Source: a virus
Length of the DNA stretch: 22,196 bases
Strand: one strand, 5' to 3'
Virus record (IMG/VR): IMGVR_UViG_3300026549_000035
Coordinates: 160,918-183,113 of that record
Shown here: one piece after another, positions 1 through 22,196 of the stretch
How the letters are laid out: each line of letters opens with the position of its first letter
Numbering within the stretch: position 1 is the stretch's first letter
The notes under the pieces: model-generated
Database searches by the model: none
Told to the model about the DNA's origin: nothing
What the model saw: only the letters and a program-made list of their open reading frames with translations
Translations under genes and position numbers: made by a program

Positions 1-546
1 AGCATGACAAGAGCGCCAATTATGAACATTTTCACTGGCGCTAAGAAAATCCAAGGGATGAACAGAAAAACAAAGATATCCTGTTACAATATCTTCTTGA
101 ATAATTCGACTTGCTTCATTTTGAATTTCTTTTAAAATGTCAGGATTACTCTCAAAAAATTTAAAGGCTTTTACAACCTTAAAATTTTTAGGAACTTTAA
201 TATCAAAATAATTAAACTCTTCGCTAGTTTTATTGTGATAAAAATCTTCTGTTGGTAGATTATAAAGAAAATTACTTAAAGCTTCATTATTATAATGAAC
301 AAAAACCATTTCTGCAAAATGACTTAATTTTTCAATTTTTGATTTTTCATCAAGTTCAAAAGATACTAATTGATCAGATTGATAAATTAAATTTCCACCT
401 AAGCGTTCAATAAAATATTTTTTTGCTAAGAGCCAAGAGTCTATAATTTTATCTATTTGAATTGAATCTTCAGGCATATTTTGAGAGTATGCGATAACTT
501 TTTTTGTTTGATTTTTTATTTCATCAATATCAAGTTTATAATTCAT
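1..546 (-). CDS. ORFan, 5' part only; the gene runs off the window start. Paralog of the 3169..4866 product through a shared LCxSxHPLD(F/Y)xxAS...W(R/H)SC motif.
   Basis: ATG at 546..544 follows an AAGGAG-containing stretch that overlaps the stop of the upstream gene. The minus frame is open to position 1 and translates to MNYKLDIDEIKNQTKK...LCFSVHPLDFLSASENVHNWRSCHA. The 3169..4866 protein has the matching LCLSIHPLDYMTASWNENDWHSCMH. Confidence 0.55.
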   Translation of the reverse strand, partial: MNYKLDIDEIKNQTKKVIAYSQNMPEDSIQIDKIIDSWLLAKKYFIERLGGNLIYQSDQLVSFELDEKSKIEKLSHFAEMVFVHYNNEALSNFLYNLPTEDFYHNKTSEEFNYFDIKVPKNFKVVKAFKFFESNPDILKEIQNEASRIIQEDIVTGYLCFSVHPLDFLSASENVHNWRSCHA

Positions 547-562
547 TATAAATTAAGACTCC

Positions 563-1597
563 TTATTTATTTTCATTTTTTCTTGCTTTTGCGCAATCAG
601 AACAATAAATTTCGTTTGATCGTTCTATTTCAAAAGGCTCTCCGCAATTTTCGCACCAGTTTACATTAAAGGATACACAATCAACACAATAATATTTCTT
701 TTCTCCAGTTTTTGTTTTTACAAGAAAAACATCATCTTCGGTAAAACTTCTTCCGCATTTAGAGCATTTATAAGGACCTGTTGAATAAACTGGGTATTTA
801 TCATAATCATAAAGATAATCATCTTCATCAGGAGATCCCCAACCCCAATATTTAGACATTCTTGACCAATAGTGTTCATAAGAAGAAGGAATGTATTTAA
901 AAGAAGGAGATGTATTAATATCATCAATCATTTTTTTAACTTTATTAATTGTTGTATATAAAGCGTTTGTATATAAAGTTTCTATTTTTTGATGTTCATT
1001 AAAATATCCTACTGATAAATTAACTCCTGCAATTTTCCATTGAGGGCAAATATAACTAATATCAGAGAAAGAACCCCATTCAGTTAAAAATCCATACCCT
1101 TCGACAAAGTTTTGAAAATCTTCATTATCACATTCATAAAAAACACAATCAGATAAACCTTGTCGGTCTAATTCTACTATATATTTTATTTCAAAGGGGG
1201 CAGAAGGAATTGATTTTATTAATGCTCTTGCTCCTAATCCGCCCATTTCTTCATCTGTGGTAAAACAAATATGCGGACGATATCCACTTTGAATTATTTT
1301 CATAATAGCAAATACACCCGCCCTATCATCAGCTCCTAATCCTTGAGGAGACCATAATACACATTGTTTTTGATCATAAAAAATTTGTTGAGGAAAATGT
1401 GTAAACACAGTATCCATATGAGCAACAAGCATAATAGGAGCAGTTCCTTCACAAAGTAAATAATCTTTAGTTGAAATAATTTTATCTTGAGAATAATGTT
1501 TTTTTAAATAATTCTTTAAAGATTTTTGTAAAGAATTTTGCTTCATTTGTGCAATAGCAGTAAAAAGTTGATAATCAGCATTATTCATTTCGATCAT
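563..1597 (-). CDS. M42/M28-like zinc aminopeptidase-family protein with a C-terminal double zinc-ribbon tail
   Basis: 344-aa ORF ending in TAA. Motifs HMDTV, GADDRAGV and TDEEMGGLGA resemble the metal-binding motifs of M42/M20 peptidases. The C-terminus carries CSKCG, CVDC, CENCG and CSDC. The class I promoter lies immediately upstream. Confidence 0.6.
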   Translation of the reverse strand: MIEMNNADYQLFTAIAQMKQNSLQKSLKNYLKKHYSQDKIISTKDYLLCEGTAPIMLVAHMDTVFTHFPQQIFYDQKQCVLWSPQGLGADDRAGVFAIMKIIQSGYRPHICFTTDEEMGGLGARALIKSIPSAPFEIKYIVELDRQGLSDCVFYECDNEDFQNFVEGYGFLTEWGSFSDISYICPQWKIAGVNLSVGYFNEHQKIETLYTNALYTTINKVKKMIDDINTSPSFKYIPSSYEHYWSRMSKYWGWGSPDEDDYLYDYDKYPVYSTGPYKCSKCGRSFTEDDVFLVKTKTGEKKYYCVDCVSFNVNWCENCGEPFEIERSNEIYCSDCAKARKNENK

Positions 1598-1620
1598 AGC
1601 CTATACTTCCTTTTTTATTT

Positions 1621-1649
1621 TCTATATATATTATAATATATTTTTTATA
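1621..1649 (-). promoter_or_regulatory. Class I (early-type) promoter, copy 1: TTGATT-17-TATAAT inside a ~55-bp conserved AT box
   Basis: Minus strand reads TTGATT, then a 17-nt spacer, then TATAAT, about 25 nt before the RBS and ATG of 563..1597. The same box recurs 8 times in the window. Confidence 0.7.
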
Positions 1650-1777
1650 AAAAATCAAGTAAGGCTTTCTGCTGTATTTTCGTTTATTGTTTTTTGTTTT
1701 TCAGCATAAGACTATAATTGATTAATAAAATTAATTGTTGAATTACAAAAATTACAATTTGAAATGCCTTGACATTT

Positions 1778-2491
1778 CTATCCACAAGTCATTCGTCTAT
1801 GCGCAAAAAACTTTTTATCATCATTTTCATAAGGAATAACTTCAAATCCTCTATTATCTACATCTACTCCAAAATTAGTTAATAAAGTATTTAAATTACC
1901 TGGCCAATTTTTATCTTCAGCATAGATTCGATATAGAGCATATTCTTTTTTAATACTATCTTTTGAATCAAACTCGAAATGATCAATATAAGCACTATAA
2001 GTTTCAATGTCTTCTGGACGAATATATGTTCCACAAATTCCATTTTCACGAGGCATATATCCATTATAACATTTATTTACTACTGCGCGCAATTCAATAT
2101 CTGGACCACAGATATTTTTTACTTTTGATAAATCAAAGAAAATTGGAGCATCTAAAAGTATTTCATTAACGCCAAGCGCAATTAAACTTCGTAACTCCCA
2201 AAAAGTTGCAGCTGGATAAGACCAAAAAGCTTTATATCCTAAATCTTTGGCTGTTTCAATCATACGAGTATCTTCGACTGCAATAACAATATTTAAAATG
2301 TCTTTATATTTCTCTATTTGATCCCAATTAACAATTTGATCTTTTGGAAGATAAATAACTATCTCACCTTTGCAAGTCCAATCATCAGAAACAAAATCAG
2401 CCAATCTTTCAATATCATTATAATTTACTCGAATTTCTTCTGCTTTTTTTAAAACTGTTAAAGGCTATCTACTTGATAACATAAATTTCAA
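1778..2491 (-). CDS. hypothetical protein. The likely true start is TTG 2491..2489 with an AAAGGAGTG SD 7 nt upstream, and there is an in-frame TAG at 2467..2465. The track ORF 1778..2404 is the part after that TAG.
   Basis: The frame is open from TTG 2491 through the TAG to 1778. The track start TTG 2404 has no SD, whereas the 2491 start has a strong one. The terminal codon at 1780..1778 is also TAG and is followed by TAA 12 codons later. Confidence 0.5.
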
Positions 2492-2509
2492 AATAATCAC
2501 TCCTTTTTA

Positions 2510-2545
2510 TTATTATTATAACAAAAAAAAATAGTAAAAGCAACT
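2510..2545 (-). promoter_or_regulatory. Promoter for 1778..2491: TTGCTT-17-TATAAT
   Basis: Minus strand reads TTGCTT TTACTATTTTTTTTTGT TATAAT. A GC-rich perfect palindrome GCTCGCGCCGCGAGC (2576..2590) sits just upstream of the -35. Confidence 0.5.
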
Positions 2546-2605
2546 TTTATTTAAGTTTACGGTCTCTTGTGGTCGCTCGCGCCGCGAGCAGTTAAAAAGA
2601 TTATT

Positions 2606-2651
2606 ATAAAAAAGCCTCTGAAGAAAAACTTCAGAGGCTTTTATTTTTTTT
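2606..2651. terminator. Bidirectional rho-independent terminator
   Basis: GCCTCTGAAG, loop AAAAA, CTTCAGAGGC, with an A-run on one side and a T-run on the other. It sits directly after the stop of 2660..3058. Confidence 0.8.
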
Positions 2652-2659
2652 ACTAAGGA

Positions 2660-3058
2660 TTAACCAACAAGGCGGTAGCCGACTAAACGACGAGTCTTAT
2701 TATCTTCGCCCTTAATAGTAACTTCTCCCTTTTCAACACCAGAACCTTCAGTCTTATACAGAGCGTTCAATCTATAAGAAACTTTGGATAGGGTTACATC
2801 TTCGCCCTCAATTCGAGCCGCAATAGTAGCAATGCTCTCGAATTCATCAGTAAGAGCTTCCTTAACGGCTTCAGCAAGGGCATCTCCCTCAGCCTTCTTT
2901 GCAGCGGCAGCTTCCTTTGCTTTAGCAGCCTTACGGTCAAGCTGACCAATTTTCTTTTCAGCCCATTCCGCAATTACATCAGGATCAAGATCCTCAAGAG
3001 TTCCCTCTGCAATAGCGGCGTAAATCTTGCGGTCAGTAAGTTTTTCAGTGTTAGTCAT
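2660..3058 (-). CDS. Ala/Glu/Lys-rich acidic protein. It is compositionally GC-richer than its surroundings and is a paralog of 15697..16131.
   Basis: The ORF ends in TAA. ATG 3058 has an AAGGAG SD 10 nt upstream, and the track start TTG 3067 is too close to the SD. It shares the segment KAAKAKEAAAAKKAEGDALAEAVKEAL with KAAEAAKKAEAEAKAK of 15697..16131. It has its own class I promoter and strong terminator. Confidence 0.65.
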   Translation of the reverse strand: MTNTEKLTDRKIYAAIAEGTLEDLDPDVIAEWAEKKIGQLDRKAAKAKEAAAAKKAEGDALAEAVKEALTDEFESIATIAARIEGEDVTLSKVSYRLNALYKTEGSGVEKGEVTIKGEDNKTRRLVGYRLVG

Positions 3059-3129
3059 AATTTTCAATCTCCTTGATTAAAATATTTTTTATTATTTTTA
3101 TAAGATTTCTTTCTTTATCTTACATATAT

Positions 3130-3158
3130 ATTATATATTATTTTTTTTTAAAAATCAA
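3130..3158 (-). promoter_or_regulatory. Class I promoter, copy 2
   Basis: aatcaa at 3153..3158 and attata at 3130..3135 on the plus strand, which read TTGATT-17-TATAAT on the minus strand. Confidence 0.65.
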
Positions 3159-3168
3159 TAAAGATTTT

Positions 3169-4866
3169 TTATGAAAAATCATCTAAGTTTATTGTTCTAA
3201 GTGTTTTTTGAAAATTCTGGATAAATGATTCTTTAATTTTAAGAGGTTTGAAATCCTTAATTCGATGGAAAGGAACGATATATTCACTACACCACCAACT
3301 ATAATACGTATCGTGATAATAAGAAAGAATTTCATCTACACCCTTTTTAAAAACCTTAGAAGCACAGTTTTCACAAATTGTCTTAACAACAGGATTATCT
3401 GCTTCATTTTTTATGATTGGAGTTTGAGTAGAAATAACTTCGCCTTCATCATTCTTCTTATAAAGAGTTTCTCCAATAACAAATTTTATCGCTTCGACAT
3501 CACCCTCATCATCGCAATGGTTTAAGTCAATAATCCTACCACAGATATCACATTCGGGTAAATTTTCATAACAATATGAACAATATTCTCTATTATTAAA
3601 TATTACAAGTTCATTACTATTTGCGATAACGTCACTACAACTACAGCAAACATGATGCTCTACGCAATTAAAGCAAGCTAAATCTGAAGACTCCTCAAAA
3701 TCTTCTTCACCACCGCATATAACGCATTCGCTTACTCCAGAATAATCAAAAATAACATCTTCATCACAATTTTCAACGAGAATTGCTGAATATCTATTTC
3801 CACTATAAAAATCATTATACATAGCAGGACCGCAAGACATATTGATATTTAAATAAGAATTTACAGTTTCATCTTCAATGGTTTCTCCAACTCTCCATCT
3901 AGAAATTTTAGAAGAAAATTTTGTTTGATCAGTAGTAAATAACTCTGCGAGCCATTTTAAAGCTAAATCTTCGAGTTCAGAATTCCAGTAGGGGTATCCC
4001 TTGATACCAAAAACTCCATAATCATTTACAATCATGAACTCTCGCCACTTTTTAGAATTCCATCTTTCCCTAGGATGCTCAGGATCAACATAAAATTCCA
4101 TATGATTAGAATTTGATTCAAGATAAGCAACTATAACATAAGGAGAATTCATCATTTCAACTACTCCTCTACGATACTCGCCATCTATCCAATGCATACA
4201 TGAGTGCCAGTCATTTTCATTCCAACTTGCGGTCATATAATCAAGAGGGTGAATACTTAAACATAAATTTGCAGATAAAAAAGACTCGTTCATAATTTGA
4301 GATTGTTTAATACGAAAATCTTCAAACTGCTGTTCCAGACCTGCCGCTCTAGCAAGACGACCCATAGCTTTCATAATTTTACAGCCATGAACAAGCTTAA
4401 ATACTTTATTATCAGGCAGATTTAATGCTAAAGTTTCTCCCTGATATCTATTGGAAATTAATGGATCAATATCAAACATATAAAATCTTAACTCTGATTC
4501 AATAGAAGTCCATTCCCAACTATATTCTGAGGAGCTAGGCTGCCACTTAGCATAAATATCATTATTTTTTGCAAGCATATCAAGAATTCTCTCTCTTAAA
4601 TAGAGAATGGGGCTATAAGAAATGAATTTTTTCATTTTCTCATGGAGCTCTTCTTCGCTTACCTTAATTTCTACCTTCTTTTTAAGGATAAGTTGATTAC
4701 CGAAAACTTTAGACATTTTTAAAGCTTTAGCTTTTTCCCAATAAGTTAAAAAGGAATCACAACTTACGAAATCTTCATGCACAAAATCTCCTAAATCATC
4801 AGTGCCGTATTTACGAACGGCATTAATTAATGATTTTTCTTCGCTACTAAGTTGCTCAATAAACAT
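3169..4866 (-). CDS. large ORFan with an HPLDY...SC motif domain and a C-terminal multi-CxxC zinc-ribbon region
   Basis: 565 aa ending in TAA, with an AAGGAG SD upstream of ATG 4866. The tail has CVICGG, CFNC, CCSC, CSYC, CDICG and CENC. It is a paralog of the partial gene at 1..546. Confidence 0.7.
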   Translation of the reverse strand: MFIEQLSSEEKSLINAVRKYGTDDLGDFVHEDFVSCDSFLTYWEKAKALKMSKVFGNQLILKKKVEIKVSEEELHEKMKKFISYSPILYLRERILDMLAKNNDIYAKWQPSSSEYSWEWTSIESELRFYMFDIDPLISNRYQGETLALNLPDNKVFKLVHGCKIMKAMGRLARAAGLEQQFEDFRIKQSQIMNESFLSANLCLSIHPLDYMTASWNENDWHSCMHWIDGEYRRGVVEMMNSPYVIVAYLESNSNHMEFYVDPEHPRERWNSKKWREFMIVNDYGVFGIKGYPYWNSELEDLALKWLAELFTTDQTKFSSKISRWRVGETIEDETVNSYLNINMSCGPAMYNDFYSGNRYSAILVENCDEDVIFDYSGVSECVICGGEEDFEESSDLACFNCVEHHVCCSCSDVIANSNELVIFNNREYCSYCYENLPECDICGRIIDLNHCDDEGDVEAIKFVIGETLYKKNDEGEVISTQTPIIKNEADNPVVKTICENCASKVFKKGVDEILSYYHDTYYSWWCSEYIVPFHRIKDFKPLKIKESFIQNFQKTLRTINLDDFS

Positions 4867-4901
4867 ATAGTAATCTTTCTCCTTTTTTATTTTCTATATA
4901 T

Positions 4902-4930
4902 ATTATATAATATTTTTTTATAAAAATCAA
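4902..4930 (-). promoter_or_regulatory. Class I promoter, copy 3
   Basis: Minus strand reads TTGATT (4930..4925), a 17-nt spacer, then TATAAT (4907..4902). The box sequence is conserved. Confidence 0.7.
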
Positions 4931-4962
4931 TTAAGCCTCTTAGAAGCTATAAAATAAAACTT

Positions 4963-5505
4963 TTAGTTAATCATGAATAAGTATAAAAACATTTGACAAC
5001 GACCAGAAGTTTTATTGTTAAATACTATATCTGTCGCTTGTTCTTCTGTTATCCACATAGGGTATATATCTTCATCTTTAGTTGTATTTTTATTAGTTAT
5101 CTCACCTGCAGCAGTGCAAACGACTGTTGCAACAGCTTCATTAGACATTCCCGCAGACTGATAAGCAGGAGGTAAAATATCTAAAATATCTTGTATTTCT
5201 AATCCTGTCTCTTCAAACAGTTCTCTTTTTGCAGTAGTTATAATATCTTCGTTATGTTCACGTAATCCCGCAGGAAAAGCGTAAATATAATCATTAACAG
5301 GAACTCGCCACTCTTTAATAACAAGAACTTTCTTAAAATCAGGAGATAAGGCAATAATGTCTACAGCATCAGCTCCTACCTTATTTATATCTTTAAGTTT
5401 TTGACGAGAAGCTACTTCATAATTACGTCCACTTTCTAATTTAAAATTATAAAAATGTAAAAATTTTCCATCATAAACAGGAACAATTTCTTTTATTTTA
5501 TCCAT
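4963..5505 (-). CDS. Nudix hydrolase (ADP-ribose/NDP-sugar pyrophosphatase-like)
   Basis: The Nudix box GLREHNEDIITTAKRELFEETGL matches Gx5Ex7REUxEExGU. The ORF is 180 aa ending in TAA, with an AAGAGGT SD 8 nt before ATG 5505. Confidence 0.8.
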   Translation of the reverse strand: MDKIKEIVPVYDGKFLHFYNFKLESGRNYEVASRQKLKDINKVGADAVDIIALSPDFKKVLVIKEWRVPVNDYIYAFPAGLREHNEDIITTAKRELFEETGLEIQDILDILPPAYQSAGMSNEAVATVVCTAAGEITNKNTTKDEDIYPMWITEEQATDIVFNNKTSGRCQMFLYLFMIN

Positions 5506-5537
5506 TCTTTTTTACCTCTTTATCATTTTCTATATAT

Positions 5538-5566
5538 ATTATATCATAATTTTTTATAAAAATAAA
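5538..5566 (-). promoter_or_regulatory. Class I promoter variant, copy 4: TTTATT-17-TGATATAAT with an extended -10
   Basis: It shares the ttttctatatatattatatcataattttttataaaaat box. The -35 is degenerate but a TGn extended -10 is present. Confidence 0.5.
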
Positions 5567-5596
5567 AGGGAGAACTTTTTGTTCTCCCTTTTTATA
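5562..5596. terminator. Bidirectional rho-independent terminator
   Basis: AAAAGGGAGAAC, loop TTTTT, GTTCTCCCTTTTT. It lies directly downstream of the stop of 5611..6879. Confidence 0.8.
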
Positions 5597-5610
5597 TATT
5601 TATTAAAAAT

Positions 5611-6879
5611 TTAAGTAGTTACGGGGGTATCGGAAATCTTGTCGGTATTTAAATTTTTCCCAAAAAGTGGGGTCGCTGTCGTAGAATTCATCATTAAAAG
5701 AAAAGGGAGCATATCATTTGCCTTATCTCCCTTTTGGCTCAAAAGGAAATACATCATCATAGGATTAGAAGCAAAGTTATTATTGCCTCCCATAGAATTA
5801 AACAAAAGCAGAGTCATTGGATCAAAATCCTTATTATCATCTGCCAGCATCAAGAAAGGCAACATATTGCCGAAAGGATTATCAGGGTCAGCGGTCAAAC
5901 TACTAAAATCGACCAAGGCGCAAACCTTAGTGAAGAAGTTAAAACCAAAAGGACTCTTAACAGGCAGAATATCTACAACAGTAGAGTTTGCATAATTCAA
6001 AACAGAAATAGTTCCGTTAGAATTAATAGAACGGACAAAAACAGGCTGATTACCATGGATAAGAATATCACCAATAGCAATAGCATTTAATGCTACTGGC
6101 ATCTTATAAATGAGTTTAGAAATATCGAAGTTGATAATATCAACATTAAAAACTTCACCAGTCTTAGAGTTATATGATACCCAGCCATTAGCGTTAGTAG
6201 CAACTGCGATACCATAAGGACTCATACGGAACTGCTTATCAGAAACAGGACCAAAATCGAATTTAATCAAATCGTTAGTATTCATATCATCTTTCTCCTT
6301 ATCATTATTAGTTTTAGTTATATATCCATCAGTATCTAATTGATTAAGAATGTTGTTATACAATGTAGTAGTATTAGAATTATACCATTCTTGGATATAA
6401 TTATTTATTGAATTATCTATTGAAGTTGTTGCATAATTGCTTGAAGAAATAGGAGCGGTTCGATAAGTTATTGTGTCTTTAGCTGAATCTAAATTGCTAA
6501 TAAAATATCCACCTTGACTTACTTCAACTGTATTTGTTTCAAGATCAAAAGGAAGATAATCTTTCCAATAATTTATTAAAAAAGCTGCTAAAGAATTACT
6601 AGATGTTATACCGCATTTCCTTGAACAAGTATAAGAATATAAAGTTTCTCCAAGTGCTTTTTTCCAAGTATCATATTCTTTTATTTGAAGTTTTTCTAGA
6701 TTGTATTCCGGAAAAGAGTGGATAACAACAAAATTAGCTGATTCAGAAACTTTTAATTTTCTCCATTCTCCATAGCCAATGCGCGTATATCCTAAAGTTT
6801 CAGTAGCTTCTTGAAAATCTTTTAAAAGTTGTTTTGAACTAACAAGAATGGCTTCTTTATCTCTTTTTATAATTGCCAC
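5611..6879 (-). CDS. hypothetical protein, 422 aa, possibly structural
   Basis: Long ORF ending in TAA. It contains the internal repeat MLPFLMLADD / MLPFLLMMNS. No domain recognised. Confidence 0.65.
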   Translation of the reverse strand: MAIIKRDKEAILVSSKQLLKDFQEATETLGYTRIGYGEWRKLKVSESANFVVIHSFPEYNLEKLQIKEYDTWKKALGETLYSYTCSRKCGITSSNSLAAFLINYWKDYLPFDLETNTVEVSQGGYFISNLDSAKDTITYRTAPISSSNYATTSIDNSINNYIQEWYNSNTTTLYNNILNQLDTDGYITKTNNDKEKDDMNTNDLIKFDFGPVSDKQFRMSPYGIAVATNANGWVSYNSKTGEVFNVDIINFDISKLIYKMPVALNAIAIGDILIHGNQPVFVRSINSNGTISVLNYANSTVVDILPVKSPFGFNFFTKVCALVDFSSLTADPDNPFGNMLPFLMLADDNKDFDPMTLLLFNSMGGNNNFASNPMMMYFLLSQKGDKANDMLPFLLMMNSTTATPLFGKNLNTDKISDTPVTT

Positions 6880-6924
6880 TTATTTTCTCCTTTCTTTATT
6901 TTCTATATATATTATATCATAATT

Positions 6925-6962
6925 TTTTATAAAAATAAAGGAGAGAATTTTAAACTCTCCTT
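6925..6962 (-). terminator. Rho-independent terminator for 6961..7695
   Basis: GGAGAG, loop AATTTTAAA, CTCTCC. A T-rich tail follows on the minus strand. Confidence 0.6.
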
Positions 6963-7695
6963 ATTTCTTCTCTAAACAGCGCGTTAAAATAGTTTGTTTA
7001 ATACCTTTATATGTTTTATGATCTTTTACAGTTCCAGAAATGTGATGTTCAGTTCCTTCTTCCCAACTTTTTGCCGCAGTAGTCCAAACATAACAATTTC
7101 CATCATAATCTCTCATAATATGCATAGTATTGGGACCAAAATATCCATCAAGAGAAATAGCACTTTCTATCGTAAGAATAAGATCTAATCTATCTCCAAT
7201 CTTACCCTGATATTCACTGATATCAGGTTCATAGATTAATGATTCGACCGCCGCAAGAACAGAATCTTCATTTTTAAGAGTTCCATCTTCATTACCAACT
7301 AAGTTCCAAGGTAATCTAACTGGTTCTACATCTTCTGGAAGATCGTCGGGAATTACATCAGTAGAAATAAAATACCAACCCCACATTCGAGTATATCTGG
7401 CTTTAGATTCTTTAAAATATTCTTTATCTTCATAGGTGTTACCTTTGAAGATGGTGATGAATCCTTCATCACCGAAGCCCAAAACTTCCCTTTGCTGTTT
7501 AAGACGGATTATTTTATCCTCGGTCTCAATCTTTTCACCGGGATACATCTTTAAATATTCTTTTTCAGTATAAAAACGAACTTGTTTTAAAGTGCCACTT
7601 TTAGTGCGCACTTGAACATATTGTCTTCCGTTCTTAATATAAGGTTCTCCTACTTGTTCTAAATTTTGATATGATTTTGCTACCACAAATGGCAC
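6961..7695 (-). CDS. hypothetical protein, 244 aa
   Basis: ORF ending in TAA, tightly linked to 7711..8274 with a 15-nt gap. No domain recognised. Confidence 0.6.
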   Translation of the reverse strand: MPFVVAKSYQNLEQVGEPYIKNGRQYVQVRTKSGTLKQVRFYTEKEYLKMYPGEKIETEDKIIRLKQQREVLGFGDEGFITIFKGNTYEDKEYFKESKARYTRMWGWYFISTDVIPDDLPEDVEPVRLPWNLVGNEDGTLKNEDSVLAAVESLIYEPDISEYQGKIGDRLDLILTIESAISLDGYFGPNTMHIMRDYDGNCYVWTTAAKSWEEGTEHHISGTVKDHKTYKGIKQTILTRCLEKK

Positions 7696-7710
7696 TCCTT
7701 TCTTTATTGT

Positions 7711-8274
7711 TTAAAAAACTTTCCAAATATCAATGCAGTTTACATTCATTACTTCAATAGCTGCTTGATGATTTTCAGGCGATGTGCCAGCGCAAAGATT
7801 ATCATACACGATGATACGAGTATTAGGGCAAGCCGCACGCAAAATTAGCGCATTAGAAATGACGCAAATATCGGTACAAAGACCTACTATAATAATCTTA
7901 TTTACTTCGTCCCTTTTAACACTCTCAATTAAATATTTTGCAAGGTCAAAGCTACCAAAGGTTTTTTTAGTCCACCAAATTACTACGGTTCCTTGTCGCA
8001 ATTTTTCTACAAGAGCTCTTTCTATAGAACTCTCAATTTCAAAACCTTCTGTAGCAGGAACGCAATGAATAGGAATATTCTTTCCTTCGATACTTTTATG
8101 ATAATCCTCTTCAAAGTGTTGATCTTGAGTAGCAAAAATATAGTCACCTTCAAAGTTTTTAATATATTCACATACCAAAGGAACTATCGCTTCTGCTTCT
8201 GGCGAACCCAAAACGCCATCAATAAAATCATTTTGCATATCTACAACTACTAACGCTGTTTTATTTTTTTCCAT
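7711..8274 (-). CDS. nicotinamidase/pyrazinamidase (PncA-like), isochorismatase-family cysteine hydrolase
   Basis: ALVVVDMQNDF (the DxQxDF motif), IPIHCV (the PncA WPxHCV-like metal site), the catalytic-Cys context IIIVGLCTDICV, and a conserved K (KKTFGSFD). The ORF ends in TAA. Confidence 0.7.
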   Translation of the reverse strand: MEKNKTALVVVDMQNDFIDGVLGSPEAEAIVPLVCEYIKNFEGDYIFATQDQHFEEDYHKSIEGKNIPIHCVPATEGFEIESSIERALVEKLRQGTVVIWWTKKTFGSFDLAKYLIESVKRDEVNKIIIVGLCTDICVISNALILRAACPNTRIIVYDNLCAGTSPENHQAAIEVMNVNCIDIWKVF

Positions 8275-8302
8275 ATTTATCGCCTTTGCTCCTTTTTTTA
8301 TT

Positions 8303-8587
8303 TTAATTAATTACTTTTTTTTCAGAAAAAATAAGTCCAGATGGAAAAAACAAATCACTTAATTCATTTATAGTTAAATTTGAAATAGTATCTTTCCAAC
8401 AGTCACCATAAAAGCTTTTTAAAGTAGTCCATTCGCAATCATTTGTTTCTTCTTTAATGACGAGGATATCCATATTTGCAGACAAAACATCAAGTTCTAT
8501 TAAATAGGAAATAAGTGCTTTTATATCTGAAGCTACAAGGAGATCGCTCATATCTCCATCTTCATGATTAATACAATATACTTTCAT
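8303..8587 (-). CDS. hypothetical protein, 94 aa
   Basis: ORF ending in TAA, first gene after class I promoter copy 5. Confidence 0.55.
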   Translation of the reverse strand: MKVYCINHEDGDMSDLLVASDIKALISYLIELDVLSANMDILVIKEETNDCEWTTLKSFYGDCWKDTISNLTINELSDLFFPSGLIFSEKKVIN

Positions 8588-8622
8588 TCTTTAAAAACCT
8601 CTTTTTATTTTTTTCTATATAT

Positions 8623-8651
8623 ATTATAATATATATTTTTATAAAAATCAA
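8623..8651 (-). promoter_or_regulatory. Class I promoter, copy 5
   Basis: Minus strand reads TTGATT (8651..8646), a 17-nt spacer, then TATAAT (8628..8623). Confidence 0.7.
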
Positions 8652-8678
8652 TTGAAGATTATAATTCTTCCTTTAAGA

Positions 8679-8707
8679 TTGCATATTATAAAAATAATTG
8701 CTATAAT
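8679..8707 (+). promoter_or_regulatory. Plus-strand promoter for the FNT-like gene: TTGCAT-17-TATAAT, divergent from class I copy 5
   Basis: gattgcatattataaaaataattgctataata, followed by an AAGGAGGTG SD. Confidence 0.55.
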
Positions 8708-8741
8708 AATATTAGAAGATTTTTTAAGGAGGTGAAACTTA

Positions 8742-9338
8742 ATGAGTGTATTAGCTGGAATTATGATAGGAATTGGCTGTATGTTGTATTTATAGATTGG
8801 CGGAATCCCAGGAGCTTGTTTATTTTCAGTTGGATTAATGTCAGTTTGTTTATTCAATATGAAATTATTTACGGGTCAGGCGGGAAAACTTGCAACATTA
8901 GAAATAAAACCCTTAAGCCTTTTAAAAATTTGGATTGGAAATTTTATAGGAATTTTTCTTGTTGCGCTAGTAGCCTTGGTGCATCCAAATTATGAAACTA
9001 TGGCGGAAGCCGCAAGAAATATAATGGCTTCTCGAGAAGCTGCAGGCTTTTTTTATTCTTTCGTATTAGGAATCCCTTGCGGTTTATTAATGTATTGTGC
9101 AGTCACCGCAAGAGGTCCGATGCGATTATTTTATATTATGATTTGCGTAGCAGCTTTTATTTTAGGCGGATTTTACCATTGTATTGCTGATTTATTTTAT
9201 ACTTGGTTAGGTGCTGGAAATATGCAATAGTTATGTAATGTTTTATTCGTAACTCTTGGAAATCTTGTAGGATGCAATCTTATCCCTTTAATAAAAATTA
9301 TTCCAAATAAAATTAAGAGGCTCAAAAAGAAAAAATGA
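8742..9338 (+). CDS. FNT-family-like membrane channel homolog, about 198 codons, with two in-frame TAG codons at 8793..8795 and 9228..9230
   Basis: ATG 8742 sits 7 nt after a perfect AAGGAGGTG SD. The frame is open to TGA 9336..9338 except for the two TAG codons. FNT-like segments lie on both sides of each TAG: FSVGLMSVCLFNMKLFTG (compare FocA FSLGLILCVVCGADLFTS), CVAAFILGGFYHCIADLF (compare GFEHSIANMF), and after the second TAG NVLFVTLGNLVGC (compare the FocA C-terminal VTLGNIIGG). Confidence 0.6.
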
Positions 9339-9344
9339 GCCTCT
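9315..9344. terminator. Hairpin between the convergent genes; a weak or bidirectional terminator
   Basis: AAGAGGCTC, a 12-nt A-rich loop, GAGCCTCTT. Confidence 0.4.
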
Positions 9345-9383
9345 TAACACTTGACGATTTGTAACGAAAAATATCGAGAATCG

Positions 9384-9662
9384 TCACGGATTATTTTGAT
9401 AAAATTCTTGTTCGATACGGGTATTTTCTTGTAAAATTCGAGCGTTTATACAATTCTGACAGTAGATATGCACAGTATCATCTTTGACTTCGATTATAGG
9501 AACCAATACCCCATTGCCGCATTTTTCGCAAACAGATATTTCTGTTACACATTTAGAGCAATAGTCTTCTGGATTAATTTTTCCCTGCATTGCAGGAATC
9601 ATAATCTAACAAGTTTTATTTTGAGGTAAATATAATTTGCATTTAGCGCATCGATAAAACAT
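9384..9662 (-). CDS. double zinc-ribbon protein, 92 codons. The true start is ATG 9662 and there is an in-frame TAG at 9608..9606. The track ORF 9384..9602 is only the part after the TAG.
   Basis: Minus strand reads TAAGGGGGTAAAAG ATG TTT TAT CGA TGC GCT AAA TGC ... TGT TAG ATT ATG ATT. The AAGGGGGT SD is 5 nt before the ATG. The N-terminal extension supplies a CAKC pair that complements CSKC, CEKC and CQNC. The track start at 9602 has no SD. Confidence 0.65.
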
Positions 9663-9673
9663 CTTTTACCCCC

Positions 9674-10186
9674 TTATTCAAGATTGACTGAAAATGAATA
9701 ATCTATACTTCCTTCTGGGATATGAATTTCTTGTTCTTGTCTATCTGTAATAAAAAAGAAATTAATAATAGGGTTAGAATTTCTCATTTGCTTTGTTTCG
9801 ATGTAAGCAGTTTCTTTCTTTTCGTCATCATAAAGAGTTGTTTTTTCTGCTTTTACACTATAAAAATCTTTTCCTCCGTCTTTATTTTCAGTAAAATAGT
9901 AATAATATAAATCTGAATCTATATATCCACTACCAATAAAGAAATATCCTGTTGAAAGATTATTATTATCTTTTAAAGCAACAATAGATTCTTTTTTAGT
10001 ATCATAAACTTCATCGGCTTCAAATTCTTGACCTATTAAAAAGGAACCCATTAATATAAAGAGAGTTACTGCAATTGATATTAGGACTCCTGTAAAAATA
10101 TCAGAAGCATATCCTAAATCAGCAAAAATTGCGTAAAGAATACTGCCAATAATAATTAAGATACCTATAATAAAAGCAAACCACAT
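9674..10186 (-). CDS. membrane protein with 2 N-terminal TM helices and an extracytoplasmic domain; tandem paralog of 10201..10719
   Basis: Hydrophobic N-terminus MWFAFIIGILIIIGSILYAIF...VLISIAVTLFILMGSFLIG. Ends in TAA. Confidence 0.6.
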   Translation of the reverse strand: MWFAFIIGILIIIGSILYAIFADLGYASDIFTGVLISIAVTLFILMGSFLIGQEFEADEVYDTKKESIVALKDNNNLSTGYFFIGSGYIDSDLYYYYFTENKDGGKDFYSVKAEKTTLYDDEKKETAYIETKQMRNSNPIINFFFITDRQEQEIHIPEGSIDYSFSVNLE

Positions 10187-10200
10187 AATAAAACCTCCTT

Positions 10201-10719
10201 TTATTCTCCTGTTATTGTTATTCCATATTTTACACTATCTTTTGGAATATAAAAATCATATTTAGTATGTCTAGGTATCCACATTGCAAAGAAATTTTTT
10301 TCTGCTACAAAAACTGTTTCTGTCATATAAGGAGTTTCATCTGTTTCATAAAAATTTACATCAGAACCAATTCCTATGGAAGTAAGATTTTGACCAGAAG
10401 AACTTTTTATATCTTTTTTATTATACCAATAACACTTGTTTGTTTTGTTTTGACCAGCACCTACATAGGCTATTTCATCAGGAGTTGAAATTGAAAAAGG
10501 TAAAAGCTCTACTTCTTCAGTCTTTTCAATTTTCATATTTTCAATTGAATAATGTGTGTCAATTGATGCAGAAATAATTACTCCCATTATTAATAATAAA
10601 CATATAAGACCAAATCCTATAACAATAAGAGAAAGAGCATCTTCATCTTCTTTTGCAAGGAAAAAATAATAAATTATAGTAAGAATAAAGATTATTCCTA
10701 TTAAGATCCACCAGAACAT
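10201..10719 (-). CDS. membrane protein with 2 N-terminal TM helices and a domain; same architecture as 9674..10186
   Basis: MFWWILIGIIFILTIIYYFFL...LIVIGFGLICLLLIMGVIIS. An AAAGGAGG SD is 9 nt upstream. Ends in TAA. Confidence 0.6.
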   Translation of the reverse strand: MFWWILIGIIFILTIIYYFFLAKEDEDALSLIVIGFGLICLLLIMGVIISASIDTHYSIENMKIEKTEEVELLPFSISTPDEIAYVGAGQNKTNKCYWYNKKDIKSSSGQNLTSIGIGSDVNFYETDETPYMTETVFVAEKNFFAMWIPRHTKYDFYIPKDSVKYGITITGE

Positions 10720-10940
10720 TTTTCTTCCTCCTTTAAAATAAGATCTTCTTTTTCAAGACAAGGACCGCCCTCGCCAAGAACACTAAGATTGAGAATTCTA
10801 GTCATTTCAGTATCTCCATACATTTCAACGAGATGCGTCATAACGTCAAGCCAAGATGCGCCATAGGTTATACCTTCCGCAATTATAGGTCCGTCTGTAT
10901 CTGCGTAATATTCTATTTTATAAAAATAAAAAAAGTTCAT
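10701..10940 (-). CDS. hypothetical acidic protein, 79 aa; overlaps the next gene start by 19 nt
   Basis: ORF ending in TAA. Sits in the operon downstream of 11133..11531. Confidence 0.5.
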   Translation of the reverse strand: MNFFYFYKIEYYADTDGPIIAEGITYGASWLDVMTHLVEMYGDTEMTRILNLSVLGEGGPCLEKEDLILKEEEKCSGGS

Positions 10941-10957
10941 ATTATTCTCCTTTGTAA

Positions 10958-11128
10958 TTATTTAATTAAGCAGGTGATAAGACCGCTTAAAATTAAAAAT
11001 GCAAAAATTAAAAAAAGAAAAGTAATAATCCAAAGTACCCAATCTTTTCCCATTACTGCAAGCTCTCCAATAAAATAGGCTGCGACAAAAGAAACAATCA
11101 TTAAAATAGATAAAAAAATTATTAACAT
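10958..11128 (-). CDS. small hydrophobic protein with 2 TM helices, about 56 aa, from ATG 11128
   Basis: MLIIFLSILMIVSFVAAYFIGELAVMGKDWVLWIITFLFLIFAFLILSGLITCLIK. The track start at 11182 would overlap the upstream gene by 50 nt. ATG 11128 lies 4 nt after the upstream TAA and has a weak GAGGT SD. Confidence 0.45.
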   Translation of the reverse strand: MLIIFLSILMIVSFVAAYFIGELAVMGKDWVLWIITFLFLIFAFLILSGLITCLIK

Positions 11129-11132
11129 TATT

Positions 11133-11531
11133 TTAACGTACCTCGAGATTCTTAATGGTATTTTCAAGGGTATTGAGTTCATTTTTTAGCTTTGTTATTT
11201 TTTTAGTAATAGAAATCCAAAGCTCTTTTTTAGAATCGTAATACCAATATCCAATTTCTTTTGGAGTACTACAATTAGAAAGATATCCCATTTCGTCTGC
11301 AAGTTTTATAGCTGCTTCATTACCTACAAAAAGATAATAACAATCTAATAAACCTTGAGTAGCTTTTCCTTCAAAAAGAGTCTCGTCTCCAATGATATTA
11401 TAAGCAAAATCATAAAAGCGCAATTGACCTTTTGCAGCTTCGCGTTTTTTAATATCTTCATATTGAACGCAATCATCATAATCGTCAAAAACAGTGCCAT
11501 CGTCTGCCATATAAGTGATTAACTCTTTCAT
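11133..11531 (-). CDS. hypothetical protein, 132 aa
   Basis: ORF ending in TAA. The C-terminus is coiled-coil-like (KKITKLKNELNTLENTIKNLE). Confidence 0.55.
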   Translation of the reverse strand: MKELITYMADDGTVFDDYDDCVQYEDIKKREAAKGQLRFYDFAYNIIGDETLFEGKATQGLLDCYYLFVGNEAAIKLADEMGYLSNCSTPKEIGYWYYDSKKELWISITKKITKLKNELNTLENTIKNLEVR

Positions 11532-11537
11532 TACTAT

Positions 11538-11912
11538 TTATCTCCTTTTTATAGTAGTTAGTGTTCCGTTAAAAATTTCTCTTTTTGATTCGACAACTTT
11601 ATATGCATCATCATCATCATCAAGTAAATCGTAAATTTCTTCCCACAAATAATTAATAAGAGTAGTTGAAGTGTTAAATAAAGTATTGGTTATGATAATA
11701 TTGTTTAAGTTGTTTTTTGCAAAGTAAAGAACATTTTTATTGACTGCCGCAACAATAGTTTCTTCGTTGATTAATTCTGACCATGGGATATCAGTATTTT
11801 TTTGCATATAGGTTTTAGATTGGTCATTAGGAAAATGTTGTAAGATATATTGTATATCTATTTGATTTTCAATCACTTGTGTTTGCGTTTGGCGCAATTT
11901 AATATATATCAT
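11538..11912 (-). CDS. hypothetical protein, 124 aa
   Basis: ORF ending in TAA. RBS AAAAAAAGGA upstream. Confidence 0.55.
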   Translation of the reverse strand: MIYIKLRQTQTQVIENQIDIQYILQHFPNDQSKTYMQKNTDIPWSELINEETIVAAVNKNVLYFAKNNLNNIIITNTLFNTSTTLINYLWEEIYDLLDDDDDAYKVVESKREIFNGTLTTIKRR

Positions 11913-11921
11913 GATTTTTAT

Positions 11922-12272
11922 TTATCCTTTTTTTTGACAAAGTTCAAAATATGTATCTCCAATTTTTTGTGGTGTTGATTTATACTGACAGTTATGTTCA
12001 TAATCAAGGCAAATATAAGCATTTTTATTATTAGAGCCTTTTATAATACCACATTCCATACAAGTAGACTTTTTATCCTAGTTATCCCAAGAAGAAGTCC
12101 ATTCTTCAACAAGTTCTTTTAAAAGTTCTTGTTCTAATTCAGTTAAACAATAAAAGGGAACCTGTGCCCAAACTTCCTTGTTTTTATTTTCAGATACATT
12201 TTTTTCTATACTATAACAATCATAATTATCATTAAATAAGAGTCTATATTGACCTAAAGTAATAACTTTCAT
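11922..12272 (-). CDS. hypothetical protein. The 64-aa ORF ends at TAG 12080..12078, and the frame stays open for 51 more Cys-containing codons to TAA 11924..11922.
   Basis: The extension reads IKKSTCMECGIIKGSNNKNAYICLDYEHNCQYKSTPQKIGDTYFELCQKKG, which is protein-like and fills the whole intergenic gap up to the next gene's RBS. An alternative is a separate mini-ORF from ATG 12059 with a poor RBS. Confidence 0.45.
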
Positions 12273-12276
12273 ATTA

Positions 12277-12486
12277 TCATTCCTTTTTCTCAGGTTTTCC
12301 CATATTCCATGATTGTCTTGATATAATATTTATCTCACCGTCTAATTTTTCTGAATATTTAAGTTTATTTTTAAAAGCAATAGGTAATTTTTCTTGTAAC
12401 TCTTCTTCAGTTTCCGCAAAAATATATAATTCTTTTATTTGATTTCCCCGAACGGGGGCTTCCGCAAGTATTTGATACAAATTCAT
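12277..12486 (-). CDS. hypothetical protein, 69 aa
   Basis: Strong AAAAAAAAGGAGAGG SD. Ends in TGA. Confidence 0.55.
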   Translation of the reverse strand: MNLYQILAEAPVRGNQIKELYIFAETEEELQEKLPIAFKNKLKYSEKLDGEINIISRQSWNMGKPEKKE

Positions 12487-12586
12487 TTTTTTACCTCTCC
12501 TTTTTTTTCAAATTCTAATCTACTAAATTCAAAAATAGAAATTGTTTAAGCTGACTTATAGGCATATATATTTTTTCTTTTTATCT

Positions 12587-12865
12587 TTATAAATTTTTTT
12601 TTACTTTTTTATATGAATCATAAATATCTAAATCTATTTCTGTTGAGTAATTACTTTTTATTGTTTTATAAATATGTTTTATATAAAGTAAAGTATCTTC
12701 AATATCAATAAAATAAATTTTTGCGGATCCAGACATACTGCCACGTATTTTTACTTGATAACCGTATTTTTTTTCTTTTAACTTAACATATTCTAATCCA
12801 TATCCTTCAACAGCGCCGAAGCCATATGAAAAATGATCTCTTATTAGTCCTAATGTGATTATCAT
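12587..12865 (-). CDS. hypothetical protein, 92 aa
   Basis: AAAGGAAT SD. Ends in TAA. Confidence 0.55.
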   Translation of the reverse strand: MIITLGLIRDHFSYGFGAVEGYGLEYVKLKEKKYGYQVKIRGSMSGSAKIYFIDIEDTLLYIKHIYKTIKSNYSTEIDLDIYDSYKKVKKNL

Positions 12866-12894
12866 ATTATTATTCCTTTTTTGAAAGTTATTTA

Positions 12895-13251
12895 TTATTT
12901 AAAAAATTCAATTTTTTCATATTCTTTATATTTTTTATCAAAATTTTCCTTTACTTCTGGAAAATCGTTAGATATAATAATAAGTATATCGCTTGGAAAA
13001 AAATTAATAATAATATCTTGGTTATTTTTTATAAGGTAGCCGCAATGCACGCCTCGTAGATTTATAATATCTTCATATTCAGTTGGAGAAACTGTAAATT
13101 TAATTTCTCCTATTTCTTTTTCATTACGTTGTAAATTGATAATTAAATTAATTCTTATTCTTTCCCAAAGAGCTTGTTTTAATTCATCATGATATTTTTT
13201 ATTTTCAAGATTTTTATCCCAAAGGATTAGCGGTTTTGGTCTATAATTCAT
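12895..13251 (-). CDS. hypothetical protein, 118 aa; first gene of a long minus-strand operon
   Basis: Class I promoter copy 6 lies immediately upstream. Ends in TAA. Confidence 0.55.
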   Translation of the reverse strand: MNYRPKPLILWDKNLENKKYHDELKQALWERIRINLIINLQRNEKEIGEIKFTVSPTEYEDIINLRGVHCGYLIKNNQDIIINFFPSDILIIISNDFPEVKENFDKKYKEYEKIEFFK

Positions 13252-13288
13252 TATTTTATTTTTCCTTTTTATTATTTTTTCTATATAT

Positions 13289-13317
13289 ATTATAATATAT
13301 TTTTATTAAAAAATCAA
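13289..13317 (-). promoter_or_regulatory. Class I promoter, copy 6; divergent from the plus-strand promoter of the RHH operon
   Basis: Minus strand reads TTGATT (13317..13312), a 17-nt spacer, then TATAAT (13294..13289). Confidence 0.7.
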
Positions 13318-13345
13318 TTGAGAATTTTTTTGTTAAAAAATTTTT

Positions 13346-13373
13346 TTACATTGTAGGACAAAGTTATATAAAT
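13346..13373 (+). promoter_or_regulatory. Candidate plus-strand promoter (TTTACA-16-TATAAA) for the RHH-led operon
   Basis: tttacattgtaggacaaagttatataaa. It contains the half-operator-like TTACATTGTAG. Confidence 0.35.
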
Positions 13374-13418
13374 TATTACAAAGTATTTTTATATATACAT
13401 GAAAGGAAGTGAAAGAAA

Positions 13419-13550
13419 TTGACTACTATTTCAGTTAGAATTGATGACACAGAAAAAAAGAAATTAGAAGAATTTGCCAGAAAAGAAGATTTAACTATGT
13501 CACAAATTATTCGTAAAGCTTTAAAAGAGTATTTAAAAAATAATACATAA
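13419..13550 (+). CDS. ribbon-helix-helix (CopG/Arc/MetJ-like) DNA-binding protein, 43 aa, TTG start
   Basis: The translation TTISVRIDDTEKKKLEEFARKEDLTMSQIIRKALKEYLKNNT has an N-terminal beta-strand followed by two helices. An AAAGGAAG SD is 9 nt before the TTG. It is absent from the ORF track because it is short and uses a TTG start. Confidence 0.55.
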   Translation: MTTISVRIDDTEKKKLEEFARKEDLTMSQIIRKALKEYLKNNT

Positions 13551-13567
13551 GGAGGCTCATAAGCAAA

Positions 13568-13747
13568 ATGCCAATTAACAAAATAATTTATTCAAAAAGA
13601 GTAATGGAGTCTTTAGTTGCTATGGGTAATATACCTCTTAAATCTATGCCTAATCCTTATAAGCCAGAGTTTTAGTGTTGGATTTTTGAAGTTAATGAAA
13701 AATTTTAGAAAGATATAGATAAAATATTAGGTGATAAATATGGTTGA
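13568..13747 (+). CDS. small protein. ATG 13568 sits after a TAAGGAGG SD, 35 codons run to TAG 13673..13675, the frame continues through a second TAG at 13706..13708 to TGA 13745..13747, and it overlaps the next start.
   Basis: MPINKIIYSKRVMESLVAMGNIPLKSMPNPYKPEF then TAG, CWIFEVNEKF then TAG, KDIDKILGDKYG then stop. The read-through text is protein-like and ends in an ATGnnTGA-style overlap with the downstream gene. Confidence 0.4.
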
Positions 13748-14111
13748 GCGCACTTTTATATTTTATCCTGATTGGCTTAATTTTATTGAACGTATTAGTA
13801 ATGAAAAAGATAAATTAGATTTATATGATATTATTGCTTCTTATGGGTGTCATGGAGAATATTCAAATAAAAATCCTATGATGACTGCTGTTTTTGAATC
13901 TTTAATTAAACCTAAAATAGATATTGCGCAAGGTCGTTATGAAGAAAAAATTACTATGGGAAAGAATTATGGACGTAAAAAAATAGTAGATGATAATATG
14001 GTCAAGTAGTTGGCGCAAGAAGGCATGCGCGCAAAAGATATTGCTGAGAAATTAAACGTGTCGGTTGATACGGTTTATCATAGTGATGGATGGAAAAATA
14101 GAAATTTGTAA
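13740..14111 (+). CDS. two-domain DNA-binding protein. An 89-aa N-terminal domain ends at an in-frame TAG (14007..14009) and is followed by a 33-codon sigma70-region-4-like HTH. It is possibly an ArpU/RinA-like regulator or an initiator-like protein.
   Basis: ATG 13740 sits after a TAGGTGAT SD. The frame after the TAG is contiguous and reads LAQEGMRAKDIAEKLNVSVDTVYHSDGWKNRNL, a classic HTH. The internal ATG 14025 is only 1 nt after its AAGAAGG and cannot initiate well. Confidence 0.5.
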
Positions 14112-14262
14112 AAATAGATGTGATTTTTTACAAAAAATATTTGTAAAAATAGATATTGTTTTTACAAAAAATATTTGTAAAAATACAAATTTTATTTGTA
14201 AAAAACAAATTTTTATTTGTAATTTGTAATTTGCTCTATTATCTATTACAAATTACAAATTT
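14101..14262. repeat. Array of TTGTAA/TTACAA half-sites in direct and inverted arrangement, including two 36-bp tandem units TTTGTAAAAATAGAT...TTTTTACAAAAAATA
   Basis: tttgtaaaaatagat appears twice. ttttacaaaaaatatttgtaaaaata appears twice. Also present are tttgtaaaaaacaaat, tttgtaatttgtaattt and attacaaattacaaat. Confidence 0.8.
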
Positions 14263-14281
14263 TCCACTGACGTGGAAAATA
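14262..14281. promoter_or_regulatory. Palindrome TTTTCCAC-N4-GTGGAAAA, a candidate operator
   Basis: ttttccactgacgtggaaaa has 8-bp inverted arms. Confidence 0.4.
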
Positions 14282-14285
14282 TGTT

Positions 14286-14341
14286 AAAGAGTATTTTAAA
14301 AATCCTAGTCGCTTCGCTCCTAGGCTTTTATAAAATACTCT
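14286..14341. repeat. Long imperfect inverted repeat (stem-loop with about 20 bp of stem) followed by a GGGGCTTTTT tract. It may act as a terminator or processing site upstream of 14372..14617.
   Basis: AGAGTATTTTAAAAATCCTAG, loop tcgcttcgctc, CTAGGCTTTTATAAAATACTCT. Confidence 0.5.
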
Positions 14342-14371
14342 AGGGGCTTTTTATGAAAGGAGAAATGAAAA

Positions 14372-14617
14372 ATGAATGATAATATTTTTTCAACAGAAAA
14401 AAATCGTGAAATAAGTGAGCTTCAAGAAAGAATAAAAAGAGATTGGATTTTAAGAGAAACAGACGAAGAAGATGAATATGAGTTAGAAATAGATGAAGAA
14501 GATTTAGAAAATGTTATAGAAGATATTCTTGAAAGACGAGAGAGAAAAAATAGAGAACTCTTAAAAGAGATAGTAGATTTATTAGAAGATATAAAGATAT
14601 ATCTGAGAAGATTATAG
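14372..14617 (+). CDS. highly acidic coiled-coil-like protein, 81 aa. It ends at TAG and is followed 2 codons later by TAA.
   Basis: SD AAAGGAGAAATG. The translation is Glu/Asp-rich: ...EEDEYELEIDEEDLENVIEDILERRERKNRELL. Confidence 0.5.
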   Translation: MNDNIFSTEKNREISELQERIKRDWILRETDEEDEYELEIDEEDLENVIEDILERRERKNRELLKEIVDLLEDIKIYLRRL

Positions 14618-14640
14618 TTTAAATAAAAGGAGGAATTTTT

Positions 14641-14886
14641 ATGGCAGGAATCCCATCAAAAATTGAACCTACTATGAAAGGGAAAAAGTTACCTTTAATA
14701 TAGAGAGTAAAATATCATGAATTAGATAGTTTTCTTAATAGAAAAGATATTGTTAGAGGAGAACTATTTATAGATGAGAACACTGGGGATTTATATGTAG
14801 CAGAAAAAGGCGATGTAGAAACTTATTGGTTAAGATTAGGTAGAACAGATTTAGAAAAAGAAGAACTGGAACAAAACAAAAATCCA
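14641..14886 (+). CDS. hypothetical protein, 81 codons, with an in-frame TAG at 14701..14703. The 61 codons downstream have no ATG, GTG or TTG.
   Basis: AAGGAGG SD 8 nt before ATG 14641. The translation is MAGIPSKIEPTMKGKKLPLI then TAG, then RVKYHELDSFLNRKDIVRGELFIDENTGDLYVAEKGDVETYWLRLGRTDLEKEELEQNKNPFLN then TGA. Confidence 0.5.
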
Positions 14887-15013
14887 TTTTTAAATTGAAA
14901 TTAAAATAAAAATGTGATATTATATAAATAATAAAAAAGGGCTTTTATAAAAATGAATTGAAAATTCATTTTTATAAAAGAAAAATGAAATGAAAAATGA
15001 GGAAGGTAGAAAT

Positions 15014-15412
15014 ATGAATTATTATTATGAGTCAGGTCATATAGGAAATTATAAAGGACATCAAGTTTGGATAATTGATTATAGTAATTTTTATAGAGAA
15101 GATACTATTGATAGTGATGATATTTGGGCAGTAAGAACAGGACCAAATCAAAGTATTAAATTAGTATTAAAAGGATATGAATTTGGTCAAATGAGTCATA
15201 GTGGAGAAGTGTCTTTATATAGAAAAGAGAAGCCTTTTAACTTTTACCATAGAAGAGAAGAAAAGGAAGTTAAAAAAACTCCGGTAGTAGTAGAAGTAAA
15301 AGAGGAGCCTTTAGAAATTAATTATAGTGATTATACTCAACCAGTAGATATGTTTTTTAAGAATCTAAAAGAGTGGTGGAAAGATTTAGATAAGGAGCTT
15401 AAATCAATATAA
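15014..15412 (+). CDS. hypothetical protein, 132 aa. The second ATG, with a GAGGAAGG SD, is preferred over the track start at 14990.
   Basis: MNYYYESGHIGNYKGHQVW... Ends in TAA. Confidence 0.5.
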   Translation: MNYYYESGHIGNYKGHQVWIIDYSNFYREDTIDSDDIWAVRTGPNQSIKLVLKGYEFGQMSHSGEVSLYRKEKPFNFYHRREEKEVKKTPVVVEVKEEPLEINYSDYTQPVDMFFKNLKEWWKDLDKELKSI

Positions 15413-15459
15413 GATAGGTATTCTACCTATTTTATATAGGGTACAGGTTTTATATAGAA

Positions 15460-15575
15460 ATAATTAAAAACTGTGAAGATTATAGTTTTATAGTAAAAAT
15501 TAAGAAATTATATTGAAAATTGTAAAAATTGCGGTTTTATATTAAAAATTGCAATTCTATGTAGAAAATTGTGGT
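15460..15575. repeat. Iteron-like AAAATTG(Y) repeats phased at about 10 and 20 bp
   Basis: aaaattg copies begin at 15516, 15525, 15545 and 15565, with variant copies upstream. Confidence 0.6.
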
Positions 15576-15579
15576 TTAG

Positions 15580-15620
15580 TGGTGGCCCCGTTCGGTGTTA
15601 ATTGTAACACCATTTTATCG
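15580..15620 (+). other. CCCCGTTCGGTG motif (inverted copy of the island motif) plus the GGTGTTA-ATTG-TAACACC hairpin with a T-tract
   Basis: ggtggccccgttcggtgttaattgtaacaccattttat. Confidence 0.5.
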
Positions 15621-15640
15621 TAATCGTCATCGTTATCATA

Positions 15641-15689
15641 ATAAATAAAAAACCCTTGAGCAACTCGCTCAAGGGTTTTTCTTATTTTC
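15641..15689. terminator. Bidirectional rho-independent terminator
   Basis: AAAAAACCCTTGAGC, loop AACTC, GCTCAAGGGTTTTTCTTATTTT. Confidence 0.85.
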
Positions 15690-15696
15690 ACTTTTA

Positions 15697-16131
15697 TTAT
15701 CTAACCATTCGATTAAGGAAATCCTCAATAGGGTCGACTGCATGAACTGCACCAGCCTTTTGGCTCTTATTTTTCAATGCTTCGAGCTCCTGGCTTAGCT
15801 CAATATACTTAGTGAGAAAAGGAAGAGATTCATCGATAACTTTAACGATCTCTTCTGGATCAGCCTCTTCGATAGCATCAAGAATCTCATCATCAACCTC
15901 ATAAACTGCCAAAAGATCTTCAAATGCAAAGAGAACTGCTTCTACAGCCGCTATCTTCTGGGCAAAAAGATTATCCTGCTTTGCTTTTGCTTCAGCTTCT
16001 GCTTTTTTGGCAGCTTCCGCAGCCTTATGCTTCTCATTTGCTTCGTTCAAGCTCTTGGTAAGTGATGCAGCAATATCTTCCGCCGACTCACCATTCTGTA
16101 GACGCTCAAGAATCTCATTTGTATAATCCAT
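15697..16131 (-). CDS. acidic Ala/Glu/Lys-rich protein, 144 aa; paralog of 2660..3058
   Basis: GC-richer than its surroundings. Class I promoter copy 7 is immediately upstream and a strong terminator lies downstream. Ends in TAA. Confidence 0.65.
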   Translation of the reverse strand: MDYTNEILERLQNGESAEDIAASLTKSLNEANEKHKAAEAAKKAEAEAKAKQDNLFAQKIAAVEAVLFAFEDLLAVYEVDDEILDAIEEADPEEIVKVIDESLPFLTKYIELSQELEALKNKSQKAGAVHAVDPIEDFLNRMVR

Positions 16132-16166
16132 TTATAAAAACCTCTTTTCTTTTATTTTCTATATAT

Positions 16167-16195
16167 ATTATATCAAAAATTTTTATAAAAATCAA
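16167..16195 (-). promoter_or_regulatory. Class I promoter, copy 7
   Basis: Minus strand reads TTGATT (16195..16190), a 17-nt spacer, then TATAAT (16172..16167). Confidence 0.7.
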
Positions 16196-16199
16196 ATTT

Positions 16200-16705
16200 A
16201 GGCTCGTAAAGCCACGAAAATTTTTCTGTGGAAAGAAATTCATGAGAACTTCCTTTTGGATAGCTGGGCTGATAAAAATCAGCCTTTGTAAATACGCCAT
16301 AGCAAAGATGAGAACTATGCGTTTTTCCCCGAACGGACATCCGAACGGGAATGGACAGGAACGAAAGAGCTGCGGAAAATTTTTGGTTTTTTTTAATATT
16401 ATACCAAAAAATTTTTTGAAAGTCAAACAAGTAATTATAAAAACAAACACCGAGCGGGGCCGGCAAGTAACTTTCAAATGAGATAAAAGCCATATGGGGC
16501 AAACACCGAACGGGGGCCCGCCCGGGGGGGCAGAGTGGTAAAAAAAAATTTCCCATTTCGGGAAAATGAGATGCCATATGGGGGGCCGCACTTGCCCTCG
16601 AAAAATTTGCATATGGGGTTAGGTGCGGGAATTCGGGCGACGTCTATTGTCGTCGGCCCGATGATTTTATCGCTTTAAGCCACTAAAGTGCCCGGGCGCA
16701 AACCC
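16200..16705. other. GC-rich non-coding island with reiterated CACCGAACGGGG and CATATGGGG motifs and several hairpins. The overlapping track ORFs here are judged spurious.
   Basis: caccgagcgggg at 16448, caccgaacgggg at 16504, ccccgaacgg and ccgaacggg near 16326..16347. catatgggg appears three times near 16491, 16575 and 16610. A bulged hairpin GGGCGACG...CGTCGGCCC is also present. Confidence 0.6.
16538..16568 (-). terminator. Rho-independent terminator for the minus-strand class II unit arrays
   Basis: Minus strand reads ATTTTCCCGAAATGGGAAAT followed by TTTTTTTTT. Confidence 0.7.
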
Positions 16706-16707
16706 TA

Positions 16708-16926
16708 TTAATTAATAGGGGGCGCAATTTTAGTAATCATATTTTCATAAAGGCATATTAATCCTTGATCGAAATGAACCCAAGGAATCATGTCACCCTC
16801 ACGATTCAAGATATACCAACCGACAGTCTTTTTCTTCTCTCTCCAATCCCAAAATTCACACCAGTAGTGAGAGACAAAGCGAGGCCTAATTTTCGTATTC
16901 CACCAAAATCTGAAGTTTGTAAACAT
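16708..16926 (-). CDS. hypothetical Trp-rich small protein, 72 aa
   Basis: It has its own class II promoter. The stop TAA is embedded in the hairpin CCCTATTAATTAATAGGG. Confidence 0.5.
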   Translation of the reverse strand: MFTNFRFWWNTKIRPRFVSHYWCEFWDWREKKKTVGWYILNREGDMIPWVHFDQGLICLYENMITKIAPPIN

Positions 16927-16956
16927 CTTTATTATCTCCTTTTCTTTGATGTATTT

Positions 16957-16985
16957 ATTATAGCGTGAATAAATTAAAATGTCAA
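16957..16985 (-). promoter_or_regulatory. Class II promoter: TTGACA-17-TATAAT, no operator
   Basis: Minus strand reads TTGACA TTTTAATTTATTCACGC TATAAT, then the conserved leader AAATACATCAAAGAAAAGGAG. Confidence 0.7.
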
Positions 16986-16991
16986 GAGTTT

Positions 16992-17174
16992 TTAAAAATC
17001 TTCTTTTCTTTTTATGATTCGTTTATTATTTTTTGAATCAATAATAATAACATACTTATCACCTACACGAGCACGCCAATGGTGAGAAAAGAAGTAGTCT
17101 GCAATAGTTTCCTTGTTATTATCACAGACAGACCAAGTATGATCTGAAAATAAAAGAATTACTTTATCAATCAT
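16992..17174 (-). CDS. hypothetical small protein, 60 aa; weakly similar to the 16708..16926 product (SHHW / SHYW motif)
   Basis: Own class II promoter and operator. Ends in TAA. Confidence 0.45.
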   Translation of the reverse strand: MIDKVILLFSDHTWSVCDNNKETIADYFFSHHWRARVGDKYVIIIDSKNNKRIIKRKEDF

Positions 17175-17203
17175 TTTTATCTCTCCCTTTTTTTGATATA
17201 TTT

Positions 17204-17252
17204 ATTATAACATACTATAACTTAATTGTCAATAATTATTACAATTTTGTAA
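17204..17252 (-). promoter_or_regulatory. Class II promoter (TTGACA-17-TATAAT) with the upstream operator TTACAA-TT-TTGTAA (17239..17252)
   Basis: tgtcaa at 17227..17232, attata at 17204..17209 and ttacaattttgtaa at 17239..17252 on the plus strand. Confidence 0.7.
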
Positions 17253-17265
17253 CCAGCCCGGGTGC

Positions 17266-17292
17266 AGTTCTCTCACCAGTGGAGAGAGAACA
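17266..17292 (-). other. Stop-overlapping hairpin GTTCTCTC...GAGAGAAC at the end of 17273..17560
   Basis: gttctctcaccagtggagagagaac. Confidence 0.5.
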
Positions 17293-17560
17293 CATAGCTT
17301 ACCTTATGATTAAATTTAACTTGATATCCTAATGTTTCGTAATAATTACGAATAATAGTATTTCTTTCATCTGTGTCCAAATCATAAAAACGGTTTCTAT
17401 CTTGAAATCTTAGAAGGATACAAGTTTCGCCCCTACTTGCGGCTGTTTCTATTAACTTATCAAAACGATTAAACTCAGAAAAAAGATAGCTATTAGCAAT
17501 TTCTTTTCTCTTTGTTTGAGCTTCTGTGGCTATCTGTCTTGCTTCTTTTGCACTAATCAT
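17273..17560 (-). CDS. hypothetical protein, 95 aa
   Basis: AAAGGAG SD 9 nt upstream. In an operon 5 nt after 17566..17832. Ends in TGA. Confidence 0.55.
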   Translation of the reverse strand: MISAKEARQIATEAQTKRKEIANSYLFSEFNRFDKLIETAASRGETCILLRFQDRNRFYDLDTDERNTIIRNYYETLGYQVKFNHKVSYVFSLHW

Positions 17561-17565
17561 CTTAT

Positions 17566-17832
17566 TTACTCCTTTTCTAAACAGCGATTAATAAATCGAC
17601 TTATCTTATCTTCTGCAACAGAAACTTCTTTTAAAAGTGAAAATAAGAAATCATTAAAATTATCGTCATAATAAAGAGCGACAAAACTATTGATATCCCC
17701 AGTACCGTGAGTTTCTTCTGCGATAAAATCAGTAATAAGGTCAATCATGCGAGTTACTATCTGAACAGCTTGTAAATTTTTTTCATCAAGATTTAAAGAA
17801 ACCTTTATTACTTTTTCAGAGTCTATTGTCAT
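17566..17832 (-). CDS. hypothetical acidic protein, 88 aa
   Basis: Class II promoter and operator upstream. Ends in TAA. Confidence 0.55.
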   Translation of the reverse strand: MTIDSEKVIKVSLNLDEKNLQAVQIVTRMIDLITDFIAEETHGTGDINSFVALYYDDNFNDFLFSLLKEVSVAEDKISRFINRCLEKE

Positions 17833-17863
17833 TTTTTTTATCTCCTTTTCTTTTGATGTATTT

Positions 17864-17917
17864 ATTATAGCACATCAAGATAAAAAAGTCAATAGTTAAA
17901 ATATTACAATTTTGTAA
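17864..17917 (-). promoter_or_regulatory. Class II promoter (TTGACT-17-TATAAT) with the operator TTACAATTTTGTAA (17904..17917) and the GCCCGGGCG box (17921..17929)
   Basis: agtcaa at 17887..17892 and attata at 17864..17869. The conserved leader is AAATACATCAAAAGAAAAGGAGATAAAAAAAATG. Confidence 0.7.
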
Positions 17918-17942
17918 TCTGCCCGGGCGCAAACCCCTTTGA

Positions 17943-18294
17943 TTAATCATCTTCAAAGGGGCATTCGTCAAACCAAGGACAAGAAGAAGCGCAAGATTCA
18001 GCAGAATCATCACATGGAACATTTAACTTGAAATCATCGGGAAGTGGGAGAGGAGGAAATATTACTTGATCATTTATGATGTGCGCTCCTGACTCAAGAG
18101 CTTCTGCGATGTCAAACCCTTGGAGCCAATCAAGTAAGGCTTCTGCGCAACTTTTTTAAGCAGGTATCCTCATCAACCTTTTGACGGTATTTATCACAAG
18201 CTGTCCAATCGCCTACTTCATAGATAGGACAATCATTACAATAAACTGTTGCTTTGTCAATAAGTTTTTTAAGTTTATTATCATTTACAATCAT
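17943..18294 (-). CDS. Cys-rich protein, about 117 aa, interrupted by a +1 frameshift at an A6 run (minus-strand heptamer A_AAA_AAG, plus-strand T6 at 18152..18157)
   Basis: Frame 0 from ATG 18294 reads MIVNDNKLKKLIDKATVYCNDCPIYEVGDWTACDKYRQKVDEDTCLKK and then stops soon at TGA 18132. The +1 frame is open from just before the A-run to TAA 17945 and reads KSCAEALLDWLQGFDIAEALESGAH...NVPCDDSAESCASSCPWFDECPFEDD. Removing one A joins the two frames. Confidence 0.5.
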
Positions 18295-18332
18295 TTTTAT
18301 AACCTCTCTTCTTAACCTTTTGGAACAAGCTC

Positions 18333-18590
18333 TTAGTAATCAACACTAATGTAACACGCTTCACCACGAGTCATACCATTTTCAAGTAAAACTTCTGCAA
18401 CATAACGCTCAGGTTTATTTAATTCCTCAAAATCTTTTTCATCTTTAGGAATCCAAAAATAAATTGCGCCACTTTGTGGAGGGCAGTATGATTCGTTAAA
18501 TTCTCCTTCTACATCTTCACCATATTTTTTTTGAATAAGGGTAAAAACTTCACTGGAATCATACACTTTATACATTTTGAACTGAAACAT
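18333..18590 (-). CDS. hypothetical protein, 85 aa
   Basis: Class II promoter and operator upstream. Ends in TAA. Confidence 0.55.
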   Translation of the reverse strand: MFQFKMYKVYDSSEVFTLIQKKYGEDVEGEFNESYCPPQSGAIYFWIPKDEKDFEELNKPERYVAEVLLENGMTRGEACYISVDY

Positions 18591-18620
18591 TTTTTTATCT
18601 CCTTTTCTTTTGATGTATTA

Positions 18621-18669
18621 AGTATAACACAGTCAGAAGAAAAAGTCAATAGCTATTACAATTTTGTAA
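18621..18669 (-). promoter_or_regulatory. Class II promoter (TTGACT-17-TATACT) with the operator TTACAATTTTGTAA (18656..18669) and the GCGCCCGGGCGC box (18684..18695)
   Basis: agtcaa at 18644..18649 and agtata at 18621..18626. Confidence 0.65.
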
Positions 18670-18695
18670 CTTTTTTTTTATTGCGCCCGGGCGCT

Positions 18696-18800
18696 CGGAG
18701 GCGTTTACACTCGCTATCCGAGGCACTACTCAGGAACGTGGTAGGAGCACGTCACTCTTTTCATGTCCTACCCTCGAATAGCAACTGTAAACGCCCCCAG
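18696..18800. ncRNA. A ~105-nt GC-rich long imperfect hairpin (about 30 bp paired in three stem segments) inserted between a gene-end hairpin and a promoter box. It is a candidate structured RNA or protein-binding palindrome of unknown class.
   Basis: Outer stem GGCGTTTACA/TGTAAACGCC, middle stem GCTATCCGAGG/CCTCGAATAGC with one wobble pair, inner stem GGTAGGA/TCCTACC. A 17-nt asymmetric loop contains ACGTG. It fails a tRNA cloverleaf test. Confidence 0.35.
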
Positions 18801-18805
18801 GGGGG

Positions 18806-18828
18806 GTTGAGGGGTTAACCCTCAACCT
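18806..18828 (-). other. Perfect 9-bp hairpin GGTTGAGGG-GTTAA-CCCTCAACC overlapping the stop of 18815..19212
   Basis: ggttgaggggttaaccctcaacc. Confidence 0.6.
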
Positions 18829-19212
18829 CAGCAGGAGCTTCATAGACTCCCACAGGAGCGAAGTAGGTTCTGCGCTTTACGCTACCCTTAGACAGCTCAC
18901 CGGCCTGAATAGCCTGACGAAGCAAAGCAGAAACATGCTGATTGCTGTCGCCTTCAACCGCAGGACACTCTTTGAGCAAATCGCTAACGGTGTAACCGTT
19001 CGACCCCTCAACAAAGTGAGTATCGATATACTCTACCAGACGCTCACGAACAACAGCGTTCTCAGTCTGACGAGCGGTAGGTTTACGCTCTATGCCAGAC
19101 TTCTTGTCGAGCTGTTCAACCATCTTCTGGAGCTTCTCAGCTACCTCGGTAGGCAGGTCATAACTCTCCAAACATAAGCAAGAGCCTTACGGTTAGTCAT
19201 CTTATTAGTCAT
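18815..19212 (-). CDS. GC-rich (roughly 50% by eye) putative DNA-binding protein of uncertain fold. The RBS-supported start ATG 19212 is out of frame by 1 nt with the long ORF, so there is a frameshift or indel near 19166..19176.
   Basis: AAAGGA SD 9 nt before ATG 19212, which gives MTNKMTNRKALAYV. The long ORF from TTG 19171 has no SD and reads ESYDLPTEVAEKLQKMVEQLDKK... Inserting one T in the TTT run joins them as ...ALAYVLESYDL.... Codon composition is unlike its neighbours. Confidence 0.5.
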
Positions 19213-19290
19213 AGTATCAATCCTTTCAGCGTTGGTCGCCACCCAAATTTTTATTGTCAAGGGAGGTTTTCCTTCCCTTTGACTGTCTTT

Positions 19291-19345
19291 ATTATATCAC
19301 ATAGAGAGGAAAAAGTCAAGGGGGTTTTCAAATTTTTTTGAAAAT
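19291..19345 (-). promoter_or_regulatory. Class II-type promoter (TTGACT-17-TATAAT) with a different upstream palindrome, TTTTCAAA-N4-TTTGAAAA (19326..19345), and a structured leader
   Basis: agtcaa at 19314..19319 and attata at 19291..19296. The leader hairpin GTCAAAGGGAAGG-AAAA-CCTCCCTTGAC is at 19256..19286. Confidence 0.55.
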
Positions 19346-19533
19346 CTGTTTCGTTACCGTGTATCCACAAAAGAGAGAACCTCGTGGGAGGGACTTTTTA
19401 TCTCTCTCCCCTTGACTGTAATATTATTATAGCAGATTCAATTGGTTTTGTCTATTGGCAAAATGCACAAAGGATTTTCAACATTTTGTTTTATTTTGTG
19501 CATTTTGCCGGGGCACCCGGGCGCTGAGTGCTA

Positions 19534-19866
19534 TTACGAAATAAAGGCAATAGCACGACAGTCAGGCTTCCACTCAAAAAACTTTTCTAAGTGATATTTA
19601 TTATAGAATTTTAAAAATGCTTGTTCATCTTTTGGATTTAAAACATACTTATCTTTATTAAATTCTTTAATATCTTCACCATAGTCAAGGATAGTATACA
19701 CAACCCCAACAAAATGCTCTTCGTCTGCCCAATCATTAAGGCATTTTGCCCATTTGTTTTCCCAGCCTTCACGGTCATTAATATCCTCAATAATATCTTC
19801 AATTGCTTCAAAATCTTCTTTACTAATAATTATGCCGTAACCAATAGCAAAAGAAAAATCTATAGC
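19534..19866 (-). CDS. hypothetical protein, about 110 aa from ATG 19866
   Basis: An AAAGGAG SD lies 9 nt before ATG 19866, and the track start at 19878 abuts the SD. It is in an operon after 19897..20337. The stop is embedded in the hairpin GTGCTATT...AATAGCAC. Confidence 0.5.
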   Translation of the reverse strand, partial: AIDFSFAIGYGIIISKEDFEAIEDIIEDINDREGWENKWAKCLNDWADEEHFVGVVYTILDYGEDIKEFNKDKYVLNPKDEQAFLKFYNKYHLEKFFEWKPDCRAIAFIS

Positions 19867-19896
19867 CATTTTTTTCATCTCCTTTCTTTGTCCCCC

Positions 19897-20337
19897 TCAA
19901 GCCGCAAGAAGCGACTTGAGGGTTTCAATCATTTCATCAGCAGGACAAGCACGACCTGTCCATGCTTCAAGGTGTCGAACTTCATCATCAAACAGAATAT
20001 CCTCGCCAGAATTTACATCATTTTTTGTAAACCAGTAAGGAACAAAACGAATCTCATCAAAACGAACGCTTTTAAGGTGACGATTAAGCCACATTTTTTT
20101 TGCCTTGATTACTGCTTCATCATATTCTGCGGAGCTGTTCTTTGACAAAGCGGTAACAATGCAAATTTCAAAACCGTTGCGCTGAACTCTATTCATCAGC
20201 CGAGCCAGAAGCGAAAGATTTACAAGGGGTTTTGCTTCTGCGTAGGGGGTAGGGTCAGAATTGATTAACTTTTCAAGCCAATCATTAACCCCATAAAGGT
20301 CAGCAATAGTGCCGTCCATGTCAAACCAAATTCTCAT
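19897..20337 (-). CDS. HAD-superfamily 5'(3')-deoxyribonucleotidase (NT5C/YorS-like)
   Basis: The N-terminal HAD motif I WFDMDGTIADL (DxDGT) and the overall 146-aa size and pattern match phage and Bacillus 5'-nucleotidases. Ends in TGA. Confidence 0.6.
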   Translation of the reverse strand: MRIWFDMDGTIADLYGVNDWLEKLINSDPTPYAEAKPLVNLSLLARLMNRVQRNGFEICIVTALSKNSSAEYDEAVIKAKKMWLNRHLKSVRFDEIRFVPYWFTKNDVNSGEDILFDDEVRHLEAWTGRACPADEMIETLKSLLAA

Positions 20338-20360
20338 AGGGTATCAATCCTTTCTCTCTT

Positions 20361-20389
20361 TGATGTATTTATTATATCATACTCTAAAT
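20361..20389 (-). promoter_or_regulatory. Class II promoter (TTGACA-17-TATAAT), no TTACAA operator. The GCGCCCGGGCG box is at 20456..20466.
   Basis: tgtcaa at 20384..20389 and attata at 20361..20366. Conserved leader AAATACATCAAAGAGAGAAAGGA. Confidence 0.65.
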
Positions 20390-20469
20390 AAAATGTCAAT
20401 ACTTTTTCTATTATTATTATAACAAATTTTTTAATATTTTTCAAAGAAGTCTTTTTGCGCCCGGGCGTA

Positions 20470-20504
20470 AATTAAAAAGCGGAATGTAAAGGCATTCCGC
20501 TTTA
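20470..20504 (-). terminator. Rho-independent terminator for 20502..20705; 11-bp perfect stem
   Basis: AAAGCGGAATG, loop TAAAGG, CATTCCGCTTT, with TTTAATTT on the minus strand. Confidence 0.65.
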
Positions 20505-20705
20505 ACAATTATCTGAAAAACAACCCAAATAAGGATCATAGCCTACTTCATAATCACAATCATCTATTTCAGACTCATTGTTATAATAAGCTGCTTCATC
20601 ACATTCTAAGATAGGATTACTCTCAGGGTACATGGAGCAATTACCATACTTATAATAAGGACAAGTACAATCTGCTACAGGACACTCAAAAACTTTTTTA
20701 TTCAT
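20502..20705 (-). CDS. small Cys-rich protein, 67 aa from ATG 20705
   Basis: An AAAGG SD lies 9 nt upstream. The translation MNKKVFECPVADCTCPYYKYGNCSMYPESNPILECDE...CDYEVGYDPYLGCFSDNC has 9 Cys. Ends in TAA. Confidence 0.5.
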   Translation of the reverse strand: MNKKVFECPVADCTCPYYKYGNCSMYPESNPILECDEAAYYNNESEIDDCDYEVGYDPYLGCFSDNC

Positions 20706-20738
20706 TAGTATCAACCTTTCTTCTTTTATTGTGATTAT

Positions 20739-20803
20739 AGTATAGCATGAAAAAATTATTTTGTCAAGGATTTTTTGGTTACAATCTTGTAATCTGCCCG
20801 GGG
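20739..20803 (-). promoter_or_regulatory. Class II promoter (TTGACA-17-TATACT) with the operator TTACAA-TC-TTGTAA (20779..20792) and the GCCCGGGG box
   Basis: tgtcaa at 20762..20767 and ttacaatcttgtaa at 20779..20792. Confidence 0.65.
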
Positions 20804-20807
20804 CGAA

Positions 20808-20834
20808 GCCAGACCTCCCCCATTAAAAGGGGAG
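20808..20834 (-). other. Perfect 9-bp hairpin GACCTCCCC-ATTAAAA-GGGGAGGTC overlapping the stop of the HD gene
   Basis: gacctcccccattaaaaggggaggtc. Confidence 0.6.
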
Positions 20835-21433
20835 GTCGCTGTCGTCAAGGATAAAATCCTCGGGGTGAGCGTCAATCTCATACTCTGCGGTAAGAGTAGG
20901 AATATCCCAAAATGACCTTGAAGCAATATAATCAGACAAGTGAACAAGGCGGTCAACAGGGGTGAAAGGTCTATCTTCTTTCGGCTCAGTCCATTGACCC
21001 ATGTGTGACTTAATCGCCAGTAAAAGCACTTCGGGAGCTTCTTCATTGAAAAATTCCTGCCATGCTTCTTTAACAGCATTTGAAGCGTGCAAACCGTGTT
21101 GCTTGAAGCAATTTTTATCTTCTTCTAAACCGCCGTATTTATAAGTGTCGTGAAGAATACAAGCGACTTTTGCATAATCTTTGTATTCATCTCTCATATA
21201 CGCATAAGTATTCATGCGTAAAAGTTCTTCACATACCATCACAACGGCTCTTGTATGACGAATTAAACCGCCCTCGCCCTGAGCGAATACAGGGTGATAT
21301 TTACCAGAAGAAGAAGCCCCAGACTTTTTAAACCATTCCCCAACACGAGTGTCAAGAAAAAATCGAGTGAAGTCTTTCAAATCTTCGCTTTGGATAAGCT
21401 GGATTTCACGCTCAAAAAATTTACTTAACTGCA
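20823..21433 (-). CDS. HD-domain metal-dependent phosphohydrolase, about 203 aa from ATG 21433
   Basis: H..H (GKYHP...IRHTRAV), HD (ACILHDTYKYG), H (HGLHASN) and D (LVHLSDY) motifs. An AAAGGA SD is 10 nt before ATG 21433. The track start at 21533 would run through the promoter and operator, so it is rejected. Confidence 0.6.
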
Positions 21434-21459
21434 TTTGTATCAAATCCTTTCTCTCTTTG

Positions 21460-21531
21460 ATTACAATGTAATTATAGCACACTCTGTCGGAAATGTCAAT
21501 AGTTATTACAAAATTGTAACCGCGCCCGGGC
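21460..21531 (-). promoter_or_regulatory. Class II promoter (TTGACA-17-TATAAT) flanked by two operators, TTACAAAATTGTAA (21505..21518, upstream) and TTACAATGTAA (21460..21470, over the -10/+1), plus the CGCGCCCGGGC box
   Basis: tgtcaa at 21493..21498 and attata at 21470..21475. Confidence 0.65.
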
Positions 21532-21546
21532 AAAAAATGGGAAGTT

Positions 21547-21795
21547 TTAATCTAAAACTTCCCATGGATAACAGCGCAAAGCGCCTTCAAGAGCTTCTTC
21601 AAGATTCTCACGAGTTAGTTTACCTTTGTAAAGAAGTCGTTCGGGGTGAAAATTATCATAAATGAAATATTCATCATCATTTTTGGTAAATCCAACCCCG
21701 CAAAGGGTATTTAATGCGTATTCTAATCCAGTTTGAAAAGTTTCACTTACTGAACAAATGGCTCCATCAAAATCTATAAAAATAAATACAACCAT
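21547..21795 (-). CDS. hypothetical protein, 82 aa; its start overlaps the upstream stop (TAATG)
   Basis: Translational coupling with 21795..22070. Ends in TAA. Confidence 0.5.
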   Translation of the reverse strand: MVVFIFIDFDGAICSVSETFQTGLEYALNTLCGVGFTKNDDEYFIYDNFHPERLLYKGKLTRENLEEALEGALRCYPWEVLD

Positions 21796-22070
21796 TAAAA
21801 AACTCTCTCCTTTCCTTTTCTTTCAATAAAATCTGCTAAATAAGTTTCCACTTCAGCAGGACGATTAATAAGATCTTCGATAAATTCGGTAAAATTACCA
21901 TTACCATAAACAGCTTTTATAAAATCAGTCAGTTCATACTGCTGATGAAGTTCTTGGTAAATGAATTCTTTGAAATTTTCAAGAATATTCAAAGTTCCTT
22001 TTAGACTTAATACATCTTCCGAGGAAAAGGTAAAGTCAATACTGATTGTTTTACTGGCAGAAAGTTTCAT
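21795..22070 (-). CDS. hypothetical protein, 91 aa
   Basis: An AAAGGAAAT SD lies 7 nt upstream, directly after the poly(T) tract. Ends in TAA. Confidence 0.5.
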   Translation of the reverse strand: MKLSASKTISIDFTFSSEDVLSLKGTLNILENFKEFIYQELHQQYELTDFIKAVYGNGNFTEFIEDLINRPAEVETYLADFIERKGKERVF

Positions 22071-22084
22071 TGTTTTATTTCCTT

Positions 22085-22182
<98 letters not shown>

Positions 22183-22196
22183 CTCTTTCTCTCACT

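What the first reader, a model, noticed from the sequence alone, without database searches (positions are those of the whole stretch)
1606..16200. Eight copies of a ~55-bp class I promoter box (TTTTCTATATATATTATA...TTTTATAAAAATCAA)
Class I copies read TTGATT-17-TATAAT at 1621..1649, 3130..3158, 4902..4930, 8623..8651, 13289..13317 and 16167..16195. Two variant copies carrying TGATATAAT are at 5538..5566 and about 6905..6935. All drive minus-strand genes and several sit just after a terminator. The extreme conservation goes beyond -35/-10 to roughly 55 bp, which suggests an extended UP-element or factor site such as a T5/T4-early style strong promoter, or recombinational homogenisation. Three of these promoters drive the two GC-rich A/E/K-rich paralogs and the Nudix gene.
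Basis: seen in the sequence. Interest (0 to 1): 0.55.

Follow-up and report, generated by a model that had tools for sequence, protein, structure and literature searches.

The report
Repeated strong phage promoter-leader cassettes
The eight repeats are near-identical copies of a strong host-type (sigma-70/sigma-A) promoter fused to a short unstructured leader, placed in front of non-structural genes of an uncultivated ~180-kb gut/rumen phage. This is an ordinary kind of phage element, notable mainly because the same extended box recurs in many other uncultivated phages.

Summary
Eight minus-strand copies of a 43-nt box, TTGATT-tttataaaaaaatat(t/g)a-TATAAT-ATATATAGAAAATA, score 47-57 bits on a matrix built from those same eight copies. 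No other site in the window exceeds 18 bits. Three more copies lie just outside the window on the same contig.

Conservation runs from the -35 hexamer to about +8 and then into a purine-rich, unstructured leader. A Shine-Dalgarno site and start codon follow 31-37 nt after the -10 in 7 of 8 copies. There is no conserved UP element.

Five related rumen phages share only 37-42% protein identity with this one, yet carry 6-10 similar boxes per 17.5 kb, on the gene strand. At one orthologous site the box is 82% identical while the upstream flank is 36%. An independent search anchored only on the -35 and spacer recovers the same downstream ATATATA(G/T)AA in 28 other viral loci. So selection, not only within-genome homogenisation, maintains the box.

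Best reading: early or pre-replicative promoters read by host primary-sigma RNA polymerase, analogous to T4/T5 early promoters and T4-type PeSL cassettes. No start site is mapped.

The window's right-hand 6 kb is joined to the rest exactly inside the eighth box, so it is either a recombinant or an assembly chimera.

Verdict: new member of a known kind, of modest interest.

The parts
1616..1658 (-). Class I box copy 1 (-35 TTGATT at 1653-1658, -10 TATAAT at 1630-1635). It drives the 344-aa M28/M20-like peptidase gene, 563-1597.
   Evidence: (52.3 bits)
3116..3158 (-). Class I box copy 2. This is the variant with initial transcribed sequence GTAAGAT and a 71-nt leader. It drives the A/E/K-rich 132-aa gene, 2660-3058.
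   Evidence: (47.3 bits)
3101..3122 (-). Predicted 5'-terminal hairpin of the copy-2 transcript (TAAGAT..ATCTTA). Orthologues in L360 and L361 have GTAAGG..CCTTAC, which is one compensatory pair.
4888..4930 (-). Class I box copy 3. It drives the 565-aa gene, 3169-4866.
   Evidence: (57.0 bits)
5524..5566 (-). Class I box copy 4 (-35 TTTATT, extended -10 TGATATAAT). It drives the Nudix gene, 4963-5505.
   Evidence: (53.9 bits)
5567..5589 (-). Intrinsic-terminator hairpin (AGGGAGAAC..GTTCTCCCT). Its U-tract is the -35 region of copy 4.
   Evidence: (-17.7 kcal/mol)
6897..6939 (-). Class I box copy 5 (-35 TTTATT, TGATATAAT). It drives the 422-aa gene, 5611-6879.
   Evidence: (55.4 bits)
6940..6960 (-). 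Terminator hairpin (GGAGAG..CTCTCC) abutting copy 5.
   Evidence: (-12.6 kcal/mol)
8609..8651 (-). Class I box copy 6. It drives the 94-aa gene 8303-8587, followed by the isochorismatase-family gene 7711-8274 and the 244-aa gene 6961-7695.
   Evidence: (54.0 bits)
13275..13317 (-). Class I box copy 7. It heads a run of about 12 small genes, from 13251 down to 9384.
   Evidence: (50.9 bits)
16153..16195 (-). Class I box copy 8 (TTGATT plus TGATATAAT). It drives the A/E/K-rich 144-aa gene, 15697-16131. It is also the point where the window switches from one ENA contig to another.
   Evidence: (54.0 bits)

Best explanation
Each box is a complete expression cassette for host RNA polymerase carrying the primary sigma factor (sigma-A in a low-GC Gram-positive host).

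The proposed parts are:
- a -35 hexamer, TTGATT;
- a 17-bp A/T-only spacer made of a T-tract followed by an A-tract, sometimes ending in the extended -10 TG;
- a perfect -10, TATAAT;
- an easily melted 6-nt discriminator, ATATAT;
- a purine start, with A or G about 7 nt after the -10;
- a 24-30-nt purine-rich, C-poor, unstructured leader ending in (A)GGAG, followed by the start codon.

The phage places one cassette in front of nearly every gene or short operon of its non-structural (early or pre-replicative, accessory) region. Some cassettes directly abut the terminator of the preceding gene, so each unit is expressed strongly and independently as soon as the DNA enters the cell.

What is shown: sequence anatomy, copy number, strand and position, and conservation across phages.

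For: - The motif is statistically real and forms a discrete class.
- Geometry is fixed. The spacer is 17 bp in all 8 copies, and the start codon lies 31-37 nt after the -10 in 7 of 8, preceded by GGAG-like sites.
- Leaders fold at 0 to -2.2 kcal/mol, against -5.3 +/- 4.1 for control 50-mers from the same strand.
- Leader composition over 49 boxes is A 66, T 16, G 15 and C 3 %.
- All 8 copies, plus 3 more on the same contig just outside the window, are on the gene strand.
- Two copies whose -35 is replaced by a terminator U-tract carry the TG extended -10.
- In five related phages (37-42% identity in the 565-aa protein), a scan with the window-derived matrix at a threshold of 22 bits finds 6-10 matching boxes per 17.5 kb. 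Forty are on the gene strand and 3, all weak, are on the other strand. Thirty-eight of these pass 27 bits and give the same consensus.
- At the orthologous site the box is 82% identical, the upstream flank 36%, and the region downstream of the box (leader and coding) about 50%.
- In IMG/VR, 117 of 138 exact TATAATATATATAGAAAA sites have TTG exactly 17 bp upstream, and 116 have a Shine-Dalgarno-like site downstream.
- A search anchored only on TTGATTTTTATAAAAA finds TATAAT at the right spacing in 39 of 126 hits. Of those, 24 match the downstream pattern AWWTAYRKAWR, against 2 of 87 among the other hits.
- The cultured distant relative Enterococcus phage H1 has 51 TTGNNN-17-TATAAT sites, nearly all outside its structural module (34.5-90.5 kb), with its own conserved downstream block.
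- The best match among cultured phages is the region that the literature calls early promoter PE1 of a lactococcal Ceduovirus (PMC7150918).
- T4 early promoters likewise show consensus beyond the canonical elements (PMC2988021).
Against: - No transcription start site, RNA-seq or in vitro transcription data exist for this uncultivated phage. The host is unknown.
- A second, differently extended promoter family occurs in the same window (16957-21499). This shows that sigma-A recognition alone does not dictate the spacer and initial transcribed sequence, so a class-specific factor may also read the box.
- The apparent compensation between a weak -35 and an extended -10 is not significant over 49 boxes (counts 35/7/4/3).
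- Early timing is inferred only from gene content and by analogy with phage H1 and T4.
- In-frame TAG codons occur in genes of one class I operon. If recoding needs phage products, that would not fit 'immediate early' expression.
Confidence: 0.8

Rival explanations
1. The boxes are primarily recombination modules, that is PeSL-like mobile promoter/terminator cassettes. Their similarity is kept by gene conversion, and they mediate insertion, deletion and swapping of gene cassettes. Promoter activity coexists with this role. This reading complements the best explanation rather than excluding it.
For: - The window equals ENA contig k141_718151 upstream of the -10 of copy 8 and contig k141_7166 downstream of it. 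Each ENA contig has a different partner on the other side.
- A Logan contig also breaks inside this box.
- Gene content between the conserved 422-aa and 565-aa genes varies among relatives: nothing, Nudix alone, or about 3.5 kb plus Nudix. Matching boxes lie between these two genes in the relatives.
- Several copies are identical over about 40 nt.
- Terminator-promoter composites are present.
- PeSLs in T4-type phages behave this way (PMC2839356 and PMC4122927).
Against: - The junction could be an assembly chimera at a short repeat.
- At about 40% protein identity, breakpoints in the relatives cannot be resolved to the box.
- Conservation across deeply diverged phages and across unrelated contigs points to selection on function rather than to conversion.
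Confidence: 0.3
2. The extended conservation (T/A-tract spacer, ATATATA(G/T)AA) is the binding site of a class-specific phage protein. This could be a repressor that shuts early transcription off, an activator, or an injected polymerase modifier. Alternatively the boxes are read by a phage-encoded sigma factor or RNA polymerase with sigma-A-like specificity.
For: - Two promoter classes with different extended consensus coexist in the window, and each is widespread in other phages.
- The spacer core TTTTTATAAAAA is palindromic in most copies.
- An HTH_7/DUF6291 gene lies on the opposite strand nearby.
Against: - Palindromy is not maintained in relatives, where spacers such as tttcaaaaaaaatattt and aaaataaaaaaataata occur.
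- The box occurs on very diverse viral contigs of 5-400 kb. A similar architecture is seen in Enterococcus and Lactococcus phages. Both observations fit a host-level reader better.
- No phage RNA polymerase or sigma gene was seen in the 29 kb examined, or in the annotated first 130 kb of phage H1, although that annotation is poor.
Confidence: 0.15
3. The -10-like repeats just downstream of the -10 (TATAAT-ATATAT-AG) act as a sigma-dependent promoter-proximal pause or loading site for an antiterminator, in the style of lambda PR'/Q.
For: Overlapping TATAAT-like hexamers lie immediately downstream, and this segment is conserved across phages. Sigma-dependent pausing at -10-like transcribed sequences is an established mechanism (PMC9191641, listed).
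Against: - The AT-rich block lies in the discriminator, before the likely start site, not at the +1 to +6 or +10 region of the transcript.
- Eleven or more copies in front of single genes, each followed by a nearby Shine-Dalgarno site, is unlike a single late-operon antitermination site.
- No Q-like gene was identified.
Confidence: 0.04
4. The repeats are chance similarity of low-complexity AT-rich intergenic DNA.
For: The genome has about 30% G+C. The generic promoter scan finds about as many weak sites as in shuffles, 107 against 98.7.
Against: The 43-nt matrix separates 8 sites at 47 bits or more from everything else at under 18 bits, and the shuffle maximum is 16.6. Strand, spacing and position are fixed, and the box is conserved across genomes.
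Confidence: 0.01

Closest known systems
Bacteriophage T4 early promoters (Pe) and the PeSL (promoter-early stem-loop) cassettes of T4-type phages
   Same: - Many near-identical host-sigma promoters with consensus beyond the -35, TGn and -10 elements (PMC2988021).
- They sit before non-essential or ORFan genes in plastic regions.
- They are often fused to a terminator stem-loop and end in a Shine-Dalgarno site and start codon.
- They are implicated as recombination junctions (PMC2839356 and PMC4122927).
- Here, 2 of 8 copies are fused to terminators, gene content between boxes varies among relatives, and a contig junction lies inside one box.
   Different: - The host type is different. It is inferred to be low-GC Gram-positive, from the strong GGAG Shine-Dalgarno sites and from Enterococcus and Lactococcus phages as the nearest cultured analogues.
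- The phage lineage is unrelated to T4.
- There is no conserved UP element.
- A stem-loop is not a constant component.
- The extra conservation lies in the spacer, discriminator and initial transcribed sequence.
- Mini-circles and recombination are untested.
Coliphage T5 early promoters such as PN25 and P25/P26 (recalled from Gentz & Bujard 1985 and the Hsu laboratory's work on initial transcribed sequences; not checked here)
   Same: They are very strong sigma-70 promoters with A/T-rich spacers and a conserved purine-rich initial transcribed region followed by a Shine-Dalgarno site. That initial region influences promoter escape.
   Different: The sequence blocks differ, and the T5 promoters were defined functionally in E. 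coli. Nothing here has been measured.
Early promoters PE1/PE2 of lactococcal Ceduovirus (c2-type) phages
   Same: This is the best DNA match to the box among 50,697 cultured phage records: TTGATT-N16-TGT-TATAAT-AGATATATAGAAAAT in the ori/early intergenic region of phage bIBBp6/4. The literature describes this region as flanked by early promoters PE1 and PE2 (PMC7150918).
   Different: There are only a few copies per 22-kb genome. PE1 makes a non-coding transcript implicated in replication, whereas the window's copies drive protein genes. However, the variant copy on contig k141_718151 is followed by at least 458 nt with no ORF.
Promoters of Enterococcus phage H1 and its EF1/EF5/VRE9 relatives (~140 kb), the nearest cultured relatives by protein
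   Same: The peptidase is 39% identical. There are 51 TTGNNN-17-TATAAT sites with T/A-rich spacers, frequent TGn and a conserved post--10 block (TAATTATAAAGTTAAATAAGGAGG). Nearly all lie in the non-structural parts of the genome.
   Different: The downstream block has a different sequence. Phage H1 also has a class in which a terminator hairpin encloses the -35. No experimental mapping is known to me.

Membership tests
Primary-sigma (sigma-70/sigma-A) promoter | -35 hexamer resembling TTGACA | tested here: met
   TTGATT in 6 of 8 copies and TTTATT in 2 of 8. TTG is present at this position in 42 of 49 boxes of the clade.
Primary-sigma (sigma-70/sigma-A) promoter | -10 hexamer TATAAT at 17 +/- 1 bp from the -35, with an optional TGn | tested here: met
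   Perfect TATAAT with a 17-bp spacer in 8 of 8 copies, and TGn in 3 of 8.
Primary-sigma (sigma-70/sigma-A) promoter | Intergenic position, oriented toward a downstream gene at a short, regular distance | tested here: met
   All copies are on the gene strand. The start codon lies 31-37 nt after the -10 in 7 of 8 copies.
Primary-sigma (sigma-70/sigma-A) promoter | A mapped transcription start, and dependence on host holoenzyme | not testable with these tools
   There are no expression data. The phage is uncultivated, from a metagenome assembly.
UP-element-containing promoter | Conserved A/T-rich element at -40 to -60 | tested here: not met
   The upstream 43 columns are 36% identical among orthologues, against 82% in the box. 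Column conservation there is at background level.
PeSL cassettes (T4-type phages) | Repeated sigma-70-like early promoter ending in a Shine-Dalgarno site and start codon, concentrated before accessory or ORFan genes | tested here: met
PeSL cassettes (T4-type phages) | A stable stem-loop (terminator or attenuator) as a constituent of the motif | tested here: inconclusive
   Strong hairpins at 2 of 8 copies, weak ones at 3, and none at 3. Many relatives show ..CTCTCC immediately before the -35.
PeSL cassettes (T4-type phages) | Recombination between copies producing indels, replacements or mini-circles | tested here: inconclusive
   A contig-switch junction lies inside copy 8, and cassette content varies among relatives. 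Neither is proof, and an assembly chimera is possible.
PeSL cassettes (T4-type phages) | Carried by a T4-like myovirus of Gram-negative hosts | tested here: not met
   The closest cultured relatives by protein are Enterococcus phages. No DNA match to any cultured phage was found.
Single-subunit or phage-specific RNA polymerase promoter (T7-like, N4-like, phiKZ-like) | One conserved block spanning the start site without the -35/-10 geometry, together with a phage RNA polymerase gene | tested here: not met
   The canonical bipartite geometry is present. No RNA polymerase gene was seen in the 29 kb available.
Dyad-symmetric operator of a dimeric regulator | Palindrome conserved across copies and relatives | tested here: inconclusive
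   TTTTTATAAAAA is palindromic in most window copies, but the symmetry is lost in several relatives.
Known structured RNA family (Rfam) | Match at or above the gathering score | tested here: not met
   No Rfam hit in the window. The only hits were tRNAs on the flanking contig.

The most novel reading that the evidence does not exclude
The 43-nt box would be more than a good sigma-A promoter. It would be one of at least two extended promoter-leader 'archetypes': class I (..TATAAT-ATATATAGAAAA..) and class II (..TGnTATAAT-AAATACATCAAAG..). These would be shared almost letter for letter by many otherwise unrelated phages of herbivore and human gut Firmicutes. Two forces would maintain them. First, a reader beyond sigma, such as a conserved phage or host factor, or a clade-specific polymerase property acting on the spacer, discriminator and first transcribed bases. 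Second, the boxes would act as portable homologous-recombination junctions, a Gram-positive counterpart of PeSLs, through which gene cassettes are exchanged between phages.
Probability: 0.2. Interest if true: 0.55.

Novelty: new member of a known kind. Interest (0 to 1): 0.3.

Why it matters
- It gives a ready-made transcription-unit map for the early or accessory region of an uncultivated ~180-kb phage clade. One box precedes each gene or short operon.
- It supplies a compact, apparently very strong promoter-leader cassette that could be tested as an expression part for low-GC Gram-positive gut bacteria.
- Conservation of the spacer, discriminator and initial transcribed sequence across phages is a natural data set on what, beyond the -35 and -10, makes a promoter optimal for Firmicute RNA polymerase.
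- The junction inside a box warns that such repeats are places where phage genomes really recombine, or where assemblies become chimeric.
- None of this changes current understanding of phage transcription.

Tried and rejected
- **DNA search against cultured phages.** Megablast of the whole window against 50,697 phage records gave no match.
- **Rfam and tRNA scans of the window.** Nothing was found, so the box is not a known RNA element.
- **UP-element idea.** Rejected because there is no conservation upstream of the -35.
- **Compensation between a weak -35 and the TG extended -10.** It holds for the two window variants but is not significant over 49 boxes, so it is not used as an argument.
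- **Paralogy of the two A/E/K-rich proteins.** BLASTP gives no alignment.
- **Host assignment from bacterial genome hits.** Full boxes lie on short contigs of metagenome-assembled genomes, in front of small acidic ORFans. These are probably phage or prophage DNA, some binned into Treponema or Bacteroidetes genomes. Only 'gut/rumen, probably Firmicutes' can be said.
- **Scanning the rest of the 177.5-kb contig.** The tools returned only 6.8 kb beyond the window, which holds 3 more copies.
- **The non-coding tail after the variant box on k141_718151.** It has no Rfam family and no similarity to any fetched locus.
- **Exact-sequence literature search** and a search for the phage H1 accession found nothing. 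PMC194990, on c2 ori promoters, is not held.

Full report

A search for TTGATT-N17-TATAAT with up to 1 mismatch finds 14 sites against 1.33 expected, and none of 100 shuffles reaches 14. Repeat finding and alignment show that eight of them form one tight family on the minus strand. Their -35 to -10 coordinates are 1630-1658, 3130-3158, 4902-4930, 5538-5566, 6911-6939, 8623-8651, 13289-13317 and 16167-16195.

The other six are exact.

A 43-nt weight matrix covering -35 to +14 after the -10, built from these eight copies, scores them at 47-57 bits. No other site in the window on either strand reaches 18 bits, and 20 shuffles peak at 16.6. The class is therefore discrete, not the tail of AT-rich noise. 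For comparison, the generic promoter scan finds as many weak sites as in shuffled sequence, 107 against 98.7.

**2. Anatomy**

Column-by-column conservation begins exactly at the -35 hexamer. It runs through the A/T-only spacer (T-tract, then A-tract, then tat(t/g)a) and the perfect TATAAT. It continues for 12-14 nt (ATATATAGAAAAta) and fades into a purine-rich leader. There is no conservation upstream of the -35, so there is no conserved UP element.

The start codon lies 31-37 nt after the -10 in seven copies and 71 nt after it in the 3130 copy. It is preceded by GGAG, GAGG or AAGG.

Assuming a start about 7 nt after the -10, the first 50 transcribed nt fold at 0 to -2.2 kcal/mol. Control 50-mers from the same strand fold at -5.3 +/- 4.1. 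The exception is the 3130 copy, whose variant initial sequence (GTAAGAT...ATCTTAT) forms a 5'-terminal hairpin. Two orthologues keep that hairpin through a compensatory change, GTAAGG...CCTTAC.

Two copies, 5538 and 6911, directly abut strong terminator hairpins of -17.7 and -12.6 kcal/mol. The U-tract of each hairpin replaces the -35 G, giving TTTATT, and both copies carry TGATATAAT. The remaining copies have weak hairpins or none.

The genes served are non-structural:
- an M28/M20-like peptidase with zinc ribbons;
- a Nudix hydrolase;
- an isochorismatase-family protein;
- 565-, 422- and 244-aa proteins of unknown function;
- two A/E/K-rich proteins;
- a run of about 12 small ORFs.

The two A/E/K-rich proteins are not detectably homologous.

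**3. Where the window comes from**

Window 1-14866 is 100% identical to ENA metagenome contig ERZ27252065:k141_7166, which is 177,555 bp long. The 6.8 kb of that contig beyond the window start holds three further boxes on the same strand, one of them in front of a tRNA-Gly gene. That makes 11 boxes in about 29 kb, all co-oriented with the genes.

There is no nucleotide match to any of 50,697 cultured phages. The nearest cultured relatives by protein are the ~140-kb Enterococcus phages H1, EF1, EF5 and VRE9, at 39% identity for the peptidase and 23% for the 565-aa protein.

**4. The same box in other phages**

This is the key result, and it has three parts.

(a) Close relatives. Five IMG/VR contigs of 63-200 kb encode homologues of the 565-aa protein at 37-42% identity, with conserved local gene order. 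Scanning them with the window-derived matrix at a threshold of 22 bits finds 6-10 matching boxes per 17.5 kb in each. Forty are on the gene strand, against 3 weak ones on the other strand. The 38 that pass 27 bits give a consensus identical to the window's. In the orthologous intergenic region upstream of the 565-aa gene, mean pairwise identity is 82% in the box, 36% in the 43 columns upstream, and about 50% in the columns downstream of the box, which cover the leader and the start of the coding region.

(b) Exact-core search. Of 138 distinct sites, 117 have TTG exactly 17 bp upstream, with TTGATT the commonest hexamer. Seventy-six have TGn and 116 have a Shine-Dalgarno-like site within 35 nt.

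(c) Independent search. Because search (b) fixes the downstream part, I ran another search anchored only on the -35 and spacer, TTGATTTTTATAAAAA. Thirty-nine of 126 hits, from 28 loci, have TATAAT at the right spacing. In these the next ten positions read A-T-a-T-A-T-A-(T/G)-A-A at 32-38 of 39 each, apart from positions 3 and 8. The downstream pattern AWWTAYRKAWR occurs in 24 of 39 of them, against 2 of 87 among the non-promoter hits.

In bacterial genome collections the 18-mer is less often promoter-like, at 56 of 133 sites. Full boxes there sit on short contigs of rumen and gut metagenome-assembled genomes (Ruminococcus, Erysipelotrichaceae, 'Bacilli', Clostridia and some doubtful bins). They lie in front of small acidic ORFans, which suggests phage-type DNA.

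**5. Anchors in cultured phages**

Enterococcus phage H1, whose host is E. faecium, has 51 TTGNNN-N17-TATAAT sites in the 130 kb examined. Almost all lie in the non-structural regions, and its 34.5-90.5 kb structural and packaging module is essentially free of them. Many share a T/A-rich spacer, TGn and a conserved post--10 block, TAATTATAAAGTTAAATAAGGAGG.

The best nucleotide match to the box among cultured phages is in the ori/early intergenic region of lactococcal Ceduovirus phages: TTGATT-N16-(TGT)TATAAT-AGATATATAGAAAAT. In that group the non-coding ori region is described as flanked by the first two early promoters, PE1 and PE2 (PMC7150918).

These two anchors support the view that this architecture is read in low-GC Gram-positive hosts and belongs to the early, non-structural programme.

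**6. Most likely mechanism**

Host RNA polymerase with its primary sigma factor binds TTGATT and TATAAT, plus TG where present. It melts the AT-only discriminator and starts at the conserved purine, the A or G of ..ATATAT-AG.. or ..ATATAT-GT... It makes a short C-poor, unstructured leader that presents GGAG to the ribosome.

Placing such a cassette before nearly every gene, sometimes fused to the upstream terminator, gives strong and mutually insulated expression of accessory and pre-replicative genes immediately after infection.

This is the logic described for T4 early promoters, which "reveal additional regions of consensus" beyond UP, -35, TGn and -10 (PMC2988021). From memory, the same holds for T5 early promoters, whose purine-rich initial transcribed regions favour promoter escape.

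Shown here: sequence anatomy, discreteness of the class, strand and position, and purifying conservation across diverged phages.

Inferred: the identity of the polymerase, the start site, promoter strength and timing.

**7.

The 'T5/T4-early style strong promoter' reading is right in kind. The 'extended UP element' is wrong, because the extra conservation lies within and downstream of the core promoter.

'Recombinational homogenisation' cannot be the main cause, because the box survives where proteins have diverged to about 40% identity and recurs in many unrelated contigs.

Recombination at the boxes is nevertheless plausible. A three-way alignment shows that the window equals contig k141_718151 up to the -10 of the eighth box, and contig k141_7166 from there on. 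In the ENA assembly each of these contigs continues into different sequence. A Logan contig also ends inside this box.

This is either a true recombinant, which would parallel the PeSL-mediated modular shuffling of T4-type phages (PMC2839356 and PMC4122927), or a chimeric join at a repeat. Either way, the linkage of window 16196-22196 to the rest is not secure.

Gene content between the conserved 422-aa and 565-aa genes also varies among relatives, being nothing, Nudix alone, or about 3.5 kb plus Nudix. Matching boxes lie between these two genes in the relatives. This fits cassette-wise gain and loss.

**8. Remaining doubt: is sigma the only reader?**

The window's right part carries a second promoter family: TTGAC(A/T)-N14-TGn-TATAAT-AAATACATCAAAG... 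Its core is also widespread in IMG/VR. Of 119 sites, 94 have TTG at -35 and 90 have TGn.

Two different, separately conserved extended consensuses in one phage mean that sigma-A contacts alone do not fix the spacer and initial transcribed sequence. Class-specific regulation, by a phage factor or through differential escape, stability or translation, is not excluded.

The spacer palindrome TTTTTATAAAAA is not maintained in relatives. This argues against a classical dyad operator.

**9. Novelty and score**

This is a new member of a known kind: a family of phage early promoter-leader cassettes. Two aspects are mildly interesting. The extended box is conserved almost letter for letter across many uncultivated gut and rumen phages, and one box sits at a recombination or assembly junction.

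Interest is 0.3. The most novel reading not excluded is a reader beyond sigma combined with a PeSL-like exchange role in Gram-positive phages. I put that at about 0.2 probability.

Noticed in passing
window 16957-21499 (minus strand): -35 to -10 at 16957-16985, 17204-17232, 17864-17892, 18621-18649 and 19291-19319, plus copies near 20371-20399 and 21471-21499: A second promoter family: TTGAC(A/T)-N14-TGn-TATAAT-AAATACATCAAAG-AAAGGAG. It precedes small ORFs and is often preceded by a TTACAAnnTTGTAA palindrome and a CCCGGGC-rich hairpin. In some copies the spacer or the -35 is complementary to the initial transcribed sequence (TTGATGT..ACATCAA and TTGACT..AGTCAA). Its core 18-mer is also widespread in IMG/VR, with TTG at -35 in 94 of 119 sites.
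   Followed up: partly
window 16148-16195, compared with L123 5939-5989 and L368 480-530: The window is a join of two ENA contigs exactly inside the eighth box. Contig k141_7166 has a different upstream flank, and k141_718151 a different downstream flank. The join is either a real recombinant or an assembly chimera, so the linkage of 16196-22196 to the rest is unverified.
   Followed up: partly
window 1655-2482, 11922-12272 and 9384-9662 (all minus strand): In-frame TAG codons (3, 1 and 1 respectively) lie inside genes whose reading frames clearly continue. The ENA gene calls read through them. In the five relatives, the orthologues of the 275-aa gene have Gln or another in-frame stop at these and other positions. 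I did not check whether the relatives' in-frame stops are TAG. Only 2 of 34 window ORFs end in TAG, and both of those TAGs are among these internal, read-through codons. Together this suggests TAG-to-Gln recoding (genetic code 15) in this phage clade.
   Followed up: partly
L123 5976-6447 (outside the window; contig k141_718151): A variant class I box (TATAATATAAATATAGAAAAG) is followed by at least 458 nt with no ORF or Shine-Dalgarno site. This stretch contains a repeated GAGAG(C/A)NATACAGCAAA motif, a long-range closing stem and a U-tract. Folding z-score is -2.4. There is no Rfam hit and no similarity to other loci. It could be a promoter-driven non-coding RNA, comparable to the ori transcript PE1-T of c2-type phages.
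   Followed up: partly
window 22089-22185: A roughly 100-nt run that is almost pure T (poly-A on the gene strand), immediately upstream of the ORF 21795-22070. Contig k141_718151 ends inside it. It may be a homopolymer assembly artefact or an unusual leader.
   Followed up: no
window 14098-14192: Three tandem ~34-35-bp repeats, each containing the inverted repeat TTTGTAAAAA..TTTTTACAAA. They lie in the plus-strand gene cluster next to an HTH_7/DUF6291 gene. They could be operators or iterons (families D14 and D19).
   Followed up: no
window ~8742-9338 (plus strand): A 198-aa gene with a formate/nitrite transporter family hit (PF01226, precomputed in the ENA record) lies on the opposite strand between two class I transcription units. 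This is an unusual cargo gene for a phage.
   Followed up: no
L360 9740-9790, L361 9775-9815 and L362 9680-9700 (leader of the A/E/K-rich gene orthologues): A second leader hairpin just before the Shine-Dalgarno site shows compensatory changes: TGGCT..AGCCA, TGGCG..CGCCA and TTGCG..CGCAA. It is absent from the window's copy.
   Followed up: no
L367 12790-19020 (Enterococcus phage H1, record positions 92.8-99.0 kb): A series of promoters in which a terminator hairpin encloses the -35 hexamer, for example GGGG-TTGACA-ACCCC-TTTTTT..TATAAT. These are PeSL-like composites in a cultured Gram-positive phage.
   Followed up: no
L121 16551-21369 (outside the window): Five tRNA genes (Cys, Met, Trp, Leu and Gly) are interspersed with class I boxes downstream of the window on the same contig. 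No suppressor tRNA is among them.
   Followed up: no

What the first reader, a model, noticed from the sequence alone, without database searches (positions are those of the whole stretch)
4963..8274. Nudix hydrolase plus PncA-like nicotinamidase in the early region, with HD hydrolase and 5'-nucleotidase in the class II array: a candidate NAD+/nucleotide-signal counter-defense toolkit
A Nudix ADP-ribose-type pyrophosphatase (4963..5505) and a nicotinamidase (7711..8274) are both driven by class I early promoters. An HD phosphohydrolase (20823..21433) and a HAD 5'-deoxyribonucleotidase (19897..20337) lie in the class II array. Phages are known to counter NAD+-depleting defenses (TIR, SIR2, SEFIR systems) with NAD+ reconstitution or signal-degrading enzymes. 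A PncA and Nudix pair is not one of the described NARP1 or NARP2 sets, so it could represent a different route, for example removal of ADPR, cADPR or nicotinamide, or dNTP pool remodelling.
Basis: inference. Interest (0 to 1): 0.6.

Follow-up and report, generated by a model that had tools for sequence, protein, structure and literature searches.

The report
Phage nicotinamidase and ADP-ribose pyrophosphatase genes
A large uncultured gut or rumen phage carries two optional early genes, a nicotinamidase and an ADP-ribose pyrophosphatase, that probably recycle the two breakdown products of NAD+; this is a reduced version of an NAD-salvage gene set already noted in other large phages, and the HD and 5'-nucleotidase genes show no link to it.

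Summary
All four enzymes are real ORFs. The 187-aa protein (7711-8274, minus strand) has the nicotinamidase catalytic triad (D12/K103/C137) and metal site (D51/H53/H70). The 180-aa Nudix (4963-5505, minus strand) has an intact Nudix box. Its confident model matches only ADP-ribose/ADP-sugar pyrophosphatases (NudF, NUDT5).

Both are accessory genes set between conserved early genes. Among syntenic relatives I found both, either one, or neither. One relative carries PncB, PncA and the Nudix on one contig.

Of 36 IMG/VR contigs with that PncB type, 34 have a PncA homologue in the fetched locus. 27 also have NadD/NadE and 11 a Nudix-domain gene. Bacillus phage G has a Nudix-PncA-PncB-NadD-NadE cluster. 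So the NAD+ link is supported by association, most likely through Preiss-Handler salvage that relies on host PncB, NadD and NadE.

Such clusters were already noted by sequence analysis (Microbiome 2024). A counter-defence role is untested, and the pair is not an obligate unit.

The HD protein is a highly conserved core gene whose closest fold is the HD domain of the exoribonuclease YhaM. The NT5C-like phosphatase is a weak, accessory hit. Neither shows an NAD link.

Side finding: plus-strand genes carry conserved in-frame TAG codons, which suggests TAG-to-Gln recoding.

The parts
8611..8651 (-). Class A promoter-like element upstream of the p94-PncA-p244 unit (TTGATT-17-TATAAT followed by ATATATAGAAAA)
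   Evidence: The 18-mer TATAATATATATAGAAAA matches at 8611-8628. The sigma-70-like hexamers lie at 8651-8623.
8303..8587 (-). p94, a 94-aa protein of unknown function and the first gene of the PncA unit
   Evidence: No Pfam hit. A homologue was found only in L001, which also carries PncA.
7711..8274 (-). Nicotinamidase (PncA, isochorismatase-like cysteine hydrolase), 187 aa
   Evidence: PF00857, E 1.2e-23. The best PDB hits are nicotinamidases (1ilw, 1.7e-15; 3pl1; 3o90). D12/K103/C137 and D51/H53/H59/H70 align with M. tuberculosis PncA D8/K96/C138 and D49/H51/H57/H71. D, K, C and D, H, H are invariant in 51-53 of 53 homologues.
6961..7695 (-). p244, a conserved core early protein of unknown function, immediately downstream of PncA
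   Evidence: Present at 48-71% identity in all syntenic relatives, with or without PncA. It has only PHROG hits of unknown function.
6940..6960 (-). Terminator-like hairpin (GGAGAGTTTAAAATTCTCTCC plus a T-run) that ends the PncA unit
   Evidence: Read directly from the sequence.
6898..6935 (-). Class A promoter-like element upstream of p422
   Evidence: Exact 38-mer match.
5611..6879 (-). p422, an early protein of unknown function that lies between PncA and Nudix
   Evidence: No Pfam or PHROG hit. Conserved in most relatives at 41-51% identity.
5564..5592 (-). Intrinsic-terminator-like hairpin (12 bp stem) after p422
5525..5562 (-). Class A promoter-like element upstream of the Nudix gene
   Evidence: Exact 38-mer match.
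4963..5505 (-). Nudix hydrolase of the ADP-ribose/ADP-sugar pyrophosphatase class, 180 aa, monocistronic
   Evidence: PF00293, E 1.5e-12. The best NCBIfam hits are NudE, YffH/AdpP and NudF, all below their cut-offs. The best PDB sequence hits are NudF and NUDT5. The AlphaFold2 model has pLDDT 92.5. All top 50 Foldseek hits are ADPRase-class enzymes, TM 0.68-0.82. The Nudix box G80-L102 is intact, and E86, R94, E95, E98, E99 and E123 are invariant in the family.
4934..4948 (-). Terminator-like hairpin after the Nudix gene
4889..4926 (-). Class A promoter-like element upstream of p565
   Evidence: 38-mer match with 2 mismatches.
3169..4866 (-). p565, a conserved core early protein with Cys-rich ribbons. 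Used as the synteny anchor.
   Evidence: 37-46% identity in L001 and L007-L013.
20823..21434 (-). HD-domain protein, 203 aa. A conserved core gene, not linked to the NAD genes.
19897..20337 (-). HAD-superfamily phosphatase, weakly NT5C-like, 146 aa. An accessory gene.
   Evidence: PF06941, 26.0 bits against a cut-off of 24.8. PHROG 2643 (5'-3' deoxyribonucleotidase), E 4e-9. The DxDGT motif FDMDGT is visible in the sequence. No PDB sequence hit. Absent from L022, L023 and L011. A class B promoter-like element lies at 20340-20405.

Best explanation
The window is the early region of a roughly 180-200 kb uncultured phage of low-GC Firmicutes from gut or rumen samples. Two accessory genes have been inserted between conserved early genes.

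The first is a metal-dependent nicotinamidase (nicotinamide to nicotinate plus NH3). The second is an ADP-ribose/ADP-sugar pyrophosphatase (ADPR to AMP plus ribose-5-phosphate). These are the two products released when NAD+ is cleaved by NADases or ADP-ribosyltransferases.

The most likely role is to push both products into Preiss-Handler salvage. Nicotinate goes to PncB. Ribose-5-phosphate goes to PRPP, which PncB consumes. NadD and NadE then complete NAD+ synthesis. In this phage the later steps are supplied by the host, or by genes outside the visible 31.6 kb.

This would keep NAD+ available during infection and would blunt NAD+-depleting defences.

What is shown: enzyme class, active-site integrity, accessory status, and association of homologues with pncB, nadD and nadE in other phages.

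What is inferred: the substrates in vivo, dependence on host enzymes, early timing, and any counter-defence effect.

The HD and NT5C-like genes are separate functions. HD is a core phosphodiesterase- or nuclease-like protein, and the NT5C-like gene is an accessory HAD phosphatase.
For: PncA signature:
- Pfam, PDB and residue mapping agree.
- The catalytic and metal residues are invariant across 53 phage and bacterial homologues.

Nudix:
- The Nudix box is intact and the family is well conserved.
- The model has pLDDT 92.5.
- All top 50 PDB fold hits are ADPRase/NUDT5/NudF, and they cover the N-terminal beta domain.

Accessory, mosaic distribution in syntenic relatives:
- Window: both genes.
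- L001: PncA only.
- L007/L008 and L009: Nudix only.
- L010, L011 and L013: neither.

A relative with more of the pathway:
- Contig IMGVR_UViG_3300026549_001121 carries PncB (PF04095, E 9e-67; PF17767), PncA (50% identity) and the Nudix (62% identity).

Association in other phages:
- Of 36 IMG/VR contigs with that PncB type, 34 have a PncA homologue in the fetched locus (0.5-4.2 kb from PncB), 27 have NadD/NadE and 11 have a Nudix-domain gene.
- Four moderately related phage Nudix loci (L065, L067, L069, L072) lie next to NAD-salvage genes.
- Phage G has gp273 Nudix, gp275 PncA-like, gp277 PncB, gp281 NadD and gp283 NadE.
- Phass-1 has nicotinamidase, Prs, a PRTase and a NadE-like gene.

Origin and literature:
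- The nearest cellular homologues are chromosomal genes of Clostridia and Tissierellia.
- Literature: NAD-jumbo phages with Preiss-Handler clusters (PMC11662467). Early-expressed phage Nudix proteins are predicted to act on ADPr (PMC9503650).
Against: - No PncB, NadD, NadE, Nampt or Prs was found in the window plus 9.4 kb of its source contig. The pathway is therefore incomplete as seen, and about 146 kb of the genome could not be inspected.
- PncA and Nudix have separate promoters, are separated by two unrelated genes, and occur independently in relatives. Joint function is not required by the data.
- The Nudix scores far below the NCBIfam equivalog cut-offs.
- The Nudix lacks the proline just before the G-x-S-N-E motif that marks many ADPRases. 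It has Ala118, while some orthologues have Pro. Its true substrate could be another ADP-sugar or a related compound.
- Hydrolysing ADPR to AMP plus R5P is energetically the long way back to NAD+ compared with NARP1.
- Removing nicotinamide could relieve product inhibition of host NADases.
- Nothing is known about the host's defence systems.
Confidence: 0.55

Rival explanations
1. General auxiliary metabolism rather than counter-defence. The phage raises NAD+ turnover and recycling for its own NAD+-consuming enzymes (for example NAD-dependent ligase or ADP-ribosyltransferases) whatever host immunity is present. The chemistry is the same as in the best explanation, but the selective reason differs.
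For: The NAD-jumbo phage survey reads such clusters as independent NAD+ synthesis and utilisation (PMC11662467). NARP2-type salvage raises NAD+ even without a defence system (bioRxiv 10.1101/2024.02.11.579819). Both genes derive from ordinary Clostridia-type housekeeping enzymes.
Against: The patchy presence among close relatives is more typical of arms-race accessory genes than of a metabolic requirement. No NAD+-consuming phage enzyme is visible in the window.
Confidence: 0.2
2. The two enzymes act independently on signals or toxic metabolites, not in salvage. The Nudix would destroy ADPR-derived immune signals or free ADPR. PncA would remove nicotinamide, for instance to relieve inhibition of a phage ADP-ribosyltransferase or sirtuin.
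For: The two genes occur independently in relatives. Iyer et al. predict that phage Nudix domains counter soluble ADPr derivatives (PMC9503650). The ADPRase-class fold binds ADPR-like ligands.
Against: No enzyme that hydrolyses 2'cADPR or 3'cADPR was known before RyDEP, which is not a Nudix (PMC13232231). PncA homologues are tightly linked to pncB, nadD and nadE in 34 of 36 phage loci, which points to salvage. No ART or sirtuin gene is in the window.
Confidence: 0.12
3. One reading: Nudix, PncA, HD and NT5C together form one NAD+/nucleotide-signal counter-defence toolkit.
For: All four are hydrolases of nucleotide-like substrates, and all sit behind repeated promoter-like elements.
Against: HD is a core gene with very high conservation, and its nearest fold is the HD domain of the YhaM exoribonuclease. 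NT5C is a marginal hit, is about 12-15 kb away under a different promoter class, and is absent from relatives that carry the Nudix. Neither HD nor NT5C co-occurs with the NAD clusters in the 98 phage loci screened.
Confidence: 0.04
4. The enzymes act on substrates unrelated to NAD. The isochorismatase-fold protein would hydrolyse another amide or ester. The Nudix would be a house-cleaning or sugar-nucleotide hydrolase.
For: Both score far below the NCBIfam equivalog cut-offs. PHROG 19305 is labelled 'unknown function'. The best fold hit, 5c7q, is described as a general NDP-sugar hydrolase.
Against: The D-x-H...H metal site together with the D/K/C triad is specific to nicotinamidases within the fold. 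Homologues are linked to pncB.
Confidence: 0.09

Closest known systems
Phage Preiss-Handler-type NAD+ clusters (PncA-PncB-NadD-NadE, with or without a Nudix): Bacillus phage G gp273-gp283, 'NAD-jumbo phages' (PMC11662467), and the 36 IMG/VR loci found here
   Same: Homologous PncA (30-50% identity) with identical catalytic and metal residues. An ADPRase-type or NrtR-type Nudix is often present in the cluster. They occur in large phages of gut, rumen or soil Firmicutes and other hosts. A syntenic relative of this phage carries PncB, PncA and the Nudix.
   Different: In the window's visible 31.6 kb only PncA and the Nudix are present. They are not adjacent and each has its own promoter. PncB, NadD and NadE would have to come from the host or from unseen parts of the genome. 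No member of this cluster type has been tested experimentally, according to the literature searched.
NARP1 (Adps + Namat) and NARP1-AP (plus the Macro phosphatase Adpp)
   Same: Uses both NADase products, ADPR and nicotinamide, as inputs to regenerate NAD+. Phage-encoded and accessory.
   Different: The chemistry is entirely different. NARP1 pyrophosphorylates ADPR and ligates nicotinamide directly. Here ADPR would be split to AMP plus R5P, and nicotinamide would be deamidated. No Prs-like or PRTase gene is present in the window.
NARP2 (Nampt + Nmnat; in KVP40 the Nmnat protein, NatV, carries a Nudix domain)
   Same: Salvage that starts from nicotinamide. Other sources describe the KVP40 Nmnat protein (NatV/NadM-type) as fused to a Nudix-type domain.
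   Different: NARP2 goes through NMN (amidated route) using phage-encoded enzymes for every step. The window has a stand-alone ADPRase-type Nudix and the deamidating entry enzyme only.
NARP3 (PnuC-like transporter + NadR-like enzyme; PMC13464706)
   Same: A two-gene phage set that restores NAD+.
   Different: NARP3 imports nicotinamide riboside and converts it to NAD+. It shares no component with the window.
Bacterial PncA (nicotinamidase/pyrazinamidase) and NudF/NUDT5 ADP-ribose pyrophosphatases
   Same: Same folds and catalytic residues. About 50% (PncA) and 40% (Nudix) identity to chromosomal Clostridia/Tissierellia proteins.
   Different: Encoded by a phage, behind phage-specific repeated promoter-like elements, as variable accessory genes. 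The Nudix family is small: 37 proteins were recovered in the word-indexed search. The closer members whose contigs were inspected lie in phage-like contexts.

Membership tests
Nicotinamidase (PncA), isochorismatase-like cysteine hydrolase superfamily | Isochorismatase-fold domain | tested here: met
   PF00857, E 1.2e-23, 84.5 bits against a cut-off of 27.
Nicotinamidase (PncA), isochorismatase-like cysteine hydrolase superfamily | Asp-Lys-Cys catalytic triad | tested here: met
   D12, K103 and C137 align with M. tuberculosis D8/K96/C138 and with B. subtilis PncA. They are conserved in 51-53 of 53 homologues.
Nicotinamidase (PncA), isochorismatase-like cysteine hydrolase superfamily | Metal-binding D-x-H ... 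H motif, which distinguishes nicotinamidases from other isochorismatase-fold enzymes | tested here: met
   D51, H53 and H70 (plus H59) align with M. tuberculosis D49/H51/H71 (and H57). D, H and H are conserved in 52 of 53 homologues.
Nicotinamidase (PncA), isochorismatase-like cysteine hydrolase superfamily | Curated equivalog score (NCBIfam NF008623, E. coli-type PncA) | tested here: not met
   40.7 bits against a cut-off of 174. The model is built on enterobacterial PncA, so this is not strong evidence against the function.
Nicotinamidase (PncA), isochorismatase-like cysteine hydrolase superfamily | Nicotinamide deamidase activity | not testable with these tools
   Needs an enzyme assay.
ADP-ribose pyrophosphatase (NudF/NUDT5 subfamily of Nudix hydrolases) | Nudix box GX5EX7REUXEEXGU | tested here: met
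   G80-L102, GLREHNEDIITTAKRELFEETGL.
ADP-ribose pyrophosphatase (NudF/NUDT5 subfamily of Nudix hydrolases) | Two-domain ADPRase architecture: an N-terminal beta domain plus the Nudix fold | tested here: met
   Model pLDDT 92.5. All top 50 Foldseek hits are ADPRase-class, with full-length alignments at TM 0.68-0.82.
ADP-ribose pyrophosphatase (NudF/NUDT5 subfamily of Nudix hydrolases) | Conserved proline about 15-16 residues after the Nudix box, just before the G-x-S-N-E motif (rule recalled from Dunn et al. 1999, my own knowledge) | tested here: not met
   The window has Ala118 (QSAGMSNE). Orthologues P0145, P0151 and P0152 have Pro (QSPGM). The downstream motif and invariant E123 are present.
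ADP-ribose pyrophosphatase (NudF/NUDT5 subfamily of Nudix hydrolases) | Curated family scores (NudE NF008736, YffH/AdpP TIGR00052, NudF NF008003) | tested here: not met
   39.1 against 169, 24.3 against 79.55, and 21.4 against 248 bits. These are the best-ranked families, but all are below their cut-offs.
ADP-ribose pyrophosphatase (NudF/NUDT5 subfamily of Nudix hydrolases) | ADPR hydrolysis to AMP plus ribose-5-phosphate | not testable with these tools
   Needs a substrate panel assay.
Phage Preiss-Handler NAD+ cluster (PncA-PncB-NadD-NadE) | PncB, NadD and NadE encoded near PncA | tested here: not met
   tblastn with phage PncB, NadD-NadE, Prs and Nampt queries found nothing in the window or in L016, the 9.4 kb extension. 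These genes are present in the relative L012/L024 (PncB only) and in 27-34 of 36 other phage loci. The rest of the genome is not visible.
NARP1 / NARP2 / NARP3 | Adps + Namat; Nampt + Nmnat; PnuC + NadR | tested here: not met
   No Prs-like, PRTase, cytidylyltransferase-like or PnuC domain was found among the 30 window ORFs scanned against Pfam. tblastn with phage Prs, Nampt and NadD-NadE proteins also found nothing. Adps, Namat, PnuC and NadR themselves were not used as queries. This applies only to the visible region.
HD-domain phosphohydrolases acting on nucleotides (YfbR-type 5'-nucleotidase, dNTPase) | HD metal-binding motif | tested here: met
   PF01966, E 6.6e-10. H60, H95-D96, H144 and D168 are invariant.
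HD-domain phosphohydrolases acting on nucleotides (YfbR-type 5'-nucleotidase, dNTPase) | Closest structural relatives are nucleotide phosphohydrolases | tested here: not met
   [not shown]
5'(3')-deoxyribonucleotidase (NT5C, HAD superfamily) | HAD motif I (DxDxT) and a Pfam NT5C score above the cut-off | tested here: inconclusive
   FDMDGT is present. PF06941 scores 26.0 against 24.8 bits and covers only profile positions 77-147. The PHROG hits are split between 'unknown', deoxyribonucleotidase and PNK. No PDB hit.

The most novel reading that the evidence does not exclude
PncA plus the ADPRase-type Nudix form a minimal, host-dependent 'feeder' route for NAD+ reconstitution. The phage supplies only the two entry enzymes. 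They convert the NADase products nicotinamide and ADPR into nicotinate and ribose-5-phosphate/AMP. Host Prs, PncB, NadD and NadE then rebuild NAD+. More broadly, the PncA-PncB-NadD-NadE(-Nudix) module found in 34 of 36 large-phage loci would be a fourth class of phage NAD+ counter-defence that has not yet been tested experimentally.
Probability: 0.3. Interest if true: 0.6.

Novelty: new member of a known kind. Interest (0 to 1): 0.38.

Why it matters
NAD+ depletion is a major bacterial anti-phage strategy. Three phage NAD+ reconstitution pathways (NARP1, NARP2, NARP3) have been demonstrated experimentally, and none uses the deamidating Preiss-Handler route.

This window and its relatives show that PncA and an ADPRase-type Nudix move as independent accessory genes within one phage lineage. 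They also show that PncA is almost always linked to PncB, NadD and NadE in other large phages.

If these genes counter NADase-based immunity, they would represent a further route, partly dependent on the host. That route would matter most in Firmicutes, which rely on PncA and PncB for salvage.

The hypothesis is directly testable with cloned genes in B. subtilis strains that carry Thoeris or DSR systems.

As it stands, the finding is a plausible but ordinary instance of a gene set that has already been noted.

Tried and rejected
- Near-identical DNA in cultured or deposited phages: none. An exact 34-mer from the PncA gene was not found in IMG/VR.
- tRNA and Rfam scans of the window: nothing.
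- A generic sigma-70 consensus scan was not enriched over shuffles (51 found, 52.6 expected). The promoter argument therefore rests on the two repeated motif families, not on that scan.
- A look-up of the 91-aa protein at the right edge, to extend the window, found no record. The NT5C look-up showed that the right third of the window sits on a separate 6.4 kb contig in the ENA assembly.
- My first tblastn for HD used the finding's coordinates, which are one base short and out of frame. It gave misleading results, corrected.
- A weak AcrIC5 Pfam hit on the 114-aa ORF (E 0.005, below the cut-off) was dismissed as noise.
- I considered NudC-type (NADH or NAD-cap) and MutT-type assignments for the Nudix. 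I rejected both: it has no SQPWPFPxS-like motif, it has the two-domain ADPRase fold, and all top fold hits are ADPRases.
- I considered that the window might be chimeric because of the ENA contig break. I rejected this because the 191 kb relative is collinear across the same region.
- I could not inspect the remaining ~146 kb of the source genome for pncB, nadD, nadE or ligA.

Full report
**What the window is**

The window has about 30% GC, and nearly all its genes are on the minus strand. It has no near-identical match among deposited phage genomes.

Its left two-thirds are identical to part of ENA metagenome contig ERZ27252065 k141_7166 (177,555 bp). Its right third is identical to a 6.4 kb contig from the same sample.

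Syntenic relatives exist as 139-200 kb IMG/VR contigs and as a 191 kb contig from an ENA metagenome assembly. They are collinear across the whole window, so the window is not chimeric.

This is therefore the early, host-takeover region of a large uncultured phage. The nearest cellular homologues of its enzymes come from Clostridia and Tissierellia.

**Check of the observation**

All four enzymes are present.
- Nudix, 4963-5505: PF00293, E 1.5e-12.
- Isochorismatase/PncA-like, 7711-8274: PF00857, E 1.2e-23.
- HD, correctly 20823-21434: PF01966, E 6.6e-10.
- NT5C-like HAD phosphatase, 19897-20337: a marginal hit at 26.0 bits against a cut-off of 24.8.

- Class A (TTTTTATAAAAAATTATGATATAATATATATAGAAAAT) has a core 18-mer that occurs 7 times where 0.04 is expected.
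- Class B has a GC-rich hairpin (GCGCCCGGGC), the palindrome TTACAAAATTGTAA, and a consensus TTGACA-17-TATAAT. It occurs at least 6 times between 16.9 and 21.5 kb, including just upstream of HD and NT5C.

Transcription units can be read from these motifs and from hairpins followed by T-runs.
- One class A element precedes p94, PncA and p244, followed by a hairpin.
- A second class A element precedes p422, followed by a hairpin.
- A third precedes the Nudix gene, followed by a hairpin.
- A fourth precedes p565.

PncA is therefore the second gene of a three-gene unit, and the Nudix gene is monocistronic. The temporal class of either promoter type is not established.

**PncA**

The best solved relatives by sequence are nicotinamidases: P. 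horikoshii 1ilw (E 1.7e-15), B. subtilis 5zn8, M. tuberculosis 3pl1 and S. pneumoniae 3o90.

I aligned the protein to M. tuberculosis PncA, using a sequence I supplied from memory. The catalytic residues D8/K96/C138 correspond to D12/K103/C137. All four metal ligands D49/H51/H57/H71 correspond to D51/H53/H59/H70.

In a 53-sequence alignment of phage and bacterial homologues, the triad and the D, H, H ligands are essentially invariant. The D-x-H...H metal site separates nicotinamidases from other isochorismatase-fold hydrolases, so I assign nicotinamidase with high confidence.

The protein is about 50% identical to chromosomal 'cysteine hydrolase' genes of Miniphocaeibacter and related bacteria.

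**Nudix**

The Nudix box (G80-L102) is intact. In the word-indexed search the family is small: 37 proteins. The closer members whose contigs were inspected lie in phage-like contexts, and the nearest chromosomal homologue (about 40% identity) is in a spore-forming Firmicute.

An AlphaFold2 model built from 30 family members is confident (pLDDT 92.5). All of its top 50 PDB matches are ADP-ribose or ADP-sugar pyrophosphatases: Bdellovibrio NudF with ADPR bound, human NUDT5, B. methanolicus ACT and Klebsiella NudF. These matches have TM 0.68-0.82 over the full length, including the N-terminal beta domain.

There are caveats. The scores are far below the NCBIfam equivalog cut-offs. The proline that usually precedes the G-x-S-N-E motif is Ala118 here, although it is Pro in some orthologues. 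The class assignment is therefore solid, but the exact substrate is inferred.

**Distribution among relatives**

I used the conserved neighbours p244, p422, p565, p135, p208 and the M20/M28-like 344-aa protein as anchors. The two genes occupy fixed insertion points, PncA upstream of p244 and the Nudix between p422 and p565, but they vary independently.
- Window: both.
- L001: PncA only.
- L007/L008 and L009: Nudix only.
- L010, L011 and L013: neither.

They are therefore accessory genes and not an obligate pair.

**Link to NAD+ salvage**

A further syntenic relative, IMGVR_UViG_3300026549_001121 (loci L012, L024 and L060), carries three relevant genes.
- A nicotinate phosphoribosyltransferase as the first early gene (PF04095, E 9e-67, plus PF17767).
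- PncA about 5 kb downstream (50% identity).
- The same Nudix family about 20 kb away (62% identity).

I then scanned IMG/VR with that PncB and obtained 36 contigs, many of 100-330 kb.
- 34 have a PncA homologue in the fetched locus, 0.5-4.2 kb from PncB.
- 27 have NadD and/or NadE, often as a NadD-NadE fusion (PF01467 plus PF02540).
- 11 have a gene of the Nudix-NrtR-NMNAT cluster.
- 17 have DUF5662.

Four moderately related Nudix loci also sit in such clusters.

In GenBank, Bacillus phage G has gp273 Nudix, gp275 isochorismatase, gp277 PncB, gp281 NadD and gp283 NadE. Gut phage Phass-1 has nicotinamidase, Prs, a PRTase and an unannotated NadE-like gene.

The phage PncA family therefore belongs to a recurrent Preiss-Handler module. 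In the window plus 9.4 kb of extension, no PncB, NadD, NadE, Prs or Nampt is present. The remaining ~146 kb could not be read.

**Mechanism proposed**

NADases (TIR, SIR2, SEFIR) and ADP-ribosyltransferases release nicotinamide and ADPR.

PncA converts nicotinamide to nicotinate. This is the obligatory entry step into Preiss-Handler salvage in organisms that lack Nampt. The Nudix converts ADPR to AMP and ribose-5-phosphate, which is the precursor of the PRPP that PncB consumes. Host, or unseen phage, PncB, NadD and NadE then complete the synthesis of NAD+.

The enzyme classes and the gene associations are shown. The in vivo substrates, the reliance on host enzymes and any counter-defence effect are inferred.

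The same chemistry would serve a general NAD+ supply role, so I cannot separate that rival from counter-defence.

Independent roles are also possible, such as degrading ADPr-derived signals or removing nicotinamide. They fit less well with the tight linkage of PncA to PncB.

**HD and NT5C**

The HD protein has 772 homologues. The 120 best are 64-89% identical, which is much more conserved than its neighbours, and the gene is present at the same position in relatives. It is a core gene.

The NT5C-like protein has the HAD DxDGT motif but only a marginal, partial Pfam match. It is absent from relatives.

Neither gene co-occurs with NAD genes in the 98 phage loci screened. I see no basis for placing them in one toolkit with PncA and the Nudix.

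**Comparison with the literature**

The demonstrated phage pathways all differ in components and chemistry.
- NARP1 (Adps + Namat) and NARP2 (Nampt + Nmnat): bioRxiv 10.1101/2024.02.11.579819.
- NARP1-AP (adds a Macro phosphatase): bioRxiv 10.64898/2026.01.28.702374.
- NARP3 (PnuC + NadR): PMC13464706.
- RyDEP (a cADPR glycosidase): PMC13232231.

Phage Preiss-Handler clusters (pncB-nadD-nadE) and phage pncA have been reported by sequence analysis in gut jumbo phages (PMC11662467). PncA-like gp275 of phage G has been noted without a function (PMC12484599). Early-expressed phage Nudix domains have been predicted to counter ADPr derivatives (PMC9503650).

I found no experimental test of a phage PncA or PncB route in the library searched.

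**Verdict**

This is a new, reduced member of an already noted kind of phage NAD-salvage gene set. It is moderately interesting, mainly because it points to a cheap experimental test of a Preiss-Handler-type counter-defence.

**Side observation**

The plus-strand genes inside this region carry in-frame TAG codons at conserved positions.
- The formate/nitrite-transporter-family gene at 8742-9338 has 2 TAGs in the window and 3 each in two relatives. Its true stops are TAA or TGA. One TAG in a relative aligns with Gln in the window and in L001.
- The DUF6291-HTH_7 gene at 13731-14111 has a conserved HTH segment after the in-frame stop, both in the window and in L001.

This indicates TAG-to-Gln recoding (genetic code 15) of a subset of genes. 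PncA and the Nudix contain no in-frame TAG, and both end in TAA.

Noticed in passing
window 8742-9338 (+): A gene of the formate/nitrite transporter family (PF01226), divergent from the PncA unit, has two in-frame TAG codons (8793, 9228) and ends in TGA. Homologues in L001 and L011 have three in-frame TAGs each and end in TAA. One of these TAGs aligns with Gln. The ENA gene call reads through to give a 198-aa product. This suggests TAG-to-Gln recoding (genetic code 15) of some genes in this phage lineage. An FNT-family channel in a phage is itself unusual.
   Followed up: partly
window 13731-14111 (+); L001 3380-3760 (-): The DUF6291 gene continues past an in-frame stop (the end of the 92-aa ORF at 14007-14009; codon identity not checked individually) into a conserved HTH_7 segment (LAQEGMRAKDIAEKLNVSVDTVYHSDGWKNRNL). 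That segment is identical in the window and in L001. This is a second case that supports stop-codon recoding on the plus strand.
   Followed up: partly
window 16926-21533 (-): An array of at least 6 class B promoter-like elements. Each has a GC-rich hairpin (GCGCCCGGGC), the perfect palindrome TTACAAAATTGTAA (operator-like), a consensus TTGACA-17-TATAAT and a strong RBS. Each element precedes a small gene. This region also has higher GC (37-40%) than the rest of the window (24-35%).
   Followed up: partly
window 16192-16700 (-): About 500 nt with no convincing ORF and about 39% GC. It contains an extended -10 promoter (TTGACT-17-TGGTATAAT, near 16430-16400) and a hairpin (GGCTGATTTTTATCAGCC). 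It also has repeated motifs: CCCCATATGGC twice, and CGTTCGG or CGCTCGG several times. There is no Rfam match. It could be a small RNA or a regulatory or origin region. The two ENA contigs that together cover the window appear, by coordinate arithmetic, to overlap at about 15.7-16.7 kb.
   Followed up: partly
window 22090-22190: A run of about 100 nt that is almost pure T at the right end of the window, which is also the end of the 6.4 kb ENA contig. It is either an assembly artefact or a genuine homopolymer tract.
   Followed up: no
L024-L059 (IMG/VR loci around PncB): A recurrent PncA-PncB-NadD/NadE module in large phages. DUF5662 (PF18907) is present in 17 of 36 loci, usually between PncA and PncB. 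It is an uncharacterised protein family that co-travels with NAD salvage genes. Nine loci carry a Nudix-NrtR_WHD-cytidylyltransferase fusion.
   Followed up: partly
L014 11510-12433 (Phass-1, OQ749652 protein WIC39685): A protein annotated as 'hypothetical' downstream of nicotinamidase, Prs and the PRTase is 40% identical to the NAD synthase (NadE) half of a phage NadD-NadE fusion. Phass-1, a code-15 gut phage, therefore seems to carry a near-complete salvage cluster.
   Followed up: no
[not shown]
   Followed up: partly
window 563-1597 (-) and 3169-4866 (-): Two core early proteins. One is a 344-aa M20/M28-peptidase-like protein with C-terminal zinc ribbons. The other is the 565-aa Cys-rich protein, which has a paralogue about 4 kb further on in relatives and a distant homologue (23% identity) in Enterococcus phages of about 134-142 kb.
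   Followed up: no

What the first reader, a model, noticed from the sequence alone, without database searches (positions are those of the whole stretch)
8742..9338. FNT-like channel gene spans two in-frame TAG codons with family-conserved segments on both sides
From ATG 8742, which has a perfect AAGGAGGTG SD, the frame reads MSVLAGIMIGIGCMLYL then TAG then IGGIPGACLFSVGLMSVCLFNMKLFTGQAG...GGFYHCIADLFYTWLGAGNMQ then TAG then LCNVLFVTLGNLVGCNLIPLIKIIPNKIKRLKKKK then TGA. The segments resemble FocA/NirC motifs (FSLGLILCVVCGADLFTS, GFEHSIANMF and the C-terminal VTLGNIIGG). Only TAG read-through yields a full six-TM-like FNT-sized protein; each fragment alone is a meaningless truncation. A phage-borne FNT channel is also an unusual cargo.
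Basis: partly seen in the sequence, partly recalled or inferred. Interest (0 to 1): 0.8.

Follow-up and report, generated by a model that had tools for sequence, protein, structure and literature searches.

The report
Phage formate-channel gene read through TAG
A large uncultured gut phage that reads the stop codon TAG as glutamine, using its own suppressor tRNA, carries an intact, minimal formate/nitrite-family channel gene; the recoding is a known phenomenon, but this channel is a recurrent phage cargo I found no report of, and in many relatives it sits directly beside a formate-consuming ribonucleotide reductase.

Summary
ATG 8742 to TGA 9338 is one 198-codon frame with in-frame TAGs at 8793-8795 and 9228-9230. 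It matches Pfam PF01226 on both sides of the TAGs and models confidently as a complete FNT protomer.

It is not a pseudogene: dN/dS against a 94%-identical relative is 0.075, including the segments after each TAG. The TAGs are sense codons. Relatives interchange TAG with CAA/CAG at the same positions, and none of 70 called genes in this phage and a relative ends in TAG. Other window genes also carry in-frame TAGs, and the same ~177-183-kb genome encodes a tRNA with anticodon CUA about 29 kb away. This is the known TAG-to-Gln ("code 15") recoding of gut phages.

TAGs concentrate on the FNT's strand (11 of 12 genes versus 10 of 58), which suggests translation gated by the suppressor.

The short FNT occurs on at least 50 viral contigs. 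In 25 of them it directly follows nrdD-nrdG, a formate-dependent class III ribonucleotide reductase, whereas 0 of 80 bacterial loci show this. That suggests formate supply for phage dNTP synthesis. The window's own clade lacks the adjacency in the ~52 kb I could read, so function remains inferred.

Verdict: a new member of a known kind, of moderate interest.

The parts
8726..8734 (+). Shine-Dalgarno AAGGAGGTG, 7 nt upstream of the ATG
   Evidence: Read directly from the sequence.
8638..8665 (+). Sigma-70-like promoter candidate (TTTATA-16-TATAAT) in the divergent intergenic region upstream of the FNT gene
   Evidence: Weak: the number of such sites does not exceed shuffled AT-rich controls.
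8742..9338 (+). Short FNT (formate/nitrite transporter family) channel gene, 198 codons, with TAG read as Gln
   Evidence: Pfam PF01226 at 82 bits over residues 2-179. AF2 model of the 95%-identical P0001 has pLDDT 96.8. TM-score 0.83 to HSC and 0.80-0.82 to FocA. dN/dS 0.075 against L001.
8793..8795 (+). In-frame TAG, codon 18 (in TM1)
   Evidence: TAG is also present here in L001, L003 and L057, and CAA in L002.
9228..9230 (+). In-frame TAG, codon 163 (loop before TM6)
   Evidence: CAA at the aligned codon in L001 and L002, and TAG in L055.
9315..9345 (.). Perfect 10-bp inverted repeat (AAGAGGCTCA / TGAGCCTCTT, 11-nt loop) overlapping the FNT stop codon. It is followed by a T-rich run on the minus strand, so it is a likely terminator between the convergent FNT and 9384-9662 genes.
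   Evidence: RNAfold -16.8 and -19.0 kcal/mol on the two strands. Terminator function is inferred.
9384..9662 (-). Convergent 92-aa Cys-rich gene with an in-frame TAG at codon 19 (9606-9608)
   Evidence: Database gene call on L053. The L002 ortholog has Gln opposite the TAG.
1655..2482 (-). 275-aa gene with three in-frame TAGs (2465-2467, 1778-1780, 1712-1714)
   Evidence: Orthologs are present in L055-L057.
11922..12272 (-). 116-aa gene with an in-frame TAG (12078-12080) that joins two standard-code ORFs
13568..13747 (+). 59-aa plus-strand gene with two in-frame TAGs, both conserved as TAG in L002
13740..14111 (+). DUF6291 + HTH (resolvase/sigma-70 region 4-like) DNA-binding protein with an in-frame TAG (14007-14009)
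   Evidence: Pfam. L002 has Gln opposite the TAG.
14372..14898 (+). Two further plus-strand genes (14372-14626 and 14641-14898), each with one in-frame TAG

Best explanation
The window is part of a ~177-183-kb uncultured tailed-phage genome, probably of a low-GC Gram-positive gut anaerobe. In this genome TAG is a sense codon, most likely Gln.

The phage encodes its own tRNA with anticodon CUA at the far end of an array of at least 34 tRNAs. Once that tRNA is made, ribosomes read through TAG18 and TAG163 and produce a full-length 198-aa channel of the formate/nitrite transporter family.

In-frame TAGs are concentrated in the transcription units on the FNT's strand. FNT synthesis is therefore probably withheld until the suppressor is present (inferred).

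The protein is a minimal FNT protomer. It has all six TM helices, the Omega-loop Thr44 and the central His146, but it lacks the N-terminal cytoplasmic helix.

The most likely job (inferred, about 0.4) is formate/formic-acid passage across the host membrane in support of phage nucleotide metabolism, specifically as reductant for a class III (NrdD) ribonucleotide reductase. Confidence in the recoding part is about 0.9. The number given below is for the recoded, intact, expressed FNT channel as a whole.
For: SHOWN - frame and family:
- The frame and the TAG positions are as described.
- PF01226 matches across both TAGs.
- The AF2 model has pLDDT 96.8 and pTM 0.90. Foldseek gives TM-score 0.83 to C. 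difficile HSC, 0.80-0.82 to E. coli FocA and 0.78 to NirC.
- L42, T44, F139, H146 and R127 align with HSC L82, T84, F194, H201 and K148.

SHOWN - selection:
- dN/dS is 0.075 overall, 0.079 for codons 19-162 and 0.061 for codons 164-198.

SHOWN - recoding:
- TAG and CAA/CAG interchange among the window, L001 and L002.
- In 47 ortholog pairs, 11 of the 39 non-TAG partners of TAG are CAA/CAG, against a 2.2% Gln background.
- 0 of 70 called genes end in TAG.
- The database's own gene calls translate TAG as Q ('translates_to_query: no').
- A tRNA(CUA) lies at L142 10656-10730, on the same contig as the window.
- tRNA(CUA) also lies 3-4 kb from TAG-bearing FNT genes in L034, L036, L037, L042 and L052.
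- Strand bias: 11 of 12 genes versus 10 of 58, Fisher p = 1.7e-6.

SUPPORTING THE FUNCTION:
- In 25 of 50 viral loci a NrdG-like activase gene ends just before the FNT start, with nrdD upstream in most. This includes lineages whose NrdG-like proteins are only 33-49% identical to the query activase. It is seen in 0 of 80 bacterial loci.
- The linked NrdD is closest to the formate-requiring P. copri enzyme and keeps its Asn in place of the third Cys (PMC11226230).
- Formate is the class III RNR reductant (PMC5704485, PMC4493059).
- The window region also holds NUDIX, NT5C-like and HD-domain genes.
Against: - No peptide evidence shows what is inserted at TAG. The suppressor tRNA is not a recognisable copy of the phage's tRNA-Gln(UUG), so Gln rests on codon comparisons.
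- No nrdD or nrdG lies within the ~52 kb of this genome that I could read, nor within the 20-kb loci of the syntenic relatives L055-L059.
- In the window's clade the FNT is a lone, oppositely oriented, TAG-rich gene. In the NrdDG-linked phages the module is TAG-poor. The two groups may therefore use the channel differently.
- FNT substrate (formate, nitrite, HS-, lactate) cannot be read from sequence.
- Pentamer assembly without the N-terminal helix is untested.
- The promoter and terminator calls are weak.
Confidence: 0.8

Rival explanations
1. The gene is a decaying pseudogene: an acquired bacterial FNT that picked up two CAG-to-TAG nonsense mutations and is no longer translated in full.
For: Each TAG is one transition away from CAG. 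Most neighbouring minus-strand genes read cleanly in the standard code.
Against: dN/dS is 0.075, with equally strong constraint downstream of each TAG. There are no frameshifts and no TAA or TGA. Relatives at 40-95% identity all keep the full frame with TAGs at different Gln positions. Other genes in the genome have TAGs, none terminates in TAG, and a tRNA(CUA) is present.
Confidence: 0.02
2. TAG is a sense codon but encodes something other than Gln, for example pyrrolysine (ARAGORN labels every CUA tRNA 'Pyl'), or Trp, Tyr, Leu or Ser.
For: The suppressor tRNA is not closely similar to the phage tRNA-Gln(UUG); its best matches are other suppressors, Arg(UCU) and Glu tRNAs. In L025 a TAG aligns with Trp in the close relative L020.
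Against: CAA/CAG are by far the commonest non-TAG partners of TAG: 28% against a 2.2% background. The others are polar Gln-like substitutes (N, E, D, S), with no Trp and only one Tyr. The tRNA is a normal 75-nt cloverleaf-sized molecule with U33-CUA-A37, and no pyl genes were seen in about 52 kb. TAG-to-Gln has been confirmed by metaproteomics in other gut phages (PMC9523058).
Confidence: 0.06
3. The FNT is not a metabolic helper. It acts late on the membrane: a weak-acid/proton pathway that dissipates the pH gradient or membrane potential to time lysis, block superinfection or shut down the host. TAG gating prevents premature expression.
For: In this clade the gene is TAG-rich, at 2-5 TAGs per ~195 codons, like the suppressor-dependent genes. 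It is a lone gene on the TAG-rich strand. Borges et al. found strongly recoded membrane proteins in lysis cassettes and proposed membrane depolarisation. The missing N-terminal helix might leave the channel ungated.
Against: No endolysin, holin or spanin was recognised next to it. The pore residues of a selective FNT are strictly conserved. Half of the viral homologs sit in a TAG-poor nrdD-nrdG operon, which points to metabolism.
Confidence: 0.15
4. It is a generic host-derived anion channel for another FNT substrate (nitrite, hydrosulfide, lactate or other short-chain acids), used to detoxify or re-route host fermentation and unconnected to ribonucleotide reduction.
For: The best structural match is the HSC hydrosulfide channel. 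Bacterial members of the same short family have no conserved neighbour and no NrdDG link. No NrdDG was found near the window's gene.
Against: The phage-specific, repeated and immediate nrdG-FNT juxtaposition (25 of 50 versus 0 of 80) is hard to explain without a formate link. The Foldseek differences among HSC, FocA and NirC are small (TM-score 0.78-0.83).
Confidence: 0.25

Closest known systems
[quoted passage not shown]
   Same: In-frame TAG occurs in only a subset of genes: 21 of the 70 counted in this genome, against 26-71% reported per clade. TAG is never a terminator. The phage encodes a tRNA(CUA). The host is presumed to use the standard code. The genome of ~180 kb falls in the Jade/Sapphire size range.
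   Different: I could not place this phage in any named clade, and it has no relative in INPHARED. Here the TAG-rich genes I could see are defined by strand or transcription unit and include a metabolic-type channel and an HTH regulator, rather than recognisable structural or lysis genes. No release-factor or aminoacyl-tRNA-synthetase 'code-change module' was seen in the ~52 kb available.
FNT channels FocA (E. coli, V. cholerae), HSC/FNT3 (C. difficile) and NirC (Salmonella), Pfam PF01226
   Same: Same aquaporin-like six-TM fold (TM-score 0.78-0.83). The Omega-loop Thr, the central His, the constriction Leu and Phe, and a basic vestibule residue are all kept.
   Different: It is about 60-80 residues shorter. 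It lacks the N-terminal cytoplasmic helix, which in FocA is implicated in gating and PflB interaction (my knowledge; not tested here), and it has shortened loops. It reads GFYHC instead of GFEHS around the His. It is only 20-26% identical and scores far below the NCBIfam equivalog cut-offs for FocA or NirC (48 versus 290 bits), so it is a separate subfamily of unknown substrate.
Short (about 190-210 aa) FNT family of gut and rumen anaerobes (Lachnospiraceae, Clostridia, Bacteroidales, Fibrobacter, Lentisphaerae)
   Same: Same length, motifs and predicted fold. It is the likely source of the phage genes.
   Different: At best 42% identical to the window protein. The bacterial genes are stand-alone and read in the standard code, and 0 of 80 lie near nrdD or nrdG.
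Phage class III ribonucleotide reductase modules (T4 nrdD-nrdG)
   Same: Half of the viral FNT homologs lie in an nrdD-nrdG(-dUTPase) nucleotide-metabolism module, and the enzyme type uses formate as reductant.
   Different: I found no report of T4-type modules with a formate channel. The window's own FNT is not adjacent to nrdD-nrdG.

Membership tests
Formate/nitrite transporter family (Pfam PF01226, TCDB 1.A.16) | Profile match above the curated family threshold | tested here: met
   82.1 bits against a gathering score of 34.6, covering residues 2-179.
Formate/nitrite transporter family (Pfam PF01226, TCDB 1.A.16) | Six-TM aquaporin-like protomer fold with broken TM2 (Omega loop) and TM5 (S loop) | tested here: met
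   AF2 pLDDT 96.8 and pTM 0.90 (modelled on the 95%-identical P0001). Foldseek TM-score 0.83 to 3te2 and 0.80 to 9g49.
Formate/nitrite transporter family (Pfam PF01226, TCDB 1.A.16) | Conserved pore Thr (FocA T91 / HSC T84) and central His (FocA H209 / HSC H201) | tested here: met
   T44 and H146 align to HSC T84 and H201 and are invariant in 112 family members.
Formate/nitrite transporter family (Pfam PF01226, TCDB 1.A.16) | N-terminal cytoplasmic helix preceding TM1 | tested here: not met
   The match starts at profile position 25 and at HSC residue ~32. The model starts directly with TM1. This defines a short subfamily and does not exclude membership of the superfamily.
Formate/nitrite transporter family (Pfam PF01226, TCDB 1.A.16) | Homopentamer and anion/weak-acid transport | not testable with these tools
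   Needs multimer modelling or biochemistry and transport assays.
FocA or NirC equivalogs (NCBIfam TIGR04060, NF008595) | Score above the equivalog cut-off | tested here: not met
   47.8 against 290.1 bits for FocA, and 16.8 against 293 bits for NirC. It should not be named FocA or NirC.
TAG-to-Gln recoded (code 15) phages | In-frame TAG in conserved genes that are under selection | tested here: met
   FNT dN/dS 0.075. At least 9 genes in the window and 16 of 46 database-called genes on the contig carry TAG.
TAG-to-Gln recoded (code 15) phages | TAG not used as a terminator | tested here: met
   0 of 70 called genes end in TAG.
TAG-to-Gln recoded (code 15) phages | TAG aligns with Gln codons in homologs | tested here: met
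   28% CAA/CAG against a 2.2% background.
TAG-to-Gln recoded (code 15) phages | Suppressor tRNA(CUA) encoded by the phage | tested here: met
   L142 10656-10730, on the same contig as the window.
TAG-to-Gln recoded (code 15) phages | Gln actually inserted at TAG (proteomics) | not testable with these tools
   Shown for other phages only (PMC9523058).
Phage nrdD-nrdG-FNT module (proposed here) | FNT gene immediately downstream of the NrdG activase, with NrdD upstream | tested here: not met
   Met in 25 of 50 viral loci. Not met in the window, in L053/L140/L142, or in L055-L059.

The most novel reading that the evidence does not exclude
Gut and rumen phages have repeatedly captured a minimal, N-terminally truncated FNT channel from their anaerobic hosts. 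They use it as an auxiliary metabolic gene that supplies formate, the stoichiometric reductant of class III ribonucleotide reductase, for phage DNA synthesis.

In many lineages the gene is fused into an nrdD-nrdG-FNT operon. In the window's lineage the same channel has moved to its own transcription unit and is translationally gated by TAG codons and the phage's suppressor tRNA.

By my rough arithmetic, about 100 progeny genomes of 180 kb need about 3.6e7 dNTPs. That corresponds to roughly 60 mM formate equivalents in a 1-fL cell, so formate supply could plausibly limit such phages.
Probability: 0.35. Interest if true: 0.62.

Novelty: new member of a known kind. Interest (0 to 1): 0.42.

Why it matters
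For annotation: this region is mis-called under the standard code, giving a 17-aa, a 144-aa and a 35-aa fragment instead of one channel. Several neighbouring genes are affected in the same way. It is a clean, checkable example of why gut-phage contigs need code-aware gene calling.

For biology: stop-codon recoding in phages is established, so the TAGs themselves are not new. Two things may be worth following up.

1. A membrane channel of a metabolic family belongs to the suppressor-dependent gene class. This extends the idea of 'recoding as a timer' beyond structural and lysis genes.
2. The phage-specific nrdD-nrdG-FNT arrangement suggests that reductant supply (formate) for anaerobic dNTP synthesis is something phages manipulate. 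I found no description of this in the searchable literature. If true, it adds a new type of auxiliary metabolic gene in anaerobic ecosystems, and it offers a naturally minimal FNT for studying gating without the N-terminal helix.

Tried and rejected
- NAD-salvage idea (FNT working with the neighbouring isochorismatase and NUDIX genes). Rejected, because these neighbours are absent from the syntenic relatives L055-L059.
- Megablast of the whole window against 50,697 phage records found nothing. Protein searches with the 565-aa and PD-(D/E)XK proteins gave only remote Enterococcus and T5-like hits.
- Search for nrdD and nrdG in the window, L053, L055-L059, L003-L006 and L009 found nothing.
- Bacterial gene neighbourhoods of the short FNT show no conserved partner, only scattered PurF and CarB. 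They give no substrate clue.
- Look-ups of two proteins at the window's right end failed because no exact product is on record. I got round this through cluster members, which allowed the walk to the suppressor tRNA.
- I compared the suppressor tRNA with the phage's other tRNAs to assign its amino acid. This was uninformative: 61-69% identity to many, and no close match to tRNA-Gln.
- The family-wide tally of residues at TAG columns gave only a diluted signal (Q 6.9% against 1.6%), because distant members differ and database proteins already carry TAG-derived Q. I replaced it with the codon-level ortholog test.
- The promoter scan is not above shuffled background in this AT-rich DNA.
- Rfam found no known RNA in the window.

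Full report
**1. The observation**

The frame is exactly as described.
- AAGGAGGTG lies at 8726-8734, followed by a 7-nt spacer and the ATG at 8742.
- TAG is at codon 18 (8793-8795) and codon 163 (9228-9230). The TGA stop is at 9336-9338.
- Under the standard code the region falls into a 17-aa piece, a 144-aa piece and a 35-aa piece. The ORF listing sees only a 130-aa ORF at 8838-9230.
- With TAG read through, the 198-aa product matches Pfam PF01226 (Form_Nir_trans) at 82.1 bits (E = 5e-23, cut-off 34.6). The match covers residues 2-179, so it runs across both TAGs.
- NCBIfam gives only sub-threshold hits to FocA, the fnt subfamily and NirC. PDB sequence search finds the C. difficile HSC, V. 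cholerae FocA and NirC.

**2. It is an intact gene, not a pseudogene**

A search of the 5.8-billion-protein collection found a family of short (about 190-210 aa) FNT proteins. P0001 is 95% identical to the window's product and P0002 is 67% identical. Both have Gln at the window's TAG positions.

The DNA behind those database proteins is decisive.
- L001, which is 93.6% identical in DNA, has TAG at codons 18 and 46 and CAA at codon 163.
- The window has TAG at 18, CAG at 46 and TAG at 163.
- L002 has CAA at its equivalent of codon 18, and TAGs at codons 40, 47 and 86.

TAG and CAA/CAG therefore replace one another freely at the same sites. The database's gene caller had already translated TAG as Q ('translates_to_query: no').

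A Nei-Gojobori comparison of the window with L001 gives dN/dS = 0.075 overall. It is 0.079 for codons 19-162 and 0.061 for codons 164-198. Purifying selection therefore acts on the parts that would not be made if TAG terminated translation.

**3. The recoding is genome-wide and the machinery is on the same genome**

Window bases 1-11597 are 100% identical to part of a 177,555-bp ENA contig. The window's arithmetic runs past that contig's end, and an exact protein match also lies on a 183,113-bp contig. I walked along the contig through cluster members and read about 30 kb beyond the window's left end.

- That stretch holds an array of at least 34 tRNAs. At its far end is a tRNA with anticodon CUA (L142 10656-10730, contig position ~140.85-140.92 kb), about 29 kb from the FNT gene.
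- The tRNA has a normal U33-CUA-A37 loop, a U1·C72 mismatch and G73. It is not a recent copy of the phage's tRNA-Gln(UUG).
- Of 70 called genes on this genome and its relative L002, none ends in TAG.
- In-frame TAGs occur in 16 of 46 database-called genes on this contig.
- In 47 orthologous pairs between this genome and L001, L002 and L055-L057, the non-TAG partners of TAG are CAA/CAG in 11 of 39 cases (28%), against a 2.2% Gln background. The remainder are mainly N, E, D and S, with no Trp and only one Tyr.

This matches the TAG-to-Gln recoding described for gut phages (Borges et al.) and validated by metaproteomics (PMC9523058). Pyrrolysine, which is ARAGORN's default label for CUA tRNAs, is not supported.

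**4. Distribution of TAGs**

TAGs are not spread evenly. Eleven of 12 genes on the FNT's strand carry them, against 10 of 58 on the other strand (Fisher p = 1.7e-6).
- On this strand in the window, the TAG-bearing genes are the FNT, 13568-13747, 13740-14111, 14372-14626 and 14641-14898.
- In the extended region, six further genes share this orientation and all six carry TAGs.
- L002 shows the same pattern: 4 of 6 against 0 of 18.
- One TAG-bearing plus-strand gene encodes a DUF6291/HTH protein.

The tRNA array, including the suppressor, is co-oriented with the TAG-poor genes. The natural reading follows Borges et al.: TAG-poor genes are translated with host machinery, and the opposite-strand units, including the FNT, need the suppressor first. 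That timing is inferred, not shown.

**5. The protein**

An AlphaFold2 model of P0001, built with a 112-sequence alignment, has pLDDT 96.8 and pTM 0.90. Foldseek places it with HSC (TM-score 0.83), FocA (0.80-0.82), NirC (0.78) and PfFNT.

From the HSC alignment:
- L42, T44, F139 and H146 correspond to HSC L82, T84, F194 and H201.
- R127 corresponds to K148.
- L42, T44, F139 and H146 are invariant in the family.
- The roughly 30-residue N-terminal helix of canonical FNTs is absent and the loops are shorter.

It is thus a genuine but minimal FNT. It should not be named FocA or NirC, because both equivalog thresholds fail.

**6. Phage cargo and context**

- Among 50,697 deposited phage records only three weak hits exist, but 50 IMG/VR contigs carry a relative. 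Many of those contigs are 60-280 kb, and several of their FNT genes have in-frame TAGs.
- Some have a tRNA(CUA) 3-4 kb from the FNT gene.
- The same short family occurs in at least 523 bacterial species of gut and rumen anaerobes. The best bacterial match is 42% identical.

The striking result is the neighbourhood.
- In 25 of 50 viral loci a NrdG-type radical-SAM activase gene ends within about 5-50 nt of the FNT start, and NrdD (PF13597 plus ATP-cone) lies upstream in most of them. A dUTPase is often nearby.
- This includes lineages whose NrdG-like proteins are only 33-49% identical to the query activase.
- None of the 80 bacterial loci has nrdD or nrdG within 8 kb, and the bacterial genes have no conserved neighbour at all.
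- The linked NrdD is closest to the P. copri enzyme (PDB 8P23). That enzyme requires formate and has Asn435 where thioredoxin-type enzymes have a third Cys (PMC11226230). The phage protein shows the same RGN motif.
- Formate is the established reductant of most class III RNRs (PMC5704485, PMC4493059).
- In these phages the nrdD-nrdG-FNT module is TAG-poor and borders TAG-rich genes.

I found no paper describing a phage FNT or this module. That covers only the held library.

**7. What this means for the window's gene**

The window's clade (the window itself, L001, L002 and L055-L059) keeps the FNT in a fixed syntenic slot. It is a lone plus-strand gene between minus-strand blocks, with a tRNA array to the left. 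Each of these FNT genes carries 2-5 TAGs.

No nrdD or nrdG lies in the parts I could read. The window does hold NUDIX, NT5C-like and HD-domain genes, which gives the region a nucleotide-metabolism flavour.

I therefore rate 'formate channel serving phage nucleotide reduction' as the best single functional hypothesis, at about 0.4. The rivals are another FNT substrate (about 0.25) and a late membrane or lysis-timing role (about 0.15).

**8. Verdict**

The mechanism is suppressor-tRNA-mediated TAG-to-Gln recoding in a large gut phage, which is already known, so the TAGs themselves are ordinary for this kind of genome.

The added value has three parts. First, a well-documented case that includes the suppressor on the same contig. 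Second, a strand- or unit-specific TAG distribution that includes a channel gene. Third, a recurrent phage-specific nrdD-nrdG-FNT module that suggests a testable new auxiliary metabolic function.

Noticed in passing
L140 16047-16635 (+) and L140 12098-12208 (+); same contig as the window, about 15-20 kb left of window base 1: A full-length ROOL RNA (RF03087, 332 bits) and a skipping-rope RNA (RF02924, 43.8 bits) are embedded in the phage's tRNA array.
   Followed up: no
L053 13282-20755, L140 2503-20092 and L142 9880-11710: An array of at least 34 tRNA genes, interspersed with small ORFs and two PD-(D/E)XK (PF11645) genes. The PD-(D/E)XK family is 76-96% conserved on hundreds of metagenome contigs up to 209 kb, which points to a widespread, abundant phage group.
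   Followed up: partly
window 22087-22151 (and 22168-22182): A 65-nt uninterrupted poly-T tract, plus a further 15-nt run, just upstream of the minus-strand gene 21795-22070. It could be a real homopolymer or an assembly artefact near a contig end.
   Followed up: no
window about 16917-16997, 17163-17253, 17829-17972, 18585-18674, 20348-20407 and 21457-21531: Repeated intergenic elements of about 80 nt between small minus-strand genes, also present in L002. They are probably reiterated promoters or terminators of an early-gene cluster.
   Followed up: no
L025 FNT gene (about 10001-10540) versus L020: A TAG in L025 (LGC#LYV) aligns with TGG/Trp in the closely related L020 (LGCWLYV), not with Gln. 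It may be a true W/Q difference, a sequencing error, or a sign that TAG is read differently there.
   Followed up: no
L011 6281-8107 and equivalents in L008-L049: The NrdD ORFs next to the FNT stop at about 600 aa, whereas the P. copri NrdD chain is 743 aa. About 470 nt remain before nrdG. The C-terminal glycyl-radical domain may lie in a separate ORF or frame, or behind an intron as in T4 nrdD.
   Followed up: no
window 4963-5505 (-), 7711-8274 (-), 19897-20337 (-) and 20823-21434 (-): NUDIX hydrolase, isochorismatase-family hydrolase, NT5C-like 5'(3')-deoxyribonucleotidase and HD-domain phosphohydrolase: a cluster of nucleotide- and cofactor-metabolism genes. NUDIX and isochorismatase are not conserved in the syntenic relatives.
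   Followed up: partly
window 13740-14111 (+): A DUF6291 + HTH (resolvase/sigma-70 region 4-like) protein carrying an in-frame TAG, conserved in L002 and L057-L059. It is a candidate suppressor-gated transcription regulator.
   Followed up: no
window 16676-22196 relative to contig k141_7166: By coordinate arithmetic the window runs about 5.5 kb past the end of the 177,555-bp ENA contig. An exact protein match is also recorded on a 183,113-bp contig (JGI/Logan/ENA), which is probably the window's true source or a more complete assembly.
   Followed up: partly
L012 10540-11571 and L018 13441-14187: Genes directly downstream of the nrdD-nrdG-FNT module in the related phages contain 7-9 in-frame stop codons under table 11, consistent with the TAG-rich downstream regions. 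This marks a sharp boundary between the TAG-poor module and these stop-rich genes right after the FNT.
   Followed up: partly

What the first reader, a model, noticed from the sequence alone, without database searches (positions are those of the whole stretch)
9384..9662. The zinc-ribbon gene's real start lies upstream of an in-frame TAG, and its strong RBS overlaps the upstream stop
The ORF-track start ATG 9602 has no SD. Eighteen codons upstream of an in-frame TAG (9608..9606) there is ATG 9662, 5 nt after AAGGGGGT. The extension MFYRCAKCKLYLPQNKTC supplies a CxxC pair that completes a 4+4 Cys arrangement with CSKC, CEKC and CQNC. This is a compact, sequence-only demonstration that TAG is translated.
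Basis: seen in the sequence. Interest (0 to 1): 0.75.

Follow-up and report, generated by a model that had tools for sequence, protein, structure and literature searches.

The report
Amber codon read as glutamine
A small cysteine-rich phage gene really does start 20 codons upstream of its annotated start and reads through an in-frame TAG, because this large uncultivated phage uses TAG as a glutamine codon. That kind of recoding is already known in phages, so the case is a clean example rather than a new phenomenon.

Summary
On the minus strand, ATG 9662 lies 5 nt after AAGGGGGT, which overlaps the upstream TAA (9676..9674). An in-frame TAG sits at 9608..9606, Met21 at 9602, and TGA at 9386..9384.

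- **Relatives:** four contigs carry CAA (Gln) exactly where the window and one other contig carry TAG. The 18 upstream codons are conserved, mostly through synonymous changes.
- **Family:** 21 distant small homologues all begin with the same N-terminal CxxC, and Gln is the commonest residue at the TAG column.
- **Other genes:** TAG is sense elsewhere in the window, with 12 in-frame TAGs in 8 of 38 genes and no gene ending in TAG. Homology to a solved formate/nitrite-transporter-family channel and to Pfam HTH_7 runs straight across TAGs.
- **Context:** the source is a phage of at least 177 kb with a large tRNA array. A CUA-anticodon tRNA was found only in a relative about 70-76% identical.

This is TAG-to-Gln recoding (genetic code 15), a known kind. 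That site resembles a high-potential iron-sulfur protein (HiPIP) core rather than a zinc ribbon, but the signal is below family thresholds.

The parts
9384..9662 (-). Full coding sequence: 92 codons plus TGA, with TAG at codon 19 read as sense (most likely Gln).
   Evidence: The public call on ENA contig k141_7166 gives 92 aa with Q19.
9668..9675 (-). Shine-Dalgarno sequence AAGGGGGT, 5 nt before the ATG. It overlaps the last two bases of the upstream TAA (9676..9674).
   Evidence: Columns 25-32 (TAAGGGGG) are invariant in six contigs and the last base varies T/C. Most genes in the window carry GGAGG-like motifs at 5-11 nt.
9660..9662 (-). True start codon ATG.
9609..9659 (-). Codons 2-18 of the N-terminal extension. 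They carry C5, C8 and C18, three of the four invariant cysteines of the first metal site.
   Evidence: The AF2 model gives pLDDT 84-89 for residues 1-30.
9606..9608 (-). In-frame TAG (codon 19), directly after invariant Cys18. Relatives L003 to L006 have CAA here and L007 has TAG. Gln is the commonest residue at this column in the family (11 of 22).
9600..9602 (-). Internal ATG (Met21). It is the annotated 72-aa start, has no Shine-Dalgarno sequence, and lies inside the first metal-binding module.
9303..9354 (-). Strong hairpin followed by a U-rich run, downstream of the gene. It is a probable terminator shared with the convergent FNT-like gene.
   Evidence: -21.6 kcal/mol, z = -5.5, and 0 of 200 shuffles fold as well.
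8742..9338 (+). Convergent neighbour: a 198-aa formate/nitrite-transporter-like protein with in-frame TAGs at 8793..8795 and 9228..9230. It gives independent proof that TAG is sense in this genome.
   Evidence: The phmmer alignment to PDB 3TDP spans residues 2-180 across both TAGs. Both TAGs are conserved in L003 to L007, and L007 has a third TAG where the window has CAG.
581..772 (-). Paralogous four-CxxC module fused to the C-terminus of the M28/M20-like peptidase gene (563..1597).
   Evidence: BLASTP of P0001 residues 3-75 against peptidase residues 276-339 gives E = 1e-4 with all four CxxC pairs aligned. Phage homologues of the peptidase cover only residues 10-240.
13740..14111 (+). DUF6291 + HTH_7 gene with TAG at 14007..14009 (codon 90). 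The Pfam HTH_7 match (residues 78-113) spans the TAG.
1655..2482 (-). 275-aa gene with three in-frame TAGs (2465..2467, 1778..1780, 1712..1714). One lies inside a C-G-TAG-K-C cysteine motif.
11922..12272 (-). 116-aa gene with an in-frame TAG at 12078..12080.

Best explanation
The window comes from a large uncultivated phage of at least 177 kb with low GC content. Its distant relatives infect Bacillota. In this phage TAG is a sense codon, most likely glutamine (genetic code 15 type recoding).

The gene at 9384..9662 is translated from ATG 9662, which is coupled to the upstream gene through an AAGGGGGT Shine-Dalgarno sequence overlapping that gene's TAA. The ribosome reads TAG 9608..9606 as residue 19 and stops at TGA, giving a 92-residue protein.

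That protein has two four-cysteine metal sites. The first uses C5, C8, C18 and C35, and the second uses C45, C48, C68 and C71 and is followed by a long helix. The annotated 72-residue product would lack three of the four ligands of the first site.

Decoding of TAG is inferred to depend on a phage-encoded amber suppressor tRNA (anticodon CUA) from the phage's large tRNA array, charged by the host glutaminyl-tRNA synthetase, as proposed for other code-15 phages.

**Shown here:** the sequence anatomy; TAG/CAA interchange among orthologues; coding-type conservation across the TAG; homology running across TAGs in several other genes; and no gene ending in TAG.

**Inferred:** the suppressor tRNA in this particular genome, Gln as the inserted residue, and the identity of the bound metal.
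For: **This gene**
- A six-contig DNA alignment shows TAG in the window and L007, and CAA in L003 to L006, at the same codon.
- Codons 1-18 have 8 variable codons, 5 of them purely synonymous. All cysteines are invariant.
- The family alignment of 22 homologues plus the window's peptidase module shows every small homologue starting just before the first CxxC. Q occupies the TAG column in 11 of 22.
- Homologue P0017 has a natural CAA there, with its ATG overlapping the upstream TGA.
- The AF2 model built on the 23-sequence alignment has mean pLDDT 88.6 and is confident across residues 1-40.
- The paralogous module aligns in register.

**Genome-wide**
- 12 in-frame TAGs occur in 8 of 38 genes. 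Stop codons are TAA 29, TGA 9, TAG 0. Gln codon counts are CAA 95, CAG 33, TAG 12.
- The alignment of the FNT-like gene to PDB 3TDP crosses two TAGs, and the Pfam HTH_7 match crosses a TAG.
- In 5392 compared codon pairs, four sites interchange TAG with another codon: CAA (this gene), CAG twice, and CGT once.
- In the 484-aa protein the 21 residues after a TAG remain conserved in the relative.

**Phage context and decoding machinery**
- PHROG and phage matches.
- 13 tRNAs lie within 7.5 kb just beyond the window on the same contig. Relatives carry 17-33 tRNAs per locus.
- A 71-nt class-I tRNA with a CUA anticodon sits in the syntenic array of relative L074. Rfam scores it 41.9 bits as tRNA.

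**Literature**
- TAG-to-Gln recoding with suppressor tRNAs is established in gut phages (10.1101/2021.08.26.457843; PMC10607447).
- It has been confirmed by proteomics in crAss-like phages (PMC9523058).
Against: - No CUA-anticodon tRNA and no tRNA-Gln was found in the window or in the part of the window's own contig I could reach.
- The suppressor tRNA was seen only in a relative that shares about 70-76% nucleotide identity in common genes.
- That tRNA resembles no other tRNA of the array closely (at most 68% identity). It lacks the G2:C71 and G3:C70 pairs typical of bacterial tRNA-Gln, so its charging identity is open.
- One TAG aligns with CGT (Arg) in a relative.
- The 'no gene ends in TAG' count rests on gene calls that treated TAG as sense, so it is partly circular.
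- There is no protein-level evidence.
Confidence: 0.88

Rival explanations
1. TAG is read through, but as an amino acid other than glutamine. The suppressor could be charged with another residue, or the codon could be decoded ambiguously.
For: - The CUA tRNA in relative L074 has C2:G71 and C3:G70 instead of the tRNA-Gln pattern, and it is not derived from the array's tRNA-Gln(UUG).
- One TAG/CGT interchange was seen.
- The TAG column of the family also tolerates M, R, H, A, T and P.
- Unrelated large phages fetched in passing carry roughly 90-nt CUA tRNAs with a long variable arm.
Against: - Three of the four sites where TAG interchanges with another codon involve CAA or CAG, and CAG is one transition away from TAG.
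- Q is the clear plurality at the family column (11 of 22), and natural CAA is confirmed in L075.
- The L074 tRNA has G73, an unpaired 1:72 position, G10 and U35, all compatible with recognition by GlnRS (the identity rules come from my own knowledge of E. coli tRNA-Gln).
- The literature reports only TAG-to-Gln in phages whose code differs from their host's.
Confidence: 0.07
2. TAG is a genuine stop. The locus would then encode an 18-residue upstream peptide, plus a 72-residue protein made by termination-reinitiation at ATG 9602, which lies 3 nt after the TAG.
For: - The arrangement TAG-ATT-ATG is compatible with reinitiation.
- Met21 is conserved.
- Standard-code gene calls list a 72-aa product in JGI/IMG and Logan.
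Against: - Relatives have CAA, giving one continuous frame with the same Shine-Dalgarno sequence and ATG.
- Every distant homologue is a single ORF that starts at the first CxxC.
- A 72-aa product would lose three of the four invariant ligands (C5, C8, C18).
- ATG 9602 has no Shine-Dalgarno sequence.
- TAG is demonstrably read in neighbouring genes of the same genome and in all relatives.
Confidence: 0.03
3. The gene is a recent pseudogene (a nonsense mutation of CAG/CAA), or the TAG is an assembly or sequencing error.
For: Only two of the six aligned contigs carry TAG, and the others have CAA.
Against: - L007 carries the same TAG while differing from the window at 26 codons, and the downstream frame is still intact. 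Synonymous and non-synonymous codon differences are 12:12 for codons 20-92 and 2:0 for codons 1-18.
- The ENA contig k141_7166, 99.99% identical to the window, gives the same read-through product.
- Seven other genes in the window also carry in-frame TAGs, with homology continuing across several of them.
Confidence: 0.01

Closest known systems
Genetic code 15 (TAG to Gln) recoded phages: crAss-like, Lak, the Garnet and Sapphire clades, and the Phassvirus group (phAss-1)
   Same: - In-frame TAGs occur in a minority of genes (8 of 38 here; clade means of 26% to 71% reported, 28% in phAss-1).
- TAG aligns with Gln in homologues.
- The genome is low in GC and carries many tRNA genes.
- Relatives carry an amber suppressor tRNA.
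- Related strains differ in which orthologues carry TAG, as reported for phAss-1.
   Different: - No close relative exists in the INPHARED or IMG/VR collections.
- The nearest cultured matches are standard-code Enterococcus phages of about 140 kb (EF1-like), at 23-39% protein identity.
- The TAG-bearing genes in this window are small accessory genes rather than the structural and lysis genes emphasised in the literature.
- A suppressor tRNA has not been shown in this genome itself.
High-potential iron-sulfur proteins (HiPIP, Pfam PF01355), C-terminal cluster-binding core
   Same: - The spacing and context of the four invariant cysteines match: C-x2-C-x-L-Y ... C-Q-[IL] ... G-K-I-x-P-x-D-Y-C-x-x-[H/Y/F].
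- With the N-half profile (A5), HiPIPs are the only PDB sequences hit at E <= 1: 3H31 at 1.5e-4 and 1HLQ at 0.025.
- hhalign pairs C5, C8, C18 and C35 with C43, C46, C63 and C77 of the C. vinosum HiPIP, and Q19 with Q64.
   Different: - Pfam HIPIP scores stay below the gathering cutoff (16.1 against 22 bits).
- The module is only about 40 residues. It lacks the N-terminal half of a HiPIP and any export signal.
- It is fused to a second four-Cys finger and a helix, and it is phage-encoded.
- Metal content is unknown: a [4Fe-4S] cluster and Zn are both possible.
Double zinc ribbon, LIM and treble-clef zinc fingers (Pfam Zn_ribbon_6 PF07191, DZR_2, LIM; ZAD domains)
   Same: - Two consecutive four-ligand sites with CxxC knuckles.
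- For the C-terminal half, the second CxxC sits at the start of a helix.
- There are weak LIM and zinc-ribbon sequence hits.
   Different: - No Pfam zinc-finger family reaches its cutoff (Zn_ribbon_6 scores 16.4-16.9 against 25 bits).
- The first site's ligand pattern (C-x2-C-x9-C-x16-C) is not a ribbon pattern.

Membership tests
Code-15 type (TAG to Gln) recoded phage | In-frame TAG codons inside conserved protein-coding genes, with homology continuing on both sides. | tested here: met
   - Cysteine-rich gene.
- FNT-like gene against PDB 3TDP, across two TAGs.
- HTH_7 match across a TAG.
- 484-aa protein tail conserved after a TAG.
Code-15 type (TAG to Gln) recoded phage | TAG positions align preferentially with Gln in homologues. 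| tested here: met
   - Of four sites where TAG interchanges with another codon, one is CAA, two are CAG and one is CGT.
- Q occupies the family column in 11 of 22 sequences.
- Natural CAA is present in L075.
- The sample of events is small.
Code-15 type (TAG to Gln) recoded phage | TAG is not used as a terminator; TAA and TGA terminate. | tested here: met
   Of 38 genes, 29 end in TAA, 9 in TGA and none in TAG. Every standard-code ORF ending in TAG continues in frame to TAA or TGA. The count is partly circular because the gene calls assumed TAG is sense.
Code-15 type (TAG to Gln) recoded phage | Phage-encoded amber suppressor tRNA (anticodon CUA). | tested here: inconclusive
   - None in the window or in about 7.5 kb of the contig's own tRNA array.
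- None in the 17-19 tRNAs of each closer relative.
- Present in the syntenic array of a 70-76% identical relative, L074 19228-19298.
- The literature finds such tRNAs in only about 40% of TAG-recoded genomes.
Code-15 type (TAG to Gln) recoded phage | The sequence is a phage genome. | tested here: met
   - PHROG hits.
- The best matches, with a nearby gene pair preserved, are in Enterococcus phages of about 140 kb.
- tRNA arrays contain HNH and GIY-YIG homing endonucleases.
- The contig is 177.5 kb.
Code-15 type (TAG to Gln) recoded phage | Protein-level proof that Gln is inserted at TAG. | not testable with these tools
   This needs metaproteomics, as in PMC9523058.
Zinc ribbon (Pfam Zn_ribbon_6 PF07191 / double zinc ribbon) | Score at or above the Pfam gathering cutoff. 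| tested here: not met
   16.4-16.9 bits against a cutoff of 25. No zinc-finger family is shared by more than 2 of 23 members.
HiPIP (Pfam PF01355) | Score at or above the Pfam gathering cutoff. | tested here: not met
   The best member scores 16.1 bits (E = 0.014) against a cutoff of 22. A second member reaches E = 0.11.
HiPIP (Pfam PF01355) | Four cluster-ligating cysteines in the C-x2-C ... C ... C arrangement, with an aromatic residue three positions after the last Cys. | tested here: met
   C5, C8, C18 and C35 are invariant in 20 of 20 N-terminal halves. Position 38 is H, Y, F or C. They align with the HiPIP cysteines.
HiPIP (Pfam PF01355) | HiPIP fold. | tested here: inconclusive
HiPIP (Pfam PF01355) | Binds a [4Fe-4S] cluster. 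| not testable with these tools
   This needs expression followed by UV-visible and EPR spectroscopy or metal analysis.

The most novel reading that the evidence does not exclude
The gene may belong to an undescribed family of small phage proteins. Its N-terminal 40 residues would be a minimal HiPIP-like four-Cys (possibly [4Fe-4S]) module, fused to a treble-clef zinc finger and a helix. The same module also occurs fused to a phage peptidase, and as up to 17 matched stretches in giant proteins.

In this strain the TAG sits right after the third ligand. The complete two-site protein could then be made only once the phage's amber suppressor is active. Before that, translation would yield at most an 18-residue peptide or a 72-residue single-site form. 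That would make the TAG a timing switch rather than a neutral synonymous Gln codon.
Probability: 0.12. Interest if true: 0.6.

Novelty: new member of a known kind. Interest (0 to 1): 0.35.

Why it matters
**Annotation.** The same gene appears in public collections both as a truncated 72-aa product and as the full 92-aa protein, depending on the genetic code the gene caller assumed. The truncated form loses three of the four conserved ligands of its first metal site. Any window from this phage lineage should be read with TAG as sense.

**Biology.** The case adds a large phage lineage, whose nearest cultured matches infect Bacillota and which has no close relative in the phage collections searched, to the known set of TAG-to-Gln recoded phages. 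It also shows recoding in small accessory genes and in a membrane-channel gene.

**Side lead.** A HiPIP-like four-cysteine mini-domain family in phages is the only potentially new item. It is cheap to test by expressing the protein and measuring its metal content.

Tried and rejected
**Searches for close relatives that found nothing**
- DNA and protein searches of the window or the gene against INPHARED phages: no match.
- IMG/VR scans with the cysteine-rich protein, the peptidase and a tRNA-Ser 33-mer: no relatives.

**Hunt for the amber suppressor tRNA in the window's own genome**
- I walked from the window into the contig's tRNA array.
- I then moved to closer relatives through two protein searches.
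- This reached 13 to about 30 tRNAs, but none with a CUA anticodon.
- A single JGI scan found a CUA tRNA only in a more distant relative.
- I could not reach the rest of the 177-183 kb genome within the look-up rules.

**Other dead ends**
- Pyrrolysine was rejected. The CUA tRNA has canonical D and T loops (GG and TTCGATT) and a 5-nt variable loop. No Pyl genes were seen, and TAG swaps with Gln codons.
- The first AF2 model, built on 6 sequences (pLDDT 73.9), and its Foldseek search gave nothing significant. It was replaced by a model built on 23 sequences.
- The origin of the CUA tRNA could not be identified by similarity to other tRNAs of the array.
- Rfam found no family in the window, nor in the odd 15.3-17.3 kb region.
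- The simple terminator scan missed the hairpin at 9303..9354 because its loop is 11 nt. Folding shows it clearly.

Full report
**1.

- The upstream gene 9674..10186 ends with TAA at 9676..9674.
- AAGGGGGT occupies 9675..9668, overlapping the last two bases of that stop.
- Five bases later comes ATG 9662..9660, followed by 18 sense codons (MFYRCAKCKLYLPQNKTC).
- Then come TAG 9608..9606, ATT and ATG 9602..9600, and the frame runs to TGA 9386..9384.

The 22 nt before ATG 9602 have no Shine-Dalgarno-like run. Most genes in the window have a GGAGG-like motif 5-11 nt upstream of the start.

With start 9662 the gap to the upstream gene is 11 nt. Six of the other eight gaps in the operon fall between -19 and +29 nt. 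With start 9602 the gap would be 71 nt.

A strict scan asked for an in-frame TAG, at least 70 open codons downstream, and an upstream in-frame ATG with a perfect GG[A/G]GG motif. It finds two cases in the window, this gene and its neighbour, and none in 100 Markov simulations.

**2. Orthologues settle the reading**

A protein search found a 92-aa homologue (P0001) and several 72-aa or shorter calls. I fetched the DNA of five related contigs and aligned it.
- The Shine-Dalgarno sequence, the ATG and the 18 upstream codons are present in all of them.
- At the TAG codon, the window and L007 have TAG. L003, L004, L005 and L006 have CAA (Gln).
- In the 18-codon extension, 8 codons vary: 5 are purely synonymous and 3 are conservative. 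Every cysteine is invariant.
- L007 keeps the TAG while differing from the window at 26 other codons, with the frame intact. A fresh nonsense mutation or a sequencing error is therefore excluded.
- The 72-aa database entries from L004 to L006 are caller artefacts, because their DNA is open upstream and has CAA.

**3. Distant homologues agree**

An exhaustive HMMER search with P0001 found 30 representatives at E < 1e-3.
- The 21 small ones I aligned (70-103 aa) all align from query residues 1-4. They start 3-9 residues before the same first CxxC.
- Gln is the commonest residue at the TAG column, in 11 of 22 sequences.
- For the 53%-identical P0017 I read the DNA. The codon is a natural CAA, and the gene's ATG overlaps the upstream gene's TGA behind a GAGGTGG motif.
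- Inside the window, the C-terminal 64 residues of the 344-aa M28/M20-like peptidase (563..1597) form a paralogous module. It aligns to residues 3-75 with all four CxxC pairs in register (E = 1e-4).

**4. TAG is sense throughout this genome**

The window is 99.99% identical to part of ENA contig ERZ27252065 k141_7166, which is 177,555 bp long. The public gene call for that contig already reads through TAG.

Using those calls, 38 genes in the window end in TAA (29) or TGA (9), and none end in TAG. Twelve TAGs lie in frame in 8 genes, and the Gln codon counts are CAA 95, CAG 33 and TAG 12.

Three pieces of evidence do not depend on those gene calls:
- The convergent neighbour (8742..9338, +) is a formate/nitrite-transporter-like (FNT) protein. 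Its alignment to the solved channel 3TDP covers residues 2-180, across both of its TAGs.
- Those two TAGs are conserved in all five relatives, including the relatives that have CAA in the cysteine-rich gene.
- The Pfam HTH_7 match in the DUF6291 gene spans its TAG.

A codon-by-codon comparison of 5392 orthologous codon pairs found four sites where TAG interchanges with another codon. One is CAA, two are CAG and one is CGT. At the CGT site the 21 residues after the TAG remain conserved.

**5. What the genome is**

There is no nucleotide match in INPHARED and no close relative in IMG/VR.
- The proteins hit PHROGs.
- The peptidase and the 565-aa protein have their best matches, about 3-4 kb apart as in the window, in Enterococcus phages of about 140 kb (EF1-like).
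- The HD-domain protein matches Clostridium and Bacillus phages.
- Just 1.7 kb beyond the window start, the contig carries a tRNA array with 13 tRNAs in 7.5 kb.
- Closer relatives carry 17-19 tRNAs per fetched locus, interspersed with HNH and GIY-YIG homing endonucleases. One of these has a TAG in its RWK-TAG-H motif.

The source is therefore a large, low-GC phage. Because its distant cultured matches all infect Bacillota, a Bacillota host is likely but untested.

**6. The decoding machinery**

I found no CUA-anticodon tRNA in the window or in the reachable part of its own array.

A JGI contig (L074) shares the syntenic array and about 70-76% nucleotide identity in common genes. It has 32 tRNAs, a tmRNA, a tRNA-Gln(UUG) and a 71-nt class-I tRNA with anticodon CUA at 19228-19298. 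Rfam scores that last one at 41.9 bits as tRNA.
- It has G73, an unpaired 1:72 position, G10 and U35. From my own knowledge of tRNA-Gln identity rules, these are compatible with GlnRS.
- It lacks the G2:C71 and G3:C70 pairs, and it is not visibly derived from any tRNA of the array.

A suppressor tRNA in this particular genome is therefore inferred, not shown. The literature detects such tRNAs in only about 40% of TAG-recoded phages.

**7. What the protein is**

'Zinc ribbon' is not established. No Pfam zinc family reaches its cutoff.

Family conservation gives eight conserved cysteines. C5, C8, C35, C45 and C48 are invariant across the full alignment, and C18, C68 and C71 are at least 90% conserved. 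In the 20 N-terminal halves, C5, C8, C18 and C35 are all invariant. The second Cys of the window's 'CSKC' (position 38) is H, Y, F, C or P across the family. By conservation, the first site is C5-C8-C18-C35, so three of its four ligands lie in the 18-codon extension. The TAG follows the third ligand directly.

A profile of the N-terminal halves hits only two PDB sequences at E <= 1. Both are high-potential iron-sulfur proteins (HiPIPs): 3H31 at 1.5e-4 and 1HLQ at 0.025. Both align over the core that holds the four cluster ligands. Three further signals point the same way:
- Pfam HIPIP is the top but sub-threshold hit for one member (16.1 against 22 bits).

**8. Comparison with what is known, and verdict**

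TAG-to-Gln recoding (code 15) in gut and other phages is well documented.
- It is linked to low GC content and suppressor tRNAs, and in-frame stops occur in only part of the genes (10.1101/2021.08.26.457843).
- It has been confirmed by proteomics in crAss-like phages (PMC9523058).
- It has been described in phages of about 136 kb with 28-36 tRNAs and strain-to-strain differences in which orthologues carry TAG (PMC10607447).

This locus is a clean new member of that kind. One public pipeline already outputs the 92-aa protein with Q19, while JGI/IMG and Logan list the 72-aa form.

The phenomenon is genome-wide and already known. The cysteine bookkeeping points to a C5/C8/C18/C35 site rather than CxxC plus CSKC.

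Interest is modest (0.35). The residual novelty is the possible HiPIP-like mini-domain family, together with the untested idea that the TAG gates production of the full protein on suppressor availability.

Noticed in passing
window 8742..9338 (+): A phage-encoded 198-aa formate/nitrite-transporter-like membrane protein, shorter than the 257-309-residue solved family members it matched. It has two in-frame TAGs (8793..8795, 9228..9230) conserved in all five related contigs. L007 has a third TAG where the window has CAG. TAGs conserved in a channel-like gene could mean its expression is gated by suppression.
   Followed up: partly
window 563..1597 (-), module at 581..772: An M28/M20-like peptidase carries a C-terminal four-CxxC module paralogous to the 92-aa protein. 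Homologous peptidases in Enterococcus, Lactococcus and other phages cover only residues 5-240, so the module is an add-on in this lineage.
   Followed up: partly
P0020 (2565 aa), P0029, P0036, P0043, P0044: The same cysteine module matches 5 to 17 separate stretches within giant proteins (854-2565 aa) from metagenomes.
   Followed up: no
window 1655..2482 (-): A 275-aa protein with no family match has three in-frame TAGs. One lies inside a C-G-TAG-K-C-x6-C-x2-C cysteine motif near the C-terminus.
   Followed up: no
L010 13282-20755 (same contig, starting about 1.7 kb beyond window position 1); L012, L013, L073, L074: Very large tRNA arrays (13 tRNAs reachable in the window's own contig, 17-32 per locus in relatives) are interspersed with HNH, GIY-YIG and PDDEXK genes. 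L074 also has a tmRNA (18419-18728) next to the CUA-anticodon tRNA.
   Followed up: partly
L013 7706-8335: A GIY-YIG homing endonuclease inside the tRNA array has an in-frame TAG in the conserved R-W-K-TAG-H segment. The next gene (from 8615) has two TAGs within three codons (I-N-TAG-V-TAG-A).
   Followed up: no
L014 11061-11151, L017 6715-6804, L030 14197-14286 (unrelated large IMG/VR phages): These are CUA-anticodon tRNAs of about 90 nt. In L014 the Rfam alignment shows a variable arm of about 20 nt, and the tRNA sits next to a tmRNA. A class-II-like amber suppressor could mean TAG is read as something other than Gln in those phages. L030 also has a UCA-anticodon tRNA.
   Followed up: partly
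window about 16148..16195 and 16100..16650: The ENA assembly breaks here. Contigs k141_7166 and k141_718151 match the window up to this point, overlap by 48 bp, and then each continues with about 460-480 bp of different sequence. The adjacent 0.5 kb has long overlapping ORFs in three frames, higher GC (39%) and no Rfam match. This could be a strain-variable insertion or a repeat.
   Followed up: partly
window about 13252..13567: Gene orientation switches here, from a minus-strand operon on the left to plus-strand genes on the right. GC skew flips from about -0.25 to +0.19 and then +0.41 across 12-15 kb, and GC content is at its lowest (24%). This could be a divergent promoter region or a replication-related boundary.
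   Followed up: no
window 4963..5505, 7711..8274, 19897..20337, 20823..21434 (all -): A set of nucleotide/NAD-type auxiliary genes: NUDIX hydrolase, isochorismatase/nicotinamidase-like, NT5C-like 5'-nucleotidase and an HD phosphohydrolase.
   Followed up: no
cluster of P0001: Public collections hold the same gene as both 72-aa (JGI/IMG, Logan) and 92-aa (ENA-derived call, Q at the TAG) products within one 31-member cluster. The 72-aa form sits on a 183,113-bp contig, which may be the window's source.
   Followed up: yes

What the first reader, a model, noticed from the sequence alone, without database searches (positions are those of the whole stretch)
14101..14262. Dense TTGTAA/TTACAA half-site array directly downstream of the HTH gene; the same half-site forms the class II operators
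About 160 bp contain at least 12 TTGTAA/TTACAA half-sites arranged as two 36-bp tandem units, each internally inverted (TTTGTAAAAA...TTTTTACAAA), plus TTTGTAATTTGTAATTTG and ATTACAAATTACAAAT blocks. The class II operators 2.8 to 7.3 kb away are TTACAA-NN-TTGTAA. One regulator could therefore bind both, and the array could be a high-affinity sink or nucleation site, a partition/centromere-like site, or an iteron origin next to its initiator, as in Firmicutes phages where the ori lies in or after the replisome-organiser gene.
Basis: partly seen in the sequence, partly recalled or inferred. Interest (0 to 1): 0.7.

Follow-up and report, generated by a model that had tools for sequence, protein, structure and literature searches.

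The report
Iteron array beside phage HTH gene
A 160-bp block packed with TTGTAA repeats directly after a small DNA-binding-protein gene is real and is conserved in every relative examined in this group of uncultivated phages; it is most likely that protein's own binding-site array, probably a replication-origin-type element, not mainly a companion of the distant promoter operators.

Summary
Positions 14101-14262 carry 10 exact TTGTAA/TTACAA cores; simulated sequences gave at most 5-7. They form two 29-30-bp inverted units, two degenerate 21-bp units and a perfect 16-nt palindrome around a 14-nt AT core. Two hairpins follow.

The upstream gene (13740-14111, read through an in-frame TAG; the phage uses TAG as a sense codon, probably Gln) encodes DUF6291 plus a resolvase-type arm and HTH. 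All 12 relatives with enough downstream sequence (down to 37% identity) have an array starting at the stop codon. Number and layout differ. The core changes by lineage (TTGTAA, TTGTAG, TTGCAA), and TTGCA cores occur only where the recognition helix has Asp instead of Tyr. So the array is very probably this protein's cognate iteron set.

Longer DUF6291 proteins are sometimes fused to DnaD/DnaB_2 or Phg_2220_C replication-organiser domains. That makes an origin-type function the best guess (about 0.45), but it is unproven: GC skew does not switch here, no replication genes are nearby, and this protein has no loader domain.

The shared-regulator idea is weak. TTACAA-NN-TTGTAA sits upstream of the -35 in only two lineages, and that geometry never occurs in the arrays.

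The parts
13419..13550 (+). 43-aa ribbon-helix-helix protein (CopG/RelB-like; Pfam RHH_1, DUF6290). First gene of the small + strand operon. Present in some relatives (L002, L004, L053, L056), absent in L001 and L005, so it is not the array's obligatory partner.
   Evidence: contexts
13568..13747 (+). 59-aa protein with no family match and two in-frame TAG codons (13673-13675, 13706-13708). Its end overlaps the start of the HTH gene (ATGGTTGA). A gene of 60-66 aa occupies this position in nearly all relatives.
13740..14111 (+). 123-aa DUF6291 + resolvase-type DNA-binding protein, with an in-frame TAG at 14007-14009. Layout: helical N-domain (residues 5-81), GRKK arm, then HTH_7 (residues 78-113). 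Its last codons and stop (AAT TTG TAA) form the first repeat.
   Evidence: DUF6291 6e-11; HTH_7 3e-8, spanning the TAG; gamma-delta/Tn3 resolvase DNA-binding domain, E about 2e-6; model pLDDT 87; recognition helix YHS..WK..R invariant
14105..14134 (.). Iteron unit 1: TTTGTAAAAA-N10-TTTTTACAAA, a 30-bp inverted repeat.
   Evidence: (I18)
14140..14168 (.). Iteron unit 2: TTTGTAAAAA-N9-TTTTTACAAA, a 29-bp inverted repeat, 35 bp after unit 1.
14174..14214 (.). Two 21-bp units (TTTGTAAAAAtACAAAtttt and TTTGTAAAAAACAAAttttt), each with an intact forward core and a degenerate reverse core.
   Evidence: (period 21, 2.3-2.4 copies)
14215..14260 (.). Terminal palindrome: doubled 7-bp repeats ATTTGTAATTTGTAAT / ATTACAAATTACAAAT (16/16 complementary) around the AT-rich core TTGCTCTATTATCT (14231-14244). 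The core TTTGCTCTATTA is kept almost unchanged in relatives down to 52% protein identity.
   Evidence: (I7)
14259..14280 (.). Hairpin 2 (TTTTCCAC-TGAC-GTGGAAAA). The stem is kept in relatives with different sequence, through compensatory changes.
14288..14341 (+). Hairpin 3: a long A/U-flanked stem with a GC inner stem followed by CTTTTAT. It resembles an intrinsic (possibly two-way) terminator that would end the RHH-59aa-HTH operon, so the array would be transcribed as its 3' end.
   Evidence: I9; three hairpins, z = -6.3; compensatory differences between lineages, judged by eye
17239..21519 (-). Five TTACAA-NN-TTGTAA palindromes (17239-52, 17904-17, 18656-69, 20779-92, 21506-19). Each lies between a GCCCGGGC motif and the -35 of a TTGACA-N17-TGnTATAAT promoter on the - strand. 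They are probably a separate, lineage-specific promoter-upstream element. They are listed because the finding links them to the array.

Best explanation
The array is the cognate binding-site cluster (iterons) of the protein encoded directly upstream (13740-14111). Protein and array together form a conserved cis/trans module that most likely acts as a replication-origin-type element of this group of TAG-recoded, uncultivated phages (related contigs reach 140-195 kb).

Proposed mechanism:
1. The N-terminal helical DUF6291 domain, which has a predicted 32-residue helix, dimerises the protein (inferred).
2. The C-terminal part is homologous to the gamma-delta/Tn3 resolvase DNA-binding domain. By analogy, its HTH reads the TTGTA core in the major groove, and the conserved GRKK arm lies in the minor groove of the flanking A-tract. 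This would explain the roughly 10-bp repeat A(A/T)TTTGTAAAAA (inferred).
3. Dimers occupy inverted repeats about 26-30 bp long and coat 160-400 bp of 14-28% GC DNA (inferred).
4. At the distal end, doubled repeats clamp a conserved 14-nt AT-rich core that can melt or extrude, giving entry to replication proteins (inferred).
5. The module lies inside the initiator's own transcription unit, upstream of the apparent terminator hairpins, as in lambda O/ori-lambda.

What is shown: the statistics, the conservation, the gene-array linkage, the change of repeat core with the recognition helix, and the domain homologies. What is inferred: binding itself, dimer geometry and origin function. I put about 0.85 on 'cognate binding array of this protein' and about 0.45 on 'origin-type function'; the confidence given here is for the full statement including origin function.
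For: 1. Non-random array: 10 cores in 160 bp against a simulated maximum of 5-7.
2. Linkage: all 12 relatives with enough downstream sequence, at 37-84% protein identity (L001, L002, L003, L005, L007, L012, L014, L052, L053, L054, L056, L058, and also L179), have an array of 9-17 cores beginning at or just after the stop codon. Copy number, order and length (160-400 bp) differ, and downstream genes differ.
3. The cores are almost confined to the array in those loci, for example 14 of 16 in L005 and 9 of 9 in L007.
4. Specificity changes with the protein. TTGTAG repeats go with helix STNAIYHN (L012: 14 TTGTAG, 1 TTGTAA). TTGCA cores appear only in the three lineages with Asp in place of Tyr113 (L054: 13 TTGCAA; L058: 4; L178: 2 TTGCAG in 58 nt) and were zero in the nine Tyr/Glu-helix lineages counted.
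5. The C-terminus matches the resolvase DNA-binding domain including the arm. The match spans the TAG codon.
6. DUF6291 is the N-domain of replication-organiser-type proteins in other phages. Of 47 longer family members, 3 carry DnaB_2, 1 carries Phg_2220_C, and about 4 hit PHROGs named DnaD-like helicase loader, replication initiation O-like or replisome organizer.
7. In Riemerella phage PJA1 a DUF6291+Phg_2220_C gene follows Erf and a YqaJ exonuclease.
8. A DUF6291-DnaB_2 gene (L180) has 11-12-nt tandem repeats in its linker-coding region, as in origins that lie inside the initiator gene (weak).
9. Anatomy typical of origins: very AT-rich iterons, a palindrome around an AT core, and three stable hairpins (z = -6.3). 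In L053/L014 the non-coding region reaches about 1.3 kb and holds three different repeat families.
Against: - GC skew in the window simply follows gene strand. It is negative on both sides of the + strand island, so there is no replichore-type switch at the array.
- No helicase, primase, polymerase or loader gene was recognised among the window genes scanned against Pfam/PHROGs.
- This 123-aa protein lacks the DnaD/DnaB_2/Phg_2220_C part. Most DUF6291 proteins have only an HTH.
- The gene and its 59-aa neighbour contain in-frame TAG. In recoded phages that is over-represented in structural and lysis genes (PMC10879173, citing Borges et al.), so the full-length protein may not be made at the very start of infection.
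- The DnaA-box-like TTTTCCAC pair in hairpin 2 is not conserved in relatives.
- The link between helix residue and repeat core rests on few independent lineages and is imperfect: L052 has YHN but mostly TTGTAA.
- No experiment exists for any family member; no paper mentions DUF6291.
Confidence: 0.45

Rival explanations
1. Regulatory array. The DUF6291-HTH protein is a transcription factor, for example a shut-off factor for early promoters in this sublineage through TTACAA-NN-TTGTAA. The array next to its gene would then be a titration sink, an autoregulatory or roadblock site, or a nucleation site for spreading.
For: The 6-bp core is shared with five palindromes placed just upstream of the -35 of strong sigma-A-type early promoters. 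In-frame TAG would delay the full-length protein until after the code switch, which would suit an early-to-late switch factor (PMC10879173). Flexible arm-linked HTH domains of the resolvase type tolerate variable half-site spacing (established knowledge of res sites; homology).
Against: The operators are absent from the equivalent promoters of L001, L003, L005, L017 and L056, which keep the array. Operator geometry (divergent, 2 bp apart) is never used in arrays. The array does not overlap a promoter: promoter-like sites are at chance level (19 found, 19.5 expected). Downstream genes are not conserved. An array at the 3' end of the gene is an unusual place for autoregulation.
Confidence: 0.2
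2. Packaging recognition site (pac-like). The small HTH protein acts as a terminase small subunit or recognition factor, and DNA wraps around an oligomer that contacts many repeats.
For: Weak HTH-only matches to terminase small-subunit families (PF10668 at 0.037; phrog_309, 509, 1889 and 2538 at 0.004-0.06). TerS-like proteins L019/L020 share the arm-HTH motif. Pac sites often lie in or next to the small-subunit gene and are built of short repeats (established knowledge of SPP1 and P1). TAG-containing genes tend to be late genes.
Against: No large terminase, portal or other structural gene is adjacent in the window or in any relative. The similarity is limited to the generic HTH. The N-domain family is tied to replication proteins, not to terminases. 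Ends of related contigs do not coincide with the array.
Confidence: 0.08
3. Centromere-like or genome-pairing site. The protein (or the RHH protein) coats the array to segregate, anchor or pair phage genomes (handcuffing), as ParR/parC, omega, TubR/tubC or P1 incA do.
For: It is a dense array of short repeats in direct and inverted orientation, including 7-bp doublets that resemble omega/ParR heptad arrays. An RHH gene heads the operon. The position after the gene resembles P1 incA and F incC (established knowledge).
Against: No ParA, ParM or TubZ-type NTPase gene is adjacent in the window or in relatives. The RHH gene is missing in L001 and L005, which keep the array. No relative was found in 185,579 bacterial and archaeal species genomes, so there is no evidence of a plasmid or prophage state.
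Confidence: 0.07
4. The array is bound by something other than the adjacent HTH protein (the 59-aa protein, the RHH protein or a host factor), or it acts purely through DNA structure such as curvature, cruciform formation or termination.
For: Binding has not been tested. The 59-aa gene is as tightly linked to the array as the HTH gene. The repeat resembles AT-rich host sites. Stable hairpins follow the array.
Against: TTGCA cores appear only in lineages with Asp in the HTH recognition helix, and TTGTAG dominates the array only in L012, whose helix is STNAIYHN. A host factor would not predict lineage-specific repeats. The RHH gene is dispensable.
Confidence: 0.1

Closest known systems
Iteron origins in or beside the initiator gene of phages and satellites: lambda O/ori-lambda, SPP1 G38P/oriL, and SaPI Rep/ori (iterons immediately 3' of rep, flanking an AT-rich stretch)
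   Same: A cluster of short repeated binding sites physically coupled to the gene of the protein presumed to bind them. The DNA is AT-rich, inverted repeats are present, and the cluster lies inside the initiator's transcription unit. In some relatives the array is in two parts with a 50-70-nt non-repeat spacer (L002, L005, L052), as in the SaPI ori. The N-domain family (DUF6291) occurs in DnaD-like and Phg_2220_C organiser proteins.
   Different: The protein has only 123 aa and has no helicase, helicase-loader or DnaD-type domain. DNA reading is by a resolvase-type arm and HTH. No replication genes are nearby, there is no GC-skew signal, and origin activity is untested.
res sites of Tn3/gamma-delta resolvase
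   Same: The DNA-binding domain is homologous (arm plus HTH_7, E about 2e-6). The sites are inverted half-sites spanning about 26-30 bp overall (19-20 bp in a smaller class), arranged in tandem at variable spacing. The half-site is a TGT-containing core plus an A/T minor-groove segment.
   Different: There is no serine-recombinase catalytic domain. There are 4-8 or more units rather than three subsites. No crossover site was identified. The N-terminal domain is unrelated (DUF6291).
Control arrays placed after rep genes in iteron plasmids (P1 incA, F incC)
   Same: The iteron array lies directly after the gene of its binding protein. A titration or handcuffing role is conceivable.
   Different: Those elements belong to low-copy plasmids with a separate origin array upstream of rep. 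Here only one array is seen, the element appears to be a lytic phage, and the protein is not a RepA/RepE-type initiator.
Heptad or iteron centromeres (omega of pSM19035, ParR/parC of R1, TubR/tubC)
   Same: Short repeats in mixed orientation, including 7-bp doublets, would be coated by a small DNA-binding dimer.
   Different: There is no partner NTPase. The likely binder is an HTH_7 protein rather than an RHH or TubR-type protein. There is no plasmid lifestyle.

Membership tests
Iteron-type replication origin with adjacent initiator | Three or more repeated protein-binding sites clustered in non-coding, AT-rich DNA | tested here: met
   10 exact cores plus 2 degenerate ones in 160 bp at 13.6% GC. 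The array is conserved in all relatives examined.
Iteron-type replication origin with adjacent initiator | The repeats are the cognate sites of the protein encoded next to them | tested here: inconclusive
   Linkage is strict, and the repeat core changes with the recognition helix (TTGCA only with Asp; TTGTAG with STNAIYHN). Binding itself cannot be tested with these tools.
Iteron-type replication origin with adjacent initiator | The initiator carries, or recruits through a known domain, a helicase or helicase loader (DnaD/DnaB_2, Phg_2220_C, lambda-O C-terminus, Rep helicase) | tested here: not met
   Only DUF6291 and HTH_7 were found in the 123-aa protein. Such domains are present in a minority of other DUF6291 proteins.
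Iteron-type replication origin with adjacent initiator | A DNA-unwinding element, or host DnaA/IHF sites, next to the iterons | tested here: inconclusive
   A 14-nt AT-rich core lies between inverted doublets and is conserved. The DnaA-box-like TTTTCCAC pair occurs only in this window and is not conserved.
Iteron-type replication origin with adjacent initiator | Replication starts there (marker frequency, skew switch, autonomous replication) | tested here: inconclusive
   No skew switch appears within the 22-kb window; skew tracks gene strand. Whole-genome skew and read depth could not be obtained.
Serine-recombinase res site | The binding protein has a resolvase catalytic domain | tested here: not met
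   Pfam and PDB searches match only the C-terminal arm and HTH.
Serine-recombinase res site | Inverted half-sites bound by an arm-plus-HTH_7 domain at variable spacing | tested here: met
   Homology is shown. The spacing classes are convergent pairs 14-16 and 6-8 bp apart.
Partition centromere (ParABS, ParMRC, TubZRC) | An adjacent ParA, ParM or TubZ NTPase gene | tested here: not met
   No such gene was found among the window genes scanned or in 12 related loci.
Partition centromere (ParABS, ParMRC, TubZRC) | The element is maintained as a plasmid or prophage | tested here: not met
   No relative of the protein was found in 185,579 species genomes.
pac/cos site with terminase small subunit | A small-subunit gene adjacent to the large terminase and packaging genes | tested here: not met
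   Neighbouring genes are small, variable and unannotated. Matches to TerS families cover the HTH only, with E of 0.004 or worse.
Promoter operator of a transcription factor | Sites overlap or abut a promoter that they control | tested here: not met
   This applies to the array: promoter-like sites in 12800-15800 are at chance level (19 found, 19.5 expected), and downstream genes are not conserved. The feature is met by the five distant palindromes, which abut the -35.

The most novel reading that the evidence does not exclude
DUF6291-HTH_7 and its array may form a previously undescribed minimal module. A resolvase-type DNA-binding domain without its catalytic part would assemble a res-like multi-dimer nucleoprotein structure on a fast-evolving, lineage-specific iteron array. 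In this lineage the DNA-binding form could be gated by the genetic-code switch. The TAG at codon 90 lies ahead of the HTH helices, so standard decoding yields an HTH-less 89-aa product (it keeps the GRKK arm) and only TAG-to-Gln suppression yields the binder. Array occupancy, and in this sublineage occupancy of the early-promoter palindromes, would then couple replication firing or early-gene shut-off to the code change.
Probability: 0.12. Interest if true: 0.8.

Novelty: new variant of a known kind. Interest (0 to 1): 0.5.

Why it matters
- It gives the first concrete, testable functional hypothesis for Pfam DUF6291. A profile search found 1,410 relatives among cluster representatives, and no paper mentions the family.
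- It marks a candidate origin or key cis-element in a group of uncultivated, TAG-recoded phages (related contigs reach 140-195 kb) for which no replication signal is known.
- The lineage-specific repeat cores (TTGTAA, TTGTAG, TTGCAA), paired with single changes in the recognition helix, offer a compact natural system for studying how protein-DNA specificity shifts.
- The array is also a practical marker for anchoring and comparing genomes of this group.

Tried and rejected
- DNA searches of the region and of the whole window against INPHARED phages found nothing.
- An exact search of IMG/VR for the conserved core TTGTARTTTGCTCTATTA gave 31 loci. About 23 of them were a chance identity inside an unrelated conserved coding gene of another phage group. 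An apparent enrichment at contig ends was therefore discarded.
- The gapped palindrome search TTTGTAAAA-N8-12-TTTTACAAA was too unspecific: more than 120 single chance hits, and only the known relative had several.
- Rfam found no family for the hairpins or the nearby GC-rich stretch. No tRNA was found.
- Literature searches for DUF6291 found nothing, and DUF6290 appears only in toxin-antitoxin or plasmid lists.
- I considered the RHH protein as the array binder and rejected it, because the gene is absent from L001 and L005.
- I considered hairpin 2 as a pair of DnaA boxes and rejected it, because the sequence is not conserved.
- I tested a simple Ser-to-Asn rule for TTGTAA versus TTGTAG. It failed: L052 has Asn but mostly TTGTAA.
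- GC skew was uninformative because it follows gene orientation.
Full report
**1. The observation**

Positions 14101-14262 contain ten exact TTGTAA/TTACAA cores. The whole window has 46 against 24.7 +/- 4.8 expected. The surplus is accounted for by these ten plus the ten in five distant palindromes.

Simulated sequences never reached ten cores in 160 bp. The maximum was 5 with a whole-window Markov model and 7 with the region's own 13.6%-GC dinucleotide model.

The layout is as follows:
- Two units TTTGTAAAAA-N9/10-TTTTTACAAA at 14105-14134 and 14140-14168, with a 34-35-bp period.
- Two 21-bp units whose reverse core is degenerate, at 14174-14214.
- A perfect 16-nt inverted repeat of doubled 7-bp repeats (14215-14230 and 14245-14260) around the AT-rich core TTGCTCTATTATCT.

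Two further hairpins follow, at 14259-14280 and 14288-14341. The three stem-loops together fold with z = -6.3. The last one looks like an intrinsic terminator: a GC inner stem followed by CTTTTAT.

**2. The neighbouring gene and the genetic code**

The + strand island 13419-15412 lies between two long blocks of - strand genes. It encodes:
- a 43-aa RHH protein (RHH_1, DUF6290);
- a 59-aa protein with no family match;
- a 123-aa protein with DUF6291 (E = 6e-11) and HTH_7 (E = 3e-8).

The 59-aa gene has two in-frame TAG codons. The HTH gene has one, at 14007-14009, and the next-but-one gene (14641-14898) has one. The + strand transporter-like gene at 8736-9338 has two.

Several results indicate that TAG is a sense codon here, probably Gln:
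- The HTH_7 match spans the TAG.
- Relatives have sense codons at that position; L001 has TCC.
- A TAG in the RHH gene of L002 aligns with CAA (Gln) in the window.
- The protein database holds full-length 123-aa versions with Q at these positions.
- The three apparent 'TAG stops' in the window all continue in frame to a TAA.

The stop codon of the HTH gene (AAT TTG TAA) is itself part of the first repeat.

**3. Relatives**

Protein searches found 68 homologues, all from metagenomes. Some lie on contigs of 140-195 kb. No relative was found in INPHARED at the DNA level, and none in 185,579 species genomes.

I read the DNA after the gene in 13 relatives at 37-84% protein identity: L001, L002, L003, L005, L007, L012, L014, L052, L053, L054, L056, L058 and L179. 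In each, an array of 9-17 cores starts at or just after the stop codon. One further locus, L178, ends only 58 nt after the gene.

Copy number, order, spacing and total length (160-400 bp) differ greatly. Several arrays are in two parts with a 50-70-nt non-repeat spacer. The genes downstream are not conserved.

What stays constant is a block: a 60-aa gene, then the DUF6291-HTH gene, the array, a palindrome around an AT core, and the hairpins. The core TTTGCTCTATTA is nearly invariant down to 52% protein identity. Hairpin 2 keeps its stem through compensatory changes.

In the related loci the cores are almost confined to the array, for example 14 of 16 in L005 and 9 of 9 in L007.

**4. Who binds it**

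The consensus repeat in the main lineage is A(A/T)TTTGTAAAAA. The core differs by lineage:

| Lineage | Repeat cores in the array | Recognition helix |
|---|---|---|
| Most lineages | TTGTAA | ..(V/I)YH(S/T).. |
| L012 group | 14 TTGTAG, 1 TTGTAA | STNAIYHN |
| L052 | 11 TTGTAA, 5 TTGTAG | SVDAVYHN |
| L054 | 13 TTGCAA | SKSSIDHS |
| L058 | 10 TTGTAA, 4 TTGCAA | NKSSIDHN |
| L178 (58 nt only) | 2 TTGCAG | SKSTIDHS |

TTGCA cores occur only in the three lineages where Tyr113 of the recognition helix is Asp. They were zero in the nine Tyr/Glu-helix lineages counted. This is the pattern expected for a protein and its cognate sites evolving together. It argues against a host factor. The number of independent events is small, and a simple Ser/Asn rule for A versus G at the last core position fails in L052.

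The C-terminal 55 residues match the DNA-binding domain of gamma-delta and Tn3 resolvase, including the arm (E about 2e-6). The invariant G78-R79-K-K corresponds to the resolvase/Hin GR(K/P)R minor-groove arm; this correspondence is from my own knowledge of those structures. It would explain the A-tract attached to each core.

Neighbour spacing across 11 arrays:
- Convergent pairs are mostly 14-16 bp apart (27 of 44), with a second class at 6-8 bp.
- Divergent pairs are 6-7 bp apart, or 4 bp in the L012 group.

These are inverted half-sites spanning about 26-30 bp overall (19-20 bp in the smaller class), in tandem at variable spacing. That geometry is reminiscent of res subsites. No catalytic domain is present.

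**5. What it is for**

DUF6291 has no literature. A profile of the N-domain alone found 1,410 relatives. Most are 120-130-aa proteins with a DUF6291-HTH layout. Among 47 longer ones:
- 3 carry DnaB_2 (the DnaD/DnaB replication-initiation domain);
- 1 carries Phg_2220_C;
- 4 carry DUF7833;
- about 4 match PHROGs named DnaD-like helicase loader, replication initiation O-like, replisome organizer or primosomal protein.

In Riemerella phage PJA1 a DUF6291+Phg_2220_C gene follows Erf and a YqaJ exonuclease, the usual place of a replication-organiser gene. A DUF6291-DnaB_2 gene (L180) carries 11-12-nt tandem repeats in its linker-coding region. That resembles origins inside initiator genes, but it could merely reflect low-complexity coding sequence.

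Taken with the anatomy (AT-rich iterons, a palindrome around an AT core, hairpins, a position inside the gene's transcription unit, and up to 1.3 kb of non-coding DNA with three repeat families in L053/L014), an origin-type function is the best-supported reading.

Evidence against it:
- GC skew only mirrors gene strand, with no switch at the array.
- No replication gene was recognised among the window genes scanned.
- This protein lacks any loader domain.
- Its TAG codons suggest it is not made in full at the very start of infection. Recoded stops are over-represented in structural and lysis genes (PMC10879173).

I therefore give about 0.85 to 'cognate iteron array of the DUF6291-HTH protein' and about 0.45 to 'origin-type function'.

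**6. The link to the 'class II operators'**

The five TTACAA-NN-TTGTAA palindromes are real. Each sits in the same cassette on the - strand: terminator hairpin, GCCCGGGC, palindrome, 7-14 nt, TTGAC(A/T), a 17-nt spacer ending in TGn, TATAAT-like hexamer, ribosome-binding site, ATG. They lie upstream of the -35 of strong sigma-A-type promoters, in roughly the position of an UP element.

Five of the eight such promoters in the window have the palindrome. L002 has one exact and one degenerate copy. The equivalent promoters of L001, L003, L005, L017 and L056 have plain A/T tracts instead (for example AAATTTTTTCAAAAA), although those phages keep the array and the same recognition helix.

The operator geometry (divergent cores 2 bp apart) is never found in arrays. 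Its half-sites lack the A-tract. The five cassettes also share extended flanking similarity and may be duplicates of one another, so they may not be independent events.

The array is thus older than the operators and independent of them. A shared 6-mer is unlikely to be pure chance, so later recruitment of the protein to early promoters in this sublineage remains possible (rival, 0.2).

**7. Other rivals**

- Packaging site: only generic HTH similarity to small terminase subunits, and no terminase or portal gene nearby (0.08).
- Centromere or pairing site: no NTPase partner, the RHH gene is dispensable, and there is no plasmid or prophage state (0.07).
- Another binder, or a purely structural role (0.1).

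**8. Novelty**

Iteron clusters coupled to an initiator gene are a known kind. New here are:
- the binder, DUF6291 plus a resolvase-type DNA-binding domain with no loader or catalytic part;
- the res-like inverted-unit geometry;
- the lineage-specific switches of the repeat core;
- the setting in an uncultivated, TAG-recoded phage group.

I class it as a new variant of a known kind, of moderate interest.

Noticed in passing
window 13673-75, 13706-08, 14007-09, 14701-03, and two in 8736-9338 (+ strand genes); apparent TAG 'stops' of 1778-2404(-), 12078-12272(-) and 14372-14617(+): In-frame TAG codons sit in otherwise conserved genes, and all three apparent TAG stops continue in frame to a TAA. 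The phage appears to use TAG as a sense codon, probably Gln (code 15). TAG-containing genes cluster on the + strand islands. The - strand genes driven by sigma-A-type promoters mostly avoid TAG.
   Followed up: partly
window 16400-21530, - strand (for example 17232, 17892, 18649, 19319, 20399, 20767, 21499): Promoter cassettes recur: terminator hairpin, GCCCGGGC, an upstream A/T element or the TTACAAnnTTGTAA palindrome, then TTGACA-N17-TGnTATAAT, each driving one or two small genes. The GCCCGGGC motif is conserved in L001, L003 and L005. Its role is unknown.
   Followed up: partly
window about 16100-16700, - strand; also L001 about 9100-9250, L003 about 6550-6690, L005 about 6600-6720: A GC-rich stretch that does not look coding. 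It starts after a GCCCGGGC motif and has its own TTGACT-N17-TATAAT promoter (16426). Conserved segments such as CCATATGCAAAATTTTCG...CACACGAGCGGCATATGCCGC recur in relatives. This is a candidate structured non-coding RNA. There was no Rfam or tRNA hit.
   Followed up: partly
window 15440-15580 (convergent intergenic region 15413-15696): A second repeat cluster: four or five copies of (G/A)AAAATTG(T/C)RR spaced about 10 and 20 bp apart, preceded by TTATAGTTTTATAGTAAAA. That sequence resembles the roughly 12-copy GTTTATA(A/G)TAAAATT array in L053 (1690-1900). A two-way terminator lies at 15647-15681.
   Followed up: no
L053 838-2200 and L014 3366-3950: The non-coding region after the HTH gene reaches about 1.3 kb and holds three different repeat families in order: TTTTGGG(T/C)AA repeats, the TTGTAA array with its hairpins, a G-rich stretch, then GTTTATAATAAAATT repeats.
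   Followed up: no
window 22083-22182: A run of about 100 T (poly-A on the - strand) lies directly upstream of the ribosome-binding site of the - strand gene 21795-22070. It could be a real homopolymer or an assembly artefact.
   Followed up: no
window 13345-13385; L002 5600-5640: The promoter-like TTTACA-N16-TATAAA of the + strand operon contains a conserved TGTAGGACAAAGTTATATAA segment. This may be an operator for the RHH protein.
   Followed up: no
L052 883-1614; L001 about 5500-5790: GIY-YIG-type homing-endonuclease-like genes are inserted beside the module in some relatives: after the array in L052 (Pfam GIY-YIG on record) and, judged by eye only, before the 59-aa gene in L001.
   Followed up: no
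window 4963-5505, 7711-8274, 19897-20337, 20823-21533 (all - strand); 8736-9338 (+): Auxiliary genes near the module: NUDIX hydrolase, isochorismatase/nicotinamidase-like, 5'-nucleotidase (all Pfam hits), plus an HD-domain-like protein and a formate/nitrite-transporter-like membrane protein containing two TAG codons (both judged by eye; a Form_Nir_trans gene is on record in relative L056).
   Followed up: partly

What the first reader, a model, noticed from the sequence alone, without database searches (positions are those of the whole stretch)
14641..14886. A 61-codon start-less open frame follows a 20-codon ORF in-frame across TAG 14701
This is the cleanest case statistically. The downstream 61 sense codons contain no ATG, GTG or TTG, so they cannot be an independent gene, yet they read as ordinary protein (VRGELFIDENTGDLYVAEKGDVETYWLRLGRTDLEKEEL). 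The upstream 20 codons have an ideal AAGGAGG SD at 8 nt.
Basis: seen in the sequence. Interest (0 to 1): 0.65.

Follow-up and report, generated by a model that had tools for sequence, protein, structure and literature searches.

The report
Phage gene with TAG read as glutamine
The "20-codon ORF plus start-less open frame" is one small, conserved 85-codon phage gene whose in-frame TAG is a sense codon, most likely glutamine, because the whole element is a large bacteriophage that has reassigned TAG, a phenomenon already described for other phages.

Summary
ATG 14641 is followed by 20 codons and TAG 14701-14703. Then come 64 sense codons (not 61) with no ATG, GTG or TTG, ending at TGA 14896-14898.

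It is a single gene. The fused 85-aa protein has full-length homologues. In all five related contigs whose DNA I could read (65-93% aa identity), the same codon is TAG and the downstream part evolves like coding sequence.

The TAG is one of 12 in-frame TAGs in 8 genes of the window. Pfam domains run straight across three of them. None of 39 complete genes ends in TAG (30 TAA, 9 TGA).

Window 1-14866 is identical to the end of a 177.5-kb metagenomic contig, which carries at least 23 tRNA genes just outside the window. On that contig, three TAGs fall in near-invariant glutamine columns that standard-code relatives encode with CAA.

Best reading: a TAG-to-Gln ("code 15") recoded large phage. This is known biology, so it is a new member of a known kind.

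Not shown: the suppressor tRNA, which I did not find in the roughly 29 kb of that contig I could read, and the function of the 85-aa protein.

The parts
14627..14633 (+). Shine-Dalgarno AAGGAGG, 7 nt upstream of the ATG
   Evidence: Read directly from the sequence.
14641..14898 (+). Single 85-codon gene (MAGIPSKIEPTMKGKKLPLI-[TAG]-RVKYHELDSF...NPFLN) of unknown function, ending at TGA 14896-14898
   Evidence: There are 12 full-length homologues. Six orthologous DNAs were codon-aligned. The ENA gene call on the identical contig gives an 85-aa product.
14701..14703 (+). In-frame TAG, codon 21, read as a sense codon (most likely Gln)
   Evidence: It is TAG in 6 of 6 orthologues at 65-93% aa identity, with differing flanking codons. 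The Gln assignment is inferred from other genes of the same contig.
13740..14111 (+). Neighbouring gene, DUF6291 + HTH_7 (123 aa), with in-frame TAG at 14007-14009 (codon 90)
   Evidence: Pfam DUF6291 matches residues 5-81 and HTH_7 matches residues 78-113, which spans the TAG. The same TAG is present in L001.
13568..13747 (+). 59-codon gene with in-frame TAGs at 13673 and 13706
   Evidence: Gene call on the identical ENA contig. The L001 orthologue has the same two TAGs.
14372..14626 (+). Acidic 84-codon gene immediately upstream. TAG at 14615 is followed by TTT AAA TAA, so whether it ends at codon 81 or 84 is ambiguous
   Evidence: More distant relatives have GAA or AGA at the TAG column.
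8742..9338 (+). Formate/nitrite-transporter-family membrane protein (198 aa) with in-frame TAGs at 8793 and 9228
   Evidence: Pfam PF01226, E 5e-23, matches residues 2-179 and spans both TAGs. The alignment to PDB 3TDP spans both as well.
9384..9662 (-). Zinc-ribbon-like 92-codon gene with in-frame TAG (first base 9608, codon 19)
   Evidence: The Zn_ribbon_6 match is weak.
11922..12272 (-). 116-codon gene with in-frame TAG (first base 12080, codon 65)
1655..2482 (-). 275-codon gene with in-frame TAGs at codons 6, 235 and 257
   Evidence: The gene call on the identical ENA contig gives 275 aa.

Best explanation
The window is part of a large bacteriophage genome in which TAG is no longer a stop but a sense codon, most likely glutamine (the NCBI "code 15" type of recoding). 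Window 1-14866 is identical to the end of a 177.5-kb metagenomic contig.

Positions 14641-14898 are one gene of 85 codons. It has a strong SD, an ATG start, TAG as codon 21 and TGA as its real stop.

Shown here:
- The fused frame is a conserved protein.
- The TAG is conserved as TAG in relatives.
- TAG occurs in-frame in many genes and never as a terminator.
- TAG aligns with conserved Gln in standard-code homologues of other genes on the same contig.

Inferred from published work on recoded phages (bioRxiv 10.1101/2021.08.26.457843; PMC9523058):
- During infection a tRNA with anticodon CUA, charged with Gln, outcompetes release factor 1 at UAG.
- Before that tRNA is available, a ribosome would stop after 20 residues. 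TAG-containing genes are thus only expressed fully once the code switch is on.

The 85-aa protein is a small phage-specific protein of unknown function. It has a conserved beta-hairpin-like core, GELFIDENTGDLYV...YWLR.
For: One gene:
- The fused protein has 12 homologues covering up to 100% of its length, with E-values down to 1e-46.
- The public database had translated their TAG as Q. The DNA of 5 of them (L001-L005) has TAG at exactly this codon, with differing neighbours: ATA TAG AGA, ATA TAG AAA and GTT TAG AGG.
- Downstream of the TAG, differences by codon position are 130/49/169, and 105 codon differences are synonymous.

Genome-wide recoding:
- There are 12 in-frame TAGs in 8 genes of the window.
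- The 39 complete genes stop at TAA (30) or TGA (9), never at TAG.
- Pfam FNT spans 2 TAGs (E 5e-23) and HTH_7 spans 1; the FNT result is confirmed against PDB 3TDP.
- Relatives carry up to 12 in-frame TAGs per gene.
- The sequence contexts of the TAGs are heterogeneous.

TAG = Gln:
- On the same contig, HNH gene TAGs at positions 9 and 120 fall in columns that are Q in nearly all of 24 homologues. Those positions are CAA in a standard-code NCBI contig.
- The PDDEXK_5 TAG aligns with genuine CAA in 7 of 7 homologues.
- Two HNH columns show TAG in this contig against CAA in a relative whose HNH protein is 76% identical.

Phage:
- Window 1-14866 equals ENA contig k141_7166, 177,555 bp.
- There are at least 23 tRNA genes next to the window.
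- Window proteins hit PHROG families.
- There are distant matches to roughly 140-kb Enterococcus phages.
- HNH, PDDEXK and GIY-YIG genes are interspersed with tRNAs.
Against: No tRNA with a CUA anticodon was found, even with relaxed ARAGORN settings and Rfam. I searched the window, the adjacent 13 kb of the same contig (23 tRNAs, none Gln) and related arrays. About 148 kb of the contig could not be read.

For this particular gene there is no standard-code homologue, so the amino acid at codon 21 is inferred from other genes.

In variable columns, TAG in relatives also aligns with Leu, Met, Ser or Asn. In L015, two TAGs sit in hydrophobic columns of PDDEXK_5 copies.

No phage hallmark gene (terminase, capsid) lies in the DNA I could read. 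No proteomic evidence is available.
Confidence: 0.88

Rival explanations
1. Recent nonsense mutation (CAG to TAG), or a sequencing or assembly error, in an otherwise standard-code gene. The locus would be a pseudogene and only a 20-aa peptide would be made.
For: TAG is one transition away from CAG. All database homologues display Q at this column.
Against: Those Qs are translations of TAG, not of CAA or CAG. TAG is present in 6 of 6 independently assembled sequences from different samples, down to 65% identity, and the downstream frame is intact and conserved. Seven other genes in the window carry in-frame TAGs, some inside Pfam domains.
Confidence: 0.02
2. Site-specific programmed readthrough of a genuine stop codon, as in Qbeta A1 or retroviral gag-pol. 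TAG would remain a stop in this genome, and a minority of ribosomes would read through to give two products, a 20-aa peptide and an 85-aa protein.
For: Suppression by a tRNA competing with RF1 is never 100% efficient, so some 20-aa product is plausible. No suppressor tRNA was found in the DNA I could read.
Against: TAG never serves as the terminator of any of 39 genes. The 12 in-frame TAGs have no shared context. They occur up to 3 per gene in the window and up to 12 per gene in relatives, which multiplicative low-efficiency readthrough could not sustain. TAG and CAA interchange between relatives.
Confidence: 0.06
3. TAG encodes another amino acid, for example pyrrolysine or leucine, rather than glutamine.
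For: In variable columns, TAG in relatives aligns with TTA (Leu) 8 times, and with Met, Ser and others. Two TAGs in L015 sit in hydrophobic columns. Pyrrolysine is the known bacterial meaning of UAG.
Against: The only strongly conserved columns that contain a TAG are all Gln: HNH positions 9 and 120, and the Q two residues before the conserved K in PDDEXK_5. CAA or CAG is the commonest partner, 15 of 46. No pyl genes or Pyl-type tRNA were seen in the DNA read. [quoted passage not shown]
Confidence: 0.05

Closest known systems
TAG-to-Gln ("genetic code 15") alternatively coded phages: some crAss-like phages, Lak megaphages, Firmicutes-infecting gut clades, and phAss-1 (Borges et al. bioRxiv 10.1101/2021.08.26.457843; Peters et al. 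PMC9523058; Babkin et al. PMC10607447)
   Same: - A low-GC, large phage genome.
- In-frame TAGs in many genes, with TAG absent as a terminator.
- TAG aligned with Gln in standard-code homologues.
- Standard-code close relatives exist (L012 uses TAG as a real stop).
- Large tRNA complement.
   Different: - No megablast similarity to any GenBank phage, and the 85-aa gene has no tblastn match there, so this is not a described lineage.
- No suppressor tRNA was found in the parts I could read.
- In the window the TAGs lie in small accessory or regulatory genes (HTH, transporter, zinc-ribbon). The published model emphasises structural and lysis genes. I could not see the structural module to compare.
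Programmed stop-codon readthrough (Qbeta A1 protein, MuLV gag-pol)
   Same: An in-frame UAG lies between an N-terminal part with its own SD and ATG and a start-less C-terminal extension.
   Different: Here it is not one special site. There are 12 sites in 8 genes with no common context, and TAG is never used as a stop.
Repeat proteins carrying the GD(I/M)Y(V/L)DExTGD(I/V)Y motif (P0153, P0159, and the collagen-like P0161)
   Same: The conserved core of the 85-aa protein (GELFIDENTGDLYV) matches this motif: 12 stretches in P0153 and 5 in P0159.
   Different: The 85-aa protein has a single copy and no other shared domain. It has no Pfam or PHROG match. The similarity is a short motif and does not establish homology or function.

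Membership tests
TAG-recoded (code 15) phage | In-frame TAG codons in several genes, with homology continuing across them | tested here: met
   There are 12 TAGs in 8 genes. Pfam FNT and HTH_7 span TAGs, as does the PDB alignment. Full-length homologues of the 85-aa protein exist.
TAG-recoded (code 15) phage | TAG not used as a translation terminator, with TAA and TGA retained | tested here: met
   Of 39 complete genes, 30 stop at TAA, 9 at TGA and 0 at TAG. One case is ambiguous: 14372-14626 has TAG followed two codons later by TAA.
TAG-recoded (code 15) phage | TAG positions correspond to Gln in homologues that use the standard code | tested here: met
   Three conserved columns in two genes of the same contig, outside the window, are CAA in relatives. 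This could not be tested for the 85-aa gene itself, because all its readable homologues also have TAG.
TAG-recoded (code 15) phage | Phage-encoded suppressor tRNA with anticodon CUA (detected in only about 40% of published TAG-recoded genomes) | tested here: inconclusive
   None was found among 23 tRNAs in L010, or in the window, or in related loci, with ARAGORN (default and relaxed) and Rfam.
TAG-recoded (code 15) phage | The element is a bacteriophage | tested here: inconclusive
   Supporting evidence:
- a 177.5-kb contig;
- a dense tRNA array interspersed with HNH and PDDEXK genes;
- PHROG hits;
- distant matches to Enterococcus phages;
- CHAP and NlpC/P60 genes in relative L015.
No terminase, capsid or tail gene lies in the DNA I could read.
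TAG-recoded (code 15) phage | Peptides showing Gln at UAG positions | not testable with these tools
   This needs proteomics of infected cells or virions.
Site-specific programmed readthrough | A single dedicated site with a conserved stimulatory context, while the stop codon remains a terminator elsewhere | tested here: not met
   There are 12 sites with heterogeneous flanks, and TAG terminates no gene.
Pyrrolysine decoding of UAG | pylT and pylS genes present, and UAG in Pyl-dependent enzymes | tested here: not met
   No Pyl-type or CUA tRNA in the readable DNA. The TAGs lie in unrelated small proteins and align with Gln. The rest of the genome and the host were not examined.

The most novel reading that the evidence does not exclude
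TAG at codon 21 is not just a synonymous Gln codon. It would be a selectively retained translational gate, kept as TAG in 6 of 6 orthologues down to 65% identity, whereas other TAGs on the contig swap with CAA in a relative.

The gate would sit in a cluster of small regulatory or accessory genes (ribbon-helix-helix-like, DUF6291-HTH_7, acidic protein, this protein) rather than in late structural or lysis genes. It would be decoded by a non-canonical or non-phage suppressor, since none of the 23 tRNAs found beside the window has a CUA anticodon.

That would extend the "recoding times lysis" model to regulation of accessory or early genes, and would point to an unrecognised decoding factor.
Probability: 0.12. 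Interest if true: 0.55.

Novelty: new member of a known kind. Interest (0 to 1): 0.33.

Why it matters
Practically, standard-code annotation of this element would split or truncate at least 8 genes in 22 kb. This gene would be reported as a 20-aa peptide plus unannotated sequence.

Biologically, it adds an undescribed large, tRNA-rich phage lineage to the known TAG-to-Gln recoded phages. It has no nucleotide match to any GenBank phage. Its in-frame TAGs sit in accessory and regulatory genes, which bears on the published idea that recoding times gene expression.

It does not reveal a new principle.

Tried and rejected
- **Pfam and PHROGs on the fused protein.** No hits, even at E <= 10.
- **IMG/VR.** A scan for relatives of the 85-aa family confirmed none. 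An exact 40-mer from the gene found nothing.
- **GenBank phages.** Megablast of the whole window gave no match. tblastn of the 85-aa protein gave no match. tblastn of the DUF6291-HTH_7 protein hit only the N-terminal domain in Riemerella phages, which does not reach the TAG.
- **AlphaFold2 of homologue P0001 with a 10-sequence alignment.** Mean pLDDT was 55.6, too poor for a meaningful fold search, so none was run.
- **Hunt for the suppressor tRNA.** I walked from the window into the 177.5-kb contig and into related contigs.
  - Many tRNAs were found but none had a CUA anticodon, nor did relaxed or intron-aware ARAGORN find one.
  - An extra Rfam tRNA hit in L015 (15327-15400) reads as CAU by manual inspection.
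  - An odd 71-nt tRNA with loop CCUAAAA in L017-L020 reads as UAA, not CUA.
  - A further walk was blocked because the next protein was not an allowed query, and L013 turned out to be an unrelated standard-code phage.
- **The homologues' "Q" as evidence for Gln.** Rejected as circular. Those Qs come from code-15 gene calls on TAG.

Full report
**1. The observation**

The sequence shows an ATG at 14641 preceded by AAGGAGG (14627-14633, 7 nt spacing). Twenty sense codons follow, then TAG at 14701-14703.

After the TAG the same frame stays open for 64 sense codons, not 61, ending at TGA 14896-14898. The feature therefore ends at 14898, not 14886. None of the 64 codons is ATG, GTG or TTG.

- P(at least 64 open codons after a TAG) = 0.0057.
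- P(at least 64 open and start-less codons) = 1.8e-4.
- With 521 TAG trinucleotides in the window, that gives about 3 and about 0.1 expected.
- In the real window, 17 TAGs have at least 64 open codons downstream. Most sit just upstream of real genes or in shadow frames of genes on the other strand.

The statistic alone does not carry the case.

**2. It is one gene**

A search with the fused 85-aa sequence, with X at the TAG, found 12 proteins. Eleven cover 89-100% of the query and one covers 71%, with E-values from 1e-46 to 3e-14. All show Q at the TAG column.

That Q is not independent evidence. When I fetched the DNA of five of these homologues (L001-L005, from five different ENA assemblies), none translated to the database protein under the standard code. 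Each has TAG at exactly this codon. The public gene calls had simply been made with TAG = Q.

The informative result is the conservation itself.
- All six sequences, at 65-93% amino-acid identity, keep TAG.
- The flanking codons differ: ATA TAG AGA, ATA TAG AAA and GTT TAG AGG.
- The downstream frame is intact in all of them.
- Its substitutions are distributed 130/49/169 over codon positions 1/2/3, and 105 codon differences are synonymous.

A pseudogene, an assembly error, or a 20-aa peptide gene followed by non-coding DNA would not behave this way.

**3. The TAG is one of many**

Window 1-14866 is identical (0 mismatches) to the end of ENA contig ERZ27252065:k141_7166, which is 177,555 bp. 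Window 16148-22133 matches a 6.4-kb contig of the same sample.

Using those records' gene calls projected onto the window:
- 39 complete genes stop at TAA (30) or TGA (9), and none at TAG.
- 12 in-frame TAGs occur in 8 genes.
- For comparison there are 103 CAA and 35 CAG codons.

Pfam domains run straight across TAGs.
- A formate/nitrite-transporter domain (E 5e-23) spans both TAGs of 8742-9338. An alignment to the C. difficile channel 3TDP confirms this.
- HTH_7 spans the TAG of the DUF6291-HTH_7 gene at 13740-14111, two genes upstream of the finding.

Related contigs carry genes with up to 12 in-frame TAGs. The 12 TAGs in the window have no shared sequence context. This is a reassigned codon, not a special readthrough site.

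**4. Which amino acid**

The 85-aa family has no standard-code member, so I used other genes of the same contig. I reached them by walking out of the window (L006 and L010).

- *HNH endonuclease (L010 10001-10510).* It has four TAGs. Positions 9 and 120 fall in columns that are Q in almost all of 24 homologues. These include proteins from NCBI and JGI, and a standard-code NCBI contig (L012) in which both are CAA.
- *PDDEXK_5 nuclease (L010 15690-16109).* It has a TAG at the Q two residues before the conserved K. Seven of seven homologues have a genuine CAA there.
- *A closer relative (L015).* Its HNH protein is 76% identical. It has CAA at two HNH columns where this contig has TAG.
- *Overall tally.* CAA or CAG is the commonest partner of TAG, 15 of 46.

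L012 uses TAG as its real HNH stop, so standard-code relatives exist.

There are counter-observations. In variable columns TAG also aligns with Leu, Met, Ser, Asn and others. Two TAGs in L015 lie in hydrophobic columns.

Gln is well supported for the genome and inferred for codon 21.

**5. What the element is**

The evidence for a phage is as follows.
- Just beyond window position 1, the same contig carries at least 23 tRNA genes in about 12 kb, interspersed with HNH and PDDEXK genes.
- Relatives have similar arrays, plus CHAP and NlpC/P60 genes and a ROOL RNA.
- Window proteins hit PHROG families: peptidase, NUDIX, 5'-3' deoxyribonucleotidase and several families of unknown function.
- The 565-aa protein matches roughly 140-kb Enterococcus phages distantly.
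- The window has no megablast match in 50,697 GenBank phage records.

This fits a large, undescribed phage of a low-GC host. No capsid or terminase gene lies in the DNA I could read.

**6. Mechanism**

The published model for such phages involves a phage-encoded tRNA(CUA) charged with Gln by the host GlnRS. It is sometimes accompanied by RF2, and it switches UAG from stop to sense during infection. In-frame TAGs then delay expression of the genes that contain them (bioRxiv 10.1101/2021.08.26.457843). TAG = Gln has been confirmed by metaproteomics for crAss-like phages (PMC9523058), and similar recoded genomes have been described (PMC10607447).

I adopt this as the most likely mechanism but could not show it. 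No CUA tRNA was found in the window, in the adjacent 13 kb of the contig, or in related arrays. I used ARAGORN (default, relaxed and intron-aware) and Rfam. About 148 kb of the contig was out of reach. The cited survey itself detected TAG suppressor tRNAs in only about 40% of TAG-recoded genomes.

For this gene the consequence is simple. Without suppression, translation ends after 20 residues. With suppression, the 85-aa protein is made.

**7. The protein**

It has no Pfam or PHROG match. A profile search of 1.84 billion representatives found only 19 clusters at E <= 1e-3, mostly 54-170-aa proteins.

The conserved core, GELFIDENTGDLYV...YWLR, resembles a repeated GD(I/M)Y(V/L)DExTGD(I/V)Y motif in large repeat proteins and in a collagen-like protein. 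This is a motif-level resemblance only.

The AlphaFold2 model is poor (pLDDT 55.6). It predicts a short helix, a beta-hairpin over the motif and a C-terminal helix. Function remains unknown.

The gene sits in a plus-strand cluster of small genes: ribbon-helix-helix-like (my reading of the sequence, not tested), DUF6291-HTH_7, an acidic protein, this gene, and a 140-aa protein.

**8. Comparison with known systems, and verdict**

The locus meets the sequence-level criteria of a TAG-to-Gln recoded phage. The suppressor-tRNA criterion is inconclusive and proteomic confirmation is untestable here. It fails the criteria for site-specific readthrough, pyrrolysine decoding and a pseudogene.

The underlying phenomenon is already well described, and public pipelines had already called these contigs with TAG = Q.

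Two mildly interesting points remain.
- The TAGs lie in accessory and regulatory genes rather than visibly late genes.
- Codon 21 is invariably TAG across all readable orthologues. This could reflect selection for a gate. It could equally reflect the two-step mutational path from TAG to CAA through the rarer CAG codon (35 CAG against 103 CAA).

Noticed in passing
window 16140-16700: This roughly 560-bp stretch has no convincing gene. Three long overlapping ORFs on both strands are probably spurious. GC is higher, with G/C-rich runs (CCGAACGGGGGCCCGCCCGGGGGGGCAG) alternating with A/T-rich promoter-like repeats. It is where the two ENA contigs of the same sample overlap or break. It is conserved in L001 (92%), L002 (75%) and L005 (86%). 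Rfam found nothing significant, so it could be a structured RNA or a regulatory region.
   Followed up: partly
L010 8192-20105 (same 177.5-kb contig, starting about 1.7 kb beyond window position 1): There are 23 tRNA genes in about 12 kb: Met x4, Leu x3, Glu x2, Arg x2, Ser x2 and others. They are interleaved with HNH and PDDEXK_5 nuclease genes. The array contains no tRNA-Gln and no suppressor tRNA.
   Followed up: yes
L015 8409-8990; L010 17787-17897: A full-length ROOL RNA (Rfam RF03087, 314.6 bits) lies inside the tRNA array of a related contig. A skipping-rope RNA (RF02924, 43.8 bits) lies in the array of the window's own contig. The called 301-aa "gene" at L010 16653-17558 (-) overlaps a tRNA and looks non-coding.
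   Followed up: no
L017 3963-4033 (also L018, L019, L020): An unusual 71-nt tRNA is called Leu(UAA). It lacks the long variable arm of Leu tRNAs and has the anticodon loop CCUAAAA, with C instead of U at position 33. Its identity is unclear.
   Followed up: partly
window 15000-22196: The right-hand third of the window has higher GC (0.32-0.40 against 0.24-0.31) and no in-frame TAG in about 1,400 codons. There are 12 in about 4,200 codons to the left. Recoded codons may be unevenly distributed between modules.
   Followed up: partly
window 22070-22196 (-): Upstream of the 91-aa ORF at 21795-22070, the open frame continues as a long run of AAG/AAA codons (poly-Lys, K x 30 or more). This is a low-complexity A-rich tract at the window edge.
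   Followed up: no
window 3169-4866 (-) and window 1-546 (-) / L006 14321-15775: Two large paralogous proteins (565 and 484 aa) share a ...HPLD(F/Y)(L/M)(S/T)AS.N...W.SC... motif and Cys-rich zinc-ribbon-like C-termini. Neither has a Pfam or PHROG match. The 565-aa protein is distantly related to hypothetical proteins of Enterococcus phages of about 140 kb.
   Followed up: partly
L010 10465-10537 versus HNH gene L010 10001-10510: Under TAG = sense, the HNH gene gains a 14-residue C-terminal extension (…GESFSG-TAG-DLGLQNQ) that overlaps the tRNA-Trp gene. Standard-code homologues end about 155 aa, and L012 ends at a real TAG stop there.
   Followed up: partly

What the first reader, a model, noticed from the sequence alone, without database searches (positions are those of the whole stretch)
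16200..16705. GC-rich non-coding island with CACCGAACGGGG and CATATGGGG repeats between the early-promoter region and the class II array
About 500 bp, far GC-richer than the flanks, with CACCGAACGGGG-type motifs at 16326, 16339, 16448 and 16504 and an inverted copy at 15587. CATATGGGG appears three times and there are several hairpins (GGGCGACG...CGTCGGCCC, GGCTGAT-AAAA-ATCAGCC) and a minus-strand terminator at 16538..16568. The predicted ORFs here (139, 165 and 134 aa) mutually overlap and have odd composition, so they are probably not real. Candidates for the island are a pac/cos or terminase-recognition site, an origin, a recombination site, or one or more structured ncRNAs. The inverted motif pair at 15587 and 16448 brackets the 15697..16131 gene.
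Basis: seen in the sequence. Interest (0 to 1): 0.65.

Follow-up and report, generated by a model that had tools for sequence, protein, structure and literature searches.

The report
Conserved non-coding hub in rumen phage
The GC-rich island is a real, gene-free stretch of about 520 bases that is better conserved than its neighbouring genes in a group of uncultivated rumen phages; it holds two strong promoters, a terminator and several conserved hairpins, matches no known RNA family, and its function is not yet known.

Summary
Window 16197-16725 is non-coding and GC-rich (0.45-0.60 against 0.31), and the named motifs are far above chance.

It is not an assembly artefact. Homologous islands sit directly upstream of homologues of the 144-aa gene (15697-16131, minus strand) in every related contig that reaches that far. 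This holds even where that protein is only about 41% identical. The island is more conserved than the gene.

The working strand is the minus strand. In order it carries a GC palindrome, a covarying hairpin, an invariant 27-nt block, three CCCCATATG copies, an intrinsic terminator and a CCGNNCGG hairpin. Then come an invariant sigma-70-type promoter (P2) with about 190 nt and no ORF, and a second promoter (P1) for the gene.

A 16-nt motif, GGCCCCGWTCGGTGTT, is repeated in inverted orientation about 100 nt beyond the gene in 12 loci, with a degenerate core in the most distant relative.

There is no tRNA, Rfam, Pfam or GenBank-phage match. The window's long ORFs are not kept in relatives.

Best reading, with moderate confidence: a transcribed regulatory and non-coding RNA locus at the end of the early-gene array. 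A DNA-level protein-binding role is a live rival. Origin or packaging roles could not be tested.

The phage also appears to read TAG as a sense codon. The island lies at the edge of the TAG-free early genes.

The parts
16703..16720 (-). Palindromic hairpin CCCTATTAATTAATAGGG overlapping the stop codon of the 72-aa gene, followed by TTTG. It is the terminator-like end of the preceding early cassette.
   Evidence: I18. Relatives have a different hairpin at the same place. The same layout occurs at five other cassettes.
16688..16699 (.). GC palindrome GTGCCCGGGCGC, one of six dispersed copies of GCGCCCGGGCGC in the early array.
   Evidence: 6 copies against 0.03 expected. Searches give the context and show copies in related loci.
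16673..16688 (-). Small AU hairpin CUUUA-N6-UAAAG. It sits where the other cassettes carry the dyad TTACAA-NN-TTGTAA.
   Evidence: Support is weak (RNAalifold pairs 37-54).
16634..16660 (-). Hairpin Hb: a GC-rich stem of 9-11 bp with one bulge. It occurs in two sequence types among relatives.
   Evidence: helix 1 is 86% paired, with three pairs changed on both sides; one G.U on this strand in L023.
16610..16636 (-). Near-invariant block CCGAAUUCCCGCACCUAACCCCAUAUG, including the first CCCCAUAUG copy.
   Evidence: invariant columns. It is single-copy in each genome. It has no match in 185,579 bacterial and archaeal genomes or in IMG/VR.
16575..16583 (-). Second CCCCAUAUG copy (CATATGGGG on the + strand).
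   Evidence: Every related island has 2-5 CATATG copies.
16540..16565 (-). Intrinsic terminator T1: UUUCCC-GAAAU-GGGAAA followed by U9.
   Evidence: It is present in the window-like group and in L031 (in L031 with a shifted stem, CCCG-AAAA-CGGG). It is absent in L013, L023 and L028.
16506..16525 (-). Hairpin R2hp: CCGGGCGG-GCCC-CCGUUCGG, two CCGNNCGG units 12 nt apart.
   Evidence: pair tables; helix 3 is 92% paired. G.U pairs occur on this strand only.
16502..16518 (-). Motif UP1, GGCCCCCGUUCGGUGUU, present in all related islands.
16491..16499 (-). Third CCCCAUAUG copy, followed on the minus strand by GCUUUUAUC.
16436..16463 (-). Motif UP2, GGCCCCGCUCGGUGUU, followed by UGUUUUUAU. It is a weak terminator-like site found only in the window-like group.
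   Evidence: site 16465-16448..
16398..16426 (-). Promoter P2: TTGACT, 17-nt spacer, TATAAT with an upstream TG. It is invariant in all relatives and no ORF follows it.
   Evidence: 11 of 12 positions, TG present. (invariant columns).
16197..16391 (-). R3: an RNA of about 190 nt predicted to start just downstream of P2. It would be either a separate small RNA or a long leader of the 144-aa gene.
   Evidence: MFE -53.4 kcal/mol, z = -4.0; z = -2.8 to -4.2 on this strand in the window-like group and L031. (covariation). The mini-ORF at 16244 is lost in L023 and L031.
16327..16349 (-).
   Evidence: It is a perfect 20-nt palindrome in L013.
16267..16284 (-). Hairpin H6: GGCUGAU-UUUU-AUCAGCC.
   Evidence: helix 2 has three pairs changed on both sides.
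16201..16213 (-). Small GC hairpin GGCUU-UAC-GAGCC just before P1. It may be a weak terminator of R3.
   Evidence: helices 3 and 4. The sequences differ in L028 and L023 but a hairpin is kept.
16167..16195 (-). Promoter P1: TTGATT, 17-nt spacer, TATAAT with TG, driving the 144-aa gene. It is a repeated promoter cassette and the point where the assemblies branch.
   Evidence: Similar cassettes occur elsewhere in the window.
15697..16131 (-). 144-aa acidic, all-helical protein gene that accompanies the island in every relative reaching that far.
   Evidence: No family or fold match.
15648..15680 (.). Bidirectional intrinsic terminator closing both converging transcription units.
   Evidence: Compensatory changes in relatives.
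15584..15611 (+). Inverted copy (DN) of GGCCCCGTTCGGTGTT. Its 3' end forms the 5' arm of a hairpin followed by AUUUUAU on the + strand.
   Evidence: Found beyond the gene in 12 loci, with only a degenerate CCGAACGG core in L033 and L034.

Best explanation
The island is a conserved, non-coding, minus-strand locus at the downstream end of the phage's early-gene array. It works mainly through transcription and RNA.

**Shown**
- It has no conserved ORF.
- It evolves more slowly than the adjacent gene.
- It contains two sigma-70-type promoters that are invariant or nearly so. P2 has about 190 nt and no ORF behind it. P1 lies directly before the 144-aa gene.
- It has one strong intrinsic terminator (T1).
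- It has at least five local hairpins kept by compensatory changes.
- Wobble pairs occur only on the minus strand.

**Inferred**
- Early transcripts coming from the right run into the GC-rich part (16430-16700) and are stopped or processed there by T1 and the CCGNNCGG hairpins.
- Host RNA polymerase starts again at P2 and makes a structured RNA of about 190 nt. This RNA either ends at the small hairpin before P1 (a separate small RNA) or continues as a long leader of the 144-aa gene.
- P1 gives a second, leaderless-style transcript of that gene.
- The repeated CCGAACGG-type motifs are the arms of two GC hairpins.
- The longer motif GGCCCCGWUCGGUGUU faces incoming transcription on both sides of the P2-to-terminator cassette. 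It is probably a recognition site for a protein acting on RNA or DNA that controls entry into, or expression of, this cassette.

The invariant 27-nt block and the CCCCAUAUG repeats are most likely sequence-specific contact sites. Their partner is unknown.
For: **Conservation.**
- Homologous islands lie directly upstream of the 144-aa homologue in every related contig that reaches that far.
- Island nucleotide identity exceeds that of the gene. For window against L013 it is 0.66 against 0.52, with third codon positions at 0.33.

**Non-coding.**
- There is no Pfam hit.
- The stop-free runs of 156-162 codons in the window fall to 59-74 in L011, L023 and L031.

**Promoters and terminator.**
- The scan finds P2 at 11 of 12 positions with TG and P1 at 10 of 12 with TG. 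P2 is invariant and P1 nearly so across all lineages.
- T1 is found by the scan. L031 keeps it with a different stem.

**Structure.**
- R3 on the minus strand has z = -4.0, with 0 of 200 shuffles as stable.
- Hairpin pair counts: 83.7% and 87.6% of cells are paired. Covariation scores are 0.118 against 0.062 and 0.142 against 0.084. In both cases 0 of 500 shuffles reach them, and the slid controls are far lower.
- There are 7 G.U pairs and 0 A.C pairs on the minus strand across three hairpins.

**Motif placement.**
- UP1 and DN read the same way on the locally transcribed strand.
- Each is followed within 0-15 nt by a U-rich tract, in 12 loci.
Against: - No transcript data are available.
- The GC-rich part (16430-16700) has no recognisable promoter of its own.
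- In L013 and L023 a strong terminator lies in front of that part and T1 is missing, so its transcription is not assured in all lineages.
- Its folding energy is not unusual for its composition, with z = -0.3 to -3.2 on either strand.
- RNAalifold gives a covariation term near zero for the whole segments.
- The most conserved pieces are conserved as sequence in different pairing contexts. UCCCGAAA is a stem in the window but a loop in L028.
- Many motifs are dyad-symmetric (CCGATCGG, CCATATGG, GCCCGGGC). That pattern is typical of sites for dimeric DNA-binding proteins.
- The alignment holds only about six independent lineages, so the covariation statistics are weak.
Confidence: 0.45

Rival explanations
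1. The island is a DNA-level protein-binding array. The dyad motifs (CCGWWCGG within GGCCCCGWTCGGTGTT, CCATATGG, GCCCGGGC) would be operators for a phage DNA-binding protein. Candidates are the 144-aa protein itself, or the DUF6291 plus HTH_7 protein encoded 1.6 kb away. The protein would bind on both sides of the P2/P1-gene cassette and regulate it, possibly by looping, as the lambda OL and OR operators flank cI.
For: - The motifs are palindromic or nearly so, and they recur 3-6 times per island.
- The outer CCG and CGG triplets are invariant, while the central two bases vary freely and often do not pair.
- The inverted copy beyond the gene is kept in 12 loci. In the most distant relative (L033), which has the most divergent protein, only a CCGAACGG core with changed flanks remains.
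- The 16430-16700 part has no promoter and no unusual folding energy.
- The conserved blocks keep their sequence in different structural contexts.
- A DNA-binding protein gene with DUF6291 and HTH_7 domains is nearby in the related loci that extend far enough.
- The first 35 residues of the 144-aa protein are its most conserved part. They weakly resemble a LuxR-type helix-turn-helix (E = 0.53).
Against: - Wobble pairs are one-sided: 7 G.U against 0 A.C.
- Hairpin Hb shows compensatory changes at three pairs, which a double-stranded site does not need.
- Overall palindrome enrichment is only about twofold over shuffles.
- The distance from UP1 to P2 varies from 56 to 93 nt, so there is no fixed phasing.
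- The 144-aa model is one long helical bundle with no detected DNA-binding fold.
Confidence: 0.28
2. The island is a replication origin, or a packaging or terminal-repeat boundary site. In this reading it marks the inner edge of a long terminal repeat that carries the early genes, as in SPO1- and K-like phages. Alternatively it acts with the neighbouring iteron-like repeats as an origin activated by transcription from P2 and P1.
For: - It is a single-copy element per genome and is strongly conserved.
- It sits exactly where the array of small early genes with host-type promoters ends.
- Proteins in the window resemble those of SPO1-like and Enterococcus myoviruses. In that group early host-takeover genes lie in long terminal repeats (PMC6445280).
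- Tandem promoters are flanked by stretches of 6-18% GC.
- Iteron-like repeats with a 20-21 nt period lie at 15440-15580, next to the inverted motif copy.
Against: - No read data are available.
- Contig ends that fall within the island (L020, L022, L030, L007) are at different positions.
- The iteron-like repeats lie outside the island and are not conserved in the more distant relatives.
- No initiator or terminase gene is adjacent.
- The one-sided wobble pairs point to a single transcribed strand.
Confidence: 0.12
3. The inverted 16-nt repeats are recombination sites or terminal inverted repeats. The 0.9-kb segment between them (P2, R3, P1, the gene and the terminator) would then be an invertible or mobile cassette.
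For: - Inverted repeats of 14-16 nt lie 840-940 bp apart and flank a promoter-bearing segment in 12 loci.
- The core is dyad-symmetric.
- A protein with a resolvase-type HTH_7 domain is encoded nearby.
Against: - All loci that show both arms have the same orientation relative to the flanks.
- The HTH_7 protein has 123 residues and no recombinase catalytic domain.
- There are no target-site duplications (read directly from the flanks).
- Inversion would not change what the two internal promoters drive.
- The one rearranged variant found (ENA ERZ27252065) breaks at promoter P1, not at the repeats.
Confidence: 0.03
4. The island is not a functional element. It would be a decayed gene cassette or pseudogene, a real small gene with odd composition, or an assembly chimera.
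For: - The gene caller of one collection called a 134-aa ORF here (L010).
- Two assemblies branch at 16148-16195.
Against: - Conservation exceeds that of the flanking gene.
- The ORFs are broken in relatives and have no Pfam match.
- The same island-promoter-gene order occurs in independent assemblies from several studies.
- The Logan contig breaks are explained by 30-mers of the promoter that are repeated within the genome.
Confidence: 0.02

Closest known systems
PeSL (promoter-early stem-loop) composite terminator/promoter cassettes of T4-like phages (PMC2839356, PMC4122927)
   Same: - The surrounding array is built from repeated units. Each unit has a terminator hairpin, a conserved motif and a host-type early promoter in front of a small gene.
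- One strain differs from the window by an insertion bounded by two promoter copies. This is the kind of indel that PeSLs mediate.
- The island starts with such a unit and ends with such a promoter.
   Different: - The phage lineage is different (relatives of SPO1-like myoviruses of Firmicutes), and there is no sequence similarity to T4 PeSLs.
- The cassettes carry an extra 12-nt GC palindrome and a TTACAA-NN-TTGTAA dyad.
- The island is ten times longer than a PeSL and is single-copy.
- It holds about 400 nt of conserved sequence that is neither promoter nor terminator.
Phage-encoded small RNAs and structured leaders transcribed from host-type early promoters, for example the put RNAs of HK022 (from my own knowledge, not tested here)
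   Same: An invariant strong promoter (P2) is followed by a structured RNA of about 190 nt with no ORF, lying upstream of terminators and a gene.
   Different: - No sequence or structure match to any Rfam family.
- No evidence that it modifies RNA polymerase.
- Structure conservation is clear only for local hairpins.
Operator sets flanking a regulator gene, for example lambda OL and OR around cI (from my own knowledge)
   Same: Copies of one dyad-like motif lie in inverted orientation on both sides of a small gene and next to its promoters.
   Different: The enclosed protein has no recognised DNA-binding fold. Binding has not been tested. The hairpins show signs of selection at the RNA level.
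Long-terminal-repeat boundaries of SPO1- and K-like myoviruses (PMC6445280, PMC5418689)
   Same: The island lies at the edge of an array of small early genes with bacterial-type promoters. The phage shares proteins with this group.
   Different: No terminal repeat or physical end could be shown. The known terminus sequences quoted in PMC5418689 (AGGTTTT...) are unrelated.

Membership tests
Any Rfam 15 RNA family (including ROOL, GOLLD, HDV-like, hammerhead, twister, 6S, tmRNA) | Covariance-model score at or above the family's gathering threshold | tested here: not met
   0 matches in the whole window; with E up to 10, the only matches inside the island are two microRNA models lying on the AT-rich promoter.
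tRNA / tmRNA | Cloverleaf detected by ARAGORN | tested here: not met
   none in the window or in L007-L010.
Theta (HDV-like) ribozymes of recoded phages (PMC10879173) | HDV-like fold with its cleavage site next to a tRNA | tested here: not met
   No tRNA and no HDV-family match. I did not run a dedicated HDV descriptor.
Intrinsic (Rho-independent) terminator | GC-containing hairpin followed directly by a U tract on the transcribed strand | tested here: met
   minus-strand stem at 16565-16549 followed by nine T. L031 keeps it with a changed stem. This applies to that part only.
Sigma-70/sigma-A type promoter | -35 and -10 hexamers with a 17-nt spacer and an extended -10 TG | tested here: met
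   P2 is TTGACT/17/TATAAT with TG, and P1 is TTGATT/17/TATAAT with TG. P2 is invariant and P1 nearly so in relatives. Promoter activity is not testable here.
PeSL-type composite terminator/promoter cassette | A stem-loop followed by an early promoter, repeated between small genes | tested here: met
   for the surrounding array and for the island's two ends.
PeSL-type composite terminator/promoter cassette | Short (tens of nt) and multi-copy, with the whole element repeated | tested here: not met
   The island is about 520 nt, and its internal blocks occur once per genome.
Invertible DNA segment (Hin/Gin type) | Inverted repeats flanking the segment | tested here: met
Invertible DNA segment (Hin/Gin type) | A recombinase gene in or next to the segment, and both orientations present in populations | tested here: not met
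   No recombinase domain in the neighbours. All loci that show both arms have the same orientation.
pac/cos site or terminal-repeat boundary | Coincides with physical DNA ends, shown by a coverage step or a pile-up of read starts | not testable with these tools
   No reads are available. Contig ends within the island are scattered.
Iteron-type replication origin | An array of direct repeats for an initiator, next to an AT-rich unwinding region and an initiator gene | tested here: inconclusive
   Repeats with a 20-21 nt period lie beside the island at 15440-15580, not inside it. They are not kept in distant relatives. No initiator was identified.
Protein-coding gene | An ORF kept in relatives, or family homology | tested here: not met
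CRISPR-like repeat or RNA anti-CRISPR | Direct repeats of 28-37 nt with regular spacing | tested here: not met
   The longest direct repeat is 16 nt in two copies (D11), and the second copy is missing in L013, L023 and L031.

The most novel reading that the evidence does not exclude
The island is a new kind of phage control locus. A polar 'gate' motif, GGCCCCGWUCGGUGUU, is placed against incoming transcription on both sides of a cassette. It would act together with a promoter-driven structured RNA and an invariant 27-nt recognition block. Together they would time the hand-over from the TAG-free early genes, which are readable in the host's code, to the TAG-containing genes of a code-15 phage.
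Probability: 0.1. Interest if true: 0.8.

Novelty: new variant of a known kind. Interest (0 to 1): 0.55.

Why it matters
- **A strongly constrained non-coding element.** Non-coding elements that evolve more slowly than their neighbouring genes are rare in phages. Those that do usually mark key control points such as origins, packaging sites, switches or regulatory RNAs.
- **A new handle on an uncultivated group.** This element matches no catalogued family. It belongs to a group of large rumen phages that appear to read TAG as an amino acid.
- **A suggestive position.** It sits where the genes readable in the standard code end. If it takes part in early-to-late control, it would make the unsolved question of how recoded phages time their code switch directly testable.
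- **Value even if it is an ordinary regulatory region.** The repeated unit of terminator, GC palindrome, dyad and promoter extends the PeSL idea of modular gene shuffling from T4-like phages to a phage group of Gram-positive hosts.

Tried and rejected
- **tRNA or tmRNA.** None found.
- **Known RNA families.** None found.
- **Similarity to GenBank phages.** Only a 71-nt chance-level match outside the island.
- **IMG/VR.** No relatives by protein or by three DNA patterns. The six matches to the 16-mer were chance hits in high-GC contigs.
- **Bacterial and archaeal genomes.** The 27-nt block is absent, so it is not a host mimic or a prophage element in sequenced species.
- **Coding potential.** Rejected. 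A mini-ORF with a good ribosome-binding site at 16244 is not kept: the ATG becomes ACG in L023, and L031 has a stop after 4 codons. A plus-strand peptide beginning MGQTPNG is conserved only because the DNA is conserved, and its frame differs in L023.
- **One global RNA fold for 16430-16700.** Not supported. A pseudoknot between CCGCAC/GUGCGG and two CAUAUG copies works in the window group but not in L013.
- **Long-range duplex between UP1 and DN.** The differences between the two arms are not compensatory.
- **Cluster of restriction sites as a decoy.** Palindromes are only about twofold enriched, mostly because of CATATG.
- **Function of the 144-aa protein.** No family or fold match.
- **Second copy of the 27-nt block at 9204.** A partial match inside a gene, judged to be chance.
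- **Chimeric assembly.** Rejected.
Full report
**1. The observation**

The window averages 31.3% GC. In 300-nt windows, GC rises to 0.447, 0.500 and 0.423 between 16300 and 16899. At finer scale it reaches 0.52-0.60 between 16450 and 16675. A trough of 16-18% GC lies at 16375-16445.

- CACCGARCGGGG occurs at 16448 and 16504 (+) and 15586 (-). A one-mismatch copy lies at 12446. That is 4 matches against 0.22 expected, reached by 0 of 100 shuffles.
- CATATGGGG occurs three times against 0.08 expected.
- The two named hairpins are present, as is the minus-strand terminator.
- The three overlapping ORFs exist.

The description is therefore correct, apart from small coordinate shifts.

**2. It is not an artefact, and it is conserved**

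Exact look-ups of the two flanking proteins returned two assemblies.

- In the Logan assembly, the contigs meet at 16166-16195 with a 30-nt overlap.
- In ENA ERZ27252065, the 177.5-kb contig matches the window only up to 16195. It then continues for 480 nt with a different gene.
- The 6.4-kb ENA contig matches 22133 down to 16148. It then continues with 458 nt of different non-coding sequence.

So the left edge of the island, promoter P1, is a branch point. The join in the window is nevertheless genuine. Homologues of the 72-aa protein and of the 144-aa protein led to related contigs from several studies.

In every contig that reaches far enough, a gene-free stretch of about 530-600 nt homologous to the island lies directly upstream of the 144-aa homologue (nhmmer; alignments). 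These contigs are L011, L012, L013, L021, L023, L025, L026, L028, L029 and L031. L020, L022 and L030 are partial.

The upstream neighbour differs between lineages. The unit is therefore the island plus the 144-aa gene, beginning on the minus strand at TTGCGCCCGGGC.

The ENA strain is best read as carrying an insertion between two promoter copies. The frequent Logan contig starts 40-65 nt upstream of the gene (L008, L024, L027, L032) reflect promoter 30-mers that are repeated in the genome.

The island is more conserved than the gene beside it. For window against L013, nucleotide identity is 0.66 in the island, 0.52 in the gene and 0.33 at third codon positions. The other distant pairs give similar values.

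**3. It is non-coding**

- None of the island ORFs has a Pfam match.
- The stop-free runs of 156-162 codons in the window shrink to 59-74 codons in L011, L023 and L031.
- A mini-ORF at 16244 and a plus-strand peptide are not conserved.

**4. Anatomy, read on the minus strand**

The promoter and terminator scan shows that the region to the right of the island is an array of small minus-strand genes. Each has a consensus sigma-70-type promoter (17232, 16985, 17892, 18649, 19319, 19454). The island has the following parts.

- a) **Hairpin at 16703-16720.** It overlaps the stop codon of the 72-aa gene.
- b) **GC palindrome at 16688-16699.**
- c) **Small AU hairpin at 16673-16688.**
- d) **Hairpin Hb at 16634-16660.**
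- e) **A 27-nt block at 16610-16636,** invariant or nearly so in all lineages.
- f) **CCCCAUAUG copies** at 16610, 16575 and 16491.
- g) **Intrinsic terminator T1 at 16540-16565.**
- h) **Hairpin R2hp at 16506-16525.** It is built from two CCGNNCGG units and overlaps motif UP1.
- i) **Motif UP2 with a U tract at 16436-16463.** It occurs only in the window-like group.
- j) **Promoter P2 at 16398-16426.** It is invariant, and its spacer and extended -10 are also invariant.
- k) **R3 at 16197-16391.** It has several hairpins and no ORF.
- l) **Promoter P1 at 16167-16195,** followed by the ribosome-binding site of the 144-aa gene.

Beyond the gene lie a bidirectional terminator (15648-15680) and the inverted motif copy DN (15584-15599). 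The 3' half of DN forms the 5' arm of a plus-strand hairpin followed by AUUUUAU.

**5. Evidence for structure and for the strand**

- *R3.* It folds with z = -4.0 on the minus strand and -2.9 on the plus strand. In the window-like group and L031 the minus-strand z is -2.8 to -4.2. It is weaker in L013, L023 and L028.
- *The GC-rich part upstream of P2.* It is not unusually stable on either strand, with z = -0.3 to -3.2.
- *Whole-segment folds.* RNAalifold consensus folds have covariation terms near zero.
- *Local hairpins.* These are supported.
  - In alignment A8 (Hb, T1 and R2hp), 83.7% of cells pair. The covariation score is 0.118 against 0.062 for shuffles, reached by 0 of 500. Sliding the partners drops pairing to 24-55%.
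  - Hb has three pairs with changes on both sides: C-G/G-C/G.U, C-G/U-A and U-A/C-G.
  - In alignment A9 (R3hp1, H6 and the hairpin before P1), 87.6% of cells pair. The score is 0.142 against 0.084, reached by 0 of 500.
- *Strand.* Across Hb, R2hp and R3hp1 there are 7 G.U pairs and no A.C pairs on the minus strand. All other mismatches are pyrimidine-pyrimidine. This favours pairing on the minus strand, as RNA or as single-stranded DNA.
- *Caveat.* Only about six independent lineages are represented.

**6. What argues for recognition by sequence**

- The 27-nt block, UCCCGAAA and GGCCCCGWUCGGUGUU are conserved as sequence while their pairing context changes. UCCCGAAA is half of the T1 stem in the window but a loop in L028.
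- In each CCGNNCGG unit the outer triplets are invariant. The two central bases vary and often do not pair.
- CATATG is present 2-5 times in every island.
- Overall palindrome enrichment is only about twofold.
- All island blocks occur once per genome.
- The 27-nt block is absent from one genome for each of 185,579 bacterial and archaeal species, and from IMG/VR.
- The inverted copy of the 16-nt motif lies 90-100 nt beyond the stop codon of the 144-aa gene in 12 loci, including L032, whose protein is 38% identical. In L033 and L034 (39% identical) only the core CCGAACGG remains, with changed flanks.
- The two arms are 840-940 bp apart. Both read GGCCCCGWUCGGUGUU on the strand that is locally transcribed towards the cassette. 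Each is followed within 0-15 nt by a U-rich tract.
- Differences between the arms are not compensatory, so a long-range duplex is not supported.
- No locus shows the segment inverted.

**7. Context**

*Relatives.* The window's proteins resemble those of Enterococcus EF1-like myoviruses, SPO1, CP-51 and Clostridium phage c-st. One related contig comes from a set labelled STEW19, which I take to be a cattle-rumen study. The rumen origin is my inference from that label.

*Early array.* The early array to the right of the island is built from repeated units. Each has a terminator hairpin with a T run, then the palindrome GCGCCCGGGCGC, then often the dyad TTACAA-NN-TTGTAA, then a promoter.

- The palindrome has six copies in the window against 0.03 expected.
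- The core GCCCGGGC has 4-9 copies in the longer related loci, and none to the left of the island. One search shows the context.
- This is the same logic as the PeSL cassettes of T4-like phages (PMC2839356, PMC4122927). The insertion in the ENA strain, bounded by promoter copies, fits PeSL-type shuffling.

*Genetic code.* The gene calls of the source collection read TAG as a sense codon.

- Eight of 21 genes on L007 (window 5697-16195) have in-frame TAG, and none ends in TAG.
- One of these is a protein whose HTH_7 domain lies after the TAG.
- The 13 genes of the early array and the 144-aa gene have no in-frame TAG.
- The island therefore lies at the boundary between the TAG-free early genes and the TAG-containing genes. 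That pattern is known from recoded gut phages (PMC10879173, PMC9523058).

*The 144-aa protein.* It is acidic and all-helical (mean pLDDT 83), and it has no family or fold match.

**8. Explanation**

I commit to a transcription- and RNA-level regulatory locus, with confidence of about 0.45.

- Early transcripts are stopped or processed in the GC-rich part.
- P2 makes a structured RNA of about 190 nt, either a small RNA or a long leader.
- P1 gives a second transcript of the gene.
- The 16-nt motif, the 27-nt block and the CCCCAUAUG repeats are contact sites for an unknown partner.

The main rival, at about 0.28, is that the motifs are double-stranded operators flanking the cassette. The two readings are not exclusive. 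Origin or packaging roles (about 0.12) could not be tested without reads. Inversion or mobility, coding, and chimera are largely excluded.

**9. Novelty and score**

No catalogued family matches. The architecture extends a known kind, composite terminator/promoter cassettes and phage non-coding RNAs. The additions are a long single-copy conserved core and a conserved inverted motif pair, so I rate it a new variant of a known kind.

Interest is 0.55. The element is real, strongly constrained and unexplained, and it lies at a suggestive boundary in a phage that appears to be recoded. Its mechanism remains inferred.

Noticed in passing
window 5697-16195 (= L007), for example 13740-14111, and 8742-9338: The phage appears to read TAG as a sense codon (code-15-like). 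Eight of 21 called genes have in-frame TAG and none ends in TAG. One of them is a DUF6291 plus HTH_7 protein whose second domain lies after the TAG. The 13 early-array genes (16708-22133) and the 144-aa gene have no in-frame TAG. No suppressor tRNA lies in the window.
   Followed up: partly
window 16688, 17919, 18683, 19513, 20457, 21522: The 12-nt GC palindrome GCGCCCGGGCGC (up to 2 mismatches) occurs six times against 0.03 expected. Each copy follows a terminator hairpin and precedes the next sigma-70 promoter, often with the dyad TTACAA-NN-TTGTAA in between. The core GCCCGGGC recurs 4-9 times in the longer related loci and is absent to the left of the island.
   Followed up: partly
window 18690-18805, minus strand: A second GC-rich non-coding stretch folds into one long imperfect hairpin (MFE -73 kcal/mol, z = -7.1). 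It is conserved in L011, L012, L021 and L025 and has no Rfam match. It is a candidate structured RNA.
   Followed up: partly
window 18815-19240, minus strand: A GC-rich (about 52%) gene looks frameshifted at a T run near 19165. An ATG-started frame (MTNKMTNRKALAYV) runs into the TTG-started 118-aa ORF. This could be a sequencing error, a pseudogene or a programmed shift.
   Followed up: no
window 15440-15580: AT-rich iteron-like repeats (ATAAAACCRCAATTT on the minus strand, period about 20-21 nt) lie between the plus-strand operon and the inverted motif copy. Their number varies among close relatives (5 in L012). The sequence is different in distant relatives.
   Followed up: partly
L009 5990-6447 and L007 1-480 (ENA ERZ27252065): This strain has extra sequence between the island and the 144-aa gene, bounded by two promoter copies. 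The part next to the island is non-coding. It has repeated GAGAG-N-ATACAGCAAA and a tRNA T-arm-like GGTTCGATTCC, but ARAGORN finds no tRNA.
   Followed up: partly
window 12442-12459: A perfect hairpin TTTCCCCGAACGGGGGC of the same CCGAACGG type lies inside the 69-aa ORF 12277-12486. A CCGNNCGG core also occurs within the apparently corresponding small gene of L011.
   Followed up: no
window 1665-1611, 4946-4879, 5572-5481, 6945-6839, 8654-8588: Promoter-leader cassettes similar to P1 recur in front of several minus-strand genes to the left of the island (nhmmer).
   Followed up: no
window 16634-16660 and the same position in relatives: Hairpin Hb exists in two unrelated sequence types. L028 and L029 are otherwise nearly identical but carry different types. 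This suggests exchange of the hairpin by recombination.
   Followed up: no
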